Virus record (IMG/VR): IMGVR_UViG_2795385816_000003
Coordinates: 71,520 to 118,894 of that record
Reading direction: 5' to 3' (one strand)
DNA length: 47,375 nt
Source: a virus
Lineage: Duplodnaviria > Heunggongvirae > Uroviricota > Caudoviricetes
Shown: positions 1-47,375 of the stretch, piece by piece
Layout: every line of letters starts with the position of its first letter
How positions within the stretch are numbered: the stretch's first letter is position 1
Notes under the pieces: generated by a model
Seen by the model: the letters and a program-made list of their open reading frames with translations, nothing else
Database searches by the model: none
Told to the model about the DNA's origin: nothing
Made by a program: the position numbers and the translations under genes

Positions 1-464
1 CGAACCCTAGTTGCGACTGGCCTGGGTTGACCCGACACACCCCCCGCGCTTGCCGGGGAAAAATTATTTTCTGGGCTACTGTCTCTTCTTGTCCCCAGCT
101 AGTCAACAGGTTTGTCCACACGGGCGGTGGCTGTTGATCTGCTGTTTCGGGGTTCATCCACAGTTTCGGCATCGAAAATCGGCCGCCGTGCGTGGTTCTT
201 AGATTCGGGTGTTTTTGCAGTATTTCTGCGCTTGCGGCGTGACCTGCGTTACTTACACCGATAAGATTTAGCTGCTTGGAAGGAGCCCCGGGCCGGAATG
301 CCTGGGGGTCAGGCGTCACGGCCTGGGACCCCTAATCCCTGTTTGCGGCAGGATTTGAAGGTATCAGGATTGGTCACGACTCGCCAAAAAAGTCTGCGAG
401 TCGTGGGCTGGTGCCGTCACTTCCAACGTTTGCGTATGGCGAATGACCTGCGCAAAGGAAGGAA

Positions 465-1049
465 ATGGCAATGATTGGTAACAAGATCGCTCGCGGCGCG
501 GCTGCGGGCGTGTTGGCGGTCGGGGCATTCGCGCTGACCGCGTGCGTCGGCGACAAATCCGAGGCCAGTCCGGCGGTCGCGCAGCTGGGTTCCTCTGTGA
601 AGGTCAGCGGCTCGTCGGGCTGGAGTGGTGACGGGGATTATTCCGGCACTGTCACTGTCGATCCTGGTCCCGCGTGTGCGCTCGATGATGATGGTCGGGT
701 CGTTGTGTTCCATGTTCGGGCTGGCGCTGAGAAAGGCTCGGTCCCGACTGGCAACTGGAGGTTGCAGACCGGGAATGCCGACCCTGTGTCGAATGGTCAC
801 TTCGATCTTGGCGATTTCGCTGGGCCGTTGATTGGGTCGCCGGTTGATACGGACAAGGCGTGGGGTGATATCGCGTTCCATCTGCCCCCGAAGACCGTGC
901 CGACCCGACTGCAGCTATTCGCCGGTAACGATCGGTACAGCAACCCTCCGGGGGTTGCGCTTGCCCAGTGGGCGACGCCGATGGAGGTCAAAGCATCGGT
1001 GTATTGCTCGGGGCCGCTGCAACTGGCGGTCAAGGGAGAAACGCGGTGA
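465..1049 (+). CDS. Putative lipoprotein (accessory)
   Basis: Basic N-terminus, hydrophobic stretch and lipobox LTA-C (ALTACVGD); SD AAGGAAGG upstream. Confidence 0.8.
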   Translation: MAMIGNKIARGAAAGVLAVGAFALTACVGDKSEASPAVAQLGSSVKVSGSSGWSGDGDYSGTVTVDPGPACALDDDGRVVVFHVRAGAEKGSVPTGNWRLQTGNADPVSNGHFDLGDFAGPLIGSPVDTDKAWGDIAFHLPPKTVPTRLQLFAGNDRYSNPPGVALAQWATPMEVKASVYCSGPLQLAVKGETR

Positions 1050-1242
1050 TGAACTGATCGGTTGAAGTGTCCCTCCAGTGCGGCAGCGGGGAAGTGGTCG
1101 TTCTGGAGGGACCTTTACCCATGGTGGCGGAGGCGCTTCGGGTGATGAACCCCACGGTTTTTGGTGTTTGGATCTTGATTCCCGGAAGTAGCGGCTAGCC
1201 TGACGCGGCCCCGGCAGGGCGCTGGGGTGGAGAGGGGTATTC

Positions 1243-1452
1243 GTGATGGCAGAGTCAAGTGACGACACACTGGATCCGTTACAGCAGGCGGAGCGGGAGG
1301 CGAAGTTGGCCTTGCTGCAGCGGATCACAACGTTGGCGGGGAATCCGATGGCCCCGTCGGGGTTGAAGGATCTAGCTGCAGCGTTCGCGTTGACTGTTGG
1401 TGCAAAATATGGGGAGTTGCCTGGCGGGATCGATGTGAAGGTCTCCCAGTAG
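1243..1452 (+). CDS. Small hypothetical protein (68-69 aa)
   Basis: SD AGAGGGG upstream; protein-like helical composition; followed by a hairpin. Confidence 0.65.
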   Translation: MMAESSDDTLDPLQQAEREAKLALLQRITTLAGNPMAPSGLKDLAAAFALTVGAKYGELPGGIDVKVSQ

Positions 1453-1466
1453 ACGCGATAAGCACA

Positions 1467-1506
1467 GGGGGCCGATCCTTCGGTTTGGGGGGCGGCCCCC
1501 TTCGCT
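1467..1506. terminator. GC-rich hairpin, likely terminator
   Basis: GGGGGCCG (1467-1474) / CGGCCCCC (1493-1500) followed by TTCGCTTG. Confidence 0.6.
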
Positions 1507-1514
1507 TGTGCGCG

Positions 1515-1646
1515 TTATACGACTGGGTGGTGTTCGAAGTCCTCGGCGACGGCGACTCGGACGAGCTCGGATTCGGAGCTCGTTTCGCCCGCATCGACGA
1601 GTTTCGTCGCGATCTGGCGAATGCTTTCCTGTCCGCCCGTCGATGT
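1515..1646 (-). pseudogene. Possible remnant of a ribbon-helix-helix (CopG/ParD-like) gene
   Basis: Start-less frame reads ...IRQIATKLVDAGETSSESELVRVAVAEDFEHHPVV*, similar to the LVxxGxxxSxSExxR RHH pattern; TAG stops upstream in frame. Confidence 0.25.
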
Positions 1647-1844
1647 CTAGTGTCGCAGGATCTATGTTGCTCCAAGATCGCGGAGCTGATCGAGGTCTGT
1701 GTTTGGCGTCTAGCAGGGCTGATGTAGGGCCAGTGTGGATATGGCTAACTCGTTATCAGGGGTTTTCTCGACATGGCAACCATGCGTGTGTAATGATCTG
1801 CCCTGGGGCGCGCGCTGCGTCGGCTGAAAGGGGCGGTTGCATTC

Positions 1845-2930
1845 ATGGTCATGAAGGATCGTTGGACGATGCCTGCGGGTTTGCGGCGGGCATCGGCGCT
1901 GGCGGCAATCGTCGCGCTGACTGTCGGTGGAGCGAAGATCGTCGATGACTACACCCTCCCCGGTAGTGGGTTCTCGGCGGTCGCGACGGTGGCTGCCGAG
2001 CCAACAGGCCCGCCGGGGCCGACCGGTGGAATGACCGACGGTGGGGGTTCCCAGTTTCAGCCACCGCAAATGCCCAGCTCAATGCCTGATTATCAGGGCG
2101 GCAACAATCAGCCGCCGCTGGATCAGAACTCGGGTATCAGCATCTATAATACGGGATCGCCTGGTGCGCAACAGGTTCCGGGGCAGCAGAGTGGGCAGCA
2201 GCCTCAGCAGGCCCAGCAGCCCGCTCATGGCACGCAGATGCCGGACTACCAGACCAATCCTGGTTACACCCAGGGCCCCGGTCAGCCCAACCCTAATTAC
2301 CAAGCGCCGCAGCAGCAGTCGCCTCAACAGCCGCAGCAGGGCCAGCAGCCGCAACAGCAGCCGAGTCAGCAGCAGCCCCAAAACAAGCAGGACGATACGA
2401 CGCAGCAATTGGACCAAAAGAAGCAGCAGTGCCAGCTGGCGGCCGTGCAGCTAGCTACCACGGCCGCAACGACTGCTGCGCCCGTGATTCTTGGTGGTGG
2501 GGGCCGCAGTCCCATTTGGTGGTTCGAGCCGGGGCTTGACCCAACTCCGACCCCGACGCCACCGTGCCCGCAGGGTACTGACTGCACCCAGAAGGCGCCG
2601 CCGCTGACGCCGGAACAGATTCAACAGATCCTCAACGATCCTGCTGTGAAGAACTACATCGACACGCAGATCAAGAAAGGTGTCCAGGAAGGAATCAAGG
2701 AGGAGAAGGACAAACCGCCGATTCTGGAGTCGCTGTTCGGCGGTCTCGTCGGATGTGCTTCCGGTGCCCTTGGGGGCGCAGCGCTCGGCGCTCTGGAAGG
2801 TGGGATTGGCGCCGGACCTGGAGCCATCTTGGGTTGCCTTGGTGGTCTTATTGGTGGCACCACTACCCCGATGATGACATACGGTCTTCAGCAGGCCGTT
2901 CCAACTCCAGCCCAGATGGTAGGACAATAG
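1845..2930 (+). CDS. Exported Gln/Pro-rich protein with C-terminal glycine-zipper (bacteriocin-like) segment; candidate toxin
   Basis: Long signal peptide ending ATVAA-EP; Q/P low-complexity stalk; C-terminal GGLVGCASGALGGAALGALEGGIGAGPGAILGCLGGLIGG. Confidence 0.75.
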   Translation: MVMKDRWTMPAGLRRASALAAIVALTVGGAKIVDDYTLPGSGFSAVATVAAEPTGPPGPTGGMTDGGGSQFQPPQMPSSMPDYQGGNNQPPLDQNSGISIYNTGSPGAQQVPGQQSGQQPQQAQQPAHGTQMPDYQTNPGYTQGPGQPNPNYQAPQQQSPQQPQQGQQPQQQPSQQQPQNKQDDTTQQLDQKKQQCQLAAVQLATTAATTAAPVILGGGGRSPIWWFEPGLDPTPTPTPPCPQGTDCTQKAPPLTPEQIQQILNDPAVKNYIDTQIKKGVQEGIKEEKDKPPILESLFGGLVGCASGALGGAALGALEGGIGAGPGAILGCLGGLIGGTTTPMMTYGLQQAVPTPAQMVGQ

Positions 2931-2932
2931 CG

Positions 2933-3163
2933 ATGGAAGATAAGCGAAGCTTGAAAGACGTGCTGTTTTCCTTTAAGGGCCGCATTATTGCTGCGGCGTT
3001 GGTGCTCGCATGGTCGCTGGTGTACGTGTGGGCACTCGTCTATTACCAAAATCCGATTTTCTGGGGATTCTTATTGCCCTTCGGTCTCGGCGCATGGGGT
3101 ATCTGGGACGCAGTAAAACGCAAGCGGGCGGGAGAGTTTGACAGTGGATCAAAGACCAACTAG
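2933..3163 (+). CDS. 76-aa two-TM membrane protein; candidate immunity protein
   Basis: ATG 2 nt after upstream stop; MEDKRSLKDVLFSFKGRIIAAALVLAWSLVYVWALV...FWGFLLPFGLGAWGIWD; visibly AT-richer DNA. Confidence 0.75.
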   Translation: MEDKRSLKDVLFSFKGRIIAAALVLAWSLVYVWALVYYQNPIFWGFLLPFGLGAWGIWDAVKRKRAGEFDSGSKTN

Positions 3164-3731
3164 TGCTGTTGGAGTAGCGGCAATCGTTGTCGCTGCTATT
3201 GCTGGCTGTTCCGCGCAAGAAGCCAAGCCTGCGGCGGGCACATCGACCGACACCGCTATTTCTGCGCCGGGAGCTGATTTCGACCAAATTCCTGGGCAAT
3301 TTCCTCAACAGGCTTCGGGGATACCTGGGGCATCTATCGCACCTGTTGGCGCATGCGTCAGTTTTGAAGGGCCCAAGAACAACGCCACATTGAAGGTTGT
3401 CGATTGTGGTTCACCAGTAAACGGGTTCAAGGTGATTCAGCGTGTCACCACACCTGATCAGTGCCCCGCAGACGTAGCCCAGAGGTTCTACATGAACCCC
3501 GATGAGGGGCAATTCACGGCCTGCCTGGATTACGCGTGGAGCGCCAATGACTGTCTGAGCATCGGCAAGGTAACCGCTGTCCGCGCCAAGTGCGATGACA
3601 CGTCGAAGCCGAACCGCGAAAAGCCGTTGAAGGTCATCTTGAACACCACCACGAATGCGGGGTGCGGTCCTGCGGGCGGCTTCCCGCATGCGGTGCGCAA
3701 GTTCACCGTTTGCACCGAGACGCAGAAGTAG
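3138..3731 (+). CDS. LppU-like lipoprotein
   Basis: Lipobox IAG-C; Cys-paired domain (VGACV...VVDC...QC...TACLDYAW...DCL) typical of the mycobacterial LppU/SCO3897 family. Confidence 0.75.
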   Translation: MTVDQRPTSAVGVAAIVVAAIAGCSAQEAKPAAGTSTDTAISAPGADFDQIPGQFPQQASGIPGASIAPVGACVSFEGPKNNATLKVVDCGSPVNGFKVIQRVTTPDQCPADVAQRFYMNPDEGQFTACLDYAWSANDCLSIGKVTAVRAKCDDTSKPNREKPLKVILNTTTNAGCGPAGGFPHAVRKFTVCTETQK

Positions 3732-3765
3732 AGTTCGGTACGTGGCCTCTAGGAGGGCCGGTGAC

Positions 3766-4908
3766 TCAATTGCCGCTGCTGGCGGGGGATTCATTCTGCT
3801 CGCCCTGTGGTTTTTGCTTTGCGAACGTCGCTTGGTGCTGCTTTAGCAACTGCAAGGCTCGCTCGTGGCTCTCGCGGTCACGTTGCCCGTCGCGATAATC
3901 AACCTTGCCTTGCTCGCGATTGCGGACAAGTTCGATGTAGCCGTGGATAGCGTGTTCCAGCCGATACCAAGGTTCGGGCGGTTGAGATAGGTCGCTTTCA
4001 CGTCGCCGGGGGATCTGTACCCACGTCAGATTCCACATTAGTTCGATCATGGGAGCGTTTTCGCGGACCAGTTTCTTGTCCTTCTCGTCCTGCACGAAAT
4101 TCTCAAACGGCCACTGATGCATCCCCCAGAAATCGCGCGGCACGTCGACTTCAAAGCCCATCGCTCGAACCATGTTGCTAGGCAACGCTGATACAAGGCC
4201 CTGCACTCGCATTTTGTTCTGGCTGGTGTCGTTGGTCTTGTATTCGCCCCATGCGGCGGCTAGGTCGATCAGAATCTTGCGCATCTCAGCGCACCACGCT
4301 CTGTCCATGGCTGCTTCGGCATCGCGTTCGACATCGCGCCGTTTGACCATCTCGTCAAACGTCTTATTGGGGATATCGTCGAGTACGTCTTTGAAATTCT
4401 TGCGTTCCGTTTCACCGGCGGGCAGCCAATCCAGTTCGACTGCGTTGCTACTACTTCCGTAGGTGAAGTGGGCGTGGAACGCGATGGCATGGCCGCGTTC
4501 TACGGTCGGCCCGTCCTCGCCCTCGTGCTGCTCGAATCTGAGCATCGTGTGCGGGTCGACGTTGATGAATCGGACGTCGTGGGCTGCCAACGTGCCGGTG
4601 TTGCGTAGCACGTAGCGGTCCCCTTCGGGATGCACGGTGATCGTCCACCCGTACTTCGCGCGTTCCTCGTTGGCCTGCGCTCGCGCCTCGGCTGAATGCG
4701 CGAGCGTAGATGCCTTCGCTGAATTGTGCGCTGATCTGGACGCTTGGAACTGCGCAAAGCACGCAACTCCGAGCGCGCCGACTGCGACGAGTGTCGCGCC
4801 GGACGAGTGGTAGTGCTTCCACAACCAGATGTCGAACGCGCCGACAACGACAATGATGACCAGCGCCACCGTCACGGATAGTTTCACCGGCCACCCCTTA
4901 CGTTTCAT
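3766..4908 (-). CDS. Membrane-anchored protein of unknown function (2 N-terminal TM segments plus soluble domain)
   Basis: 380-aa ORF with two hydrophobic segments and a coiled-coil-like linker; alternative start GTG at 4887 with AAGGGG upstream. Confidence 0.8.
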   Translation of the reverse strand: MKRKGWPVKLSVTVALVIIVVVGAFDIWLWKHYHSSGATLVAVGALGVACFAQFQASRSAHNSAKASTLAHSAEARAQANEERAKYGWTITVHPEGDRYVLRNTGTLAAHDVRFINVDPHTMLRFEQHEGEDGPTVERGHAIAFHAHFTYGSSSNAVELDWLPAGETERKNFKDVLDDIPNKTFDEMVKRRDVERDAEAAMDRAWCAEMRKILIDLAAAWGEYKTNDTSQNKMRVQGLVSALPSNMVRAMGFEVDVPRDFWGMHQWPFENFVQDEKDKKLVRENAPMIELMWNLTWVQIPRRRESDLSQPPEPWYRLEHAIHGYIELVRNREQGKVDYRDGQRDRESHERALQLLKQHQATFAKQKPQGEQNESPASSGN

Positions 4909-4910
4909 AT

Positions 4911-4938
4911 CTGGGCTTCGGTGCGCACCGAAGCCCAG
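4911..4938. repeat. Perfect 28-bp palindrome between divergent genes
   Basis: CTGGGCTTCGGTGC|GCACCGAAGCCCAG. Confidence 0.9.
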
Positions 4939-4972
4939 TGCTTGAAGTATTCAGCGAGGAGTACTGCGATAT

Positions 4973-6250
4973 GTGCGGAATCGCTGGGTTCACGTTTCAT
5001 CACCCCCTGCCAGACTTCCGCGCGTGCCCGAATACACGCAGCTTGCCGTCGATGATCTGCACACCTTCACAGGCAACCCGCGCCGCGGTGATGTCAGCGC
5101 AATCGCCGTTTCGTTGACCAAGCACGGCCAGTACCGGCCCATCGTGGTGAATCGGGGCAGCCAGACTGGCCGCCGCAACGAGGTGCTGGCCGGGAACCAC
5201 ACGTTGATGGCTGCGCGGTCGCTCGGCTGGACCACGATTGATGTCGGGATCGTGGATGTTGATGAGGACGCCGCGCGCTCGATCGTGGCGGCCGATAACC
5301 GGCTGGCCGACCTGGGCGAGTACGACACCTCCGACCTCTATCAGCTGTTGTCGTCGATCGAGGACTTGGGCGGAACCGGTTACGGGCTCGAGGATTTGTT
5401 GGCGATGGAGCGTGATCTGTTCCCGCCGGAGCCGCTGACTGACCCGGATGATGTTCCGCCGGCACCGGAGGTACCGGTGTCGCGGGCGGGTCAGTTGTGG
5501 TCGTTGGGGGAGCATCGGCTGCTGGTCGGGTCGGCGACCGATCTGGCGGGTGTGCGGGAGCTGTGTGGTGACGTGCAGCCGGATTGTGTGTGGACCGATC
5601 CGCCCTATGGCGTCGACTATGTGGGGAAGACGAAGGCGGCGTTGCGGATCCAAAACGACGTGACTGGTGGGCTTTTCGAGCTGCTGAAGGCGGCGTTCGA
5701 TGTGGTGGCCGCGGTGGCCCGGCCGGGCGCCCCGGTGTACGTGGCGCACGCGGACACCGAACGCACAACGTTCGAGTCCGCGATGGAAAGCGCCGGGCTG
5801 CAAGTGCGGCAGAACCTGGTGTGGGTGAAGAACATGATGGCCCTTGGCCGTTCGGACTACCAGTACCGGCACGAGCCCATCCTGTACGGGTTCGCCCCGG
5901 GCGGCGAGGGCCGGCTGGGGCGCGGCGGCGAGCGCTGGTTCGGCGACAACAAGTCCACCACGGTGTTTGAGGTGGACAAGCCTGCCTGCAACGCCGAACA
6001 CCCGACGATGAAGCCCGTGGCGTTGATCGAGGCGATGCTGGCCAACAGCCTGCGACCGGGCGGCGTGGTGCTGGACCCGTTCTCCGGCTCGGGGTCCACG
6101 TTGATCGCAGCGCATGGCCGCCAGTCGCGGTGCTTCGGTGTGGAATTGGATCCGCGGTATGCCGATGTGATTCTGCGTCGGTTCGAGGAGCACACGGGCA
6201 TCGTGCCGGAGCTCGACGGCGAGCCTGTGTCGTTCGCGGGCGCAGCCTGA
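4973..6250 (+). CDS. ParB-like domain fused to an N4/N6 DNA methyltransferase (true start possibly GTG 5024)
   Basis: GNPR...RPIVVN...VLAGNH ParB/Srx-like N-terminus; TDPPY, HPTMKP and DPFSGSGST methylase motifs. Confidence 0.9.
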   Translation: MRNRWVHVSSPPARLPRVPEYTQLAVDDLHTFTGNPRRGDVSAIAVSLTKHGQYRPIVVNRGSQTGRRNEVLAGNHTLMAARSLGWTTIDVGIVDVDEDAARSIVAADNRLADLGEYDTSDLYQLLSSIEDLGGTGYGLEDLLAMERDLFPPEPLTDPDDVPPAPEVPVSRAGQLWSLGEHRLLVGSATDLAGVRELCGDVQPDCVWTDPPYGVDYVGKTKAALRIQNDVTGGLFELLKAAFDVVAAVARPGAPVYVAHADTERTTFESAMESAGLQVRQNLVWVKNMMALGRSDYQYRHEPILYGFAPGGEGRLGRGGERWFGDNKSTTVFEVDKPACNAEHPTMKPVALIEAMLANSLRPGGVVLDPFSGSGSTLIAAHGRQSRCFGVELDPRYADVILRRFEEHTGIVPELDGEPVSFAGAA

Positions 6251-6254
6251 CCTC

Positions 6255-7772
6255 ATGTCCGCGGTGTTGAGTCTGGCGGCTGCCCGGTATGTGCGGGTGG
6301 CACGCGCCCGTCGACGGCCGGGGAGCCCCGCTGAGTTGGCGCGCCGTCTCGACACGAAGTTCCGTGTGACACCGACGATCCGGCTGCTGTCGGACCTCGC
6401 GGTGCGATCGGTCAGGGAGCCGGATCAGCGAGATGTTGTCAGCACTCCGCCGCGGACGGGAAAGTCGCAGTCGCTGGCGATCTGGACGCCCGCCTGGGCG
6501 TTGGGCGAAAACCCGGATCTGAAGATTGTGATCGTGTCGTACTCGGATGAGTTGGCGCAGACGCATTCTCGTGAGATCCGCAAGATCATCAACGAGCACG
6601 CCGAGTTCCTGGGATACCGGCTGGCGCGCGATAAGACGTCAGTGGGTCAGTGGCGGGTGGAGGGCCACGAGGGCGGCGTGCTGGCCACCGGTATCAACTC
6701 GGGTGTGACGGGTTTCGGCGCCGACCTGATGATCATCGACGACCCGGTTAAGGATGCGGCGGAAGCCGACTCGAAGGCGCATCGGCGGCGCGTGCTCAAC
6801 GAGTACCAATCGACGTTGTCGACGCGTGTGCATCCGGGCGGCTCCGTCGTGGTGGTGATGACGCGCTGGCATGAGGAAGACTTGGCCGGGGCGCTGATTA
6901 AGCAGGAGCCGGACCGGTGGCGGCGCACCAACATCCCCGCCGTCTCGGACCCGAAGATCCCCGACGCGCTCTGTCGGCCTGCTGGAGTGGCGATGGTCTC
7001 CGCGTTGGGATTCACGGCTGAGCATTTTGTGGCGACACGGCGCACCGTGGGGGAGCGGGTGTGGTTTGCACTGTATTGCGGCGAGCCCACGGCGCCAGCC
7101 GGCGGGCTGGTCAAGCAGAAGTGGTTGGACGATTGGCGGCTCCTACTCGCACCGTCGCGGCCGGTGTTCACCGTGGTGGCGGTAGACCCATCCGATAGCG
7201 GGTCGGGCGACTCGTGCGGTTTGATCGCGACATCGCTCACTGGACAGGGCGTGGTGGCGTTGATCGCGGACAAGTCCAAGCCGATGACATCGGACGAGTG
7301 GGCGCGTGAGTCTGTGCAGTTGGCGATTGACGTGGGGGCCAGCGAGATTGCGGTGGAAGGGTTCGCGGCCCGCGAGACCTACACGCGGGTGGTCAAGGAA
7401 GCGATCACCCGTGCCGAGGAGAACGGCGCACTGAACCGGCCGATCACGGTGTCGTCGTGGCCGCCGAAGGGCCGACCGCGCGTGGGCGATGCGGTGGCGC
7501 GCTCGGCCGCGCTGTTGCAGGCATTGGAGGTGGGCACGTGCCGGTTGGCGGGCCATTTTCCCGAGTTCGAGGCCAAGTCCGTGGCCTGGCAGGCAGGCCA
7601 ACACCAGCCGGACAACTTGGCGGCGTTAGTGATTGGACACGACGTCTGCGTGCATTCGGCGGGGCTGGAGTGGGACATCGCCGCGCCGCTGACGACTGTG
7701 GGCGGGCAGGGGATGCCTTCCGGCGCCGCGGTGACCGACTTGGAGGATTGGATCTCCCGCAAGATCAGCTGA
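6255..7772 (+). CDS. terL: Terminase large subunit
   Basis: Walker A PPRTGKS, Walker B MIIDDP, MTRWHEED motif, nuclease VAVDPS. Confidence 0.92.
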   Translation: MSAVLSLAAARYVRVARARRRPGSPAELARRLDTKFRVTPTIRLLSDLAVRSVREPDQRDVVSTPPRTGKSQSLAIWTPAWALGENPDLKIVIVSYSDELAQTHSREIRKIINEHAEFLGYRLARDKTSVGQWRVEGHEGGVLATGINSGVTGFGADLMIIDDPVKDAAEADSKAHRRRVLNEYQSTLSTRVHPGGSVVVVMTRWHEEDLAGALIKQEPDRWRRTNIPAVSDPKIPDALCRPAGVAMVSALGFTAEHFVATRRTVGERVWFALYCGEPTAPAGGLVKQKWLDDWRLLLAPSRPVFTVVAVDPSDSGSGDSCGLIATSLTGQGVVALIADKSKPMTSDEWARESVQLAIDVGASEIAVEGFAARETYTRVVKEAITRAEENGALNRPITVSSWPPKGRPRVGDAVARSAALLQALEVGTCRLAGHFPEFEAKSVAWQAGQHQPDNLAALVIGHDVCVHSAGLEWDIAAPLTTVGGQGMPSGAAVTDLEDWISRKIS

Positions 7773-7960
7773 GCGGTCGCTACGCCGATCCTTGGACAGT
7801 CAACACGCCGGTGAGCGCCAAGGCGGTAATTGGGTCCAACCGGGGGGTAGCGTCCTAAATGGCAATTGCTACGTCATGGCCCTCTTCATCGCTGGAGGGG
7901 CGGCGCGCTCGCTGAATCTCAGTGAATCGTGTCTTCCGCCCAGTGATGAAGGGAGTGTTC

Positions 7961-8071
7961 ATGTCGCGGCGAAAACAACGAAAAGCCGTAGAAGATTGGA
8001 TCAGGATTCTGATCTTCTTGCTACGGCTCATCGAGGTTATTGCTGTTGTGACCGGTAAACACTGGTACTAG
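7961..8071 (+). CDS. 36-aa hydrophobic peptide (type I toxin-like), below the ORF-track cutoff
   Basis: MSRRKQRKAVEDWIRILIFLLRLIEVIAVVTGKHWY*; SD GAAGGGAG at 7948-7955. Confidence 0.6.
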   Translation: MSRRKQRKAVEDWIRILIFLLRLIEVIAVVTGKHWY

Positions 8072-8105
8072 CCAGGGTTGAGGAACCGACTGCCATCGGT
8101 GACTC

Positions 8106-8134
8106 GGGGGCGGGGCTACTAAAGCCCGCCCTCT
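8106..8134. terminator. Hairpin downstream of the 36-aa ORF, possibly bidirectional
   Basis: GGGCGGGGCT-ACTAA-AGCCCGCCC (one bulged G). Confidence 0.55.
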
Positions 8135-8191
8135 ACCTGTCTGTTCAGCGTGCGTCATGCCGCAAAAGAGCGCTTATGGCGTGACGCGCAC

Positions 8192-8276
8192 TGTAAAGGA
8201 GGTTACACCACAGGTACACCGTGTCACATGTAAGCGCGGTTACATGTCGCAATCAATACATGTAGCGATTGGTACA
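8192..8276. promoter_or_regulatory. Array of TGTA-N8-TACA-like palindromic operator sites
   Basis: Exact at 8192, 8229 and 8261; near matches at 8213 and 8245; the last four abut at a 16-bp period. Confidence 0.65.
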
Positions 8277-8418
8277 CGGTTGTGCGCGCTGGGAGCCGTC
8301 ATCTGGCATCACCCCCGACACCTTGCGATCGGCTGGATTCGTTTGAACCACCTGCTATTCGGCTCGTGGCCGCCTTGCGGTCCGCCAAGCTTGGATTGCT
8401 TGTCACTCGTCAGCTCGT

Positions 8419-8437
8419 CACCGCGTGGGCGTACTTT
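8419..8437 (+). promoter_or_regulatory. CAC-box promoter (CACCG-N8-TACTTT), leaderless to ATG 8445
   Basis: Shared motif; 7 nt from the -10 hexamer to the start codon. Confidence 0.65.
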
Positions 8438-8444
8438 CCTGGCC

Positions 8445-8699
8445 ATGGCCTCGGAAACCATTGACCCCTGCATGGCGTTGTTACCGGATACGGCGTTGGC
8501 GTTCGCGCTCGGTGTGCGGGTGGCTAGCCCGCAGTCGGTGTCAAACGTTGGGCAGGTGTCGACGTTGACCGCCGAGCTGCAGCGCCGCGGTGTGTACGAC
8601 GACATGCTGGCAGTGCTCGATCCTGAGTTGGCGGCGCGGATCGAGTTGTTGGACAGCGCGGATCGCGGCCAACGCTGGGCCCGCACTGGGCACAGGTGA
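8445..8699 (+). CDS. Phage hypothetical protein (84 aa; 3' part of track ORF 8157-8699)
   Basis: MASETIDPCMALLPD...; start chosen from the promoter motif. Confidence 0.65.
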   Translation: MASETIDPCMALLPDTALAFALGVRVASPQSVSNVGQVSTLTAELQRRGVYDDMLAVLDPELAARIELLDSADRGQRWARTGHR

Positions 8700-8717
8700 G
8701 AGGAGAGGAGTACTCCG

Positions 8718-8987
8718 TTGAGCACGTTCCATATCGACGTCTATCCGGTTGGAGTCCTGGAAGCTTGGCAGCACAGGCGAATTCCCGGGAAACTCGGCCA
8801 GTGTTGGCGCTACCTGCTCCACCAGGCTCGGCGTCGTAATTGGCGGGCGGTCCGCAATTCGTTCGGCGGCTACCACGCCGAACTGAGCGCAAGCGAGTAC
8901 GCAACCCGCTGTGGCCATGGTTGGACGAAGCGGCGTGCGATCACGGACTTGATCCGTATCGTCGCGCTCGACGCCGTCCACCTATGA
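8718..8987 (+). CDS. Phage hypothetical protein
   Basis: SD GAGGAG upstream of TTG; 89 aa. Confidence 0.65.
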   Translation: MSTFHIDVYPVGVLEAWQHRRIPGKLGQCWRYLLHQARRRNWRAVRNSFGGYHAELSASEYATRCGHGWTKRRAITDLIRIVALDAVHL

Positions 8988-9050
8988 CCCAGATCACCTG
9001 CAACGTAACGGTTTAGGGATTCGGCGCGTTCTCACTGGGCCGCTGGTGGT

Positions 9051-9629
9051 GTGTGGGCTTACGGTGGCGTTTGTGTGGTCGATGAACTCGATTCCGGTGC
9101 GCGCGGTTTGACGACGCCAGAGCGGTGGGAACCGGATACACAGATGGTTGCGGCGGTGCTTTCGTCCCCGAAATCGTTCCGCAAGATGACCGAGATGTGC
9201 GATCAGGACCGAGCCTGGCTCGTCGCTGGACTCACGGCCGCGGGTATGACGGCCCAAGACATCGCTGCTCGAACCGGCTGCAGCTTGCGCCTCATCCGCG
9301 CGATCCGCGCCGAGGACATGACGCAGGCGTTCGTGGTCGCGCAGCGGGAGGCGCGCGAGGTCAGCGACGAACTGCGTTTGGAGCGTATCGAACTCACGGC
9401 CACCCGACACGAGGCGGATCAGTCCAGGGCCGAAGCAGCGCGTCTGCGCACGCAGATCGATCAGCTTATCGATGCCCACCTGGCTGACACGCTCACGTTG
9501 TTCCGTTGCGGGCACGCGCAAGTCAAGTACAACGTGTACGAGCATGGCGGCCGCAAGTTCTGCCGCGAATGCGCGCGACTACGCAAGCAGGAGCAGCGCA
9601 AATCTAAGCGTCTAACTGCGGTGTCCTAA
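9051..9629 (+). CDS. HTH DNA-binding protein with coiled coil and Cys/His-rich C-terminus (start possibly GTG 9075)
   Basis: AGMTAQDIAARTGCSLRLIRAIR helix-turn-helix; CGH...CREC tail. Confidence 0.75.
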   Translation: MWAYGGVCVVDELDSGARGLTTPERWEPDTQMVAAVLSSPKSFRKMTEMCDQDRAWLVAGLTAAGMTAQDIAARTGCSLRLIRAIRAEDMTQAFVVAQREAREVSDELRLERIELTATRHEADQSRAEAARLRTQIDQLIDAHLADTLTLFRCGHAQVKYNVYEHGGRKFCRECARLRKQEQRKSKRLTAVS

Positions 9630-9660
9630 TTCTGTAGGACAGTTTCAGCGGGATCGGTTT

Positions 9661-9679
9661 CACCCCTTGTCCTTAGCGT
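9661..9679 (+). promoter_or_regulatory. CAC-box promoter (CACCC-N8-TAGCGT), near-leaderless to ATG 9688
   Basis: Shared motif; 8 nt to the start codon. Confidence 0.7.
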
Positions 9680-9687
9680 CGGCCACC

Positions 9688-10113
9688 ATGAACCTTGGTC
9701 TCGGACCCATCGTGCTGATCCTGATCATTTATGTGCTCGCTGTGATGCGACTCGTGCGGCTGATCAACTACGACACCATCCTGGATCCTGTGCGGCTGTG
9801 GATCGCTCACCGCGCGAACCTTGCGATGATCGCCGCCGATGAGGCGCGAACGGCCGGCCATCCGGTCACCGCGCAATCGCACACCCGCCGGATGGCGCGC
9901 TGGAACCTGCTGGCCGAATTCCTCGGATGCCCCTGGTGCGTGGGTTTTTGGCTGTCGCTGGCCGCCGCGGTGGCGCCAGTGCATCTCATCGGCTGGCCGT
10001 GGTGGGCTGTCTTCGGTGTGGCGCTGGCTTGTTCGTATGTCGTCGGGCTGGCCTCGCCGCTGACGGCCGACGAAATGGAGATCGTCAGCCGCGACGCGGA
10101 CGCCGGCCAGTAA
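9688..10113 (+). CDS. DUF1360-like membrane protein
   Basis: Hydrophobic segments, RLVRLI and LGCPWCVGFW motif. Confidence 0.75.
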   Translation: MNLGLGPIVLILIIYVLAVMRLVRLINYDTILDPVRLWIAHRANLAMIAADEARTAGHPVTAQSHTRRMARWNLLAEFLGCPWCVGFWLSLAAAVAPVHLIGWPWWAVFGVALACSYVVGLASPLTADEMEIVSRDADAGQ

Positions 10114-10114
10114 A

Positions 10115-10133
10115 CACCCTGCACAGTTACCGT
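10115..10133 (+). promoter_or_regulatory. CAC-box promoter (CACCC-N8-TACCGT), leaderless to portal GTG 10141
   Basis: Shared motif; 7 nt to the start codon; no SD. Confidence 0.7.
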
Positions 10134-10140
10134 CTGCGAC

Positions 10141-12042
10141 GTGGCCGCCCAAGACTTGCGTGTTGTTCGACGCCGTAGAGGCGACGCGTTGACGGCCTCT
10201 GCGCCGCGCGCCCTGACCGCAGCGAGCACCCCCGTAACCAACTCGGCCCAGATCTTCCAGGCCGGATCGGTCGGCCGCCGGAACAACTGGCAGGCCGAAG
10301 CCTGGGAGATGTACCGGGCAGTCGGCGAGCTGCGCTACTACGTTGGATGGCGCGCCAACTCATGCTCACGAGTCCGATTCGTGGCCTCCGAAATCGACGC
10401 CGACACCGGTGAGCCAACCGGAAGCATCGCCGAGGACAACCGTGAGGGACAACGGGTCACCGAGATCGTCCGCAAGATCGCCGGCGGCAGGCTAGGGCAG
10501 GCGCAGCTGACTCGACGGGCCGCCGAATCGTTGACGGTCCCGGGTGAGCTGTGGATCGCGATCCTGATGCGGACCGAGGGCACCGACCAAAACCAGAGGC
10601 AGGTGGCCAAGTGGTATGCGGTCACGCGCAGAGAGATTGAACAAGGCCCACGAAGCAACACCGTGACGATCAAGCTGCCTGACGGCACAAAGCACGTGTT
10701 CGATCAGAGCAAGGGAGACGGCATGTTCCGGGTGTGGAACCCCGACGCCGAAGACGCGTCGCTGCCTGACTCGCCTGTGCAGGCGTGCTTGGACTCTCTG
10801 CGCGAGATCGTGCGCACCACGAAAAAGATCAAGAACGCGGATAACTCGCGCCTGCTGAACAATGGACTGCTGTTCGTGCCGTCGGAAGCCACATTGCCCG
10901 ATCAGCAGTCGCCGGTTGCGGCCGATAAACCCGGCGACTCGGCTCCGCAGCTGCAACCGGGCCGACGAGTCGCAGCCTCGCTGCAGCAGATGATCGTTCA
11001 GGTCGCCGAGACCGCGTCCAAGGACGAGAACAGCATGGCCGCCTTGGTCCCGATTGTGGCGGCTGCGCCTGGCGATCACCTGGCGAAGATCAATCACCTT
11101 GAGTTCGGCAAGGACGTTACCGACACGGCGCTGAACACTCGGGAGAAGGCGATCGCTCGGCTAGCGACGGGGTTGGACATGTCCCGGGAGCGGCTGCTTG
11201 GGCTGAGTACTGGAAACCATTGGTCCGCTTGGGCTATCGATGATCAGGACGTGCAGGTGCACGTCAAGCCCGTCATGGAAATCATCTGTCACGCGATCTA
11301 CGAGTCGGTTCTTCGCGGGATGTTGATTGATGAGGGAATCGACCCTGACAAATACATTCTCTGGTACGACGCATCGGCCCTGACGTCCGATCCGGATCTG
11401 ACCGACGAGACGAAGGACGCGTTCGAGAAGGGAGCGGTTACAAGCGAATACCTGGTACGGACCTATGGGATTCCTGATGACGCAATGTATGACTTCACCA
11501 GTTTGGAGGGCTGGCAGCAGTGGGCGCAGGACAGGGTGAGTCAAGATCCCACGCTGCTGCGTGAACTGCTGCCCCTACTCGATAGTTCGGTGCAGGGCAT
11601 CGAGTTCCCTGAGCCCGTTGCAGCGCTGCCGCCCGGCCAAGGCGACGGGGAAGAGGACGCGTCGGGTGCTGAGCAGCAGCAGGAACCGGACACCGAGGAC
11701 GACGGCAGCGGTGTGCAGGCCAGCGCGCGGGCCAACGTGGAACTTGCGGTGGTGGATCTGATGGTGGGCCGCGCTCTCGAGTTGGCCGGCAAGCGACGCG
11801 TCCGCACGAATGATCGTGAGCAGCACGCGCGGCTCAAGGGCATCCCGACGCACGAATATCACCGGTACATGGGCCCGGTCGACGAGCCGGAAGTATCGCG
11901 GCTGATCAAAGGATGGGACAGCATCCTGAGTGATTCGGCCTTGTCGGGGTTGGGGATTGATTCGGAGCGCGTCCGGGACAGCGTGCGCAGGATCGCGCGC
12001 CAGCAGCTCACCAGTGAGGTCGTCGACGGGCAGGTGCTCTGA
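10141..12042 (+). CDS. Portal protein
   Basis: 633 aa, position after terminase, cluster-B-like portal features (WQAEAW..Y..VGELRY; NHWSAW). Confidence 0.85.
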   Translation: MAAQDLRVVRRRRGDALTASAPRALTAASTPVTNSAQIFQAGSVGRRNNWQAEAWEMYRAVGELRYYVGWRANSCSRVRFVASEIDADTGEPTGSIAEDNREGQRVTEIVRKIAGGRLGQAQLTRRAAESLTVPGELWIAILMRTEGTDQNQRQVAKWYAVTRREIEQGPRSNTVTIKLPDGTKHVFDQSKGDGMFRVWNPDAEDASLPDSPVQACLDSLREIVRTTKKIKNADNSRLLNNGLLFVPSEATLPDQQSPVAADKPGDSAPQLQPGRRVAASLQQMIVQVAETASKDENSMAALVPIVAAAPGDHLAKINHLEFGKDVTDTALNTREKAIARLATGLDMSRERLLGLSTGNHWSAWAIDDQDVQVHVKPVMEIICHAIYESVLRGMLIDEGIDPDKYILWYDASALTSDPDLTDETKDAFEKGAVTSEYLVRTYGIPDDAMYDFTSLEGWQQWAQDRVSQDPTLLRELLPLLDSSVQGIEFPEPVAALPPGQGDGEEDASGAEQQQEPDTEDDGSGVQASARANVELAVVDLMVGRALELAGKRRVRTNDREQHARLKGIPTHEYHRYMGPVDEPEVSRLIKGWDSILSDSALSGLGIDSERVRDSVRRIARQQLTSEVVDGQVL

Positions 12043-14399
12043 TGTGGCCTGAGCGTGGGGAGGCGCTGTCCCGGACGATCGAGGCCGAAGCAGCGATCAG
12101 CGACCTGTACGCGGAGACGTTGCGGCGCTGGGCGCCGGAGGCGCGCGCTGCTGTGCTGCCCGCACTGACCGCGGCGGCTGCGTTACCCCCGGACCCTGAC
12201 GCCGTCTCACAGACCCAAAGCATGTGGGACCAGCACTCCGAAGCCATCATCATGACTGGCCTCGGCATCTTGTGGGCAGCGTCGGTGTACGAAGCCACGA
12301 TCGGCCTGGGCGGCGCAGTCGCCGACGTAGTTGTGCCCGACCTCGACACCGTCGTGCTAGCCATCGTGCTCGGCTCGCTGCTCATGTCCCGCAAGGAAAT
12401 CGCTGCCGCCATCGCCCATGTCGAAACTAACCCGGCGCTCGCCGCTGCGCGCGATGACTTCCTGGCCAGCCGCCGCGACAATATCGCGGCTACACCCGCG
12501 ATGGTGCGAGCCAAGATGGAAGCCGCGCTCGCCGAACCGACGCTGACCTTGTCAGTGACCCCCGAGGACCGACCTGAGGTGTTGCGCGCCAGGGCGGCCG
12601 AAGTCCTGGAGCCGTCGTCAAACGAAATGCGTGACCTGGCCCGCCAGCGCGGGTACCAGGCCGCCGATGTGCTCAACAACGCGGTTGTCGCCGCTGCGGC
12701 GCAGTCGGAAGAGTCCGCAGGGCTGGAGAAGACGTGGATCTGCACCCTGGATGGCAAGACCCGGCCGACGCATTGGGCCGCTGACGGGCAGCGAGTGCCG
12801 CTCAAGGGTCACTTCACCGTTGGCGGTGAGCAGCTGTTCGTCCCGGGCGATATGTCGGCTTCGCCCGCGGAGTGGAAGAACTGCCGGTGCCGCGTCGGCA
12901 TTCTCGCGGCCGGCGAAGAGCTGCCGGACGAGGTCGATCGGCACACTGAGCGCCTCGACGGCCGGGATTCGGTGGCAGTCAACCGTGATGGGCGCACCCA
13001 GGCAGAGGAAATTGGGCGCCGAGACAAGGCAGGCAATGTGCGTGCCCGTGACACCGAGGACGGTATCGGGCGCGTGGCGTCCGGCGGCTGGGCCGCATCG
13101 AGTGAACAGGAGTACGAAATGGCTGAAGACACAGGGACCTATTTGACGTTTACCGACGCGCTATTCGCGGTGACCGGTACTCCGACGTCGGATGGTCGGA
13201 TGCTTGCAGCCGACATTGAGCTAGCCTTCCGCGACACCCCTATGCCGTTGCAGTGGTGCGAGAAAATGGAAGGCGGCCACTACGGGTCCGTCACCGTGGG
13301 AGTCATCGAGGCGATTCGGTTCAAAGACGGCGAGGTTCGTGCGGACGGCTACATGCTCAACAACGACAACGCCATCAAAGCGATCGACCTAGTGAGTCAT
13401 GGTGTGTGCAATCCGTCCGTGGATCTGGGTGATGTCACGATGGTCGCCACGTACCAAGACGGCACAGTAGTGACAGAGGAAAACTACGACCCTGACCGCG
13501 AGATATTCGCCACTACAACGGCTGCCGAAGTACTCGCCACCACCATCGTGGCCATCCCTGCATTCGGGCAGACAAGGTTTGCCCTGAACGCCGAACGCGA
13601 GGCGCGCGACAAGGCACTGGTTGCGTCGATGGCCGCGAAATTCCAACCACGCGTGTACGCCCCGGTCTTGTTCTCCGACCCCGGGCTCGCTGGACCCACT
13701 CCGCTGTCGATCGACCCCGAAACGGGGCGGATCTTCGGACATGTAGCCACCTTCAATGAAAAGCATCGTTCCGTTGGCCTCGGGCATATCTCGCCTCCGC
13801 GGTCGCACACCGGGTATGCACACTTTCACTCGTCGCCGCCGGTGCGCCTTTCCGATGGCACTGAACTATCGGTGGGTCGGCTGACCGTGGGCATCGGACA
13901 CGCACCGGTGTCTGGAGTGAGCAACGCAGAAGCTCAGGCGCACTACGACAACGCCGAGGCGTGCTTTGCGCTCGTACGAGCAGGCGAGGACGCGCACGGA
14001 ATTTGGGTGTCGGGTGTCGCGGCTCCGTGGGCCACGCAGGAGAAGATCGAGATGGGCTTGGCTGCACCACTGTCGGGTGACTGGCGGCCCTACGGTGGTT
14101 CGCTGGAGCTTGTTGCCGTGCTGGCAGTCAACACGCCGGGATTCCTGTGCCGCAGAACAACTGACTCACAAGGCAACCCGTTGTCGTTGGTGGCTTCCAT
14201 GTCGCCGCGCCCGGGAGCGTCCGGCACTACAGCGCTGTCTCGCGATGACATCAAGGCAGCCGTCACCGAAGCCTTGGCCGAATCCGCCCATGCTGCCAAG
14301 CGGACCGCGCTGCTCACGCGTGCGACATTGGCCGTTGGGGATCTGCCGCCGGAACCATCGCCGGCCGAGCGGATGAGCCAACTGTTGGAGCGTGCCTGA
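12042..14399 (+). CDS. MuF-like head morphogenesis protein fused to capsid maturation protease
   Basis: KTW..TLD.KTR.TH...DGQ...GD...NCRC MuF motif followed by a protease-like domain (TSDGRML...H.GS..VG). Confidence 0.85.
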   Translation: MWPERGEALSRTIEAEAAISDLYAETLRRWAPEARAAVLPALTAAAALPPDPDAVSQTQSMWDQHSEAIIMTGLGILWAASVYEATIGLGGAVADVVVPDLDTVVLAIVLGSLLMSRKEIAAAIAHVETNPALAAARDDFLASRRDNIAATPAMVRAKMEAALAEPTLTLSVTPEDRPEVLRARAAEVLEPSSNEMRDLARQRGYQAADVLNNAVVAAAAQSEESAGLEKTWICTLDGKTRPTHWAADGQRVPLKGHFTVGGEQLFVPGDMSASPAEWKNCRCRVGILAAGEELPDEVDRHTERLDGRDSVAVNRDGRTQAEEIGRRDKAGNVRARDTEDGIGRVASGGWAASSEQEYEMAEDTGTYLTFTDALFAVTGTPTSDGRMLAADIELAFRDTPMPLQWCEKMEGGHYGSVTVGVIEAIRFKDGEVRADGYMLNNDNAIKAIDLVSHGVCNPSVDLGDVTMVATYQDGTVVTEENYDPDREIFATTTAAEVLATTIVAIPAFGQTRFALNAEREARDKALVASMAAKFQPRVYAPVLFSDPGLAGPTPLSIDPETGRIFGHVATFNEKHRSVGLGHISPPRSHTGYAHFHSSPPVRLSDGTELSVGRLTVGIGHAPVSGVSNAEAQAHYDNAEACFALVRAGEDAHGIWVSGVAAPWATQEKIEMGLAAPLSGDWRPYGGSLELVAVLAVNTPGFLCRRTTDSQGNPLSLVASMSPRPGASGTTALSRDDIKAAVTEALAESAHAAKRTALLTRATLAVGDLPPEPSPAERMSQLLERA

Positions 14400-14578
14400 T
14401 GGGGTGCGGATGCCGCAGGGGCACACGCGCCGGTTCGGTCACGTCTTCCGGTGCGACGGTGCAGAGTTTCGAATACACCGCGCCAGATAAGACGGTCACT
14501 TCGTTCCTGACGCTCATTGAGGCCAAGAAGGAACAACGCCGAAATGGTGGCGGCACCATCAAGCTCATCACCAACTGA
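14399..14578 (+). CDS. 59-aa MGCGC-type phage protein (not in ORF track)
   Basis: TGATG overlap; MGCGCRRGTRAGSVTSSGATVQSFEYTAPDKTVTSFLTLIEAKKEQRRNGGGTIKLITN*. Confidence 0.75.
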   Translation: MGCGCRRGTRAGSVTSSGATVQSFEYTAPDKTVTSFLTLIEAKKEQRRNGGGTIKLITN

Positions 14579-14610
14579 GTTTCTTAAAGGCTTTTAACCG
14601 CAGAGGGATT

Positions 14611-14643
14611 CCCGCAGGTCTTTGACCTGCGGGTTTCTCTTTT
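14611..14643 (+). terminator. Rho-independent terminator
   Basis: CCCGCAGGTC-TTT-GACCTGCGGG followed by TTTCTCTTTT. Confidence 0.8.
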
Positions 14644-14669
14644 GGCGGCTGCTACTTGAAAAGCGTGTG

Positions 14670-14688
14670 CACGCACCGTCTCTACGTT
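14670..14688 (+). promoter_or_regulatory. CAC-box promoter (CACGC-N8-TACGTT) for the major capsid gene (leadered)
   Basis: Shared motif directly after a terminator; SD CAGGAG before GTG 14777. Confidence 0.65.
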
Positions 14689-14776
14689 CTGCGGCCAAGA
14701 GAGTTCCTGTCATGCGCTATGTGCCGGGGAGCGATCGAACAGACCGAGAGTTTCACTCTGAGAACAGGAGCACGCA

Positions 14777-16561
14777 GTGAAGTTCGACAAGCTGCCCGAT
14801 CCGCTGCCCGCCACCGTCGCCGAGCTCAACGAGCTGGCTGCCACTGTGACAGCGGAGATCCGGGTATTCCAGGCCCGCGCCGCCGCCAACGACGAGTTCA
14901 GCGCTGAGGAGACTGAGCGTTTCGAGTACTTGCTCGACAGTCGCGACAAGGTTGTGACCGAGCGCGATTCGATCGCCGCCGCCGATCAGGCACAGACCGA
15001 GAACCTCAACGCCCTACTCGACCGCGCGAATGCCGCGACCGAGAAGCCCGCGGCCGAGCCAGAGGCCGACACCGTGACAGACAGCGAGGCAGCCCCCGCA
15101 GACGGCGACGGTGGTGCTGCAGCGGAAGTGGTGGCAGAGGCCGAAGCCGCCACCGCGGCAGCTGCCGCGGATTCGGAAACTGTCACCGCTGCCGCAGGTT
15201 CGGGCCGTCAGGTCGAGTTCGCGGGCGCAGTTCGCAACAGTGATATCCCTTCCGGTACCCCCGGCGATGAGACGCCCAAGGGCTGGGACATGCTGCAGTC
15301 GGCGCCGAAGTACGCCGAGTTCGGCACCGAGAAGGTCGGTTTCGCCGAGATTGCTCAGTCGATTGCCTCTGTAAGTGCAGGGTCCGTCTCGGGCCGTCAG
15401 CGCACCGGCACGAGCCCTGACGGCAACTACGCGACCCAGGCGATCGCCCGCCTGACGCGGCCTGCTCCGGAGATTCCGGCGCCTGCCAATGAGCATGAGG
15501 CGCTCGCGGTTCTGGATGCCATCGGCCGCGCCATCCCGGGTCACGGCCCAGTGAACGCGAAGGGCCTGGTCGCTGCTGGTGGTTGGTGTGCTCCGTCGCA
15601 GCAGGTCTACACCTTCTGTGGTGTGCCCGAGGCGTCGAATCTGCTGTCGCTGCCGGACTTCCCGTTCGACTTCTCTCGCGGAGGTGTCCGCGTCCCGATC
15701 AGCCCCGATGTGTCGGCGCTACTGGACAACCTGTGGCACTTCACCGAAGCCGAACTCGAAGCCGTTAACGCCCAGGGCGATCCGACTGCGGTCAAGAAGC
15801 TCATCGAGTTGCCGTGCCCGGACGAGTTCCTCGAGTGGCGCCTGGAGGCGATCGGTTGGGCGGCCAAGGCCGGCATCTTGATGCGCCAAGCCTGGCCCGA
15901 GGCGATCGAGAACGCATTGCAGCAGATCCAGGTTGCCCACCAGCACCGTGTCTCGCAGATCTCTATCGGCAAGATGGTCGCTGGGTCGGGCACTCCGATC
16001 GTGGTTCCTGCCGGGGCGGTGCTGGGAGCAACTAGCGGCGTTCTCAACGGTCTGGCGCTGCAGGCGTCGAACCTTCGGTACAACAAGGGGCTCGCAGACA
16101 ACGCCACCATCGAAGGCGTTGCGCCGGTGTGGTTCCGCGAGGTGCTGCGAGCAGACCTTGCGCTGCGTGAGGGCAAGGAATTCCTGGCCGTCACCAACGC
16201 GGAGATCGACAACTGGCTGGCGGTCCGCGACATCTACCTGCAGTACGTGGTTGATTGGCAGACCCGCGGCGCGGGCCAGCCCGGCAACATGGCCACGGTG
16301 GTGTACCCGGCCACGGTCGACGTGATGCTGTATCCGGCCGGCACCTGGTTCCGAACCATGAACAACGTCATCACCTTGGGTGTGCAGTACCCGCTGCAGC
16401 AGTTGCAGCTCAACCAGTACACCCACGTGTTCACCGAGGACTCGCTGCAGGTGGGCAAGCGTTGCGACCAGTCGATCATCGTGCGGCTGCCGATCTGCGT
16501 GTCCGGTGCTATCGGCGCTCGTCAGACCGTGGCGTGCAACACGCCGCCTGCGACCCCGTAG
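14777..16561 (+). CDS. Major capsid protein (large, cluster-B hexamer type, with N-terminal scaffold-like region)
   Basis: 594 aa; acidic coiled N-terminus; LVAAGGWCAPS motif; position after protease. Confidence 0.85.
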   Translation: MKFDKLPDPLPATVAELNELAATVTAEIRVFQARAAANDEFSAEETERFEYLLDSRDKVVTERDSIAAADQAQTENLNALLDRANAATEKPAAEPEADTVTDSEAAPADGDGGAAAEVVAEAEAATAAAAADSETVTAAAGSGRQVEFAGAVRNSDIPSGTPGDETPKGWDMLQSAPKYAEFGTEKVGFAEIAQSIASVSAGSVSGRQRTGTSPDGNYATQAIARLTRPAPEIPAPANEHEALAVLDAIGRAIPGHGPVNAKGLVAAGGWCAPSQQVYTFCGVPEASNLLSLPDFPFDFSRGGVRVPISPDVSALLDNLWHFTEAELEAVNAQGDPTAVKKLIELPCPDEFLEWRLEAIGWAAKAGILMRQAWPEAIENALQQIQVAHQHRVSQISIGKMVAGSGTPIVVPAGAVLGATSGVLNGLALQASNLRYNKGLADNATIEGVAPVWFREVLRADLALREGKEFLAVTNAEIDNWLAVRDIYLQYVVDWQTRGAGQPGNMATVVYPATVDVMLYPAGTWFRTMNNVITLGVQYPLQQLQLNQYTHVFTEDSLQVGKRCDQSIIVRLPICVSGAIGARQTVACNTPPATP

Positions 16562-16587
16562 CGGAGCCCGGCGAATCGCATTGGACG

Positions 16588-16632
16588 AGGCGGGCGGACG
16601 TGAACAACCGAGGCATTCACGTCCGCCCGCCT
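16588..16632. repeat. 17-bp inverted repeat between the two capsid genes
   Basis: AGGCGGGCGGACGTGAA / TTCACGTCCGCCCGCCT, 11-nt loop, no U tract. Confidence 0.85.
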
Positions 16633-16657
16633 TCCCGGCAGAGAGGAATCGCGCCAC

Positions 16658-17431
16658 ATGACCGCAGCACTATCCCCGGTGCAGTTTGACGCACCGTTGG
16701 TCAACCCGGCACCCAACGGGCTCGTCGCTGCCACCCAGTGGGTCGACGAGAGCGGTCCGCTGCGCTGGCTGCCGTCCGGTGTCGAGTTCCGGGTCTTCAA
16801 CTACGGCGGCGGCACCCAGTTCGGCGTCTGGAGCGCAGCATGGAACGCCACCGAGTCTGAGCTCAAACCCGCCGATGTCAAAAAGGGTGAGCGTCCTGCC
16901 TTCCTAGATGCGTTCATTGCGCAGACCACGTACGCATCGGACGACTGCAGTCTGCTCAAGCGGAGCCGCGATGAGATCCGGGTCCGGGCACAGCAAGTAC
17001 ACCGCGTGCTGGAGCCTATCCAGACGGAGAAAACGCTCGCGGCCCGCATGCTGCTCGATGCCGGGACGCCTGCGGCTAAGACGGGAATCGTGGCAGCTAT
17101 CGGCGCCATCGAGGGGCTGATCGCGGACACCGGCACCGTCGGGGTCATTCACGCGTCGGCGGAGTTGGCCGCCCCTGCCGCACAGGCGAATCTGATCCGC
17201 TACAACAACGGCCGGCTGGTTTCACCGCTGGGTAACACCTGGGTGTTCGGCGGCGGTTACGTCTCGGCGCTGGGCTCCAAGCTGATCGCTACCAGCCCCA
17301 CCTACGGATGGCGCGGACCAGTGGAGCTGCGCGATGCGCCGAGCCTGCAGCACAACGAATTCAAGGCCATCGCCGAGCGGTCGCTGGTCGTCGGATATGA
17401 GGCGCTGATCGGCGCCGTGAACATCACGTAG
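16658..17431 (+). CDS. Second capsid protein (cluster-B pentamer type)
   Basis: 257 aa directly after the capsid gene; size, position and composition match the B-like second capsid gene. Confidence 0.65.
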   Translation: MTAALSPVQFDAPLVNPAPNGLVAATQWVDESGPLRWLPSGVEFRVFNYGGGTQFGVWSAAWNATESELKPADVKKGERPAFLDAFIAQTTYASDDCSLLKRSRDEIRVRAQQVHRVLEPIQTEKTLAARMLLDAGTPAAKTGIVAAIGAIEGLIADTGTVGVIHASAELAAPAAQANLIRYNNGRLVSPLGNTWVFGGGYVSALGSKLIATSPTYGWRGPVELRDAPSLQHNEFKAIAERSLVVGYEALIGAVNIT

Positions 17432-17445
17432 AAGGGTTGGACGTC

Positions 17446-17982
17446 ATGCCTGCTGGTGTGGAAGTTGTGGTCAAGGAGGGCTTCGCCACCATCGATTTCG
17501 TCGACGGGACGCTGCGCGGCCCCGGATTGGCCAAACTGCTGGAAGTCGGCACACCGCCCGAGGCCATCGAGAAACTGACCCGCGAGGGTCCGCGCGCTGT
17601 CTACGTAGTGCCGGAAGGCAATGCCCGCGAGGCCGGCCTGCTCGACGAAGTGGACGCCGACGACTCCAACGATGGACCACCGCCAGCAGCAATGACCGAC
17701 GCGACCACGGGCGACGACGGCTCTCGCGCGGCGTTGCCGCTCGCTGAACCGGTTTCGACCGACGCCGAAGGTACGGCCATCGGCGACCCCGCCCAGGAGC
17801 CGTTTCCTACAGGTGATTTCGCGCCGAAGGCTTGGCCACAGGGCGATCCTGAGTTGGACTGGAAGCGGCCGCAGCTCGATGCCTACGCCGCGTCCAAGGG
17901 TCTGGACACCCACGAGCTGCCCAACAAGGAAGCAGTGTTCGCGGCCATCGCTAAGCACGCTTCAGAGGCGATGAACTCGTGA
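17446..17982 (+). CDS. Virion-associated hypothetical protein with small C-terminal helical (HeH/Rho-N-like) motif
   Basis: Acidic linker then WKRPQLDAYAASKGLD...NKEAVFAAI. Confidence 0.65.
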   Translation: MPAGVEVVVKEGFATIDFVDGTLRGPGLAKLLEVGTPPEAIEKLTREGPRAVYVVPEGNAREAGLLDEVDADDSNDGPPPAAMTDATTGDDGSRAALPLAEPVSTDAEGTAIGDPAQEPFPTGDFAPKAWPQGDPELDWKRPQLDAYAASKGLDTHELPNKEAVFAAIAKHASEAMNS

Positions 17983-18242
17983 GCGATCTGTTTACCCGGG
18001 AGTTCTGGAAGGACGCGGTGGAGCGCACCGTGAGTTCTGCGGCACAAGGGTTCCTTGTAGGTGGCGGTCTCGGTGTTGGTGCCGAAGCTACGCAATCTGT
18101 TGACGCCCGGTTCTTTCCGTGGCTCGCTGCGGCCAGCGTCGCCGGCGGTATGGCAGCGGCGAGCTTCGCCAAGTGCCTGGCCGCAGTGCATGTCGGTGAG
18201 CGTGGGACTGCCTCACTACATCGGCGAAGGTCATTCGAGTGA
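17979..18242 (+). CDS. r1t-type holin
   Basis: LFTREFWKDAVERTVSSAAQ signature plus hydrophobic segments. Confidence 0.8.
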   Translation: MSDLFTREFWKDAVERTVSSAAQGFLVGGGLGVGAEATQSVDARFFPWLAAASVAGGMAAASFAKCLAAVHVGERGTASLHRRRSFE

Positions 18243-18490
18243 GCCCAGACCAGATCCAGGCCATTGGTGGCGTCATCGTCGCCATCCTGACCGCCTGGCA
18301 GGGGCTGACCACGCGACGCGTCCGGAATCTCGAAACCCATGTGAAGGCAGTCGAGACCGAACGAGACAAGCTCAGCTCCAAACTGCGCGTTGCTGTCCGT
18401 TATATCCGTGAGTGGATGGAGTGGGCGCGCCAACACGCGCCCGGCAAGCCAACTCCGGCGGTCCCGGCCGAGTTACGCGAAGAGATCTGA
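18239..18490 (+). CDS. Small membrane-anchored coiled-coil protein
   Basis: One N-terminal TM segment then coiled coil; overlaps holin stop. Confidence 0.7.
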   Translation: MSPDQIQAIGGVIVAILTAWQGLTTRRVRNLETHVKAVETERDKLSSKLRVAVRYIREWMEWARQHAPGKPTPAVPAELREEI

Positions 18491-18492
18491 TG

Positions 18493-18511
18493 CACCCCGT
18501 CCTTTTACTGT
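18493..18511 (+). promoter_or_regulatory. CAC-box promoter (CACCC-N8-TACTGT) for the major tail gene (leadered)
   Basis: Shared motif; SD AGGAGG before ATG 18578. Confidence 0.7.
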
Positions 18512-18577
18512 TCGCCGCAGCCTCGGAAAACGTAATGGACCGGCGCGAAGCGCCTGATAGCAGGAGGAAGCCAGCAC

Positions 18578-19636
18578 ATGGCATTCGCAGTCGTTAAGGG
18601 CTATGCGCTCCGCGTGACCAAGGTGGATTCGTGCGGTCTGCCCATCCAGGGCAACGCCAACCGCATCGTCACCGAGGGATTCATTCGGGTCAACCTGGAT
18701 CCGAATATGAAGGAAGCCAACGAGATCACCCAAGAGAACGCCGCGGGCAAGGAGTGCGTCAGTGATCGCACCCCGGCCGAACGCCGTTGGTGGAACACCG
18801 AACTGCAGCTGTGCGGCGTTGACCCCGACCTGTGGTCGCTGATCCTCGGCTGGGCGCGGGTGCTCGACCATGAGGGCAACCCGATCGGCGTGATCGACAG
18901 CAAGTCCGTCGATGACAAGTCGGGCGTCATGTTCGAGATCTGGACTGGCGGCCAGGGCGACGACGACTGCCCCGAGCCGCTGGATGACTCGATCTTCTCC
19001 GCGGCGGCATCCGGACGCCAATACGGCTATCTCGCTTTTGCGGGCAATGAGTTCGTCTCGGGCGCAATCCCTGTTGGCGCCGAAGCGTCGAACTTCACCT
19101 TGACGGGTCGCACGATCGCGCCCAAGCGCTGGGGACGGGGCCCGTACAACGTGGCCGCGATCGACCCCGCCGGCACACCGGGGCGTCTGCTGGTTCCCAT
19201 GTACAGCAAGCCCTCGGACAACCACCTGATCCTGTTCCGGACCCCGGTGCCGCCGCCGGCGCCCACCGAAGGTGCGTGCGAGCTGGCGGTGCAGTCGATC
19301 TTCACCGGACCAGGTAAGGCGTACTTCGGTGTGGACGCCGCTGATGTGGCTCCGCCGCAGCCGATCTGCAACCCGAAGACGTACACCGTCGCGGTCACCG
19401 GCACCGGGAACTGGAAGGCCAAGGTCGACACTGAGCCGACCGCCGACATCGCCGCCACCGCGCTGCCCGCGGCGGTGCAGTCGGCGATCGAGGCGCTGCC
19501 CAACGTCGAGGTGGGCCAGGTCCAGGTCTCCGGTACGGCAGGCAGCTACACCGTGAAGCTCGACCCGGCTCTGGGGGCGCTTAGCGCCGACAGCACGGGC
19601 CTGACTGGCGGTGCCGCCACCGTCACACCGGCGTAG
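18578..19636 (+). CDS. Major tail (tube) protein with C-terminal extension
   Basis: LRVTKVDSCG...ENAAGKEC B-like tail tube pattern; strong SD; terminator follows. Confidence 0.85.
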   Translation: MAFAVVKGYALRVTKVDSCGLPIQGNANRIVTEGFIRVNLDPNMKEANEITQENAAGKECVSDRTPAERRWWNTELQLCGVDPDLWSLILGWARVLDHEGNPIGVIDSKSVDDKSGVMFEIWTGGQGDDDCPEPLDDSIFSAAASGRQYGYLAFAGNEFVSGAIPVGAEASNFTLTGRTIAPKRWGRGPYNVAAIDPAGTPGRLLVPMYSKPSDNHLILFRTPVPPPAPTEGACELAVQSIFTGPGKAYFGVDAADVAPPQPICNPKTYTVAVTGTGNWKAKVDTEPTADIAATALPAAVQSAIEALPNVEVGQVQVSGTAGSYTVKLDPALGALSADSTGLTGGAATVTPA

Positions 19637-19649
19637 AGGAGCAGGCGAG

Positions 19650-19686
19650 CGAAACGCCCGGGGTGTCACGGCCCCCGGGCGTTTCG
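19650..19686 (+). terminator. Terminator hairpin after the major tail gene
   Basis: CGAAACGCCCGGGG / CCCCGGGCGTTTCG. Confidence 0.75.
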
Positions 19687-19697
19687 TCATGTGTAAG

Positions 19698-19716
19698 CAC
19701 CCCCGACTCCTACCGT
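19698..19716 (+). promoter_or_regulatory. CAC-box promoter (CACCC-N8-TACCGT), leaderless to ATG 19724
   Basis: Shared motif just after a terminator; 7 nt to the start codon. Confidence 0.7.
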
Positions 19717-19723
19717 GTGCCCC

Positions 19724-20467
19724 ATGTCCTGCGATTGGCCGATCGACCGGAGCTGTCTGCCGCCGCTGCCCGAACTCGGCACCAGCCCGACCGCGGAGGA
19801 ACAAGCGGCCCACAACCTGGAACTGATGCGGCGCAGCAACGCCGAAGACATTGCCGTGCACGTGCTGTGGGCGCTGTCCGGCCGCCAGTTCGGCGCCTGC
19901 GCAACCACAGCGCGGCCCTGCCGCTCCTACGCGCAGGGATTCGGATACAGCTCGACCGTTCTGACACTCGATGCCGGCCAATGGGTGAACTGGCCGTGTG
20001 GCTGTATCGGGGGCTGCTCGGTCACGGGCCCGCGGGTAGTGCATCTGCCGGGCCCGGTCGCATCGATCACCGACGTGAGGATCGACGGCGCGGTGCTCGA
20101 TGAGTCCGGGTACCAGCTGGAGGGAAACGCCCTGTACCGCAAGGACGGTGCATGGCCTAGCCAAGATCTCGGCAGGCCGCTCGGGGAGCCCGGAACCTGG
20201 TCGGTGACCTACGCACGCGGCAACCCCGTACCAGCTGGCGTCGACAAACTGGTAGGCCAACTAGCCCGCGAATTTGTTGCCGCCTGCGACGACGAAGACA
20301 CATGCCGCCTGCCGCGCACCGTGGTGGCCACCACCCGCCGCGGTGTGAGCCACGAATTCGATCCGACCAAGATCCTCGCCGCCGGCAAGACGGGGCTAAG
20401 CGAGGTGGACATGTGGCTGTCCGCGGTCAATCCGCATCGACTCCAGCAGGCACCGGAGGTGCTGTGA
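19724..20467 (+). CDS. Head-to-tail adaptor protein
   Basis: Cys-rich; CRLP..V....R.GV motif; position between tail tube and tail completion genes. Confidence 0.7.
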   Translation: MSCDWPIDRSCLPPLPELGTSPTAEEQAAHNLELMRRSNAEDIAVHVLWALSGRQFGACATTARPCRSYAQGFGYSSTVLTLDAGQWVNWPCGCIGGCSVTGPRVVHLPGPVASITDVRIDGAVLDESGYQLEGNALYRKDGAWPSQDLGRPLGEPGTWSVTYARGNPVPAGVDKLVGQLAREFVAACDDEDTCRLPRTVVATTRRGVSHEFDPTKILAAGKTGLSEVDMWLSAVNPHRLQQAPEVL

Positions 20468-21006
20468 ATCCCCACGATCCAGCCTCCGACATCGTCAACG
20501 AATTCATCAACGCGATGAAAAAGGCCTTCAACCCAACAGATTCGTTCCAACCGCCGCTCGGTGGCGGCTCCAAGGATGTGCGGTTCTTCGCCGGCGACGG
20601 GCCGCTGCCGCTGTCCGTTTGGGATCCCGAGCACGGGCCGGCGGCGGGCTGCAAAGAGCCGCTGCTCTGGGTGCGGGTGGATCGCCGATACCGCAGCCGG
20701 CGCAGTGATTTTCCCGCTGCCTACGTTGCCGCCCGGGATTGCAAGACCGCTGATGTGGTGCGGGCACTGGCGGTCGAGATCGGTATCGCACGGTGCGCGG
20801 ACATGTCAGCCAAACCGAAGTGGCCGGTGCTCGAATCGGAGGCCGAGATCAGCCTGGATGACTCGTTCCGGATCGAAACGGCGTTGTGTCTGGCGGCCAC
20901 CGCGCTGACCAAGCCCGATCGTGCAGTAGCCACCGATACCATCGCGCCGCAAGGGCCCGAGGGCGGGCTGATCGCGTGGACCGGTATGGCCTACGTGTCG
21001 CTATGA
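20464..21006 (+). CDS. Tail completion/terminator-like protein
   Basis: GTGA overlap start; PQGPEGG.I.W C-terminal motif; synteny. Confidence 0.55.
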   Translation: MNPHDPASDIVNEFINAMKKAFNPTDSFQPPLGGGSKDVRFFAGDGPLPLSVWDPEHGPAAGCKEPLLWVRVDRRYRSRRSDFPAAYVAARDCKTADVVRALAVEIGIARCADMSAKPKWPVLESEAEISLDDSFRIETALCLAATALTKPDRAVATDTIAPQGPEGGLIAWTGMAYVSL

Positions 21007-21019
21007 GAGAGGGTGCGCT

Positions 21020-21367
21020 GTGGGGCATTACGTCACCATCGAGGGAAGCCTGACACCGACCACGAGTCTGGCGCGGGGCGTGCGCAAGACAGTGGCCGTC
21101 ACCGACGAGGTCCGCAAGCTGGTGCAGATCGGTGGCGCCGTCGTGGTGGACGGCAACCTCGACGAACCTGAAGCCCCCGGAAACGAGTCCAGCAGCGAAA
21201 GCACCGCGCAAGCCGAAACATCGGACGAAACCGAGCCGGATTCCGCTGCCGACAGCCCGCACACCGAGGCCGACACGGAGACCTCGGCCAAGCGTGTCCG
21301 CAGCGCACGCCGGTCGCCGGCCGCCGACCCAGACGCACCGCAGACGAAGCCCGATGGCGCGAGTTAG
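21020..21367 (+). CDS. Hypothetical protein, acidic low-complexity C-terminus
   Basis: SD GAGAGGG; in operon. Confidence 0.6.
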   Translation: MGHYVTIEGSLTPTTSLARGVRKTVAVTDEVRKLVQIGGAVVVDGNLDEPEAPGNESSSESTAQAETSDETEPDSAADSPHTEADTETSAKRVRSARRSPAADPDAPQTKPDGAS

Positions 21368-21758
21368 AGGGCGCTTCGAGCTTCACGAACGAGAGCTCAA
21401 CGACCAGACCCGGTCTTTCGGCCGGCGCCGGATGGCGTCCCTGCAGCGACGTATCGCCACCCAGGCACGCGTCGACGCCCCCGTTCGCACCGGCAACCTC
21501 GGCCGCCAGGTCAACGAGGGACACATCGGTTTCACCGGCCCCCGAACGATTTCCGGCAGCGTCGGCAACAACGCCCGCTACGCGCTATACGTCCACGAGG
21601 GCTCGCGGCCTCACCTCATCCGGCCACGCAACGCCAAAGCGCTGCGGTTCCAGATAGGCGGGCGCACGGTGTTCGCAAAGCTGGTGCACCACCCGGGAAC
21701 GAAGGCGCGACCGTTCTTGCGCAACGCCGGAATGCGAGTGGCATCGCGGGAACGCTGA
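21354..21758 (+). CDS. HK97 gp10-like neck/tail protein
   Basis: APVRTGNL and YALYVHEGSRPH...HPGTKARPFL motifs. Confidence 0.75.
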   Translation: MARVRGRFELHERELNDQTRSFGRRRMASLQRRIATQARVDAPVRTGNLGRQVNEGHIGFTGPRTISGSVGNNARYALYVHEGSRPHLIRPRNAKALRFQIGGRTVFAKLVHHPGTKARPFLRNAGMRVASRER

Positions 21759-21791
21759 CCAACTATTCACTGCGAGTGAATCGTTCGGCTG

Positions 21792-21810
21792 CACCCCTGC
21801 TCGGCACGCT
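21792..21810 (+). promoter_or_regulatory. CAC-box promoter (CACCC-N8-CACGCT), leaderless to ATG 21818
   Basis: Shared motif with a degenerate -10; 7 nt to the start codon. Confidence 0.55.
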
Positions 21811-21817
21811 ACGCGCC

Positions 21818-22324
21818 ATGACCACACCCGCCTCGGAACCTCTCCAGCCGTCCGCCCCTGCACCGGCCGAACCGGCAGCAGCCGGCGCCATCGAACAAGA
21901 TGTCATCGCGCCTAATACGCAGGTAGTCACTGAACCAGCTGCCCACGGTGATGCGCTGCCAGCGGTCCGGGCCAGTAGCGAGGTAGCGACGCCCAGCGGG
22001 TGGCCGCACGAGTTCCTGGAGTTTGGTGGCGACAAGCTCGAAATCCGGGTTCCCACACCACAGGCCATGTCGGCGCTGTCGCTGGGAATGGGCAAGTACG
22101 TTCCGGCGAAGATGAAGAACGAGATCAGCGGCCTGTTCATCGCCCGGCATCTGTCGGAAGACACCTACGAGCACGTCTACTCGCGGTTGATGAACCCGGA
22201 CGACACCGGATACAACGCCAACACCATCGGGGAGCTGATCGGCGCGCTGCTCAACGAAGGTGTCGAGCAATTCGAAAAGGTGTCGAAGGCACCGGAAGCG
22301 GTGAACAGCGAGGCCGAGAAGTAG
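21818..22324 (+). CDS. Tail assembly chaperone (gpG-like)
   Basis: Immediately upstream of the tape measure gene; similar to 35932-36288. Confidence 0.7.
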   Translation: MTTPASEPLQPSAPAPAEPAAAGAIEQDVIAPNTQVVTEPAAHGDALPAVRASSEVATPSGWPHEFLEFGGDKLEIRVPTPQAMSALSLGMGKYVPAKMKNEISGLFIARHLSEDTYEHVYSRLMNPDDTGYNANTIGELIGALLNEGVEQFEKVSKAPEAVNSEAEK

Positions 22325-22343
22325 CACCCCACCTCGCTAGCTT
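22325..22343 (+). promoter_or_regulatory. CAC-box promoter (CACCC-N8-TAGCTT), leaderless to tape measure GTG 22350
   Basis: Shared motif; 6 nt to the start codon; no SD. Confidence 0.7.
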
Positions 22344-22349
22344 GAGCCG

Positions 22350-25300
22350 GTGACCACGCCCGTCGGCTCGATTCGCCTTGATCTGTCGATCGACGGTTCG
22401 AACCTTGACGACGAGATCACTGCTGCTGTGCAAAAGCACATGGGGCCCGCCATGGCGAGGCTTCAAGCGCAGCTTGATCGAATCGAGCGTGAGTATGTCG
22501 AGGCCGCGCGTGCGGCTGAAAAGTCCTCCGCTAAGCAGACAGCAGCAGCCAGGGCCGTTGCCGAAGCGGTCGAGGACATCGGTGACGAGCACACCAAGTC
22601 GGCAGCCAAAGCGCGTGCTGGCGAGAGCGTTTCGACACGGTCGATCAACGCGACCACCCGGGCCATCCAAAAGCAGACAGCAGCCTGGGAAGCGAACGCG
22701 GCGGCGCGGATCGCCGCGGCAGCTGCACCGACCCCGGCCGGACCACCGCCAGGCGGCGGTAGCCGCGGTGGGGGAGGCGGCGGCGGCTCTGGCGGCGGTG
22801 TCAGATGGCATGGCGGCAGGGGAGGTTTCCTTTCCAGCCCCATAGGATTGAATGCGATTTCACTCGGTGTCGGCAGCCTTCCGGCCGCGACCACGGCCGT
22901 TGTCAACCTCACCGGGGCACTGCAGCAGCTCGTCCAGGTCGGATTCGTTGTACCTGGCGTCATCGGCGGCATGGTCTCGTCGATCGGCACCGCGGTGTTG
23001 GGGTTCCACGGCCTGTCCGACGCGGTGAAGGCATCGTGGGAGGCCGCGAAGTCGGGCGACCCGAAGGACATCAAGAAAGCTGCCGAGGCCATGCAGGGCC
23101 TTGCCCCGGCGGTCCAGGGCGTCGTCAAGGCCATAGTTTCCGCGCGCCCCCAACTGGAGCATCTGCAGCGCGACATCGTGGCGCAGAACATGTTCGAAGG
23201 CGTCGATCAGAGCATCACCGAACTGACCGACAAATCGATACCCACCTTGGAGAAGGGCCTCGGCGGCATCGCGAAGGCATGGAACGCCACGTTCAAGGAA
23301 CTGGGCCGCGTCGGCGGCCTGGACTCCTCGCAGTCAATCTTGGACAAGCTGTTCGGCAACACCGCCGACGCGCAGAACCGCGCCAACGCGGCGATCGAAC
23401 CGCTGATCCACGGTTTCGGCACACTGACCGCCGAGGGCAGCGACTTCCTGCCGCGTATCGCCGACGGGTTGACCGCTGTCACAAAGCGATTCGACAACTG
23501 GATCACCCGATCGGTGGAGAACGGCAACCTCGACAAATGGATCACCGAAGGCATCGAGGGTGCCGACCATCTGGGCAACACACTGCTAAACATCGGCAAG
23601 ATCATCGCCTCGATCACCAAAGCCGCTGGCGGCGACGGCGGTCTGTTGTCCGCACTCGACGGCGGGTCCGGCGCGCTGGCCGACTTCCTGGCATCGGACA
23701 AGGGCCAAGAGAAGCTGATCAAGTTCTTCACCGAGGGACGCGAGCAGATCAAGCAGTGGATGCCGATCCTGGGCAACGTCGCCTCGCTCCTGGGTGATGT
23801 TTACGACGGCATGAAGCAGTGGACCGCGGTGCTGCTACCGATCCTCAAAATGGTTACCGACCTTCTCAACTCGATGCCAGGCGGCATCTCCGGTGTCGTC
23901 ACAGCATTCCTGGCGTGGAGAACGATCTCCGGCATTACGTCGGTTCTGTCCGGGATAAACAGCATCGGGTCGGCTCTGGACGGTTTACCTGGGAAAGCAG
24001 GGACAGCGGCAGGGGGAATCAACAAGGCGCTGGCAGGTCTGGGCGTCGGTGCGGCGGCATTCCAGATCGGCGGCGGTTTGATCAACTCGGATTCGGGGTT
24101 GGCGCAGGCCGGAGGGTTCGCCGCCAACATCGGTGGCGGTGCCCTCGCCGGTGGCCTGATGGGCGGTCCGTGGGGTGCTGCGCTCGGCGCCATGATTGGT
24201 GCCGGTGTGTCGTTGTTCGAGCTGTCTCGCAAGCGCCTGGAAGAAGGCAAAGCCGAGTGGGACAAGTCGTGGCAGGAGCACCATGACAACCCACCGCCGC
24301 CGGTTATCTCCCCCAGTGGCATCGACCTCAAGACGATGCTTCCGGTCGACCGTGGACCGTCGCTGTCGCAAGGCATGCTCGCGCAGATTCAGGCGGGGAA
24401 ACTTCCGGGGTACAGCATCGGCCCGAACGGCGCGGTGATCGGTCCCGACGGTCAACCACTGCCCGGCCTGAACCTGGGCGGCGTGACGCCGTACACCCCC
24501 TCGTTCCCGCTACCAACGCTCCCGCCCCCTGCTCCGCCTCCACAGAAGCAACCGACCACGTTCCTGCCGATACCCGGCGCGACGGGGCAAAACGTCCCCG
24601 CCCCGCAAGGAACAAACCTCGGTCAGTTGATCGGCGCCGGTGCGTTGCCCGAGGTACAGGCCAACGTCCAGAAGTTGGCATCGGACATCCAGGCACTGCC
24701 CGAGGGTGAGGTCAAGATCAAAGACCCGTCGCCCGAAGTGATGAAAAACCTTGAGTCCCTGGATGTGCAGATCACCAAGGTCTCGGAGAACGAGATCCAG
24801 GTCAAGGCCAACACCAGTGCGGCACAAGCCCAGGTCGAAGCGTTCATCCTCAAGTACAAGCAGCAGACGATCACCATGATGATCCAGGCGCAGGGAATGA
24901 CTCCCGCGGTGCCGCCTGGCCGCGCCGACGGCGGCGTGCTGCCCGGTTGGTCTCCCGGTGTCGACAACATGCTGGTACCGATGTCCGGCGGCGAGGGCGT
25001 GCTCATCCCCGAGGCTGTGCGCGGCCTGGGTGGGGCTGCAGCCATTTACGCCATCAACAGCCGGTTCCGTAGCGGCCTGTCCCGCAGGGGATACGCCGAC
25101 GGCGGCGTGGTCGGTGCGGTGGCAGGTATTCCTGGCGTGGATGACAACACCGAACTCGGAGTGCTGCGACAAATCCGGGACCTGTTGGCCGGCAAGGGTG
25201 GCGGCCCGCTGCCCGCGACCTCGGATGCCATCAAGTCCATCGCCTCCGACGGCGTCGCATCGGCCACCGGCAATTCGCCGACACGGATGGGGCCATTCGG

Positions 25301-27944
25301 CACACCGATCAAGGCACGCAATCCCGGCTACGAGGCCGCCGCGGCGGCGATCCAAGCGCTGGGAGGAGACCCGGCGAAGTGGATTGGCGAGGACCCGAGC
25401 ACCTACCTGCCCCGCGGTATCGGCGGAATCGGTGGTGTGGGTGCCGGCGGATACGCGCAGTACGCGGCGCTGCTGTCAAAGTTCGCCAAGAGCGGCAACC
25501 TGACAGCCGAACTCGTCGGTGCTGGTCTGGACGCCAATGACCCGGTCATCCGGGCGATCACCACCGCACGGAACAAGAAACGGGGTGCCCTCGGAGACGA
25601 CGCTATCGCCGCGCTGGTTGAGCAGATCATCGGCGGCGGCGGATATACCGGCTCCCTGAACTCGAGTAACAGCGCGCTGATCAGCTCGTTGCAGACGTTC
25701 CGTGACAAGCTCGGCAGGACAGCGGTTCCCAACGGCACCGCAATCGCGGCGCTCCCGGCAGGCGGCGGACCGAAGGGCTCCAAGTCAGGGCTGCAACCCA
25801 ACGCGAACCAGCTGTGGGACTTCATCGCCACCAACTTCCCCGAGGTCCGCGAGATAGGGGGAGTGCGCCAGGACGCTATCTCCGACCACCCGAGCGGCCG
25901 CGCCTTGGACATCATGGTCGGCCAAAACAAGGAACTCGGCGACCGTATCAACGCGGCGTTGCGCGCCAACTACATTGCGCTGGGCCTGGACTCAACAATT
26001 TGGCGCGACAAGTGGGAAGACTTCAACGGCAACAGCTCCACCGTCGCCGGACATCAGGACCACATCCACGCCAAGGTCGCCGCCGGCGCGGCGACGGGCA
26101 TGCCCGGATTGCCGATGCCAGGCGGTGCCCCCGGTCTGGCCGGCACGGGCAGCGGCGTGGTCCCGGTCTACGTGACCAACTTCGACGGCCAAATGCGCGG
26201 CATGGGCGACCAAATGCTTGGTGCGCTGTCGCAGTCGGGTGGACTAGCCGCGTCGAACGTCGCAGGCGACGTGATGAGCGCGGTCGCCGGGCTCGGCCAG
26301 GAGCCCTGGAACAAGAAGAACGCCACCTACACCGAGCTCAATCAGCTCGTCAAGGAACGCAACCCGCTGGCACTTGCCAAGGCCATGGGCTTGAATGTCG
26401 AGGACTTCACCCGCGCCGGCGGCGACGCAGGAGAACTCACCACCAACGACGGCAAGGCCTTCGACGCCAGCGGACGCATGTTCTCCAACACGGGCGCCTT
26501 ACTTGACCGGACATTCACCAGCGTCAACGCCCAACTGTCCGCCATGCGTGAACAACTCGTCGATGTCATCGAGCAGACCAACGCCAAACTCAACGAGGAA
26601 GCGCTGGAGCCGGTCGTCAAGGCGGGTGTGCAATCGGCCCTGGAGAGCTTGAAGGACAGCGTGAGCGGCCAGATCGGTACCGCCCTGGGGCAGGCGGCTG
26701 CACCACCGATCGCCGATGCGGTCCGCAGCGCGATCCCAGCCGACGGCGGCGGTGGGGGAGCTGCAGCCGGCATCGGCGGCAACATCGCCGGCGCACTCTT
26801 CGCCACCGGCGGCCCAGTGTATGGCGGCATCCCGGGCAAGGATTCCGTTCCGGCGCTGCTCATGCCGAACGAACACGTGCTCACCACCGACGACGTAGCC
26901 CGCATGGGCGGTCATGCTGGTGTCTACGCGTTCCGGGCCGCCCTTGCCCGCCACGGTGGTGTGCGCGGGTTCGCCACCGGCGGCGGCGTCAACGTCAACG
27001 ACACGGTGGGCGCGGAATTCTTTGGCGTATCGCAGATCCCGATCCTGGGTGCCATCGTCAACCTGCTGGTGCGTGTGCTGCTGCGGGTGCTGGGTGTCGA
27101 AATTGAGGCCCGAGACACCCTGAATGAGATGACCGACGAGTTCCGTCAGTTCCGCGGCGACTTCGAAGCATTCGATGCCAGCGGACGCCTGATGAACGAC
27201 ACCTCGGCGCTCGTCGACCGCTCATCCACCAGCGAGGAAGAAGCGGCACAGGAACGCATCCGGATCCTCAAGATTGTGATCGAGGCGCTGATCAAGTACA
27301 TCATCGAGAAGGTCATCGTGCCGATCGCGAAAGCCGTTGCCAACGCCGCGATTCAAGCGGGAGCATCGGCGGCCGGCGCTGCGGTCAACACCCAAGCACC
27401 GGGCGCTGGCGGCATTGTGTCCGCTCTCATCAGCTCGGGCGGGCAGGCGGGCGTGGACATCATCGCCGAGATCGGCAGCCAGCTGGCCGTCGAGGCGGCA
27501 GGGGTGATCATCGACATGCTGGGCGAAGGGCTGCAAAGCTACTTCCCGGACATCGTCAATGCCATCTTCGGTGGCGGGCTGCTGGAGAACCTGATCGCCG
27601 CACCGATCACCGCGGCGCTCGAAATTCCGCTGGCCATCATCGGTGCACTCAGCGGCGGCTTGACGGGCCTGTTCGCGCCGTTGCTGGCCATCCTGGGTGG
27701 CGGATCATTCGATCAGGGCGGCCTCGCGCGCGGTGTCGGCATGATGCCCAAGGCGACGATCCGGCCCGAGCGCGTCCTATCGCCGCAACAGACCATCCTG
27801 TTCGAGCGCATGATCGCCGCGCTGGAACGCAACCCTGGCGGCGCCAGCGGCAACCCCACGTATGTGACCGCGCAGATCAACGTCGAGGGCGGCCCACGAG
27901 CGGGCGAGAACGTCCGCGCCGGACTGTTGGAGCTGATGAGCTGA
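22350..27944 (+). CDS. Tape measure protein with an embedded peptidase-like domain
   Basis: 1864 aa, Ala/Gly-rich helical; DHPSGRALD...HQDHIH motif at about 25884-26069. Confidence 0.93.
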   Translation: MTTPVGSIRLDLSIDGSNLDDEITAAVQKHMGPAMARLQAQLDRIEREYVEAARAAEKSSAKQTAAARAVAEAVEDIGDEHTKSAAKARAGESVSTRSINATTRAIQKQTAAWEANAAARIAAAAAPTPAGPPPGGGSRGGGGGGGSGGGVRWHGGRGGFLSSPIGLNAISLGVGSLPAATTAVVNLTGALQQLVQVGFVVPGVIGGMVSSIGTAVLGFHGLSDAVKASWEAAKSGDPKDIKKAAEAMQGLAPAVQGVVKAIVSARPQLEHLQRDIVAQNMFEGVDQSITELTDKSIPTLEKGLGGIAKAWNATFKELGRVGGLDSSQSILDKLFGNTADAQNRANAAIEPLIHGFGTLTAEGSDFLPRIADGLTAVTKRFDNWITRSVENGNLDKWITEGIEGADHLGNTLLNIGKIIASITKAAGGDGGLLSALDGGSGALADFLASDKGQEKLIKFFTEGREQIKQWMPILGNVASLLGDVYDGMKQWTAVLLPILKMVTDLLNSMPGGISGVVTAFLAWRTISGITSVLSGINSIGSALDGLPGKAGTAAGGINKALAGLGVGAAAFQIGGGLINSDSGLAQAGGFAANIGGGALAGGLMGGPWGAALGAMIGAGVSLFELSRKRLEEGKAEWDKSWQEHHDNPPPPVISPSGIDLKTMLPVDRGPSLSQGMLAQIQAGKLPGYSIGPNGAVIGPDGQPLPGLNLGGVTPYTPSFPLPTLPPPAPPPQKQPTTFLPIPGATGQNVPAPQGTNLGQLIGAGALPEVQANVQKLASDIQALPEGEVKIKDPSPEVMKNLESLDVQITKVSENEIQVKANTSAAQAQVEAFILKYKQQTITMMIQAQGMTPAVPPGRADGGVLPGWSPGVDNMLVPMSGGEGVLIPEAVRGLGGAAAIYAINSRFRSGLSRRGYADGGVVGAVAGIPGVDDNTELGVLRQIRDLLAGKGGGPLPATSDAIKSIASDGVASATGNSPTRMGPFGTPIKARNPGYEAAAAAIQALGGDPAKWIGEDPSTYLPRGIGGIGGVGAGGYAQYAALLSKFAKSGNLTAELVGAGLDANDPVIRAITTARNKKRGALGDDAIAALVEQIIGGGGYTGSLNSSNSALISSLQTFRDKLGRTAVPNGTAIAALPAGGGPKGSKSGLQPNANQLWDFIATNFPEVREIGGVRQDAISDHPSGRALDIMVGQNKELGDRINAALRANYIALGLDSTIWRDKWEDFNGNSSTVAGHQDHIHAKVAAGAATGMPGLPMPGGAPGLAGTGSGVVPVYVTNFDGQMRGMGDQMLGALSQSGGLAASNVAGDVMSAVAGLGQEPWNKKNATYTELNQLVKERNPLALAKAMGLNVEDFTRAGGDAGELTTNDGKAFDASGRMFSNTGALLDRTFTSVNAQLSAMREQLVDVIEQTNAKLNEEALEPVVKAGVQSALESLKDSVSGQIGTALGQAAAPPIADAVRSAIPADGGGGGAAAGIGGNIAGALFATGGPVYGGIPGKDSVPALLMPNEHVLTTDDVARMGGHAGVYAFRAALARHGGVRGFATGGGVNVNDTVGAEFFGVSQIPILGAIVNLLVRVLLRVLGVEIEARDTLNEMTDEFRQFRGDFEAFDASGRLMNDTSALVDRSSTSEEEAAQERIRILKIVIEALIKYIIEKVIVPIAKAVANAAIQAGASAAGAAVNTQAPGAGGIVSALISSGGQAGVDIIAEIGSQLAVEAAGVIIDMLGEGLQSYFPDIVNAIFGGGLLENLIAAPITAALEIPLAIIGALSGGLTGLFAPLLAILGGGSFDQGGLARGVGMMPKATIRPERVLSPQQTILFERMIAALERNPGGASGNPTYVTAQINVEGGPRAGENVRAGLLELMS

Positions 27945-29380
27945 TGGCCTACCGCGGATACTTCGCCCTCAACGGCGTGGAGATTGCCAACAGCTCCCGG
28001 GTGATCGCGCACCTAGGCCAGGATGTGCCAACCAGCGACATCGGTGTCTTTGGCAACGATCCGAGCACCGACTGCGCGCTCATCGAATCCACCGAATTTC
28101 CGGGGTTCTACGAAATCCCCGACAGCTCCACCGAAGTGAGCCCCGGCCTGCTCACGCCGCCCAACGGTGCCCGCCGGCTGGGGCCCGGCCTGTTTGAGAT
28201 CAACGGCACGTGCTGGGGTCCGATCGCGTTCTGCGGGTCGTGCTCCACAATCGTCACCTACGATGATTCGTGGCCAGGTCTTCGGGAATTCCTGGGCGAC
28301 AACATCTATCGACCCGAGCTGGCACCGTGGTACAGCACCGAGCTGCCCGAATCCACAGAGTTCGGCGGCGTATGGGTGATGAAAATCGACGGCCTGGGAG
28401 CAACACCGGTAGAACGGCCCATCACCCAGATGACCGGATCAGGGGCCGCGGCCGGCCCGCATAGAGACCTGTCACGCACCCTCACGTTCGAGGCGCTGAT
28501 GATCGCCTGCACTCACGCTGGCGTCGAGTTCGGCATGGACTGGTTGTCCTGCATCCTGCGGGACACCATCGACGACAACACCAGCGTTCTGCGTTATCTT
28601 GCTGCCAGCCCAGCGCATTCGGGCGTCGATCCGGCATCGTTGGTGCGTGAGGTGCATGGCGTTGTCTTGACCAAAGAGCCGCGGATCATCTCCGAATACA
28701 ACACCCAGGCCGGCCAGCATCACCAAGCCAACCTGTATCGCATCAGCTGGGAAATGACGGTGCTCTCGCCCTACGCCTACCTGCCGCAGGTAAGGGTGCC
28801 GGTCGACTGGGACGAGATCACCAGGCAGCCGGTCAACTGGGTTCACGCTGCCGACTGCGAAAAGCCCTCCACCTGTTCGGACATGCCGGTGCTGTTCTCC
28901 GCTGACTGCGTGCCCGAGGAGATCGCGATCCTGGACACTCCGCCGCCGGTGTGCGGCGGGTGCCTGCCGGTCGGCGAGATCGACAAGTACAGCTTCCGTA
29001 TCCCCACCATGGATTACGCGTTCCGTTGCCGGGACACCGCGGTCACTATCGCGATCCGTAACCTCGGCCAGACGCCGTTGACACTGCAAGCGTTTCTGCG
29101 GGTGTGCGGCACCGATGTGCGCTGCGAAGACAACCGATTCCCGCTGCAGGTATCGGGTTTGCCGCCACTGACAGAGCTGGTCCTCGACGGCATCTCGGGG
29201 CGCTACTGGGCCATCTATGACGAACGCAAGCACCGCGCCGTCGGGATCGTCGGCACCCCCAACGGCGCGCCCTGGCGGCCACCACGTATCGACCGCGAAA
29301 CATGCTGGGATTTCATCGTTCAAACAGCTAGCACCTCGCAATTCGAGGTCACCATGACACTCACCGATCGGGAGCCGTGA
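27944..29380 (+). CDS. Minor tail protein (distal tail type)
   Basis: TGATG coupling to tape measure; MAYRGYFALNGVEIANSSR start. Confidence 0.8.
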   Translation: MAYRGYFALNGVEIANSSRVIAHLGQDVPTSDIGVFGNDPSTDCALIESTEFPGFYEIPDSSTEVSPGLLTPPNGARRLGPGLFEINGTCWGPIAFCGSCSTIVTYDDSWPGLREFLGDNIYRPELAPWYSTELPESTEFGGVWVMKIDGLGATPVERPITQMTGSGAAAGPHRDLSRTLTFEALMIACTHAGVEFGMDWLSCILRDTIDDNTSVLRYLAASPAHSGVDPASLVREVHGVVLTKEPRIISEYNTQAGQHHQANLYRISWEMTVLSPYAYLPQVRVPVDWDEITRQPVNWVHAADCEKPSTCSDMPVLFSADCVPEEIAILDTPPPVCGGCLPVGEIDKYSFRIPTMDYAFRCRDTAVTIAIRNLGQTPLTLQAFLRVCGTDVRCEDNRFPLQVSGLPPLTELVLDGISGRYWAIYDERKHRAVGIVGTPNGAPWRPPRIDRETCWDFIVQTASTSQFEVTMTLTDREP

Positions 29381-29383
29381 GCG

Positions 29384-30421
29384 GTGCCGGTCATCAGCTC
29401 TGAACAGATCGTGTCGCTGCGCACCGCCAGCGGCAAGCAGCTCGACCAATTCCTGGCCACGCATCAGGAGTCGTTGAAATGGACCCGCGAGCAGCGGCAA
29501 GTATCGGTGCTGGAAATGACCGTGCCGAGCGTGATCGACGCCGACCGCATGGACATCACACCGTGGCTGCATTGGATCGACGTGTTCGACGCTCAGGGCC
29601 GCGAGCTGTACTGGTCAGGACCGATCCAGCGGGTCTCAGCTAGCCGCTCACGAACCTCCATTTCCGCGCGGGATATGTCGGCGTTGATGACCCGCACGCG
29701 CTGCCCGTTGACGAAAAACTGGGATGCAGCCGACCCCTCGAAGATCGCGGGCGAGCTGTGGGCCGCGATGATCGCCCACCACGGACTGAACACTCGAGCC
29801 ATCGAACGCGTGGACCCGCGCGGCGACCACTTCGATTTCGAGGCTATCGCCGACGAGCAGATGATGAGTGCGACGTTCGATCGGCTCGTCGGGCTGGGGC
29901 TGCACTGGACAGTCGTGGGCGGTGTGCCCATCCTGGGTCCGGCCCAGCTCAAATCGATTGTGGCGCTCGGCGAAGACGACTTCACGGGCGGGGAGTTCTC
30001 GATCGTGCGTGATGGCAGCCAGACCTACAACGATGTCCTACTGCGCGGCGGCGACAACCTGGCTCGCGCCAGCGTGCCGATGGGCGGTCTGCGGTTGCAG
30101 ACGATCAACAACATCGACGACATGTTCGGTGTTTCCAACGTCGACCGCGCAGCCAAGCAATACGTGCGCTACACCGGGGCCATCAAAGACACCTTGGTGC
30201 TCTCTGACGGTGCCGTGCTGCATCCTGATGCTCCGCTAGGCATTTCGCAGCTGATCCCGTCAGTACGGTTCAACGTCGAAGCACTGGGGGTGCTGCAACT
30301 GATGGAACTGCAGAACGTCACAGTCACCGGTGAGGGAGCCGTGGCGCTCACGCTGGCTTCGGTCAACGACGACCTACCGGAACTGGTGGAGATCGCCCAG
30401 AAAGGGGCGGTGACACAGTGA
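29384..30421 (+). CDS. Minor tail protein (baseplate hub type)
   Basis: Second gene after tape measure; LYWSGPI motif. Confidence 0.75.
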   Translation: MPVISSEQIVSLRTASGKQLDQFLATHQESLKWTREQRQVSVLEMTVPSVIDADRMDITPWLHWIDVFDAQGRELYWSGPIQRVSASRSRTSISARDMSALMTRTRCPLTKNWDAADPSKIAGELWAAMIAHHGLNTRAIERVDPRGDHFDFEAIADEQMMSATFDRLVGLGLHWTVVGGVPILGPAQLKSIVALGEDDFTGGEFSIVRDGSQTYNDVLLRGGDNLARASVPMGGLRLQTINNIDDMFGVSNVDRAAKQYVRYTGAIKDTLVLSDGAVLHPDAPLGISQLIPSVRFNVEALGVLQLMELQNVTVTGEGAVALTLASVNDDLPELVEIAQKGAVTQ

Positions 30422-32784
30422 GCCGAGTTCCAGGCCAGGCGCCGCGCACCGACCAGGAGTGGACACGCGAGGTGGCGCAGCGGCTCTCAGCACTCGAAAA
30501 TCCGCGAACAATCCGGGTGGGGAAGTGGGTTCTGTCCGCGGTCGCCGGCCGACTCATGGCGACCAGCCCCGGTGAAGTGCTTGAAGTCGGGCAGGAACCG
30601 ACGCCCGTTGCGGTTGATTTGAGCCAGCGCGGCAGCCAGGTTTCTGAGCAGGAGATCGCCGAGGCCGTCACGGGCGGCAATGGTAAGACGTTCAGCTCGA
30701 TCACCGACTGGTTGACGGCGAAGTGGTCGGAGCTCTCAAGTACGACGACGAATGCGAACACCGGACTCGGGAACTGGACGTCATGGCTCACCGGCGGCTC
30801 GTGGGCCAACGTCGGTGCCGCGGTGTCCGACTTCTTGAGCACCAAGAGCACTGCCGCGACAGCGGGGACCAATGCGGCTACAGGGCTGGGCAATTGGACA
30901 TCGTGGCTCAGTGGTGGATCGTGGGCGAACATTGCGGCGTCGGTGGCAGATTTCCTGGGAACCAAGTCGACGGCCAACACTGCGGGCACGAATGCCGCAA
31001 CCGCGATGGCCGACGCCAGCGCTGCCTCCACCGCGGCGGCAGCAGCGCAGAGCAACGCGCAGGGCGCCATCGATGCCGGCATCAACGCCATCCGCAACAC
31101 CCCGGGCGTCGTGGGTCAGGCAGTGGAGGGCTTCGCCGACGCGCTGGCTTCGATCCCCACCCAGCTGTTCAATCAGTTCGGCGGCAACAATGTGCCCCGG
31201 GCCTCCCAGGAGCAGGCCAACGCGGCGATGGCCGCCCTGGTCAACACGGTCAATTCCCAAGGCGCGGCGATCAATGCGCTGCAAAACATCCTCTCCGATG
31301 TCGGCGGATTCAGTGCCTCGATCACGTTTCGGCCCGCAGAAACCACCGTATTCACCGGTCCGGGCACCGCGCCGTGGACACCCCCGGCATGGGCGGCAGG
31401 CGGGTACGGCGAGTATGTGATCGCCCCGGCCGCCGGTGGCGGCGGTGCCGGTGAAGGCGGCTCGGGCGCATTCGGTGTCGGCGGCTACCCCGGAGCGTGG
31501 GCCACCGGCACCTTCCCCATCGAGGCTGGGGCGTATTCGATCTTCGCCGGGGGCGGCGGTCTGGGCGGGCAGAACGAGGGTCTGGGCTTCGGCGATAACG
31601 GCAGCCCTGGTGATACCTCGACGATCACCAGTCCCGCTGGCGCACCGGTGGCCTCGGCGGCGGGCGGCGCAGGCGGTGAGGGAGCGCGGCGCGGCGGCAG
31701 CGGGCAGAACGGTAAAACCATCAGCCCCCAAACCTTGTCGGCGTTCGGGGATGCCTTCACCGCCGGATCCGGGGGTACCGGCAACGCGGGCACCGGTGGC
31801 GTGGCAGGTGGCGGTGCGGGCGGTAACGGTGGCCTGTTCGGCAACTACACCAAGGGCGGCCTAGGTGGGCCGGCCAAGATCTGGATGCGCGCCCGCGCAC
31901 CGATCCCGGCGCAGTTCACCGCCATGGGCACCCTGATCTTGCCCACAGTCAAACTCAACACCGGGGTCGCCCAAACCGATTCGATGACCGCGGCCGGGCA
32001 GTGGCGCACCATCGCGCCCGGCGGGGCGGCAGGCGGCTACATGCTGATCATCCGCGCCAACACTGGGTTCACCGACTACGTCTATCTGCGGATCTGGGAT
32101 GTCTCCGGTGTCACGCACTACGAGCTGGGCCGCGTGGCGTCCGGGGCCAAGTCCGCATGGAAAACCGGCACGGTCGGGGCCGCGATCCCGTTCAACGCCT
32201 TCACCCTGACCTCCGATACCGCCCGCACCTTCACCGTCGGGGTCAACGGCACCGCATTCGACTCCTACAACGACTCCGGTGCCACCTCCCTGATGGGCGC
32301 GGCCTACCGCAGCGGCGGCTGGGCATCCTCCGATCCGGCGCTGCCCGGCTCGATGTCACAGTTCGCGTTCCTGGACACCGGCACCCCCGCCCGCATCGTC
32401 TCAGGCACCATCGCGACCACCCAAGGCACCAACAGCACCGCCGCCTACGTGGACCTGGCCACCCCCGGGCCCTCGGTCACCCTGAACGTTCCCGCCAGCG
32501 GGGAAGTCACCATCGATGTGTCGGCGGCCTACTCGGCCGGCGGGGCTGCCGCACAAACCGGATACATGGGCTGTGCGCTCTCGGGCGCCAACACCCGCGC
32601 CGCAACCGATGCCACCGCCGCCTACGGGCGCACCGTCACCGCGGGCCTTTACGGCACCCTGGCCCGCCGTATCCACCTCACCGGCCTCACCCCGGGCACC
32701 ACCACGTTCAAAGCCGTCTACAAAACCAGCACGAGCACCGCCACCTTCTCCGACCGCCACATCATCGTCGAACCCAAACCCTGA
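30418..32784 (+). CDS. Minor tail / receptor-binding protein with Gly-rich region
   Basis: 788 aa; GGxG repeats; beta-rich C-terminal modules. Confidence 0.8.
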   Translation: MSRVPGQAPRTDQEWTREVAQRLSALENPRTIRVGKWVLSAVAGRLMATSPGEVLEVGQEPTPVAVDLSQRGSQVSEQEIAEAVTGGNGKTFSSITDWLTAKWSELSSTTTNANTGLGNWTSWLTGGSWANVGAAVSDFLSTKSTAATAGTNAATGLGNWTSWLSGGSWANIAASVADFLGTKSTANTAGTNAATAMADASAASTAAAAAQSNAQGAIDAGINAIRNTPGVVGQAVEGFADALASIPTQLFNQFGGNNVPRASQEQANAAMAALVNTVNSQGAAINALQNILSDVGGFSASITFRPAETTVFTGPGTAPWTPPAWAAGGYGEYVIAPAAGGGGAGEGGSGAFGVGGYPGAWATGTFPIEAGAYSIFAGGGGLGGQNEGLGFGDNGSPGDTSTITSPAGAPVASAAGGAGGEGARRGGSGQNGKTISPQTLSAFGDAFTAGSGGTGNAGTGGVAGGGAGGNGGLFGNYTKGGLGGPAKIWMRARAPIPAQFTAMGTLILPTVKLNTGVAQTDSMTAAGQWRTIAPGGAAGGYMLIIRANTGFTDYVYLRIWDVSGVTHYELGRVASGAKSAWKTGTVGAAIPFNAFTLTSDTARTFTVGVNGTAFDSYNDSGATSLMGAAYRSGGWASSDPALPGSMSQFAFLDTGTPARIVSGTIATTQGTNSTAAYVDLATPGPSVTLNVPASGEVTIDVSAAYSAGGAAAQTGYMGCALSGANTRAATDATAAYGRTVTAGLYGTLARRIHLTGLTPGTTTFKAVYKTSTSTATFSDRHIIVEPKP
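30763..31002 (+). repeat. Two tandem 40-aa (120-bp) repeats within the minor tail gene
   Basis: GLGNWTSWLTGGSWANVGAAVSDFLSTKSTAATAGTNAAT / GLGNWTSWLSGGSWANIAASVADFLGTKSTANTAGTNAAT. Confidence 0.9.
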
Positions 32785-32815
32785 AAGACATCACCGCGAA
32801 AGGCACAGAGAAATC

Positions 32816-33127
32816 ATGGGATTCACCAACGCGACACCGCTGAAACAGACCACCTACCAGGCCATGTACTTCGACGGCACACCGCAGAGCGCCGCGCAGA
32901 CCTTGATGATGATCGACTCGCTGTTGACCGCCCGCAAGCTGCACTACGGCATCATCCACGGTTCCCAAGAAGTCGAAAACCCCACCGCGTGGCGTATCCA
33001 ACTCGCCCGCCGCGACGGATCAGCCGAACTCATCGCCATCGCCGACCGCTGGATCGTCGTTTCCTCGACCGGCCAAGTCCGAGTACTCACCCCCGCCGAC
33101 TACCGCGCCGAATTCGCCGTTGAGTGA
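32816..33127 (+). CDS. Hypothetical tail-associated protein (103 aa)
   Basis: ATG 32816 within track ORF 32516-33127; coupled to the next gene. Confidence 0.65.
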   Translation: MGFTNATPLKQTTYQAMYFDGTPQSAAQTLMMIDSLLTARKLHYGIIHGSQEVENPTAWRIQLARRDGSAELIAIADRWIVVSSTGQVRVLTPADYRAEFAVE

Positions 33128-33387
33128 CCGGCGCCGGCACCGCTGCTCGCTACCCTGCCGCCATGGACGGATACCTGCGCGGTTCGGTGAAGACCCACCC
33201 TGACTATCCCGAGAACCCGACCATCGCGCTGCGCAGCGTGTTTGACGACGACGACGCTACCGGCTGCAACTCGTGGCTGGTCGTCTCGGCGAGTTCTGGG
33301 GCGCTCTATCGCACGGAGTCGTTCGTCGCCGACTGGCCCGACGCAGACGGGCTGACGTTGACGACCACGCTCACCCCGGCTCCGTAG
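33124..33387 (+). CDS. Hypothetical protein (87 aa)
   Basis: GTGA overlap; ORF fills the gap in the operon. Confidence 0.6.
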   Translation: MTGAGTAARYPAAMDGYLRGSVKTHPDYPENPTIALRSVFDDDDATGCNSWLVVSASSGALYRTESFVADWPDADGLTLTTTLTPAP

Positions 33388-33390
33388 CCT
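33372..33390 (+). promoter_or_regulatory. CAC-box promoter (CACCC-N8-TAGCCT), leaderless to GTG 33398
   Basis: Shared motif overlapping the upstream stop; 7 nt to the start codon. Confidence 0.7.
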
Positions 33391-33397
33391 CACGGTC

Positions 33398-34039
33398 GTG
33401 CCGATCACGGAGTACACCGAGCCGAACGTCTGCATCGGGGAGAACCTCACCACCGATGCGGCCGGTCAGCTGCGGCTCCAACCGTGGGCGCTGGTACGCC
33501 CTGTGGTCGACATCCGGGCACTCTCCGGTGGTGACGGTTCGATCATCGCGCCGCTGATCGCGCTGCCAGGCAAGCTGCTGATCGACCAGAAAGCGTCCTG
33601 GCGCAACGATTCCCCGCTGCCGCAGATGGTGCTGATCCGCGTTACGCGCGGGCCGCGGTCATGGCTCACCTCGAACCCGAACGCTATCCAATTCCGCGAC
33701 CGGTGGACGACCGCGGTCGACACGGATGCCGCGATGCCGGTGACCACCGGCATCTACAACTCCCAGTGCGGATCGGCCTGGGACTTGGGAACGAACAGCG
33801 TCGCCGAGCCCAACCCTGGACGACAGTGGCGCTGGGCCGACGCCAACAGCATGGACGAATGGGTGGGCCCGATCGATCCAGGGGCCACGCTCAACCTCTG
33901 GTACCGCTGCTATGTGTGGACCCCGCCGCCGTGGTCGAACAACGCGAACAAGAATCAGCCGCAGCACGAGGCCCGCGCGAACTGGACGCGCATTGAAATG
34001 CGGGCCTTCCCGCAGCAGGGAAATGTGGTGACCGGATGA
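33398..34039 (+). CDS. Minor tail protein (paralogue 1 of 3)
   Basis: Shares the W/Y-x-N-x-(S/T)-P-x-P...V-(T/I)-R pattern with the next two genes. Confidence 0.7.
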   Translation: MPITEYTEPNVCIGENLTTDAAGQLRLQPWALVRPVVDIRALSGGDGSIIAPLIALPGKLLIDQKASWRNDSPLPQMVLIRVTRGPRSWLTSNPNAIQFRDRWTTAVDTDAAMPVTTGIYNSQCGSAWDLGTNSVAEPNPGRQWRWADANSMDEWVGPIDPGATLNLWYRCYVWTPPPWSNNANKNQPQHEARANWTRIEMRAFPQQGNVVTG

Positions 34040-34635
34040 GCGTCAAGGTGTGCACCTCGGAGTACATGCTCTCCACCGTCAACGGGCTCGACATGAGGCG
34101 AAACTGGTTCCCCAGCATCGTCGCTGAGCGATTCCTGCAGTCCAAGAAGGACGGGCAGATCAGCCGATCACCCGACCCGGTGACGATGATCGATGGTGAT
34201 CTCACCTACTTCAACAACACCCCAGACCCGGTGTACATCACCGTGCAAGTCATCCGGGCTCCCCGCAGCATCGTTGCCCAAAACCCGGGCACCGTAGTGA
34301 TTCACGACGCCTGGTCCTGGGCTGTCGGCAAGTCGCCCACAGCTGACTTTCCCTCGGTAATCCAGGACTCATTCGGCGGCAGGGGACAGGTGGACCGACC
34401 CGAAAACGCCGCGGACAAGCTGCTGTTCGGACGGTTCTTCGCTGACGGAGACAGCTCCCAAGCCTGGGTCAACGTCGGCCAACTCGACGCGCAGGATTCC
34501 TTGCACTTCCGATACCTGGCCGCTGTCCAAACCCCAGGCGTATGGACCACCCCTTCAGAGTTCGAGCCGCGCTGGGAAGCACAAGCCCGCTGGACTCGAC
34601 TGCTGGCGTTCGCGATGCCGGTTGGTTCGGCATGA
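34036..34635 (+). CDS. Minor tail protein (paralogue 2 of 3)
   Basis: ATGA overlap; YFNNTPDPVYITVQVIRAPR. Confidence 0.7.
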   Translation: MSVKVCTSEYMLSTVNGLDMRRNWFPSIVAERFLQSKKDGQISRSPDPVTMIDGDLTYFNNTPDPVYITVQVIRAPRSIVAQNPGTVVIHDAWSWAVGKSPTADFPSVIQDSFGGRGQVDRPENAADKLLFGRFFADGDSSQAWVNVGQLDAQDSLHFRYLAAVQTPGVWTTPSEFEPRWEAQARWTRLLAFAMPVGSA

Positions 34636-35912
34636 GCGAGCACTTTGCGATCGTCGGCGACGCCATCGCTCCGCAGCCCTGGATGCAGATGCGCCACCTC
34701 AAGGGCGCCGAAGTGCCTTCGGTGTCAAAGTCTTACGACACATCAGGTGGCGGCAACAAGAACGACGCAGTCCACGCTGTCGTGGTGTCCTGGACGAACA
34801 ACACCCCGATTCCGCAATCGGTCTACGGCATGGTGACCCGGGAGGGCGCCCAGGTGACGCTGCAGGCACGGTCCCGCGGCTACCTGCTCACCCTCCACGG
34901 CCGCGATATCACCGCAACCGCGGCGGTGCCGACATCGTGGGACATGGCCGAGGTCAGCAAGTTCGGTATCGGCGGCGACATCGGCAAGGGCGGAATCCTG
35001 GCTCTCGGCACCGGATTCGGGGTCAGCGAGATCCGGCAGAACTCCGCCAGCATCCCGTTGATGCCGCACTGGACCGGCTGGAGCATCGTGGCACCCGGGC
35101 AGACGTTCCACGGCCGGGTGGAGGTGCGGTTCCGGACGGACTTCTGGGAGAACACCTCGATCGATGGCGGTGACCAAAACACCGAGTCGGGCTTCATCTC
35201 CGGCGGCACCCGACTGGATCTCTACGCCACCCCGGTCATCGGTGAGCCACCTGTCTTGTCGACCCCCACGGTTGTCGGGATAGAGCACTCGGTGAACAAC
35301 ACCTTCCACACCGACGTCGATGTGCCCGCGGGCACTGCCTTAGGCGACTTGCTTATTGCGGTGGTATCCAACCAGTTCGGGCTCATCAGCGACATCAAGC
35401 CCGAGCAGACCGGCTGGACACAGGTCCACGCCCGCGACGGCGGCTGGGAAGACGCTCACATGAAGGTGTACGTGCGGGCCGCCAAAGCCACCGAACCGGC
35501 CTCCTACACGTTCGGCAACGGCTTACTGGCTGAGTCCATTGCACACCTGATCACCGTGCGCGGCGCCAACCCGCTGCTCGATGAGGGCTGGCAGTTCGCA
35601 TCGTCGCTACGCAAGAGATGGTGGGAACGCTATGACGGCCATATCTGCCCATCGATCGACCGCGCCGGACAACTGCTGCTGTTGGTGTCCTACATCCCGC
35701 ACAACGCGCTCCAAACCACGCTCACGCAGACCGTGCCGGCCGGGACGACGGAACTGGAGAACGTGGATGGGAACCTGGCATGCAGCGCGGTGGCCGCGCT
35801 GCCGAACCCGCCGCGGCCGACAGGGGAGCGCATGTTCGTCGCGTCGGAGGAACCGTCCTGGGCCGGCCGCTCCATCACGGCATCGATCCTGGTGCCCGGC
35901 ACGTTCCAGTAG
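34632..35912 (+). CDS. Minor tail protein (paralogue 3 of 3, with extra C-terminal domain)
   Basis: ATGA overlap; WTNNTPIPQSVYGMVTR; C-terminal VPAGT..GDLLIAVV beta domain. Confidence 0.7.
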   Translation: MSEHFAIVGDAIAPQPWMQMRHLKGAEVPSVSKSYDTSGGGNKNDAVHAVVVSWTNNTPIPQSVYGMVTREGAQVTLQARSRGYLLTLHGRDITATAAVPTSWDMAEVSKFGIGGDIGKGGILALGTGFGVSEIRQNSASIPLMPHWTGWSIVAPGQTFHGRVEVRFRTDFWENTSIDGGDQNTESGFISGGTRLDLYATPVIGEPPVLSTPTVVGIEHSVNNTFHTDVDVPAGTALGDLLIAVVSNQFGLISDIKPEQTGWTQVHARDGGWEDAHMKVYVRAAKATEPASYTFGNGLLAESIAHLITVRGANPLLDEGWQFASSLRKRWWERYDGHICPSIDRAGQLLLLVSYIPHNALQTTLTQTVPAGTTELENVDGNLACSAVAALPNPPRPTGERMFVASEEPSWAGRSITASILVPGTFQ

Positions 35913-35931
35913 TTGCGCCTCGGAGGTTCAC

Positions 35932-36288
35932 ATGTACGACCCGCCAGACAGTTTCGACGACATGCTCGGTGACGCGGACCTGGCCCCGCAGACGGGCCCG
36001 TTCGTCCCGCTCGAAGTCCCCGGTGTCGGGGTTGTCAGGGCGCGCCGGCCGATGCCCAACGCCGTGCCGGTGCTGGCCATGTCGGTGAACGCCAAGATCG
36101 ATGTTGTCGAGAAACAGGGCTACCTGACACTGTTCCTGCAGAACCACCTGGAATCCGGCGAGCACGAACGCATCTTGGTCACCATGATGGGCGGCGAACT
36201 GCCGGCCGACAGCATGGGCAGGGTTGCCCGCGCGATAGCGACATGGGGCACGGCCCGCCCTACCTTGCCGTCATCACGCTCAGTGTGA
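35932..36288 (+). CDS. Second tail assembly chaperone (gpG-like paralogue)
   Basis: SD GGAGG; RRPMPNAV..L...KQGYLTLFLQNHL aligns with RVPTPQAM..L...KNEISGLFIARHL of 21818-22324. Confidence 0.65.
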   Translation: MYDPPDSFDDMLGDADLAPQTGPFVPLEVPGVGVVRARRPMPNAVPVLAMSVNAKIDVVEKQGYLTLFLQNHLESGEHERILVTMMGGELPADSMGRVARAIATWGTARPTLPSSRSV

Positions 36289-36614
36289 TGGCGGCTACTC
36301 ACTGGCGGGCGATTCGGACCCGAATGCGGGGCGACGGTATCGCCGATCCGATGCGGCAGCTGCCGCACATGCACGCACTGATCGACGAAGCCGAGAAGGT
36401 GTGGCTGGAAGCCCTGCACACCGGCAACGAGGAAAAGGACAAGCGCGAGCGCGAGCAGCTGTTGGACCGGCTGTACGCGCCGACCACAGACGGCGCCGAG
36501 ACGCTGAACGGCGACGGATACCAAGCCAAACGCACGCCGCCGCCCGGGTTTGAAGATCCGGCCGAGGTCGAGGCTAACTTCGATGCGGTCGCGCGGGCTT
36601 TCGGCGGCCGGTAG
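36288..36614 (+). CDS. gpT-like tail chaperone domain (frame open from 36243; possible -1 frameshift fusion)
   Basis: TGATG overlap; HW...G..DP...LP...REQLLDRLYAP resembles actinophage gpT regions. Confidence 0.55.
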   Translation: MAATHWRAIRTRMRGDGIADPMRQLPHMHALIDEAEKVWLEALHTGNEEKDKREREQLLDRLYAPTTDGAETLNGDGYQAKRTPPPGFEDPAEVEANFDAVARAFGGR

Positions 36615-36617
36615 TTG

Positions 36618-36636
36618 CACGCCGCCGCCCTAGCCT
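36618..36636 (+). promoter_or_regulatory. CAC-box promoter (CACGC-N8-TAGCCT), leaderless to ATG 36644
   Basis: Shared motif; 7 nt to the start codon; no SD. Confidence 0.65.
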
Positions 36637-36643
36637 GCCCGGC

Positions 36644-37066
36644 ATGGCGAAGGTGGCGCAGGTGGTCCCGTATCTCGACATGTCGGCCCCGCGCGGCCAG
36701 CGCCTCGCACCAGAGATGCGCGAAGAGATCGCCGAAGTCGCGCCCTCGACCCTGAACGACGGCGCGGTCAAGACAGCGAAGCTGGCCGAAGGCGCCGTCA
36801 CCGAACCGAAACTGGCTGCCGGAGCGGTCACATCGCCCAAGATCGCGTCGAAGGGCGTCAAGGCCGTCAACATCGACGACGCTGCCGTTGGCACAGCCCA
36901 GCTGGCCGCTGGTGCTGTCACCGCAGCCAAGGCCGGCGTCGGTGTTGTCACTGCCCACGACAGCGCAGGCAACGCCATCAAGCTCGACGCAGTGCCCATG
37001 ACCTCGACCGACTACACAGCGCTGACGACCAAAGAACCCAACGTCCTCTACCTGCTGAGCGACTGA
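36644..37066 (+). CDS. Minor tail/fibre protein with AVT-x-x-KLA repeats
   Basis: GAVKTAKLAEGAVTEPKLAAGAVTSPKIA... 10-aa periodicity. Confidence 0.7.
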   Translation: MAKVAQVVPYLDMSAPRGQRLAPEMREEIAEVAPSTLNDGAVKTAKLAEGAVTEPKLAAGAVTSPKIASKGVKAVNIDDAAVGTAQLAAGAVTAAKAGVGVVTAHDSAGNAIKLDAVPMTSTDYTALTTKEPNVLYLLSD

Positions 37067-37764
37067 TGCCCGGTATCTACCTCGGCGGCACCGCTATCAA
37101 GGCAATGATGCTCGGCGAGAAGGCCATCACCCGGGCGTATCTCGGCGAAACCCTGGTGTGGTCAGCGAACCGAATCCGCGACGACTTCAACCGCGCTGAC
37201 GGCGATCTCGGCGTCAACTGGGTGATCAGCCCCAGCGTCGACGGCTATAAGCCCAGTGTGGTCGGCAATGTGTGCCGCCTCGGAGTGCCGGACGGGCTGC
37301 TCTCGCTGCAGCTGAACGGCGCTCACGCCCGCTACGTCGCCGCGCTGGACCGCGACGACGGCTATGTGGAGTTCCGCATCGGCAGCCAGGGGTCAGGGCC
37401 GAGCCTAACCGGTGACCTATGTAGAACCACGATCCTGGGGCGCGGGTCCAACAATGCTGTCACCGGTGGCGTTGGCGTGCAAATGGATTCATCGACACTG
37501 CGGATCGTGCGGAGGGCCGGGGTGGACACTGTGGTCAAGACGATCGGCACATTCGGCGCTGGCGATGTCATCCGGCACAACTTCGTCGGGAACGTACACA
37601 CGTTCCGCCGCAACGGCAGCCTGCTCGAAGAGTGGAACGACGAGAACGCCACCGCCCCCAAGGGAACAGGAAACCGGTCGCTGATCATCTCCGTGCAGGG
37701 CTCCAAGGATCTCTTGGGGCCACGCAGGTTTGGCCCGGCTATTGACTACGTGGAGATGGGCTGA
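37066..37764 (+). CDS. Minor tail protein (beta-sandwich/lectin-like)
   Basis: IYLG...Y.G..LVW N-terminus then DDFNRADG.LG..W. Confidence 0.7.
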   Translation: MPGIYLGGTAIKAMMLGEKAITRAYLGETLVWSANRIRDDFNRADGDLGVNWVISPSVDGYKPSVVGNVCRLGVPDGLLSLQLNGAHARYVAALDRDDGYVEFRIGSQGSGPSLTGDLCRTTILGRGSNNAVTGGVGVQMDSSTLRIVRRAGVDTVVKTIGTFGAGDVIRHNFVGNVHTFRRNGSLLEEWNDENATAPKGTGNRSLIISVQGSKDLLGPRRFGPAIDYVEMG

Positions 37765-37922
37765 TGTCGGCCCGGTCCTTCGTGCAGCTCGTCAAGTATC
37801 CGCTGTTCTATGTCGCGCTGGCCGGGGTCTCGTTCCGGATTGGTTGGTGTGCAGCCCATTACGTCAGTGACCGCATGGACAACTTTGATCCAGATATCGG
37901 TAAGGGGAAGTACGGATGGTGA
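37764..37922 (+). CDS. 52-aa single-TM protein (not in ORF track)
   Basis: TGATG overlap; MSARSFVQLVKYPLFYVALAGVSFRIGWCAAHYVSDRMDNFDPDIGKGKYGW*. Confidence 0.65.
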   Translation: MSARSFVQLVKYPLFYVALAGVSFRIGWCAAHYVSDRMDNFDPDIGKGKYGW

Positions 37923-38203
37923 TCAAGGACCGGATAGCTCAGTGGCGCGGGGAGTTGTTCGACAGCATCGGCAAGCAATGCGCGGCGGTGGTCCGTGAGC
38001 TGTTGGCGAAGTTCCTTAACGATTTTCGCCAGGATGTGCGTGCCGAGGTTGCCGCGGTCGCGCGTAAGGCCGACGAATCGGTGGACAAGCTCACCGACGC
38101 CATTCCCGGCACACTCGATGACCGCCTGTTCGACGGCCGGTTTGGTCAACTGCTGCAACGTCTTGAACAGCTGGTCCCGATCTTCGGTGGTGGCAGCCGA
38201 TGA
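37916..38203 (+). CDS. Hypothetical protein upstream of lysin A
   Basis: SD AAGGGG; overlaps both neighbours. Confidence 0.7.
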   Translation: MVIKDRIAQWRGELFDSIGKQCAAVVRELLAKFLNDFRQDVRAEVAAVARKADESVDKLTDAIPGTLDDRLFDGRFGQLLQRLEQLVPIFGGGSR

Positions 38204-39738
38204 GTTTCGTATGGTTCCGGCCCGACGGCCCGCTGCGCAGCCGCGAGCAGATCGCCTGCGAGGTGCACGCCGTGTCACTGGCACGTGGTCTTGACGAGCT
38301 CGCCACCGTTTTGGCGCTCATGTGCATCGACGTCGAGGTCGGCGCCGAAGACGACAACGGGCAGCGGCAGTGGTGGTGCCCGTGGAACGCGGCAGACCCG
38401 CAAACCGAGCAGTTCGACCACGACTCGCAATCCAACGATGCTCTCTCGTCGGGCTATTTCCAGCAGCAGGTCTCACGTCCTGGTGCGCCAGGGCGTCCCT
38501 GGGGCTGGGGCGGCCTGTTCGGCGACCTCAATGGTGCCAGGAAACGCATGACCCTGGCCGACTCCGCGGACATGTTCCTGGCCGCGCTGCCCGACGACTA
38601 CGGGCGCGCTGCTGGAAACCCAGCCGTGGCAGGGCAAGTCGTGCAGCAGGTCCAAAAGTCGGCGTTCCCGGATCGGTATGCGCAGCGTTGGGGCGAAGCA
38701 TGGTCGGTGCTGCGTCGCGCGCTGGCCGGCGGGCCAGTGGATCCGTCCGTGCCGACCACCCCGGATGTGCTGACACCGGCGCCCGGCTTCCGCGGAGACC
38801 CATACTGGCTGGCCGATGTGCTGCGCGCCGAGGGGCTGCGCGTTTTCGAGATGGACGGCTGGAAAGACCGCGGGGAAGGCGACCAAGGTGTGCTGTGGGG
38901 CGCGGTGTTCCATCACACCGGCAACGCCAACGAGACCCCAGAAGGGATCGCATTCCATCCGACGCTGGGGTTGGCCGCGCACCTGCTGATCCGGCCCAAC
39001 GGCGATGTATGGGTGTGCGGTATCGGCAAGGCCAATCATGCCGGTGTCGGGTCGTGGCCCGGGATTCCCACCGACAACGCCAACCCGGTGACGATGGGGG
39101 TAGAGGTCGCGATCCTGCCGCAGGAGAACGCCCCACACCGGACCGGCTGGCCGCCAGTGCAATACGAGGCCACGGTCAAGGCATTCGCAGCGATCCTACG
39201 CAAGCTCGCCCAGACGGCGAAACGCGCTATCTCCCACAAGGAATGGGCGCAACTCGGGCCCGCCGGGGTGCGGCAGGGCAAGTGGGACCCCGGCGCTATC
39301 GACATGAACATCTTCCGCACCGACGTCCAGAGACAAATCGACACCCGCACCACAGGAGGTTTCCTTATGGCCCTGACCGACTCCGAACAGCGCGAGATCC
39401 TGGATTACGTTCGCGCGCAGAACGCGCCGATCCCGTCAGCTTCGCCGCTACGGCACCTCGGCGAAGGCAACGTGAACACCCGCGCCAACCTGGCGCGCGC
39501 CATCGACGCCAACCAGCACGTGACCGCGGTGGTCACCCTGGCCAAGGAAGGTCACACACCGTCCATCGCGCTGCTCTGGGAGGTATCCACGGCGGCCGAC
39601 AACCCGGGCAAGTACCCGGACCGGCAGGAAGACGCCAAGCTCGCCAAGACGCTGCTGGCCAGCATCAGCAAGACCAAGAAGGCCGTCGCCGCCGAGGACA
39701 TCGAAGCGTGGCTCGACGCCGAGAAGGCTGCCGCATGA
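38200..39738 (+). CDS. lysA: Lysin A: lysozyme-like N-terminal domain, Amidase_2 domain, C-terminal binding region
   Basis: E...SSGYFQQ; VFHHTG...AAH...NHAG.G.W...GVEV...SHKEW...KWDPG amidase motifs. Confidence 0.9.
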   Translation: MSFVWFRPDGPLRSREQIACEVHAVSLARGLDELATVLALMCIDVEVGAEDDNGQRQWWCPWNAADPQTEQFDHDSQSNDALSSGYFQQQVSRPGAPGRPWGWGGLFGDLNGARKRMTLADSADMFLAALPDDYGRAAGNPAVAGQVVQQVQKSAFPDRYAQRWGEAWSVLRRALAGGPVDPSVPTTPDVLTPAPGFRGDPYWLADVLRAEGLRVFEMDGWKDRGEGDQGVLWGAVFHHTGNANETPEGIAFHPTLGLAAHLLIRPNGDVWVCGIGKANHAGVGSWPGIPTDNANPVTMGVEVAILPQENAPHRTGWPPVQYEATVKAFAAILRKLAQTAKRAISHKEWAQLGPAGVRQGKWDPGAIDMNIFRTDVQRQIDTRTTGGFLMALTDSEQREILDYVRAQNAPIPSASPLRHLGEGNVNTRANLARAIDANQHVTAVVTLAKEGHTPSIALLWEVSTAADNPGKYPDRQEDAKLAKTLLASISKTKKAVAAEDIEAWLDAEKAAA

Positions 39739-40901
39739 ACGGGCCTGACGGGAAGTGGATCGGCTACGGGGAGGGTGATGAATCCGACGCGGTGATACCG
39801 ATCGAACGCCGGCTGTTGCTCGCCTATCCGAAGAACAGCCGCGCTATCGAACACGGCGTCATTTTGGACCGCAAGTACACCGCGGCCACCAAGGCTTCTG
39901 TCATTGACATCACCACATTCATGAACAACGACCCCGGCGAATTGGAGCGGCTGCAGCGCATGGGGATCGCCACCCCACTGCGCAGTGACGGCGTGGCGAA
40001 CCTCGACGTACGCAAGGCCATCGGCGCCTATGTCGAAGCCTCCACCAACCCGGCGCCGTCCCTGTACCCGATCCAGGGCGTGTGGGCTGATTCGCGGGCG
40101 TTCCTGAATCCGCCGACAGCGCACAGCTTCGCCAAGGCCACCAACGATTTCCGCGACGAAGCGATGCGCCCCTACCGGCCGATGGCGGGCACACCCATCT
40201 GGCTTATCGGCTACAGCATGGGCGGGGTATCGGTGCAGAAGTTCCTGACCGCGCTCCCGCCCGAATGGCGCGAATACGTCTTCGGCGTAACCATATTCGG
40301 CGACCCGGCGATGCCCGCCGAAGGCAGCCTCAATGGAAATGATCCGGGGGAGGGGATCTCCAAAACTCCTCAGCCCTCCTGGGTGTGGGACCGCTACTGG
40401 TCCTATTCGATCGACGGCGACTGGTACCCGCGTGCCCGCGGCCTGCTGTTCCTGTTGTACGAGCTCCTGACTCGCGCAGAGCTGACCTTGGATTTCGCCA
40501 GCTATCTGTTCACCGTGTTCCCGAAACAGGCGTTCCAGCAGCTACTCGGGACCGCGCCGAGCGACGACCCACTGCATGGAGTGTTGAACGGCCTGGCCGG
40601 ACTGATGACGTCGGGCCCCGCGAATGTGTTTGGCGCGGTACTCAATCCGCTGCAACTGTTCGCGATCCTGCCCGACCTAGTGCGCCTGCTATTCGACGCC
40701 ATCAAGTTCATCGCCACCGGCGCACACGGCAAGTACGGAGACCCTGCATACGCCCTTTGGGACGGCATGACCGCAGTCGACCACGCAGTGAAGACCATCC
40801 GACAGCAAGCGCCGGATGGCTGCACACTGTTCCTGCTGCCGGGTACATGGGACGTATGGAACCACGGATTCCAGTTCGATGTTGCGGCTCAGCTCCAGTA
40901 G
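39735..40901 (+). CDS. lysB: Lysin B (cutinase-like serine esterase), apparently circularly permuted
   Basis: ATGA overlap; GYSMGG nucleophile, FGDP, DGDWY and HGKY motifs; N-terminal peptidoglycan-binding-like region. Confidence 0.88.
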   Translation: MNGPDGKWIGYGEGDESDAVIPIERRLLLAYPKNSRAIEHGVILDRKYTAATKASVIDITTFMNNDPGELERLQRMGIATPLRSDGVANLDVRKAIGAYVEASTNPAPSLYPIQGVWADSRAFLNPPTAHSFAKATNDFRDEAMRPYRPMAGTPIWLIGYSMGGVSVQKFLTALPPEWREYVFGVTIFGDPAMPAEGSLNGNDPGEGISKTPQPSWVWDRYWSYSIDGDWYPRARGLLFLLYELLTRAELTLDFASYLFTVFPKQAFQQLLGTAPSDDPLHGVLNGLAGLMTSGPANVFGAVLNPLQLFAILPDLVRLLFDAIKFIATGAHGKYGDPAYALWDGMTAVDHAVKTIRQQAPDGCTLFLLPGTWDVWNHGFQFDVAAQLQ

Positions 40902-40929
40902 TGCCTGCTCCGCACGAGCGGAGCAGGCA
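40902..40929. terminator. Hairpin at the convergence of the late operon and the leftward block
   Basis: TGCCTGCTCCGC-ACGA-GCGGAGCAGGCA, 12-bp stem. Confidence 0.75.
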
Positions 40930-40989
40930 GGGCCTTCGCTCGCTGTCAGCCCGACCGCCGAATCCCCGGATCGTTCCTGCACCGGGCCC

Positions 40990-41148
40990 CTAGTTCATAT
41001 GGTGGAGCTTGAACCCGATATCCGCGACTGCTTCTGCCAGCTTCTCGATCGCCTCAGCCATATAGCGCTCGTATTCGTTGTTGGCCGCCGTCTTCGCCGA
41101 GGCCGCCAATTGTTGGGCGGTCTTGGCGTTGTTGCGTGAGGTAGCCAT
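40990..41148 (-). CDS. 52-aa hypothetical protein (not in ORF track)
   Basis: SD AGGAGA; MATSRNNAKTAQQLAASAKTAANNEYERYMAEAIEKLAEAVADIGFKLHHMN*. Confidence 0.65.
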   Translation of the reverse strand: MATSRNNAKTAQQLAASAKTAANNEYERYMAEAIEKLAEAVADIGFKLHHMN

Positions 41149-41166
41149 GATTCTCCTACTCGGGGT

Positions 41167-41475
41167 CTAGGGGTAGATGTGGTACTGGGGCTGCCCGAGC
41201 GGAGTCGGGGGAAACTCGTTCGGGTCGATCGGGTAGCAGCGGCCGGTGGACGGTACCCACCCGCTGACCTGACCGTACTGGCCGAACGTCGCCTGCGGCG
41301 CCGAGGTGAAGCAGCGATCCCAGGTGCCGTCCGCCTTGATCGGGCCGTCGCAGTATTGCGCGAACGGCTGCGTTTCACATCCCGCACTAGCCGGCGCCGC
41401 GAGTCCGATTCCGACGCCGGCAGGGATGGCAACCGCGGCCGTCACCGCAAGGCGGATTCGTCTGGTGATCGACAT
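41167..41475 (-). CDS. Small secreted Cys-containing protein (CDGP-motif type)
   Basis: Signal peptide ending APASA-G; YCDGP...DGTWDRC motif. Confidence 0.75.
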   Translation of the reverse strand: MSITRRIRLAVTAAVAIPAGVGIGLAAPASAGCETQPFAQYCDGPIKADGTWDRCFTSAPQATFGQYGQVSGWVPSTGRCYPIDPNEFPPTPLGQPQYHIYP

Positions 41476-41564
41476 ATTTCGGTTTCCCCCTCGGTATGAA
41501 GCTGAGGGGACTTTACAAGATCACACCCAGGTCAGAAGTGGTAACGCTGGTGTTCAGGCCGAGC

Positions 41565-41894
41565 TTACGGTGTGTAGGGCAGCCCTTGGGAAGCTCGGCG
41601 GCACTTTCGTGCGATGTCCAATTGCATCCGCTCCGCGGTGCATGCGAAATCCCAGAGCACGTCTGCAACCAGTCGAATTACGCTGGTCGGGACCGGAGAA
41701 GTGCCGGAGAACTTGCCGACCAGGGCCGCCAGAGGCCCTGTGACGGGGTCCGACTCGGTGCCGATGCCTAACAGCTCGGTGATCTGGTCCAGTTCTTGAG
41801 AGACATCGAGCTGGCTGTTTTTATGTACAGCTTCTTCCAGGCCGTCGACTTTCTCGGCGGCCTCGCGCAATTCTTCGGGTTTCCATAGCAACAT
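41565..41894 (-). CDS. Hypothetical protein (109 aa)
   Basis: Protein-like ORF co-oriented with the toxin block. Confidence 0.55.
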   Translation of the reverse strand: MLLWKPEELREAAEKVDGLEEAVHKNSQLDVSQELDQITELLGIGTESDPVTGPLAALVGKFSGTSPVPTSVIRLVADVLWDFACTAERMQLDIARKCRRASQGLPYTP

Positions 41895-41956
41895 ACGAGG
41901 ATCGTCTCAGGCCTCTCGCCGGAGTGGGGCGACACGCCGATGCAGGGTCATGCTGG

Positions 41957-42655
41957 TCACGCGAGGAAGTCGGAGACCTGCCCTCTAATGGCGGAGATTT
42001 CGTCGTCGATCCTTGGACGTGGCCATGCTTGGGAACCACCGAAAGCCCACATGACTGACAGTTCGCGCAGCTTGGCGATTGCGTAGGAGAACTCGGGGAG
42101 TTTCAGGGGAGGCGTGTACGCGTCGGATTTGATCTGTTCGACGACTAATCCGTTCAACCTGTTCGTCATGGCTTGATGGATCACCGGTGGCCCGAGATGT
42201 CCGTCGTTTTCTGGTAGCGACAGCCACAGCTCGACGTCGGCAGCCCGCGGGTCACCGCTGATCGTGAGAAGACGGTGGGTAGCGGCGATCGTCGCCTCGC
42301 ATGGACTCCACAGGCCGTAGTTGCCGATGAACGGGACGTCCTTGGCCACTACCGCGAGACCGTAGAGGACATCCTGCGTTGCAACCAAACTGAGCAACAT
42401 CGCCGGCTCAAAGAGGAGCTGCATGCCGACATCCCCGCCGACAGTGCCCTTCTTCATAGCTCGATCCACGATCCCGTGTCCGCGCTTACTCAGAAGCGAT
42501 GCGGACCCGTCATACAAGTCGGACAGTCGAGGCTTGATCTCACAGTTGAGTTCGGCGATCTGCGCCGTTGAAAATCGCGTGATGTCTACTGCCCCTTGAT
42601 GGCCACCAAGCGCGGTGGGGGCGATCCGGGGCCGTTCTTCTGGCCGTGTTCCCAA
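41957..42655 (-). CDS. Hypothetical protein downstream of the immunity gene (start uncertain)
   Basis: 232-aa ORF overlapping the immunity gene 3' end by 70 nt. Confidence 0.6.
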   Translation of the reverse strand: MGTRPEERPRIAPTALGGHQGAVDITRFSTAQIAELNCEIKPRLSDLYDGSASLLSKRGHGIVDRAMKKGTVGGDVGMQLLFEPAMLLSLVATQDVLYGLAVVAKDVPFIGNYGLWSPCEATIAATHRLLTISGDPRAADVELWLSLPENDGHLGPPVIHQAMTNRLNGLVVEQIKSDAYTPPLKLPEFSYAIAKLRELSVMWAFGGSQAWPRPRIDDEISAIRGQVSDFLA

Positions 42656-43209
42656 AGTTGTTGCGTGAATGTCAGATACACATCCACGGAATCGAGGCTC
42701 AGATTAGCGGCCTCACGCTTACCGCCGTAGAACCCCGGCACGCTCGCCCCGGCGCAGGCGTCGAATGGCAGCTGGCTGATCCCTGTCGTGATCATCCACT
42801 CACCAAACAGTTCAGGTAGGAGAAAGCTCTGAGCAAGCGGAACGCTCAGTGCCCGCTCGAATGAGTGCGCGTCGACCCACGGCGTGACCGAACCGTCGAA
42901 GGGGTCGAGGACCACGACAGTGCGTGAGGTCTGGGCCGGGTCGGGTTCCCCCTCGGGGGTAAGTCGGCTTGTGACGGCGAACTGACGTGCCAGCCAATCA
43001 AATGCGAACACCTCGGCGGCGAGTCCGCGCGTTCCGAACATCGCATCAACCACCTGTTGCGCCGCGGGCGCTGAGGTGGCGTCGTGGAATCGGAACAGAC
43101 CACTGTTCATCGAACGGCCGCATAGCCCGCGATCGGCGAACATGCCGCCAATCAAGCCGGGAACCCAAGCGACACTTGGCCGTGTCGGCGGGTCGAATGC
43201 GAATTCCAT
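42586..43209 (-). CDS. Toxin immunity protein (Tdi1/DUF1851-like)
   Basis: G.S.NSGLFR.H, FAFDWL.RQFA and C.G..VP.F.GG....NL...DVY motifs; SD AGGAAG. Confidence 0.8.
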   Translation of the reverse strand: MEFAFDPPTRPSVAWVPGLIGGMFADRGLCGRSMNSGLFRFHDATSAPAAQQVVDAMFGTRGLAAEVFAFDWLARQFAVTSRLTPEGEPDPAQTSRTVVVLDPFDGSVTPWVDAHSFERALSVPLAQSFLLPELFGEWMITTGISQLPFDACAGASVPGFYGGKREAANLSLDSVDVYLTFTQQLWEHGQKNGPGSPPPRLVAIKGQ

Positions 43210-43256
43210 CGATCTTCCTAAATGGTCGTTACCGGAGGTCCTGTCGACAGCGTATG

Positions 43257-45074
43257 TCAGGGGTCAGGTGGTCGTACACCACCAAATACCGTGCCTGGCG
43301 GGTGCTCGTTCATTCTCGCATTGAGCTGCGACCCGAAGCTTGTGTTCACGCTGCCATCGAGTAATCCCATGTTGTCGATCGAGTCGGTTCCGCCCGCTTG
43401 CAGGTCACGCGTGTGATCGACGTGGACACCGGGTGGAACGCGGTCCATGCCGAGCGTATCCAAAAACAATTGGCGTACGGCGGGATCCCGCGGAACTGGG
43501 GGTGTCTGGCTGAAGCCGTTGTCGCCGACGGCCGCGTTGAACTGCTGCATCTTTTGTTCCATTTGTGTCTGCTGGAACTCGGACCAACCATCCTTCATCT
43601 TGATTTCGATATGCGGCAGATTGTCGCTGCCGCCGACATTTCCGCCTAAGCCTCCGCCGTGGTCGCCCGCAGGTGCGGGATGGTCCACCGAATGATGGCT
43701 TCCGCCGTCTTCGAGCCCATGGGTGATGACCCGTCCTTCGGTGCCGGTGAGGTCGCCGAGTAGTCCGCGGGCACCGGCTGCGGCTTCGCTTCCGACCGCT
43801 CCGCCGGCAAGGGCTTCGGTGCCGTGGATGAGGTTTTTGCCGATGAACTCACCGGGGTGGTTGTAGAAGTCTTTGGCTTGTTCAATACCCATTTTGGGTG
43901 CGGCCAATGGATCGGACGTCAGCTCGTGAACCTGTTGGGCTGCGCCCAGGCCGACTTGTTTCCATGCTTCGGCAACACCAGGTGCGCCCGGACCTGCTTG
44001 TCCGGTAAGAATTTTGGCTTGCTCGATTTGGCCGTCAATGGTTTTGGTGGCCTCATCGTTGGCGCGGCCTATGATGTCGTTGAACTGGTCACCGGGGGAG
44101 TTATGCAGCGGCACCTGTCCGGGGGTGCGCATCGGATCAGCGTCGGGGGCAAAACGCGGTGTCTGCGCCCGCTGGACCGCCTCATTGACCCGCTGCTCGA
44201 TCTGGTTGGCGGGCACACCCTCGTGTTGCAGGCGCTCGCGGGTCGCCTGGGCGAACGCGGGAACATCGCGGTCGGCCAAGGTGGGGGCGAGCTTGGCTGG
44301 TTTGGTCTTGTCGATATCTCCGACACCAGGCATGGCCCCGATGCTGCCCAGCTGATGCCCGTCCACCGACGCGGTTTTCGGGTACAGCTCTTTGTAGTTG
44401 ATTGTTTCCGGGCCGCTCGAGGCCGCGGCTGGGGTGGTGCCCGCCGGGTCGGTGGCCTTGGGGTACTGCTGTTTGTAGTCGATCGTCTCGGCTGCCGGCT
44501 GGCCTGGCGTGGCGTCGCGCAGGATCTTGCGCCCGTCCACCAGAGCGGCTTTCGGGTTGATGCGCGACAACATGTTCTCACGCGCGCTGTCAGCCTGCGT
44601 CTTGAGTTCTTGGGTGGCCTTGTCCCACTTGGCGACATACTCGCGTAGTTCACGCTCTGCGTCGGCCACAATCTGTTTGTTGCGGGCCACCGACTTTTCG
44701 CTTTCACCCTCAGCCGGGTGATAGGTCATAGTGAAGTCTTGACTGACCGTGACACCCTCACGCAGAGCGTTGGTGACAAGGTTCTGCCCGCTGGTCAACG
44801 GCGGCAACACTTCATAGGTGATGGTGGCAGTCGCCAGCTTGACGACATCCTCGACGGTGTCGTCCGCGTTATCGGTGCCCTTGCAGTCGTCGGAGGCAGC
44901 CTCTTGCGCGGCGGTGGCCGTCTTGCCGGACCAGTACGTTCCGTTCGGGGTGGTGGCCCACCGCTTGTAGTCGTCGTAGTTCGCTTTCAACGCGGCCGTG
45001 CGGGGCCGCCAGCTGTCCACCACCGCCATATAGGCGTTGGACTTGGCCGCCATGAACTCATCGAGCGTCGTCAC
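43257..45074 (-). CDS. ESX/type VII-type polymorphic toxin with C-terminal HxxD nuclease-like domain
   Basis: N-terminal helical WSG (WXG) region; C-terminal VDHTRDLQAGG...SVNTSFGSQL, similar to Ntox15/Tde and HNH-fold toxins. Confidence 0.85.
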   Translation of the reverse strand: MTTLDEFMAAKSNAYMAVVDSWRPRTAALKANYDDYKRWATTPNGTYWSGKTATAAQEAASDDCKGTDNADDTVEDVVKLATATITYEVLPPLTSGQNLVTNALREGVTVSQDFTMTYHPAEGESEKSVARNKQIVADAERELREYVAKWDKATQELKTQADSARENMLSRINPKAALVDGRKILRDATPGQPAAETIDYKQQYPKATDPAGTTPAAASSGPETINYKELYPKTASVDGHQLGSIGAMPGVGDIDKTKPAKLAPTLADRDVPAFAQATRERLQHEGVPANQIEQRVNEAVQRAQTPRFAPDADPMRTPGQVPLHNSPGDQFNDIIGRANDEATKTIDGQIEQAKILTGQAGPGAPGVAEAWKQVGLGAAQQVHELTSDPLAAPKMGIEQAKDFYNHPGEFIGKNLIHGTEALAGGAVGSEAAAGARGLLGDLTGTEGRVITHGLEDGGSHHSVDHPAPAGDHGGGLGGNVGGSDNLPHIEIKMKDGWSEFQQTQMEQKMQQFNAAVGDNGFSQTPPVPRDPAVRQLFLDTLGMDRVPPGVHVDHTRDLQAGGTDSIDNMGLLDGSVNTSFGSQLNARMNEHPPGTVFGGVRPPDP

Positions 45075-45084
45075 GACTACGCCC

Positions 45085-45399
45085 TCATGCGCGCAGCGGC
45101 GGCTGATAGATGCTGGGCAGCTTGTAGTACCCGGCGTTCAGCTGCTCGGTGGTCAGGAAGCCCTTGTGTGCCTCGTCAAACACATCGCTGATCGTCTCCA
45201 GGCGAGCGGCGGCGATGCGCTCCACATCTGAGATCGCTTTCGATAGTGCCTCTAAAGCCGCCAGGCCAGGATCGGCACCAGCGCTCGCATGATCACCGGC
45301 AGGGATACGCCCGCGGATCTCACCTGCAACGGTGCGCAGGTGCGGGCCGATCTTGCCCATCGCATCAAGGTCAGCCTGGAGGATCTTGTCATCGCTCAC
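45085..45399 (-). CDS. WXG100-like type VII secretion partner
   Basis: 104-aa helical hairpin protein immediately upstream of the toxin. Confidence 0.75.
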   Translation of the reverse strand: MSDDKILQADLDAMGKIGPHLRTVAGEIRGRIPAGDHASAGADPGLAALEALSKAISDVERIAAARLETISDVFDEAHKGFLTTEQLNAGYYKLPSIYQPPLRA

Positions 45400-45493
45400 A
45401 GCTACCCCCTCAGCAAAGACTCGTTTGAGGTGACACTACACACTTAGTGGTTCGGGTGTGCAGGAAGCTTCTGGCGGCTTGCGGCAATCTGTC

Positions 45494-45877
45494 ATGCCGA
45501 TCCGGATGGATCGTAAAATCGAACACGTGTTCGATAGATGGGCGAGCAATCCGCGCTTCCCGACACTTAAGCGGGTCTACCGTCTGGTGTACGTCAACAT
45601 GCGCCGGGCTTTGCCAGAGAGCGTGGGTGGCGCCGTCCGGAACCGCAATATCACGGTGCGTGCGGAGGGACTGCGCATCGAGGAATGGATGCGCGGCTAC
45701 CAGATCGCATGGATGCGGACGCACGATTCGCACTGGATTGGGGTGGTGCAGATCGATGCGCTCAGTGACAACGAGATGTCGAGCGTGACGATGACCCTGT
45801 GGCTGGCGCCCAGCATGTTTCAGGTCGAGCGGCCGGACGGCTTCTACGAGAATCCGTACCGGCGACGGTACCGATGA
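45494..45877 (+). CDS. Hypothetical protein adjacent to the att site
   Basis: 127-aa ORF divergent from the toxin block. Confidence 0.65.
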   Translation: MPIRMDRKIEHVFDRWASNPRFPTLKRVYRLVYVNMRRALPESVGGAVRNRNITVRAEGLRIEEWMRGYQIAWMRTHDSHWIGVVQIDALSDNEMSSVTMTLWLAPSMFQVERPDGFYENPYRRRYR

Positions 45878-46001
45878 GCACCCGAATTGGGGTGTTGGAT
45901 GATCCAACATTCCGATAGGTTTCCGCAGGTCGGGCATAGGTCTCAACAGGTCTGTTTTTTCGGCAAGAAACGCTCTGACCTGCGTATATATGTGGATAAC
46001 A

Positions 46002-46029
46002 AGGGGTTCGAGTCCCCTTAGCTCCACCA
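46002..46029 (+). other. att core (prophage right junction): 3' half of a tRNA-Ala
   Basis: AGGGGTTCGAGTCCCCT T-arm plus TAGCTCC-A-CCA acceptor strand that would pair with GGGGCTA (G3:U70); no 5' half upstream. Confidence 0.85.
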
Positions 46030-46030
46030 T

Positions 46031-46060
46031 AATCCCAGGTCAGACGACCTGGGATTTTTT
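46031..46060 (+). terminator. Rho-independent terminator following the tRNA 3' end
   Basis: AATCCCAGGTC-AGAC-GACCTGGGATT-TTTT. Confidence 0.85.
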
Positions 46061-46334
46061 GTCTCTGAGGACCAGGAATGGCTGAGGGGATATCAATCGG
46101 TGCGACGCAGAAGTGGCCCGTCGTGGCAGGTGGCGTCGGTCAGCGGCGGTGGACCGCCGAAGTGCGGGCGATCGCGTTGGATCGGCCGGTTTTCTCGCGC
46201 TGAAGCGGTCTGCCGGTTACGGCTGTCGGTTCGGGGAGCCAGGCACATTTGTTCAATTCGGTGAGTGCGGCCCGCACGCGGCGCCAGGCCGACACGACAG
46301 CCATCCGAGGACCGTCCAACGGCTAGCAGCATGG

Positions 46335-47375
46335 TCACCCCGCACCCGCTTTGACGCGCAGCCGTTTCTTGAGTGCCAACGCGCGTTTCTCGACAACGAA
46401 CCAGCTCATTGCTGCCAGGGGCAGTGTCACCAGGGTCGCCACGATGAAGAACGGGAACACCCGCAATGTTGCGAGTCCCATGATGACGAGTAGCTGTTGG
46501 ATGGGAAAGGCGTAGATGTACACCCCGTAGGACAGGTCATTGCGCAGGTTCAGGCGTTTCAATAGCGCGCCGGAGGCAATCACCAGATATGCCAAGGGGA
46601 TTGCTCCCAGAACGCGGTAGTTGGGCAGTAGCCCGGATAGCAATAGCAGTCCCAGCGACAGGGCGACCAGCGACCATTTGGCGGGGATCTTGTCCTGGTA
46701 TTGATAGATCAACGCCCCGGCCGCGAACATGACTGCGAATCGGGCAATCATCTGGGGAATGGTGGACATTGCGAAAGCCGGGAAGCCGAAAACTGCTGTA
46801 GCGGTGAGGGTTAACACAAATGCGGTGGGGATGGTCCACCGGTGCTTTAGTAGACTCGAAATCCCGAGCAGCGCGACGACGATGTAGCAGCCCGTCTCGA
46901 ACGCCAGCGTCCACAACGAGCCGTTCCATACTCCGGGCCATGGAATGTTTTTCGGGGTGCCGGCGATGCCGGGATAGAACAGCACATTCATCAGCCCGTT
47001 GTTCAACACGTACGCGGCGGGCGCCCCGGACTTCATCAGTTCGCTGACGGAGCCGCGTTGAATCAATACGCCGAGTGGAGCGATGACGAACGCGGTGATG
47101 AATACACATACCCACAATCCCGGGAGGATCCTCAAGGCCCTTGATGTGAAGTAACTGCGCGGCTGCGGGTTTCGCATCCAACTCGAAGTGATCAGGAACC
47201 CCGATACGGCGAAGAATCCGTCCACCCCAACCTGCGAAAGCAATTGAGTGATAGGCCTCGGCGGAATCTCGTGGCCGGTCAGGGGCCAGGTGTGCCAGAG
47301 AATCACCGAGGTAGCCAGGACGAGCCGCCATGCGTTAAGTGCGTTGTTACGCGGATCAAATACCCGTCCCAGCAC
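46335..47375 (-). CDS. Membrane-bound acyltransferase (Acyl_transf_3/OafA family); start at the window edge
   Basis: NALNAWRLVLA..VILWH, GVDGFFAVSGFLI, R.LRILPG, NGSLWTLAFE and SYGVYIYAFP motifs. Confidence 0.9.
   Translation of the reverse strand: MLGRVFDPRNNALNAWRLVLATSVILWHTWPLTGHEIPPRPITQLLSQVGVDGFFAVSGFLITSSWMRNPQPRSYFTSRALRILPGLWVCVFITAFVIAPLGVLIQRGSVSELMKSGAPAAYVLNNGLMNVLFYPGIAGTPKNIPWPGVWNGSLWTLAFETGCYIVVALLGISSLLKHRWTIPTAFVLTLTATAVFGFPAFAMSTIPQMIARFAVMFAAGALIYQYQDKIPAKWSLVALSLGLLLLSGLLPNYRVLGAIPLAYLVIASGALLKRLNLRNDLSYGVYIYAFPIQQLLVIMGLATLRVFPFFIVATLVTLPLAAMSWFVVEKRALALKKRLRVKAGAG

Follow-up and report, generated by a model that had tools for sequence, protein, structure and literature searches.

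Do the prophages of Mycobacterium abscessus encode toxins that leave the cell by a route other than ESX secretion? The prophage toxins published so far from this species (PEST) are all of the ESX/WXG100 type and are reported to have an N-terminal WXG100-type domain and a partner WXG100 gene for type VII secretion (PMC8092301, PMC10654092, PMC9934374). The question is raised by three coupled genes, A, B and C, on the + strand at positions 1845-3731 of the window, which is the whole 47,375-nucleotide stretch of viral DNA analysed here (positions 71,520 to 118,894 of IMG/VR record IMGVR_UViG_2795385816_000003). A preliminary description, made from the sequence alone, had placed a candidate toxin, immunity and lipoprotein triplet on a mycobacterial prophage. 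This assignment is borne out: the window comes from an M. abscessus prophage of cluster MabL, and the signal-peptide-like N-terminus, Gln/Pro stalk, linker, tip, two-TM gene and LppU-like lipoprotein that had been described were all found in place (Table 1).

The answer that we favour, and hold to be fairly probable, is that A-B-C is one member of a large polymorphic toxin-immunity family independent of ESX/WXG100 motifs, in which A would be exported by the Sec route and insert its glycine zipper into membranes, B would confer immunity and the LppU lipoprotein would be an accessory. All named members of this family that were found are Mycobacteroides, and many lie on M. abscessus-chelonae prophages. 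The preliminary description knew of no account of such a system, and none was found in the literature searched.

Layout and apparent transcription of the cassette

Table 1. Features of the A-B-C cassette, in positions of the window.
Feature	Positions	Strand	Description and basis
Conserved leader 5' of gene A	1605..1844	+	With promoter-like site and Shine-Dalgarno; DNA similarity, alignment A6
Sigma-70-like promoter candidate	1768..1797	+	TCGACA, 18 nt, TG-extended AATGAT; consensus scan
Gene A	1845..2930	+	361 aa, modular, putative exported toxin; ORF and translation
Gene A, residues 1-31	1845..1937	+	Sec-type signal peptide-like; sequence and hydropathy
Gene A, residues 32-195	1938..2429	+	Conserved Gln/Pro module, three PDYQ motifs; alignment A1
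Gene A, residues 196-247	2430..2585	+	Junction module: Cys196, hydrophobic stretch, GGGGRSPIWW, TP repeat, Cys241/Cys247; alignment A2
Gene A, residues 248-295	2586..2729	+	Charged, probably helical segment; AF2 model
Gene A, residues 296-340	2730..2864	+	Glycine-zipper hydrophobic hairpin, Cys304/Cys331 bracket; putative membrane-inserting warhead
Gene B	2933..3163	+	76 aa, two predicted TM helices, basic termini; putative cognate immunity protein
Gene C	3144..3731	+	LppU/SCO3897-family lipoprotein; overlaps gene B

The product of gene A is 99.3% identical in amino acid sequence to gp42 of prophiT49-1, annotated as a 'hypothetical protein', and gene B corresponds to gp43 ('membrane protein') of the same prophage. 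Among PHROG families, phrog_35557 matched gene A over its full length and phrog_30921 by the N-terminal part only. The N-terminus of gene A has a basic n-region (LRR) and a hydrophobic core of 15 residues, and ends in a GGA/K cleavage-like site; the core has the same length in 67 of the 86 homologues in which the pattern found one. This arrangement looks like a Sec-type signal peptide, a signal anchor being less likely. Export by the Tat route was not retained, since the twin arginine is not invariant among the homologues (alignment A1) and the many cysteines in the exported part fit Sec better, although the split between Sec, Tat and signal anchor stays tentative. In 82 of 91 proteins the first 150 residues contain no cysteine, and a median of five cysteines follows residue 150.

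The ESX-independence proposed in the preliminary description is supported at the sequence level. Neither gene A nor its neighbours gave a WXG100 match in Pfam, PHROG or NCBIfam, no W-x-G or YxxxD/E motif was seen in the gene A translation, and neither a WXG100 gene nor a transporter is annotated among its prophiT49-1 neighbours. No S8 peptidase was present among the scanned or annotated neighbours of gene A. Many cassettes of the family are followed on the 3' side by a gene of about 268 aa with a double HTH (F1); it was not found directly 3' of gene C and was rejected as part of the locus in the window for that reason.

The leader accompanies the constant 5' half of the cassette. Its alignment (A6, 13 sequences) has a mean column identity of 82% with long invariant blocks, one of which contains the promoter candidate. 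The consensus scan itself found one site against 1.2 expected by chance and is not evidence in its own right. A conserved RNA structure is not claimed for the leader, given that there was no credible Rfam match and that covariation was weak, with a covariation term of only -1.23 kcal/mol and few compensatory pairs in RNAalifold.

One RNA-seq library suggests that the cassette is transcribed. In run X1 a single contig of 6,246 nt (depth 130) spans positions 1-4924 of the window with three differences, and the region from 8.7 to 20 kb is touched by short, low-depth contigs only. These are assembled contigs of a single run that carry neither strand information nor a per-gene level. Runs X2, X7 and X9 covered only short or divergent parts of the window, and no conclusion is drawn from these runs or from stretches without coverage.

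Constant and exchangeable parts of the family

At least 236 protein clusters, with lengths of 219-580 aa, share the N-terminal 200 residues of gene A, and all of the named clusters come from Mycobacteroides or Mycobacterium sp. isolates. A whole-library profile search returned 195 representatives. Retrieval covered 112 loci, with several in a given genome. The 79 unique cassettes carry 33 different classes of C-terminal tip on homologues of residues 1-195. The variable C-termini anticipated in the preliminary description are thus real, and the homologues are clearly not invariant along their length.

By comparison of the loci, the constant 5' part of the cassette comprises the leader, the signal-peptide-like N-terminus and the Gln/Pro module. 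The last of these aligns with a mean column identity of 60% and many invariant positions (A1), and its median identity is 77.5% even across cassettes of differing toxin class, which suggests a putative trafficking or stalk module common to the family. Similarity at the DNA level to all toxin classes starts at about 1605-1665, continues to 2356-2436 and then stops, placing a recombination boundary at the start of the junction module. Beyond this fixed boundary one block, made up of the tip, gene B and the 5' part of gene C, is exchanged. Each alternative 3' part consists of a toxin tip with a downstream gene specific to it, and in most cases a lipoprotein gene comes next. The lower GC content of the tip and the small gene, noted earlier as the mark of a swappable module, is real (0.525-0.585 over 2601-3200 against 0.62-0.67 over 1801-2600), although the CAG- and CCG-rich Gln/Pro codons by themselves raise the N-terminal value.

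Several paralogues carry C-termini with recognised domains. Ntox33 (98.5 bits against a cut-off of 28.4), Amidase_2, DUF6973, DUF2599 and a reprolysin-type metzincin exceeded their Pfam cut-offs, and PLA2 (29.0 against 29.4) and GH19 (25.3 against 25.5) fell just below theirs. The tip in the window matched none of these domains. It belongs with a superclass of membrane tips in at least eight subtypes, most of which have a Cys-bracketed, hydrophobic, Gly-rich hairpin and their own small multi-TM downstream gene. Only membrane-tip cassettes were found to have a junction of the GGGGRSPIWW type (17 of 26).

The preliminary description had further expected each C-terminus to be followed by a different small gene. 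Tip class and first downstream gene indeed vary together (ARI 0.88, AMI 0.90), and 160 of 163 pairs of cassettes with the same tip also share the downstream family. The family therefore combines a constant N-terminal part on many C-termini, recognised toxin domains and a downstream gene that varies with the tip, the features of polymorphic toxin systems in the sense of Zhang et al. (2012). With its modularity confirmed in this way, the cassette can be classed, on sequence grounds, as a member of these systems.

The tip, its small partner and the lipoprotein

Within gene A, the GGGGR and TPTPTP elements of the linker lie at residues 217-239, and GGGGRSPIWW is invariant in the junction alignment (A2). 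The segment that follows was modelled by AF2 as helices with a pLDDT of about 40, which is indicative only, and related tips have coiled-coil-like segments at the matching place. The tip string quoted in the preliminary description corresponds to residues 303-331, with Cys304 and Cys331 at its bracket. Residues 296-340 hold 17 glycines and 11 GxxxG motifs, a count reached by 0.08% of composition-preserving shuffles; the glycine phasing of the tip exceeds what its composition would give by chance. Hydropathy of the tip is moderate. Its AF2 model, built from a nine-sequence alignment, shows two helices around a GAGPG turn at low confidence (pLDDT 39.7).

No Pfam family matched the tip above threshold. 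Scores were 16.7 bits against a cut-off of 27 for Gly-zipper_OmpA, 12.8 against 28.9 for Gly-zipper_YMGG, 7.7 against 25 for Gly-zipper_Omp, 11.4 against 27.1 for Bacteriocin_IIc and 20 against 28 for DUF6861; a match to TraT was likewise sub-threshold, and sister tips gave SseC-like matches. A profile search of the PDB with the tip returned nothing below an E-value of 0.2, and Atlas feature scores of 0.76-0.78 are leads only. As judged from these comparisons, the likeness of the tip to glycine-zipper families is at the level of the motif only.

Gene B starts with an ATG 2 nt after the stop codon of gene A and is preceded by AGGA 8 nt upstream. The family of this first downstream gene (D1; alignment A4) has only four homologue clusters among 5.8 billion proteins. 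It is present in all seven unique cassettes of the tip class found in the window and essentially only there. From these comparisons gene B belongs to the variable module; its covariation with the tip would also be expected from co-inheritance of a swapped block and is not proof that B neutralises A.

Gene C starts at GTG 3144 (or TTG 3138) and overlaps gene B by 20-26 nt. The product from GTG 3144 has a lipobox, IAGC, at residues 19-22, the cysteine of which is invariant in alignment A3, together with an IPGQFP motif and eight invariant cysteines in the same alignment. Of the two NCBIfam models for the family (NF049863 and NF049864), the LppU/SCO3897 domain NF049863 was matched above its cut-off (43.9 bits against 25), and the lipo_LppU equivalog model scored 109 bits, below its cut-off of 135. 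The Atlas feature score to LppU clusters was 0.92. In other Mycobacteriaceae, LppU lies beside housekeeping genes (rpsO, ribF or ksgA-like) and not beside toxins, as judged from the few sampled loci with a recognisable upstream ORF. The score below the equivalog cut-off and this housekeeping context together suggest that the copy in the cassette is a recruited paralogue; no functional study of this LppU/SCO3897 paralogue was found in the literature searched. The AF2 model of gene C is all-beta (pLDDT 85.6). Foldseek found no match to it in the PDB (best E 0.2) or in AFDB Swiss-Prot (best E 0.19), and VIA-align against 48,161 chains found no convincing one (best Z 3.7), which does not prove that the modelled fold is new.

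The preliminary description had also predicted a constant LppU. The prediction stands in that an LppU-family lipoprotein occurs in 57 of 76 unique cassettes; it fails in that the lipoprotein is absent from the other 19 and its sequence diverges with toxin class, identity being 76% within a class against 47% between classes. Representatives of the metzincin and DUF6973 classes have another lipoprotein family in its place. Since those 19 cassettes carry the same N-module, LppU was downgraded as a universal exporter, and its absence there argues against an obligatory role in export.

Proposed function and its alternatives

The toxicity, immunity, export route and role of LppU that we infer for the cassette are read from its sequence. 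Gene A would leave the cytoplasm through the general secretory pathway, and the C-terminal part with its cysteines would become oxidised on the outside. The Cys304-Cys331 glycine-zipper hairpin could then insert from the outer face into the cytoplasmic membrane of non-immune cells and dissipate the membrane potential, as the glycine-zipper toxins EsxX and TelE do. Gene B, for which two TM helices are predicted and whose two ends both appear to be cytoplasmic, may neutralise the tip in the membrane of the producer and of its lysogenic kin. LppU, the least certain step, might be an accessory that co-evolves with the toxin class and serves in toxin maturation, in envelope crossing or as a second protective factor. 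The likely benefit would be in the competition of lysogens with non-lysogenic relatives.

M. abscessus prophages have so far been credited with one kind of toxin, the ESX-secreted PEST, and the cassette family would be a second of comparable diversity. If functional, it would bear on how strains of a drug-resistant pathogen compete and discriminate kin, on the fitness effects of prophages and on how non-ESX proteins leave a mycolate diderm. It would also supply a catalogue of candidate envelope-acting effectors with cognate inhibitors and suggest a first functional context for one LppU/SCO3897 paralogue.

PEST and the present family share hosts and prophages. In each, a constant N-terminal part for export precedes a C-terminal toxin that varies, and the cognate immunity gene lies downstream; lysogenic expression and exchange between prophage clusters are also common to the two. 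They differ in that gene A has a signal-peptide-like N-terminus and a PDYQ module, neither a WXG100 match nor a WXG100 neighbour, and a lipoprotein partner. The PEST papers (PMC8092301, PMC10654092, PMC9934374) make no mention of the PDYQ family.

A parallel in gene content is the Maf system of Neisseria, in which the toxin MafB and the immunity protein MafI are accompanied by the lipoprotein MafA, without which the toxin does not cross the outer membrane and which is sometimes cognate-specific (PMC4287609, PMC7738311). Both are found in diderm hosts and combine a Sec-signal toxin, a conserved N-domain, polymorphic C-termini, an immunity gene and a lipoprotein in the locus. In contrast to Maf, the present cassettes have the lipoprotein gene in last position, a quarter of them lack LppU, and the outer barrier is the mycomembrane. 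Gene A had no match to MafB/DUF1020, another tip subtype reached only E 0.14 and LppU is not MafA, so the likeness would be one of mechanism, an analogy with no relationship in sequence.

Signal peptide-bearing polymorphic toxins are also found in the S8-PTS of Gram-positive bacteria, which consist of a signal peptide, a BetaH domain, a toxin, an immunity gene and an S8 peptidase (PMC9424270). These resemble the present family in having a Sec signal, an N-domain conserved within a lineage, a wide range of C-terminal toxin families (Ntox33 among them) and a conserved accessory gene as third component. However, the N-domain here is a disordered-looking Gln/Pro module and not BetaH, the accessory is a lipoprotein and not a subtilase, and the host is a mycolate diderm. 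For the zipper itself, close parallels are the T7SSb LXG toxins EsxX of Staphylococcus aureus, with ExiCD/ExiAB (PMC12744356), and TelE of Streptococcus gallolyticus, with TipE (PMC10434224). They too carry a membrane-damaging C-terminal glycine-zipper segment on a polymorphic-toxin scaffold, and small polytopic membrane proteins (ExiCD) protect against extracellular EsxX. They depend on an LXG/T7SSb export signal instead of a signal peptide and have no detectable homology to the tip or immunity protein described here; the Cys bracket on the zipper and the lipoprotein partner are features of the cassette family.

Class II bacteriocins and the glycine-zipper bacteriocin CdzC/D of Caulobacter, the comparison drawn in the preliminary description, are likewise Gly-rich, membrane-active peptides that are paired with small membrane immunity proteins. 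Their peptides are short and have double-glycine leaders or use type I secretion, whereas the zipper here is the tip of a 361-aa modular protein with no annotated transporter neighbour.

The exported tips might instead be a host-directed virulence module acting on macrophage or amoeba membranes, with downstream genes that only shield the producer, a reading that we consider improbable. Eukaryotic membranes or matrix could be targets of the PLA2 and metzincin tips, run X1 suggests transcription of the cassette, and the discussion of ESX-type prophage toxins leaves pathogenicity, competition or phage defence open (PMC10654092). However, other tips are directed against bacterial structures (N-acetylmuramoyl-L-alanine amidase, GH19-like lysozyme/chitinase-family) or are the interbacterial Ntox33. 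Strictly cognate, hyper-diverse immunity genes are a signature of conflict between bacteria, and environmental isolates of Mycobacteroides, too, often carry the family, as does one metagenome-assembled genome.

It is distinctly improbable that the cassette serves the phage, either as an envelope-weakening or lysis-assisting pair like Listeria Mtz-Tim, or as a superinfection-exclusion or abortive-infection device in which B restrains A until a second phage infects. ORFs of lysin size lie about 35 kb away, and many family cassettes are chromosomal with several copies per genome, although the cassette in the window does adjoin packaging genes. Small two-TM proteins with charged ends and lipoproteins resemble parts of holins and spanins, but the RNA contig suggests that the cassette is expressed, with hardly any representation of late genes, and the spanin/holin reading was rejected as the main explanation. 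A phage-derived metzincin and a TIMP-like lipoprotein sensitise Listeria cells to lysins (PMC8235301), and metzincin-class members of the present family are paired with a lipoprotein annotated as an inhibitor; against this, a constant N-terminus with a variable C-terminus and more than 30 warheads, Ntox33 included, is not known for lysis or exclusion genes. That gene A is an ordinary Pro/Gln-rich surface or periplasmic-spanning envelope protein with a C-terminal hairpin anchor, and B and C unrelated small envelope proteins with no toxin function, would agree with gene A alone having neither an enzymatic domain nor an above-threshold family match, with the moderate hydrophobicity of the tip and with its uninformative model, but is hardly credible when paralogues join this N-module to recognised toxin domains, the 3' block is exchanged as a unit and B keeps essentially to a single tip class.

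Within the favoured reading of A-B-C as a toxin-immunity cassette, the PDYQ module may itself be the envelope-crossing device, which we regard as unlikely though conceivable. It would act as an intrinsically disordered stalk with short linear motifs that contact components of the envelope, perhaps the lipoprotein of the cassette, and would take Sec-exported toxins through the producer's mycomembrane or into the target cell, comparable to MafA-dependent export of MafB or to the disordered translocation domains of colicins. If so, it would represent a new mycobacterial route of secretion or import. In Mycobacteroides the module also has an internal position in toxins about 665-1166 aa long, where it follows a hydrophobic domain that looks multi-TM, and this reuse behind an anchor-like domain fits a role outside the cytoplasmic membrane.

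Gene organization and the product of gene A

The window is prophage DNA of the Mycobacterium abscessus complex. Its sequence from nt 1739 onward is 96.9% identical to prophiT49-1, a prophage of cluster MabL (PMC9934374), and the window has packaging genes in common with other MabL prophages; the IMG/VR provirus record that holds it comprises 118,894 bases. Genes A, B and C (putative toxin, putative immunity protein and LppU-family lipoprotein) are real, tightly coupled genes, labelled 'hypothetical', 'membrane protein' and 'hypothetical', respectively, in the GenBank entry of prophiT49-1. All features listed for them in the preliminary description were found, including a tip (the C-terminal variable part of A) and small gene AT-richer than the N-terminal half: GC content is 0.62-0.67 for the 5' half of A and 0.525-0.585 across tip and B.

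Coordinates of the cassette, its neighbours and related genes at other fetched loci (L numbers)
Feature	Position	Strand	Remarks
Gene A	1845-2930	+	361 aa; Shine-Dalgarno GAAAGGGG 11 nt upstream of start
Gene B	2933-3163	+	76 aa; ATG 2 nt past stop of A
Gene C	3144-3731	+	GTG start, preceded by GGGAGAG; 20-nt overlap with B
Membrane protein	3766-4908	minus	380 aa; convergent, downstream of cassette
ParB-methylase fusion	4973-6250		downstream of cassette
Large terminase	6255-7772		downstream of cassette
Alternative lipoprotein	L003:5194-5733, L022:7005-7577		
Double-HTH gene (examples)	L042:7832-8638, L004:5871-6674		

A starts with a basic stretch (LRR), a hydrophobic core of 15 residues and GGA/K, a Sec signal-peptide-like N-terminus whose twin arginine is not invariant in the alignment. 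Residues 32-195 are Gln/Pro-rich with three PDYQ motifs, and this module, with 60% mean column identity and many invariant positions in a 26-sequence alignment, is more than mere low-complexity sequence. It is followed at residues 196-247 by Cys196, a hydrophobic stretch, GGGGRSPIWW, a TP repeat and Cys241/Cys247. Within residues 296-340 there are 17 Gly and 11 GxxxG motifs, the latter count being matched by just 0.08% of composition-preserving shuffles, and Cys304 and Cys331 bracket the zipper. The first 150 residues are Cys-free in 82 of 91 family proteins and the median beyond residue 150 is 5 Cys, a distribution that fits oxidative folding on the extracytoplasmic side. A shows no WXG100 domain and neither a W-x-G nor a YxxxD/E motif, and no WXG100 gene was found beside it.

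A constant module with variable tips and downstream genes

A search with residues 1-200 of A retrieved at least 236 protein clusters of 219-580 aa, and all source-named clusters belong to Mycobacteroides (abscessus, chelonae, franklinii, salmoniphilum, saopaulense) or to unclassified 'Mycobacterium sp.' isolates. A profile run exhaustively against 1.84 billion representatives matched 195 of them. Pattern-plus-tblastn scans added 32 loci from species-representative genomes, all of the Mycobacteroides group and at most five per genome; from viral contigs, a further 80 of 112 hits were fetched.

The preliminary description had proposed that homologues would carry variable C-termini, each with a different small gene. 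Both proposals held, as 79 non-redundant cassettes comprise 33 tip classes and 30 first-downstream-gene classes in near one-to-one correspondence (ARI 0.88, AMI 0.90), and the downstream family is shared in 160 of 163 same-tip pairs. Ntox33 (98.5 bits), Amidase_2, DUF6973, DUF2599 and reprolysin-type metzincin C-termini exceed the Pfam cut-off, prokaryotic phospholipase A2 and GH19 score slightly under it, and many others match no family. In one member, a gene annotated as a metallopeptidase precedes one annotated as a metalloproteinase inhibitor.

Nucleotide similarity to every cassette class begins at 1605-1665, some 180-240 nt before the start codon of A, and that to other classes ends at 2356-2436, where the Gln/Pro module finishes. 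It returns in membrane-tip cassettes only, over the last two-thirds of the lipoprotein gene (3273-3731). Judged from sequence, this constant-5', variable-3' layout is the classic structure of a polymorphic toxin locus.

The Gln/Pro module also occurs internally (approximately residues 180-500) in Mycobacteroides toxins of about 665-1166 aa, right after a hydrophobic, seemingly multi-TM domain and with GH-E nuclease, glutamine deamidase or CdiA-type RNase A domains at the C-terminus. This reuse suggests a common carrier or stalk role for the module outside the cytoplasm. Proteins P0166, P0170 and P0183 (Mycobacteroides, about 1,100 aa) represent this second architecture with the same carrier.

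A double-HTH protein (HTH_28 + HTH_23, about 268 aa, resembling a transposase N-terminus) is encoded after the lipoprotein gene in 37 of 76 unique cassettes, and may regulate or mobilize the cassette. No copy was found immediately 3' of gene C in the window, where the convergent membrane protein gene lies instead.

The membrane-type tip, gene B and the lipoprotein

The window tip represents one of at least eight subtypes of a superclass in which a charged or coiled segment precedes a hydrophobic Gly-rich hairpin, with two flanking Cys in most subtypes. Each subtype has its own small downstream protein, and most of these look multi-TM. Against Pfam, the tip reached no threshold (best Gly-zipper_OmpA, 16.7 bits, and DUF6861, 20 bits), and its AF2 model, two helices around GAGPG, is unreliable (pLDDT 39.7); thus, 'glycine zipper' is a motif-level statement. 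The putative warhead may work like EsxX and TelE, whose glycine-zipper C-termini depolarize or permeabilize membranes (PMC12744356, PMC10434224). Extracellular EsxX is countered by polytopic membrane proteins (ExiCD) (PMC12744356).

The B family accompanies the window tip subtype in seven of seven unique cassettes, and a search of 5.8 billion proteins gave four clusters of homologues only. One strongly hydrophobic helix and a second, aromatic-rich helix, with basic residues at either end, suggest an N-in, C-in hairpin. In one subtype, the first gene downstream of the toxin encodes a single 262-272-aa protein in which a TM domain is fused to an LppU domain (L086-L092, L017), which would put both activities side by side on the outer surface of the cytoplasmic membrane. 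The TM part of this fusion is immunity-like and multi-TM.

Gene C encodes a lipobox, and its score on the NCBIfam LppU/SCO3897 domain model exceeds the cut-off (43.9 bits vs 25), that on the LppU equivalog model lying below it (109 bits vs 135). Its AF2 model is an all-beta domain (pLDDT 85.6), eight Cys are invariant in the alignment, and structure searches gave no convincing relative. LppU had been expected to be constant. The family is indeed encoded downstream in 57 of 76 unique cassettes with sufficient downstream sequence, but its sequence tracks toxin class (mean identity 76% within and 47% between classes, vs 87% and 76% for the N-module, the constant part of A) and LppU therefore belongs to the swapped 3' block. 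Metzincin- and DUF6973-class representatives without LppU have a different lipoprotein family. This alternative lipoprotein is annotated as a metalloproteinase inhibitor beside metzincin tips, and is the third gene at DUF6973 tips.

The LppU domain is common in other Mycobacteriaceae (48 of 81 sampled genomes, a tally that counts in one unpublished genome, G072, from which no individual claim is drawn). An upstream ORF was recognizable at four of 30 sampled non-cassette LppU loci, in each case a rpsO, ribF or ksgA-like housekeeping gene, which suggests that the cassette copy is a recruited paralogue. Candidate roles for C include maturation, a second protection layer, or envelope transit as for MafB, whose transit relies on MafA (PMC7738311). 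That a quarter of cassettes lack LppU speaks against its being an obligatory exporter.

Relation to known systems and expression

As far as comparative genomics reaches, the toxin-immunity-lipoprotein interpretation is supported, with the functions of A, B and C putative, and the family would in concept be a polymorphic toxin system. Among its closest parallels are the S8-PTS of Gram-positives and Neisseria Maf, which has a Sec signal, a conserved N-domain and lipoprotein-dependent outer-membrane transit. Tests of membership in PEST (the ESX-secreted, WXG100-type cassettes of M. abscessus prophages), Maf, S8-PTS and glycine-zipper Pfam families were negative, and the cassette thus belongs to none of them. 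The literature on these prophages describes ESX-dependent PEST cassettes only, and no paper tying LppU to toxins or describing the A-B-C family was found in the literature searched.

The 240-nt leader (1605-1844) has 82% column identity with long invariant blocks across unrelated toxin classes and different species, a conservation above intergenic expectation. It contains a promoter-like invariant block at 1768-1797 and may hold operator sites for a regulator; it has no Rfam match, and covariation is weak.

In the public RNA-seq run X1, a 6,246-nt contig (k-mer depth 130) spans window positions 1-4924 with three differences, and the late-gene region at 8.7-20 kb is met by short contigs only (depth about 3). 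This pattern, seen in contigs of one run that resolve neither strand nor individual genes, is unlike uniform DNA carry-over and fits lysogenic expression. A 194-aa ORF with a lipoprotein-type signal (LTAC) upstream of the cassette (465-1049, + strand) lies beyond the conserved cassette block, yet within the same RNA contig. A second high-depth contig (112.6) covers 7329-8690, between terminase and portal.

Follow-up and report, generated by a model that had tools for sequence, protein, structure and literature searches.

A hairpin-buried small open reading frame with type I toxin-like features in the post-terminase cargo slot of a Mycobacterium abscessus prophage

The window analyzed here, a stretch of 47,375 nucleotides from a 118.9-kb record classed as a provirus, is a Mycobacterium abscessus prophage of cluster MabL. 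It is matched at 91-94% identity by the M. abscessus prophages prophiT49-1, prophiT46-2, prophiT48-1 and prophiT36-1, all of which are members of that cluster (PMC9934374). Between the genes for the large terminase (TerL; 6255-7772) and the portal protein (10141-12042), the window carries a variable cassette of 641 nucleotides (7773-8413), which extends from the TerL stop codon to a conserved DUF7423 gene. In the annotation of prophiT49-1, no feature is called in the equivalent of 7773-8243, that is, from the TerL stop to a gene start at 8244. When prophiT46-2 is aligned to the window, homology is lost at the TerL stop and comes back near 8414, roughly 30 nucleotides ahead of the ATG at 8445, and the gap is filled by a different gene of 102 amino acids (3192-3500 of its locus) that is unrelated to the cassette. 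Compositionally, the cassette lies below its surroundings in the GC profile of the window (GC 0.49-0.60), and the frame-specific GC3 signal collapses from about 7790 to 8430. Relatives of the prophage differ at this very point: directly after TerL, the relative in M. aquaticum has an open reading frame (ORF) of 331 amino acids with a low GC content of about 40-50% (5589-6584 of its locus), that in a Mycobacterium sp. has a 65-aa ORF in reverse orientation (5539-5736, minus strand, of its locus) and that in M. canariasense has a 92-aa ORF (5684-5962 of its locus), while in M. litorale the next gene starts almost immediately. None of these post-TerL inserts matched a known family in Pfam or PADLOC. 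Because relatives hold different orphan inserts after TerL, the site is a cargo slot, and the cassette, an insert of deviant composition that separates genes adjacent in relatives, is foreign prophage cargo (a moron). Morons may also bring their own promoter and terminator; the cassette contains a -10-like hexamer at 7848 and a stem-loop (H5, below), neither of which is called by a promoter and terminator scan. One RNA-seq contig that includes the cassette has one end at 7329 and ceases to match the window beyond 8690, so the prophage of that strain is mosaic with respect to the window on both sides of an identical cassette.

The conserved gene that follows the cassette (8432-8699, plus strand; DUF7423/phrog_982) encodes 84 amino acids, the same length as gene 53 of prophiT46-2. 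A -10 hexamer, TACTTT (8432-8437), ends 7 nucleotides upstream of its ATG at 8445, which fits a leaderless start, and the aligned hexamer in prophiT46-2 is TACGTT. Since the DUF7423/phrog_982 matches, like the GC3 signal and the homology to prophiT46-2, set in only at about 8414-8445, the gene in prophiT49-1 is probably annotated with too early a start at the equivalent of 8244, and 7773-8413 is taken as the extent of the cassette. Toward its end the cassette holds an array of TGTA-N8-TACA palindromes (8192-8276), with exact sites at 8192, 8229 and 8261 and degenerate sites at 8213 and 8245. Three exact sites compare with 0.05 expected, four of the five sites keep a 16-bp register, and neither the rest of the window nor the rest of the 119-kb record contains the motif. 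The array overlaps the 3' arm of hairpin H6, where the structured RNA described below has its 3' end, as well as both candidate leftward -10 elements, and one may speculate that a protein bound to it could control a leftward promoter. The genes that separate TerL from the portal gene include one for a conserved helix-turn-helix (HTH) protein shared with Dori-like phages (9051-9629; phrog_928, with a weak HTH_23 match). In the stretches of prophiT49-1 and prophiT46-2 that were examined, no gene is annotated as a small terminase, so the HTH protein could be TerS-like or a regulatory DNA binder, and it is a candidate for binding the array.

Copies of the cassette are few. Searches of phages by blastn and tblastn, together with contig scans, recovered only near-identical copies, in prophiT49-1 and in two IMG/VR proviruses. 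These differ at two positions, 8123 and 8167, which fall at the apical ends of hairpins H5 and H6, and because the copies are otherwise identical, covariation is uninformative for the fold. The cassette is absent from plasmids (blastn), from JGI metagenomes and from 185,579 species-representative genomes. With a single copy in the 119-kb record and none in the species-representative genomes, a multi-copy repeat of the MITE or ERIC type was rejected.

On the plus strand, the 348 nucleotides from 7858 to 8205 are predicted to fold into six stacked hairpins (H1-H6) at -171.3 kcal/mol (z -8.5), and the flanks fold ordinarily (7773-7870, z -0.95; 8200-8450, z +1.6). In a scan of both strands by 120-nt windows, those of the locus rank second to fifth of 6302 after GC correction, all of them on the plus strand. 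The same scan gave other exceptionally low GC-corrected folding energies at 16516-16710 on the minus strand and at 45946-46125 on both strands. The first of the six hairpins, H1 (7866-7972, plus strand), is a leader hairpin of 44 bp, 9 of them G.U pairs, with a folding energy of -59.4 kcal/mol (z -6.1) that 0 of 200 shuffles equaled. Within it, the Shine-Dalgarno (SD) sequence GAAGGGAG (7948-7955; GGAG core at 7952-7955, 5 nucleotides before the ATG) is paired with 7881-7887, and the AUG at 7961-7963 is paired with 7875-7877. A sequence-only reading of this DNA had placed the SD in a stem of about 14 bp that enclosed two further stems. That stem is real and larger than had been supposed, being the center of H1, in which the AUG is paired too, and both inner stems likewise belong to H1. 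In silico, H1 thus provides what is expected of a type I toxin mRNA, namely a message kept inert by structure over its SD and start codon.

The remaining hairpins continue without much interruption to the end of the segment. H2 (7967-8045, plus strand; 31 bp) lies within the ORF that starts at 7961, H3 (8048-8068, plus strand; 8 bp) covers its final codons and H4 (8080-8105, plus strand; 8 bp) follows. The hairpin that had been noticed at 8106-8134 was confirmed as H5 (8106-8133), a GC-rich, terminator-like stem-loop of 11 bp whose loop is bordered by the variable position 8123. The terminator scan does not call H5, which lacks a U-tract on both strands, and the 3' end of the mRNA is consequently uncertain. 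H6 (8135-8203; 26 bp) bears the first operator site in its 3' arm and position 8167 at its tip. The minus strand of the locus is also structured (-138.8 kcal/mol, z -7.2), and the plus strand is more stable by 32 kcal/mol, with 17 G.U pairs among the 127 pairs of its fold. For H1, the minus-strand equivalent folds at just -39.7 kcal/mol, an advantage of 19.7 kcal/mol to the plus strand that amounts to only about 2.2 standard deviations of the window-wide spread. The strand assignment of the structured RNA leans to plus, and a role for the minus strand or for the DNA itself keeps some probability.

The ORF whose start is buried in H1 (7961-8071, plus strand; MSRRKQRK...GKHWY) encodes 36 amino acids and was correctly described in the earlier reading, both in its position and in its layout of a basic N-terminus followed by one hydrophobic helix with spaced arginine, arginine and glutamate residues. 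The transmembrane-like helix occupies residues 13-32 or thereabouts, and R15, R22 and E25 form a polar stripe along it which, together with E11 and K33, falls within an 80-degree arc of the helical wheel; such a charged stripe suggests oligomerization or pore formation. The best 17-aa window of the peptide has a mean Kyte-Doolittle value of 2.49. By prediction, then, it is a small hydrophobic membrane peptide within the size range of type I toxins (<60 amino acids). ORFs of this kind are rare in the window: among 773 candidate starts (ATG or GTG starts giving ORFs of 25-60 amino acids in six frames of the 47-kb stretch, 45 of which have an SD), this one alone combines an SD with a transmembrane-like stretch of 17 residues, and dinucleotide shuffles of the cassette yield an SD and a small transmembrane-like ORF in 0.2-0.3% of trials. 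From codon 13 to codon 30, T occurs 13 times at position 2 but 3 and 5 times at the two remaining positions (p about 0.02). The GC3 of the ORF is 0.57, vs. 0.83 in TerL and neighboring genes. That its hydropathy might be a by-product of the hairpin was considered and rejected. The pairing register of H2 is mostly codon position 2 with 3, 3 with 2 and 1 with 1, and not 2 with 2, so a hairpin artifact does not explain the hydrophobic helix. Moreover, rare codons ending in A or T in the N-terminal part pair with the second-position U of hydrophobic codons in H2, a pattern of wobble pairing that fits a sequence both coding and structured. On balance, we consider that the ORF probably codes for a peptide.

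With respect to its relationships, the peptide is an orphan in the collections searched. No homologue beyond the near-identical copies was found by blastn and tblastn against phages, by blastn against plasmids or by pattern scans of genome, viral and metagenome contigs. Given the shortness of the 36-aa ORF, a 49-aa frame started at a GTG served as query for the searches for protein homologues and related loci, and phmmer against 1.8 billion representatives matched the peptide to itself only. A 38-aa gene call, P0001, is the same ORF, and no contig encoding it is on record. There was no significant match to known type I toxin families (Hok/Gef, Fst/Ldr, TisB, DinQ, Ibs, ShoB, TxpA/BsrG and others) and no family match in Pfam, NCBIfam or PADLOC; in PHROGs, the best match was non-significant (E 0.14) and led to a family of unknown function. 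A feature search in the Atlas gave 0.81 for the peptide against the TisB and DinQ clusters, a value inside the noise of that tool and a lead at best. Known RNA classes were rejected as well: an Rfam search of the locus at E<=1 returned a single spurious match, to a miRNA model (E 0.48, far under the gathering score), and the locus holds no tRNA or tmRNA genes.

How the cassette might be transcribed can be considered from its hexamers. The promoter and terminator scan of 7500-8700 returned zero calls. Hexamers of the form TANNNT are rare at the locus, at 1.2-1.4 per kb per strand; the plus strand of 7773-8444 has two only, TAGCGT at 7848 and the TACTTT at 8432 of the downstream gene, and the minus strand of the cassette has three, at 8205, 8195 and 8039. 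Two of these had been proposed as -10 elements, TAGCGT on the plus strand (7848-7853) and TACAGT on the minus strand (8195-8190). Both are present as described, but they are bare TANNNT matches with a poor -35 and no call in the scan. A transcript from TAGCGT would have its first nucleotide at 7859-7861, where H1 has its foot and where an ATG is located. A +1 ATG or GTG is both required and enough for translation in mycobacteria, and small leaderless ORFs often precede genes there (PMC4633059). The ATG here would open a candidate leaderless upstream ORF (uORF) of 18 codons, MAIATSWPSSSLEGRRAR (7859-7915, plus strand), read from the sequence and presumed to be translated. The uORF covers the 5' arm of H1 over its full length, and its stop codon directly precedes the apical loop at 7916-7918. 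When the 5' arm is masked, the mean unpaired probability of the stretch from the SD to the AUG rises from 0.22 to 0.41-0.43, the SD being only 41-47% unpaired even then.

For the opposite direction, a candidate promoter on the minus strand combines GTGACA (8227-8222), a 16-nt spacer and TAACCT (8205-8200) as a consensus match, from which an RNA would start at about 8194-8192, at the foot of the minus-strand H6. TACAGT, likewise a consensus match only, would start an RNA near 8183 and so cut H6, and GTGACA/TAACCT appears the somewhat better candidate of the two. Short direct repeats, CGTCATG (7872 and 8155) and GCCCTCT (7879 and 8128), had been read as a link between the leader and a putative antisense region. 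The repeats are present, but at chance level (three shared 7-mers vs. 1.0 expected, p 0.12), and they follow each other in opposite order at the two sites, which rules out a colinear duplex. The duplex energy of the leader with the putative leftward RNA falls in the 5-6% tail of controls (p 0.05-0.06) and does not stand above them. In one RNA-seq run, a single strandless contig covers 7329-8690 at a mean word depth of 112.6, which shows neither transcription nor strand; no reads fell on the stretch in three raw-read runs with that species label, so these do not bear on transcription. The antitoxin side of the locus, a leftward antisense RNA, is unsupported. With repeats at chance level and in the wrong order, a start at 8183 that would cut H6 and a peptide that belongs to no known toxin family, the proposed likeness to an antitoxin arrangement of the Fst/Ldr/TisB type finds no support.

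What stands of the type I toxin-antitoxin (TA) reading is its toxin-like half. The structural observation is real and striking, and this half is supported in silico by a single-pass peptide with a polar stripe, a locked SD and AUG, a stem-loop downstream of the stop codon and the location of the locus in a slot for exchangeable cargo. Our preferred account, which we hold tentatively, is that the prophage carries, as cargo, a small membrane peptide resembling type I toxins whose translation is locked, with the leaderless uORF or processing as possible means of opening the lock. A short and compact plus-strand mRNA, presumably transcribed from 7848, would encode the 36-aa single-pass membrane peptide, and translation of the peptide would be off by default through the pairing of its SD and AUG in H1. 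By analogy with type I toxins, the peptide may harm the membrane when it is made, and its production would need the lock to be opened. Three routes can be envisaged. A ribosome on the leaderless 18-codon uORF could traverse the 5' arm of H1, in a coupling of the hok/mok type; the long stem could be cleaved, for example by RNase III, for which 44 bp of stem would make a plausible substrate; or a leftward RNA complementary to the 3' part of the mRNA, expressed from the operator-covered promoter at 8190-8227, could be lost. A role of the locus in addiction or abortive infection might then be imagined, again by analogy with type I systems.

A structured non-coding RNA is a serious rival, and the one that fares best. 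Here, the cassette would yield a structured RNA in the late operon or a stand-alone sRNA, the 36-aa ORF would go untranslated, and the hairpins would be sites of RNase III/E processing, would stabilize the TerL message at its 3' end or would insulate transcription. Several of the observations above speak for it: six hairpins at z -8.5 tile the entire segment, ORF included, the GC3 coding signal is absent from the segment, the ORF lacks a homologue in searches beyond identical copies, and the annotators of prophiT49-1 called no gene at the locus. Indeed, the burial of the SD and AUG (-59 kcal/mol) is so deep that translation may never occur. Against this, an SD, an ATG and a transmembrane-like ORF are very unlikely to coincide by chance, the period-3 pattern of T fits coding, and the RNA matches no Rfam family. 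The sister prophage also lacks the element and does without it, so the late operon does not depend on it as a core processing site. We regard a purely non-coding product as less likely than the locked peptide.

Less probable again, in our view, is a real peptide that is not a TA toxin, such as a benign small membrane protein acting in superinfection exclusion or as a defense accessory like HK97 gp15, or a late helper, with hairpins that merely tune mRNA stability or dosage. A basic N-terminus and one helix make up a layout common among small bacterial membrane proteins. The cassette sits in a cargo slot among virion genes that is filled in related prophages by diverse genes of unknown function, and the antitoxin side offers only weak leftward promoter candidates and chance-level repeats, all of which would suit a benign product. 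The near-complete occlusion of the SD and AUG, however, is unusual for a constitutive exclusion protein and typical of toxic peptides (PMC6562991), and the charged stripe of the helix, if it does mediate oligomerization or pore formation, would point the same way.

The weakest of the alternatives, which we think improbable, takes the locus for a DNA-level element or decaying foreign DNA, whose palindromes and TGTA-N8-TACA array would form an origin-like, packaging-related or regulatory protein-binding region with the RNA fold and the ORF as by-products: structure is strong on either strand (z -8.5 and -7.2), the five-site array adjoins the lowest-GC stretch, and the element is a single-copy orphan, yet the 17 G.U pairs become A.C mismatches on the less stable opposite strand, chance is an improbable source of the SD, ORF and transmembrane-like combination, and the position of TerL near the left genome end in related Dori-like phages suggests that the ends lie upstream of TerL. 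A cos or pac site was judged unlikely on the same grounds, the TerL position in Dori-like phages and the G.U pairs in the hairpins.

To our knowledge, no type I TA system is established in mycobacteria, and none from mycobacteria or actinobacteria turned up in the reviews searched. A validated case would accordingly be new for the phylum; at present, the cassette is an orphan candidate. M. abscessus prophages are studied for the ways in which they shape phage-therapy outcomes and host physiology. If validated, an RNA-locked membrane toxin would be a new class of prophage cargo in this species, and the locus would offer a compact model for the control of a hairpin-locked gene by a leaderless uORF. 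The most elaborate version would be the first type I TA-like system of an actinobacterium or mycobacteriophage, with a membrane toxin locked by a 44-bp hairpin, a leaderless leader peptide as its opener, an antitoxin promoter under the five-site operator array and a DNA-binding protein that decides toxin release. We consider it a long shot; if an operator does control an antitoxin promoter here, a regulated dead-man switch would be at work in an M. abscessus prophage of clinical relevance. Should the RNA itself be what the locus makes, it would stand out among structured phage RNAs by its size and would belong to no known family. Either way, the annotation of the region is incomplete, with nothing called at 7773-8243 in prophiT49-1 and the next gene apparently over-extended.

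Among known systems, close parallels to the cassette exist in the type I systems of Bacillus subtilis prophages, for which SD sequestration and antitoxins that overlap the toxin mRNA at the 3' end are established (PMC6562991). Like bsrG/SR4 and yonT/SR6 of SPbeta (PMC6562991), it is prophage-borne and would encode a small hydrophobic peptide with an SD sequestered in the mRNA. In both of these systems a convergent downstream promoter drives the antitoxin and the RNAs overlap at their 3' ends; the counterpart in the cassette would be the candidate promoter at 8190-8227. The peptides share no sequence similarity, the host of the cassette is an actinobacterium, and its antisense RNA is only a candidate. 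The SD-blocking stem differs greatly in size as well, at 44 bp in the cassette vs. 4-8 bp in bsrG. The hok/mok/Sok system of plasmid R1 and ldrD/RdlD provide a second parallel, that of a compact and translationally inert toxin mRNA whose toxin is translated by way of a leader or overlapping ORF; for hok/Sok, coupling to a leader peptide is established (PMC6562991). Hok also resembles the cassette peptide in having a basic N-terminus followed by a transmembrane helix. Unlike mok, however, the uORF of the cassette is predicted, lies clear of the toxin ORF and would work by opening one arm of a hairpin, and neither a Sok-like RNA opposite the leader nor a Pfam HOK_GEF match is evident. Similarity to Fst/par of pAD1 (RNA I/RNA II) is confined to a small hydrophobic peptide and to transcription that would converge on a shared stem-loop; the colinear direct repeats (DRa/DRb) and bidirectional terminator that define that system are lacking in the cassette, and the peptide matches no Fst family model.

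Two further comparisons lie outside TA systems. In translational attenuation leaders such as those of ermC and cat, the 5' arm of a hairpin is traversed by a short leader ORF and the 3' arm contains the SD and AUG of the ORF that follows, which is also the arrangement predicted for H1. The cassette differs from these in that its product would be a 36-aa peptide and not a resistance enzyme, its leader ORF would be leaderless, and no stalling motif is known for it. Finally, phage morons such as HK97 gp15, in the tail-gene block, are inserts of foreign composition between virion genes that possibly bring their own promoter and terminator and encode a small membrane protein, all of which may apply to the cassette. 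Morons are normally translated freely in the lysogen, however, whereas the ribosome-binding site of the cassette is locked.

What the first reader, a model, noticed from the sequence alone, without database searches (positions are those of the whole stretch)
8419..36646. Phage-wide late-promoter regulon: CAC(C/G)(C/G)-N8-TANNNT, mostly leaderless
Ten gene-start regions share a 5-mer exactly 8 nt upstream of a -10 hexamer: 8419 CACCG/TACTTT, 9661 CACCC/TAGCGT, 10115 CACCC/TACCGT (portal), 14670 CACGC/TACGTT (capsid), 18493 CACCC/TACTGT (major tail), 19698 CACCC/TACCGT, 21792 CACCC/CACGCT, 22325 CACCC/TAGCTT (tape measure), 33372 CACCC/TAGCCT and 36618 CACGC/TAGCCT. In six cases the start codon is exactly 26 nt from the first C (25 and 27 in two more) with no SD, which implies leaderless mRNAs; the two highest-demand genes (capsid, tail tube) instead have leaders with SDs. 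Two copies follow terminators directly. The extended consensus is about (G/T)CACCCC-N7-TANNNT. The box sits between the -10 and -35 positions, by analogy with WhiA-type GACAC boxes, suggesting an activator-dependent late switch. I know of no description of this motif. It also corrects several start codons (8445, 9688, 19724, 21818).
Basis: partly seen in the sequence, partly recalled or inferred. Interest (0 to 1): 0.85.

Follow-up and report, generated by a model that had tools for sequence, protein, structure and literature searches.

The report
Conserved phage late-promoter box, leaderless genes
A Mycobacterium abscessus prophage carries eleven copies of a two-part signal (GCACCC, 8 bases, TAnnnT) in front of its virion genes. 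The signal is most likely a phage-specific late promoter that usually starts the mRNA at the start codon, and it is conserved across a large group of mycobacterial and Gordonia phages but appears undescribed.

Summary
An unbiased scan of every 5-mer at every spacing before TANNNT ranks CACCC at 8 nt first, and all copies are on the coding strand of the late genes.

The same module sits at the same gene junctions in Dori, Argie, three prophages of other mycobacterial species and Gordonia phage Sour. Cluster B phages carry a weaker GCAC form. Box and -10 are conserved while spacer and flanks drift. No -35 is conserved. Two copies follow strong terminators and feed SD-bearing leaders for the capsid and tail-tube genes; the others end 6-8 nt before an SD-less ATG/GTG.

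Best reading: bipartite late promoters, mostly for leaderless mRNAs. The geometry matches the host's PafBC "sigma adaptation" promoters, which I found use the same 8-nt gap, but the box sequence differs and there is no host regulon. A phage factor is therefore likely. The leading but unproven candidate is the conserved gene-52 protein, with a sigma-region-4/LuxR-like HTH, a coiled coil and a zinc ribbon.

No transcript 5' ends are available. I found no published description. This scan has noted analogous, but different, late-promoter boxes on other phage DNA.

The parts
8419..8437 (+). Module 1: CACCG-N8-TACTTT, 7 nt before ATG 8445 (gene 51, DUF7423, no SD)
   Evidence: Homology with other MabL prophages resumes at 8414, 5 nt before the box.
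9661..9679 (+). Module 2: CACCC-N8-TAGCGT, 8 nt before ATG 9688 (gene 53, DUF1360)
   Evidence: Orthologous modules in Dori 3248, L010 8448 and L011 8965.
10115..10133 (+). Module 3: CACCC-N8-TACCGT, 7 nt before GTG 10141 (portal); the box starts 1 nt after the upstream stop
   Evidence: The portal junction was compared in nine genomes.
14611..14643 (+). Intrinsic terminator (10-bp GC stem plus T-tract) ending the portal-protease unit
14670..14688 (+). Module 4: CACGC-N8-TACGTT, followed by a leader of about 80 nt with an SD (AGGAG) before the major capsid GTG 14777
   Evidence: Orthologous leadered modules in Dori 8403, Argie 10744 and Rosebush 12412.
18493..18511 (+). Module 5: CACCC-N8-TACTGT, followed by a leader of about 60 nt with an SD (AGGAGGAAG) before the major tail ATG 18578
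   Evidence: Orthologues in Dori 13243, Argie 15605 and Rosebush 17600.
19650..19688 (+). Strong hairpin terminator after the major tail gene
   Evidence: RNA-seq contig depth falls to about 0 beyond 19748.
19698..19716 (+). Module 6: CACCC-N8-TACCGT, 7 nt before ATG 19724 (head-to-tail adaptor; GenBank relatives annotate the GTG inside the -10)
   Evidence: The N-terminus M-(S/G)-C-(D/E)-W-P begins at the predicted start in Dori and L012, and L011 has the same module.
21792..21810 (+). Module 7: CACCC-N8-CACGCT (C-start -10), 7 nt before ATG 21818 (tail assembly chaperone)
   Evidence: The same junction has CACGCT in Dori and CACTAT in Argie.
22325..22343 (+). Module 8: CACCC-N8-TAGCTT, 6 nt before GTG 22350 (tape measure); the box abuts the upstream stop codon
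   Evidence: Orthologues in Dori 17390 and Argie 19479. The -10 and start are kept in Rosebush, Oline, Athena, Acadian and Sour.
33138..33156 (+). It is ambiguous because the relative's annotation starts gene 73 at GTG 33124, overlapping the previous stop.
   Evidence: 12.3 bits
33372..33390 (+). Module 10: CACCC-N8-TAGCCT, 7 nt before GTG 33398 (gene 74); the -10 contains the stop codon of gene 73
   Evidence: Orthologue in Dori 30852.
36618..36636 (+). Module 11: CACGC-N8-TAGCCT, 7 nt before ATG 36644 (gene 79, tail-fibre-like in relatives)
   Evidence: Orthologue in Dori 34092.
9075..9629 (+). Gene 52 (phrog_928): candidate box-binding factor with a sigma-region-4/LuxR-like HTH, a long coiled-coil helix and a C..H..CxxC zinc ribbon. 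It has its own -10-like hexamer (9060-9065) and no box.

Best explanation
The eleven modules are late promoters of a Cluster MabL prophage. Each has two parts. One is a host-type -10 hexamer, TA(C/G)NNT, presumably read by region 2 of the housekeeping sigma factor SigA. The other is a box, (A/T)GCACCC, that ends exactly 8 bp upstream, at about -27 to -21. The box replaces a -35 element, and none is conserved.

Nine modules place the -10 6-8 nt before an SD-less ATG or GTG, so transcription should begin at the start codon and give leaderless mRNAs. The capsid and tail-tube modules instead feed leaders with strong SDs.

The promoters divide the 30-kb virion and lysis array into units, and two of them restart transcription directly after terminators. 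The box occupies the position of the PafBC '-26 element'. It is absent as a regulon from host genomes. It is therefore most likely read by a phage-encoded protein that adapts SigA-RNA polymerase to these promoters, which would make them a late switch.

Shown here: the motif, its spacing, its strand and position bias, its conservation across lineages, the terminator contexts and the absence of a -35. Inferred: promoter activity, the transcription start sites and activator dependence. More speculative (about 0.35): the factor is the gene-52 protein.
For: - **Non-random in the window.** 10 matches against 2.4 expected, all on the + strand. Only the 8-nt spacing is enriched. CACCC@8 tops the unbiased 5-mer and spacing scan, reached by 1 of 200 null simulations. 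An independently trained matrix recovers the sites.
- **Conserved across lineages.** CACCC@8 is the top or joint-top combination in Dori (8 copies), L010, L011, L012 and Sour, and second in Argie (5) behind the overlapping GCACC@9 (6). Portal proteins in these genomes are only 48-68% identical to the window's.
- **Selective pattern at the portal junction.** Pairwise identity across nine genomes is 0.91 for the box, 1.0 for the T, A and T of the -10, 0.48 for the spacer and 0.36 for the discriminator.
- **No -35.** The 30-site matrix has no information upstream of the box, whereas the box and -10 carry 0.8-2.5 bits per position. The sigma-70 consensus scan finds no more promoters than chance.
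- **Leaderless geometry.** TANNNT lies 6-8 nt before a purine start codon, with C at -1 in 8 of 9 sites. This matches mapped mycobacterial leaderless promoters (PMC3898074).
- **Leadered copies.** Two copies lie 85 and 107 nt from the start codon, behind strong terminators and before SDs. This fits a transcription signal, not a translation signal.
- **Shared geometry with PafBC promoters.** TGTCRGTG-N8-TANNNT occurs 21-26 times per host genome against 0-1 for the control. PafBC promoters lack a -35 and use a -23 to -28 element (PMC8635444).
- **Phage-specific.** In 21 Mb of three host genomes the full pattern has 15 hits. About half lie on prophage-bearing contigs and the rest match control levels.
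- **Gene 52 as candidate.** It is present next to or upstream of the late genes in every motif-bearing genome examined and in 521 phage records. Its HTH region gives only weak structural matches, but all of them are to LuxR/FixJ and ECF sigma region 4 domains. The recognition helix CSLRLVRxIRAE keeps Arg78 where the box is CACCC and has lost it in four Cluster B subclusters, where the box is reduced to GCAC. Acadian annotates a separate small terminase.
Against: - There are no transcript 5' ends. The only RNA data are assembled contigs from uninduced cultures of a 95-99% identical relative, and these cannot show starts.
- In those contigs one record runs through module 1 from upstream.
- Depth downstream of the best-scoring module (19698) is about zero. 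The modules are therefore not all equally active there, or the leaderless units are weakly expressed.
- The highest depth lies on genes 51-52. If that reflects lysogenic expression, it fits poorly with gene 52 alone being a sufficient late activator.
- Most mycobacterial promoters have no recognisable -35 anyway, so -10-only activity without any factor cannot be excluded.
- The link between gene 52 and the box is confounded by shared ancestry of the whole virion module. The Arg78 and box covariation amounts to one phylogenetic split.
- All structural matches for gene 52 are statistically insignificant (E >= 0.25).
- Module 9 (33138) may lie inside a coding region.
Confidence: 0.72

Rival explanations
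1. The -10 hexamers are ordinary -10-only SigA promoters that need no activator. The box is an operator for a negative regulator, either a phage repressor or a timing factor, that keeps the late promoters shut. This would be loosely comparable to the stoperators of Cluster A phages.
For: Mycobacterial promoters usually lack a -35 (PMC3898074). The sites are co-oriented, lie in short intergenic gaps and are spread through the virion operon, as stoperators are (PMC9934374). Gene 52 seems well represented in RNA from uninduced cultures.
Against: The 8-bp gap is invariant in every lineage while the gap sequence drifts. That is the signature of a contact geometry with RNA polymerase. A roadblock site would not need it. 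The obligately lytic Cluster B phages keep the architecture and the gene-52 family. The box is only 6-7 bp and asymmetric.
Confidence: 0.1
2. The box is read by a host component common to Mycobacterium, Mycobacteroides and Gordonia, either a host transcription factor or an alternative sigma factor. No phage factor is involved.
For: The same box works in phages of three host genera. The host PafBC system shows that -26 elements with this spacing exist in these bacteria.
Against: Three host genomes show no regulon. Non-prophage hits of the full pattern are at control level. The box lacks the GTC triplet that PafB reads. None of the mycobacterial sigma consensus sequences that I recall matches it; this rests on my own knowledge and was not tested.
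Confidence: 0.12
3. The module acts at the RNA level, as a start-associated sequence that directs translation initiation, re-initiation or RNA processing on a long polycistronic late transcript.
For: Nine of eleven copies lie immediately before SD-less start codons and 0-33 nt after the previous stop. This resembles the start-associated sequences of Cluster K phages. One RNA contig runs through module 1.
Against: The capsid and tail-tube copies lie 85-107 nt upstream of their start codons and have their own SDs. The conserved letters follow the T-A-N-N-N-T pattern of a sigma -10, with a variable middle. Two copies sit directly after terminators, where read-through RNA should be scarce. The element has no SD-like or rRNA-complementary core.
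Confidence: 0.05

Closest known systems
PafBC-dependent RecA-NDp promoters of mycobacteria ('sigma adaptation', PMC8635444)
   Same: Both are hybrid promoters with no -35, a canonical TANNNT -10 and a specific asymmetric upstream element in the -21 to -28 region. The host motif TGTCRGTG ends exactly 8 nt before TANNNT, as the phage box does. The authors themselves proposed that the mechanism may be more general in mycobacteria.
   Different: The box sequence differs: GCACCC, with no GTC triplet. The record holds no WYL or PafBC-like protein. The targets are phage late genes, not DNA repair genes. Most copies are placed for leaderless mRNAs. The binding factor is unknown.
Bacteriophage T4 middle promoters (MotA box plus AsiA, sigma appropriation)
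   Same: A phage-specific box replaces the -35 and works together with the host sigma's -10 recognition to time phage gene expression. PMC8635444 cites this as related.
   Different: By my own knowledge the MotA box is centred near -30 and 11-13 bp from the -10. The host is a proteobacterium, two phage proteins are needed, and I did not look for homologues here.
Mycobacterial leaderless SigA promoters (Cortes et al. 2013, PMC3898074) and predicted leaderless promoters of Cluster O phages (PMC4351075)
   Same: TANNNT lies a few bases upstream of a purine start codon that doubles as +1, with no SD and no conserved -35.
   Different: Those promoters have no conserved box 8 bp upstream. The Cluster O promoters are SigA-like with -35 elements. 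Here the box is the defining, lineage-wide feature.
Start-associated sequences of Cluster K mycobacteriophages (PMC3203893) and stoperators of Cluster A phages (PMC9934374)
   Same: These are short, asymmetric, co-oriented repeats in the short gaps between phage genes.
   Different: By my own knowledge, start-associated sequences contain the ribosome-binding site and always abut start codons. Stoperators are 13-14-bp repressor sites with no fixed relation to a -10. The present module has a fixed 8-bp link to a -10, and two copies lie far from the start codon.
D29 gp53-gp52 RNA-polymerase-binding module of Cluster A phages (bioRxiv 10.64898/2026.10.05.756390)
   Same: It is a mycobacteriophage HTH protein proposed to take over host RNA polymerase at the sigma-binding surface.
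   Different: The Pfam family PF25684 gives no match in this record, although the search also rang in none of its control genomes. That module is reported as essentially confined to Cluster A, and no promoter motif is described for it.

Membership tests
Mycobacterial SigA-type leaderless promoter | TANNNT -10 hexamer | tested here: met
   Ten of eleven modules have it, and one has CACGCT. T, A and T are invariant at the portal junction in nine genomes.
Mycobacterial SigA-type leaderless promoter | The -10 lies 6-8 nt before a purine that is the first base of an SD-less ATG/GTG | tested here: met
   This holds for nine modules, with C at -1 in eight of them. It agrees with PMC3898074.
Mycobacterial SigA-type leaderless promoter | A primary transcript 5' end maps to the start codon | not testable with these tools
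   Only assembled RNA-seq contigs of a relative were available. The one raw-read run tried held no reads for this stretch.
PafBC / RecA-NDp hybrid promoters (sigma adaptation) | No -35; canonical -10 plus a specific element at about -23 to -28, ending 8 nt before the -10 | tested here: met
   for the phage modules. One search shows the host motif uses the same 8-nt gap. One search gives the published geometry.
PafBC / RecA-NDp hybrid promoters (sigma adaptation) | Box sequence TGTCRGTG with the GTC triplet read by PafB | tested here: not met
   The phage box is (A/T)GCACCC. The GTC requirement comes from PMC8635444.
PafBC / RecA-NDp hybrid promoters (sigma adaptation) | Activation by a WYL-domain PafBC heterodimer | tested here: inconclusive
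   The record holds no WYL domain. Dependence on host PafBC cannot be tested here.
Cluster K start-associated sequences | A conserved element that contains the ribosome-binding site and always lies 3-8 bp before the start codon | tested here: not met
   The element has no SD-like core. Two copies lie 85 and 107 nt upstream of their genes, which have their own SDs.
Cluster A stoperators | A 13-14-bp repressor site with no fixed relation to a -10, in temperate phages | tested here: not met
   The box is 6-7 bp and locked 8 bp from a -10. It is also present in lytic Cluster B phages.
   The position before CAC is G in 20 of 30 sites and the one before that is A or T. No GACAC consensus appears.
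Sigma-70 region 4 / LuxR-type HTH (gene 52 N-terminal domain) | A helical HTH domain with significant sequence or structural similarity | tested here: inconclusive
   HTH_23 scores below the Pfam cut-off (18.9 bits against 24.6). The PDB profile search finds FixJ and DosR at E 0.5-1. The best Foldseek rows are LuxR/FixJ and ECF sigma region 4 domains, but with E >= 0.25. The model is confident, with pLDDT 89.

The most novel reading that the evidence does not exclude
The phrog_928 protein family (gene 52 here, Dori gp5, Rosebush gp68) is a phage-encoded sigma adaptor. Its single sigma-region-4-like HTH would read the GCACCC box at about -26. Its coiled coil and zinc ribbon would dock on SigA-RNA polymerase. 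This would switch on all late genes as leaderless transcripts in more than 500 sequenced actinobacteriophages, including Cluster B and M. abscessus prophages. It would be the first viral counterpart of PafBC-type sigma adaptation.
Probability: 0.3. Interest if true: 0.8.

Novelty: new variant of a known kind. Interest (0 to 1): 0.62.

Why it matters
Late-gene control is essentially unknown for most mycobacteriophages. This module gives a concrete, testable promoter model for a very large phage group: all of Cluster B, the Dori and Argie groups, MabL and related prophages of clinical M. abscessus, and some Gordonia phages.

It predicts exact transcription start sites. It corrects gene starts that GenBank records place inside the promoter, for example the adaptor gene here and the Dori portal and adaptor. 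It also explains how SD-less virion genes inside a long array are expressed.

If the factor is phage-encoded, sigma adaptation, so far known only for PafBC, would be shown to be a strategy that viruses also use. It would also yield a compact, orthogonal, inducible promoter and activator pair for mycobacterial genetics and for engineering therapeutic phages.

Tried and rejected
- **RNA evidence.** One read-laying run used three RNA-seq runs held as contigs and one raw-read run. The contigs come from a 95-99% identical prophage and cannot show 5' ends. The raw run had no reads on this stretch. This gives no TSS information.
- **Phage-encoded PafBC or known modules.** There is no WYL domain. PF25684, the D29 gp53 family, gives no match, though that search rang in no control genome either. 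Sigma70_r4_2 gives only weak sub-threshold matches; the better one (E 6e-4) lies in the resolvase's HTH.
- **WhiB as the common factor.** MabL, Dori and Argie each encode a WhiB. The MabL protein is only 41% identical to the Dori one, and tblastn found no match in Argie at E 1e-3. That makes it a poorer candidate for an invariant box.
- **Gene 52 as small terminase.** It lies next to the terminase in MabL, Dori and Argie. In Cluster B it sits at the end of a non-structural block far from the terminase, and Acadian annotates a separate small terminase. One weak Foldseek row was 2ao9, a Bacillus cereus phage protein that I recall as small-terminase-like. This role is not excluded.
- **Separating gene 52 from the virion module.** The MabK prophage with a gene-52 homologue also has Cluster B-like portal and protease genes, so the two do not separate.
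- **Literature.** Six full-text searches for a description of the motif, or of late promoters in these phages, found none (for the prophage paper). The library is incomplete.
- **Host-regulon test.** I first tried 'relatives', which is not available for virus records, and did it through the loci of three prophage-bearing genomes instead.

Full report
**What the window is.** The window is the right 47 kb of a 118.9-kb provirus record. It is 96-97% identical to the Cluster MabL prophages of Mycobacterium abscessus: prophiT48-1, T36-1, T49-1 and T46-2 (PMC9934374). The finding spans the virion-assembly genes. Their order and proteins resemble those of phage Dori and the Cluster B mycobacteriophages.

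**Observation.**
- CAC[CG][CG]-N8-TANNNT occurs ten times, always on the + strand, against 2.4 expected. It omits 21792, whose -10 is CACGCT.
- The whole record holds one further copy.
  - Over spacings 0-20, only 8 nt is enriched.
  - Over all 5-mers and spacings 0-25 before the 56 TANNNT on the + strand, CACCC@8 ranks first. It is followed by its own overlaps, ACCCC@7 and GCACC@9. A null maximum that high arose in 1 of 200 simulations.
  - A weight matrix trained only on other genomes recovers all ten TANNNT sites at 12-23 bits on the + strand. It gives one comparable hit on the other strand and none in the remaining 71.5 kb.
- Distances to the start codons are as stated.
- The aligned sites give (A/T)GCACCC-N8-TA(C/G)NNT, with no information at all where a -35 would lie.

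**Conservation.** This is the strongest evidence.
- Dori shares only patches of nucleotide identity with the window. It has 12 copies at 8 nt, none at other spacings and all on the coding strand. They stand before the DUF1360 gene, portal, capsid, tail tube, adaptor, tape measure and further late genes including the endolysin.
- Argie has 7 copies.
- Prophages in three other mycobacterial species, with portals 48-68% identical, have CACCC@8 as their top or joint-top combination. So does Gordonia phage Sour.
- At the portal junction of nine genomes, pairwise identity is 0.91 for the box and 1.0 for the T, A and T of the -10. It is 0.48 for the spacer and 0.36 for the discriminator.
- Cluster B phages (Rosebush, Oline, Athena, Acadian) keep the -10 and the leaderless start at the same junctions. 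Their box is reduced to GCAC(C/G) or lost.

**Why a promoter.**
- The conserved letters of the downstream element are those of a SigA -10. Its distance to a purine start codon, with C at -1, matches mapped mycobacterial leaderless promoters (PMC3898074).
- The genes behind nine modules have no SD. Genes without a module either overlap the previous stop or have an SD.
- Two modules are not start-associated. They lie 107 and 85 nt before the capsid and tail-tube genes, which have strong SDs, and this layout is conserved in Dori, Argie and Rosebush.
- The capsid module follows a canonical terminator, and module 6 follows a -36 kcal/mol hairpin after the tail-tube gene.
- RNA-seq contigs from a close relative show depth falling to about zero after that hairpin.
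- A signal that restarts expression after a terminator and keeps a fixed 8-bp link between a box and a -10 is a transcription signal.

**How it probably works.**
- The box sits at about -27 to -21, between the usual -35 and -10 positions.
- The known precedent in these very hosts is PafBC. Its promoters lack a -35 and combine a canonical -10 with a '-26 element'. PafBC inserts between the DNA and SigA region 4 (PMC8635444).
- I recalled the host motif as TGTCRGTG-N8-TANNNT and checked it. It occurs 21-26 times in each of three host genomes against 0-1 for the control. The phage module therefore has the same 8-bp geometry.
- It is not a PafBC site, because the GTC triplet is missing.
- The host genomes carry no regulon with the phage box, and the record has no WYL protein.
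- A phage-encoded adaptor is therefore the most economical reading.

**Candidate factor.**
- Gene 52 (9075-9629) is 64% identical to Dori gp5. Homologues lie beside the late genes of all six CACCC genomes and in 521 phage records.
- The AlphaFold model is confident (pLDDT 89). It shows a small helical HTH domain, a 55-residue helix and a zinc ribbon with invariant H147, C163 and C166.
- All similarity evidence for the HTH is weak. It points only to LuxR/FixJ and ECF sigma region 4 domains, which read 5-6 bp as monomers.
- In most genomes its own upstream region has a -10 and a leaderless start but no box.
- Its recognition helix keeps Arg78 where the box is CACCC and has lost it in four Cluster B subclusters, where the box is shortened.
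- These points are suggestive, not proof. The association is confounded by common descent.
- A small-terminase role is not fully excluded.
- Its relatively high representation in RNA from uninduced cultures is awkward for a self-sufficient late activator.
- A 94-residue Cys-rich protein (phrog_26247) is the only other non-structural protein I found shared by all CACCC genomes.

**Known or new.**
- Leaderless promoters, phage late activators and -26-type hybrid promoters are each known.
- I found no description of this box, of late promoters in Cluster B, Dori or MabL phages, or of a viral use of sigma adaptation. The searchable library is incomplete.
- This scan has reported analogous late-promoter boxes, with different sequences and spacings, on other actinophage DNA. 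I treat that as a parallel, not as support.
- I class the finding as a new variant of a known kind.

**Limits.** There is no experimental 5'-end, binding or reporter evidence. Module 9 is ambiguous. Module 7 has a non-canonical C-start -10, although this is conserved in three lineages.

Noticed in passing
window 8697-8984: This is a 288-bp segment between genes 51 and 52 that other MabL prophages lack. RNA-seq contigs of a relative join 8696 directly to 8985, and prophiT48-1 has only an 87-nt gap. It holds an 89-aa ORF (8718-8987).
   Followed up: partly
window 8414: Homology with prophiT48-1 and with the prophage in the RNA-seq runs begins at exactly 8414, 5 nt before the box of module 1. The mosaic boundary therefore coincides with the promoter edge.
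   Followed up: partly
window 21805-21810; L002 about 16783-16788; L008 about 18887-18892: The promoter-like module before the second tail assembly chaperone has C instead of T at the first -10 position in three lineages: CACGCT, CACGCT and CACTAT. This may be a deliberately weak promoter.
   Followed up: partly
window 14689-14776 and 18512-18577: The leaders behind the capsid and tail-tube modules contain short stretches conserved in Dori, Argie and Rosebush: agagagtt in the capsid leader and gcctcgg in the tail-tube leader. They could be RNA-level signals. I did not fold or model them.
   Followed up: no
L002 (Dori) 3691, 8393, 14673; prophiT48-1 genes 63, 67: Several GenBank start codons lie inside or upstream of the promoter module: Dori portal TTG 3691 against GTG 3709, Dori capsid GTG 8393 upstream of the box at 8403, and the adaptor GTG inside the -10. 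They are probably annotated too far upstream.
   Followed up: partly
G001-G003 (host genomes of L010-L012): The PafBC/RecA-NDp motif TGTCRGTG-N8-TANNNT occurs 21-26 times per genome. Many copies share the spacer GGTCGTAC/GGTCGAAC and the -10 TAGTGT, which suggests a repeated element.
   Followed up: no
G000:C1:68693-68977 (L021:2694-2975): This 94-aa protein has a CxLCD..G..CxH motif (phrog_26247). It is conserved in MabL, Dori, Argie and all three related prophages. The same motif recurs at the C-terminus of the neighbouring RepA-like protein.
   Followed up: partly
window 9075-9629 and RNA runs X1-X3: In RNA-seq contigs of uninduced cultures, the gene 51-52 stretch has the highest depth of the 16 kb laid: 25-38, against 2-22 elsewhere.
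   Followed up: partly
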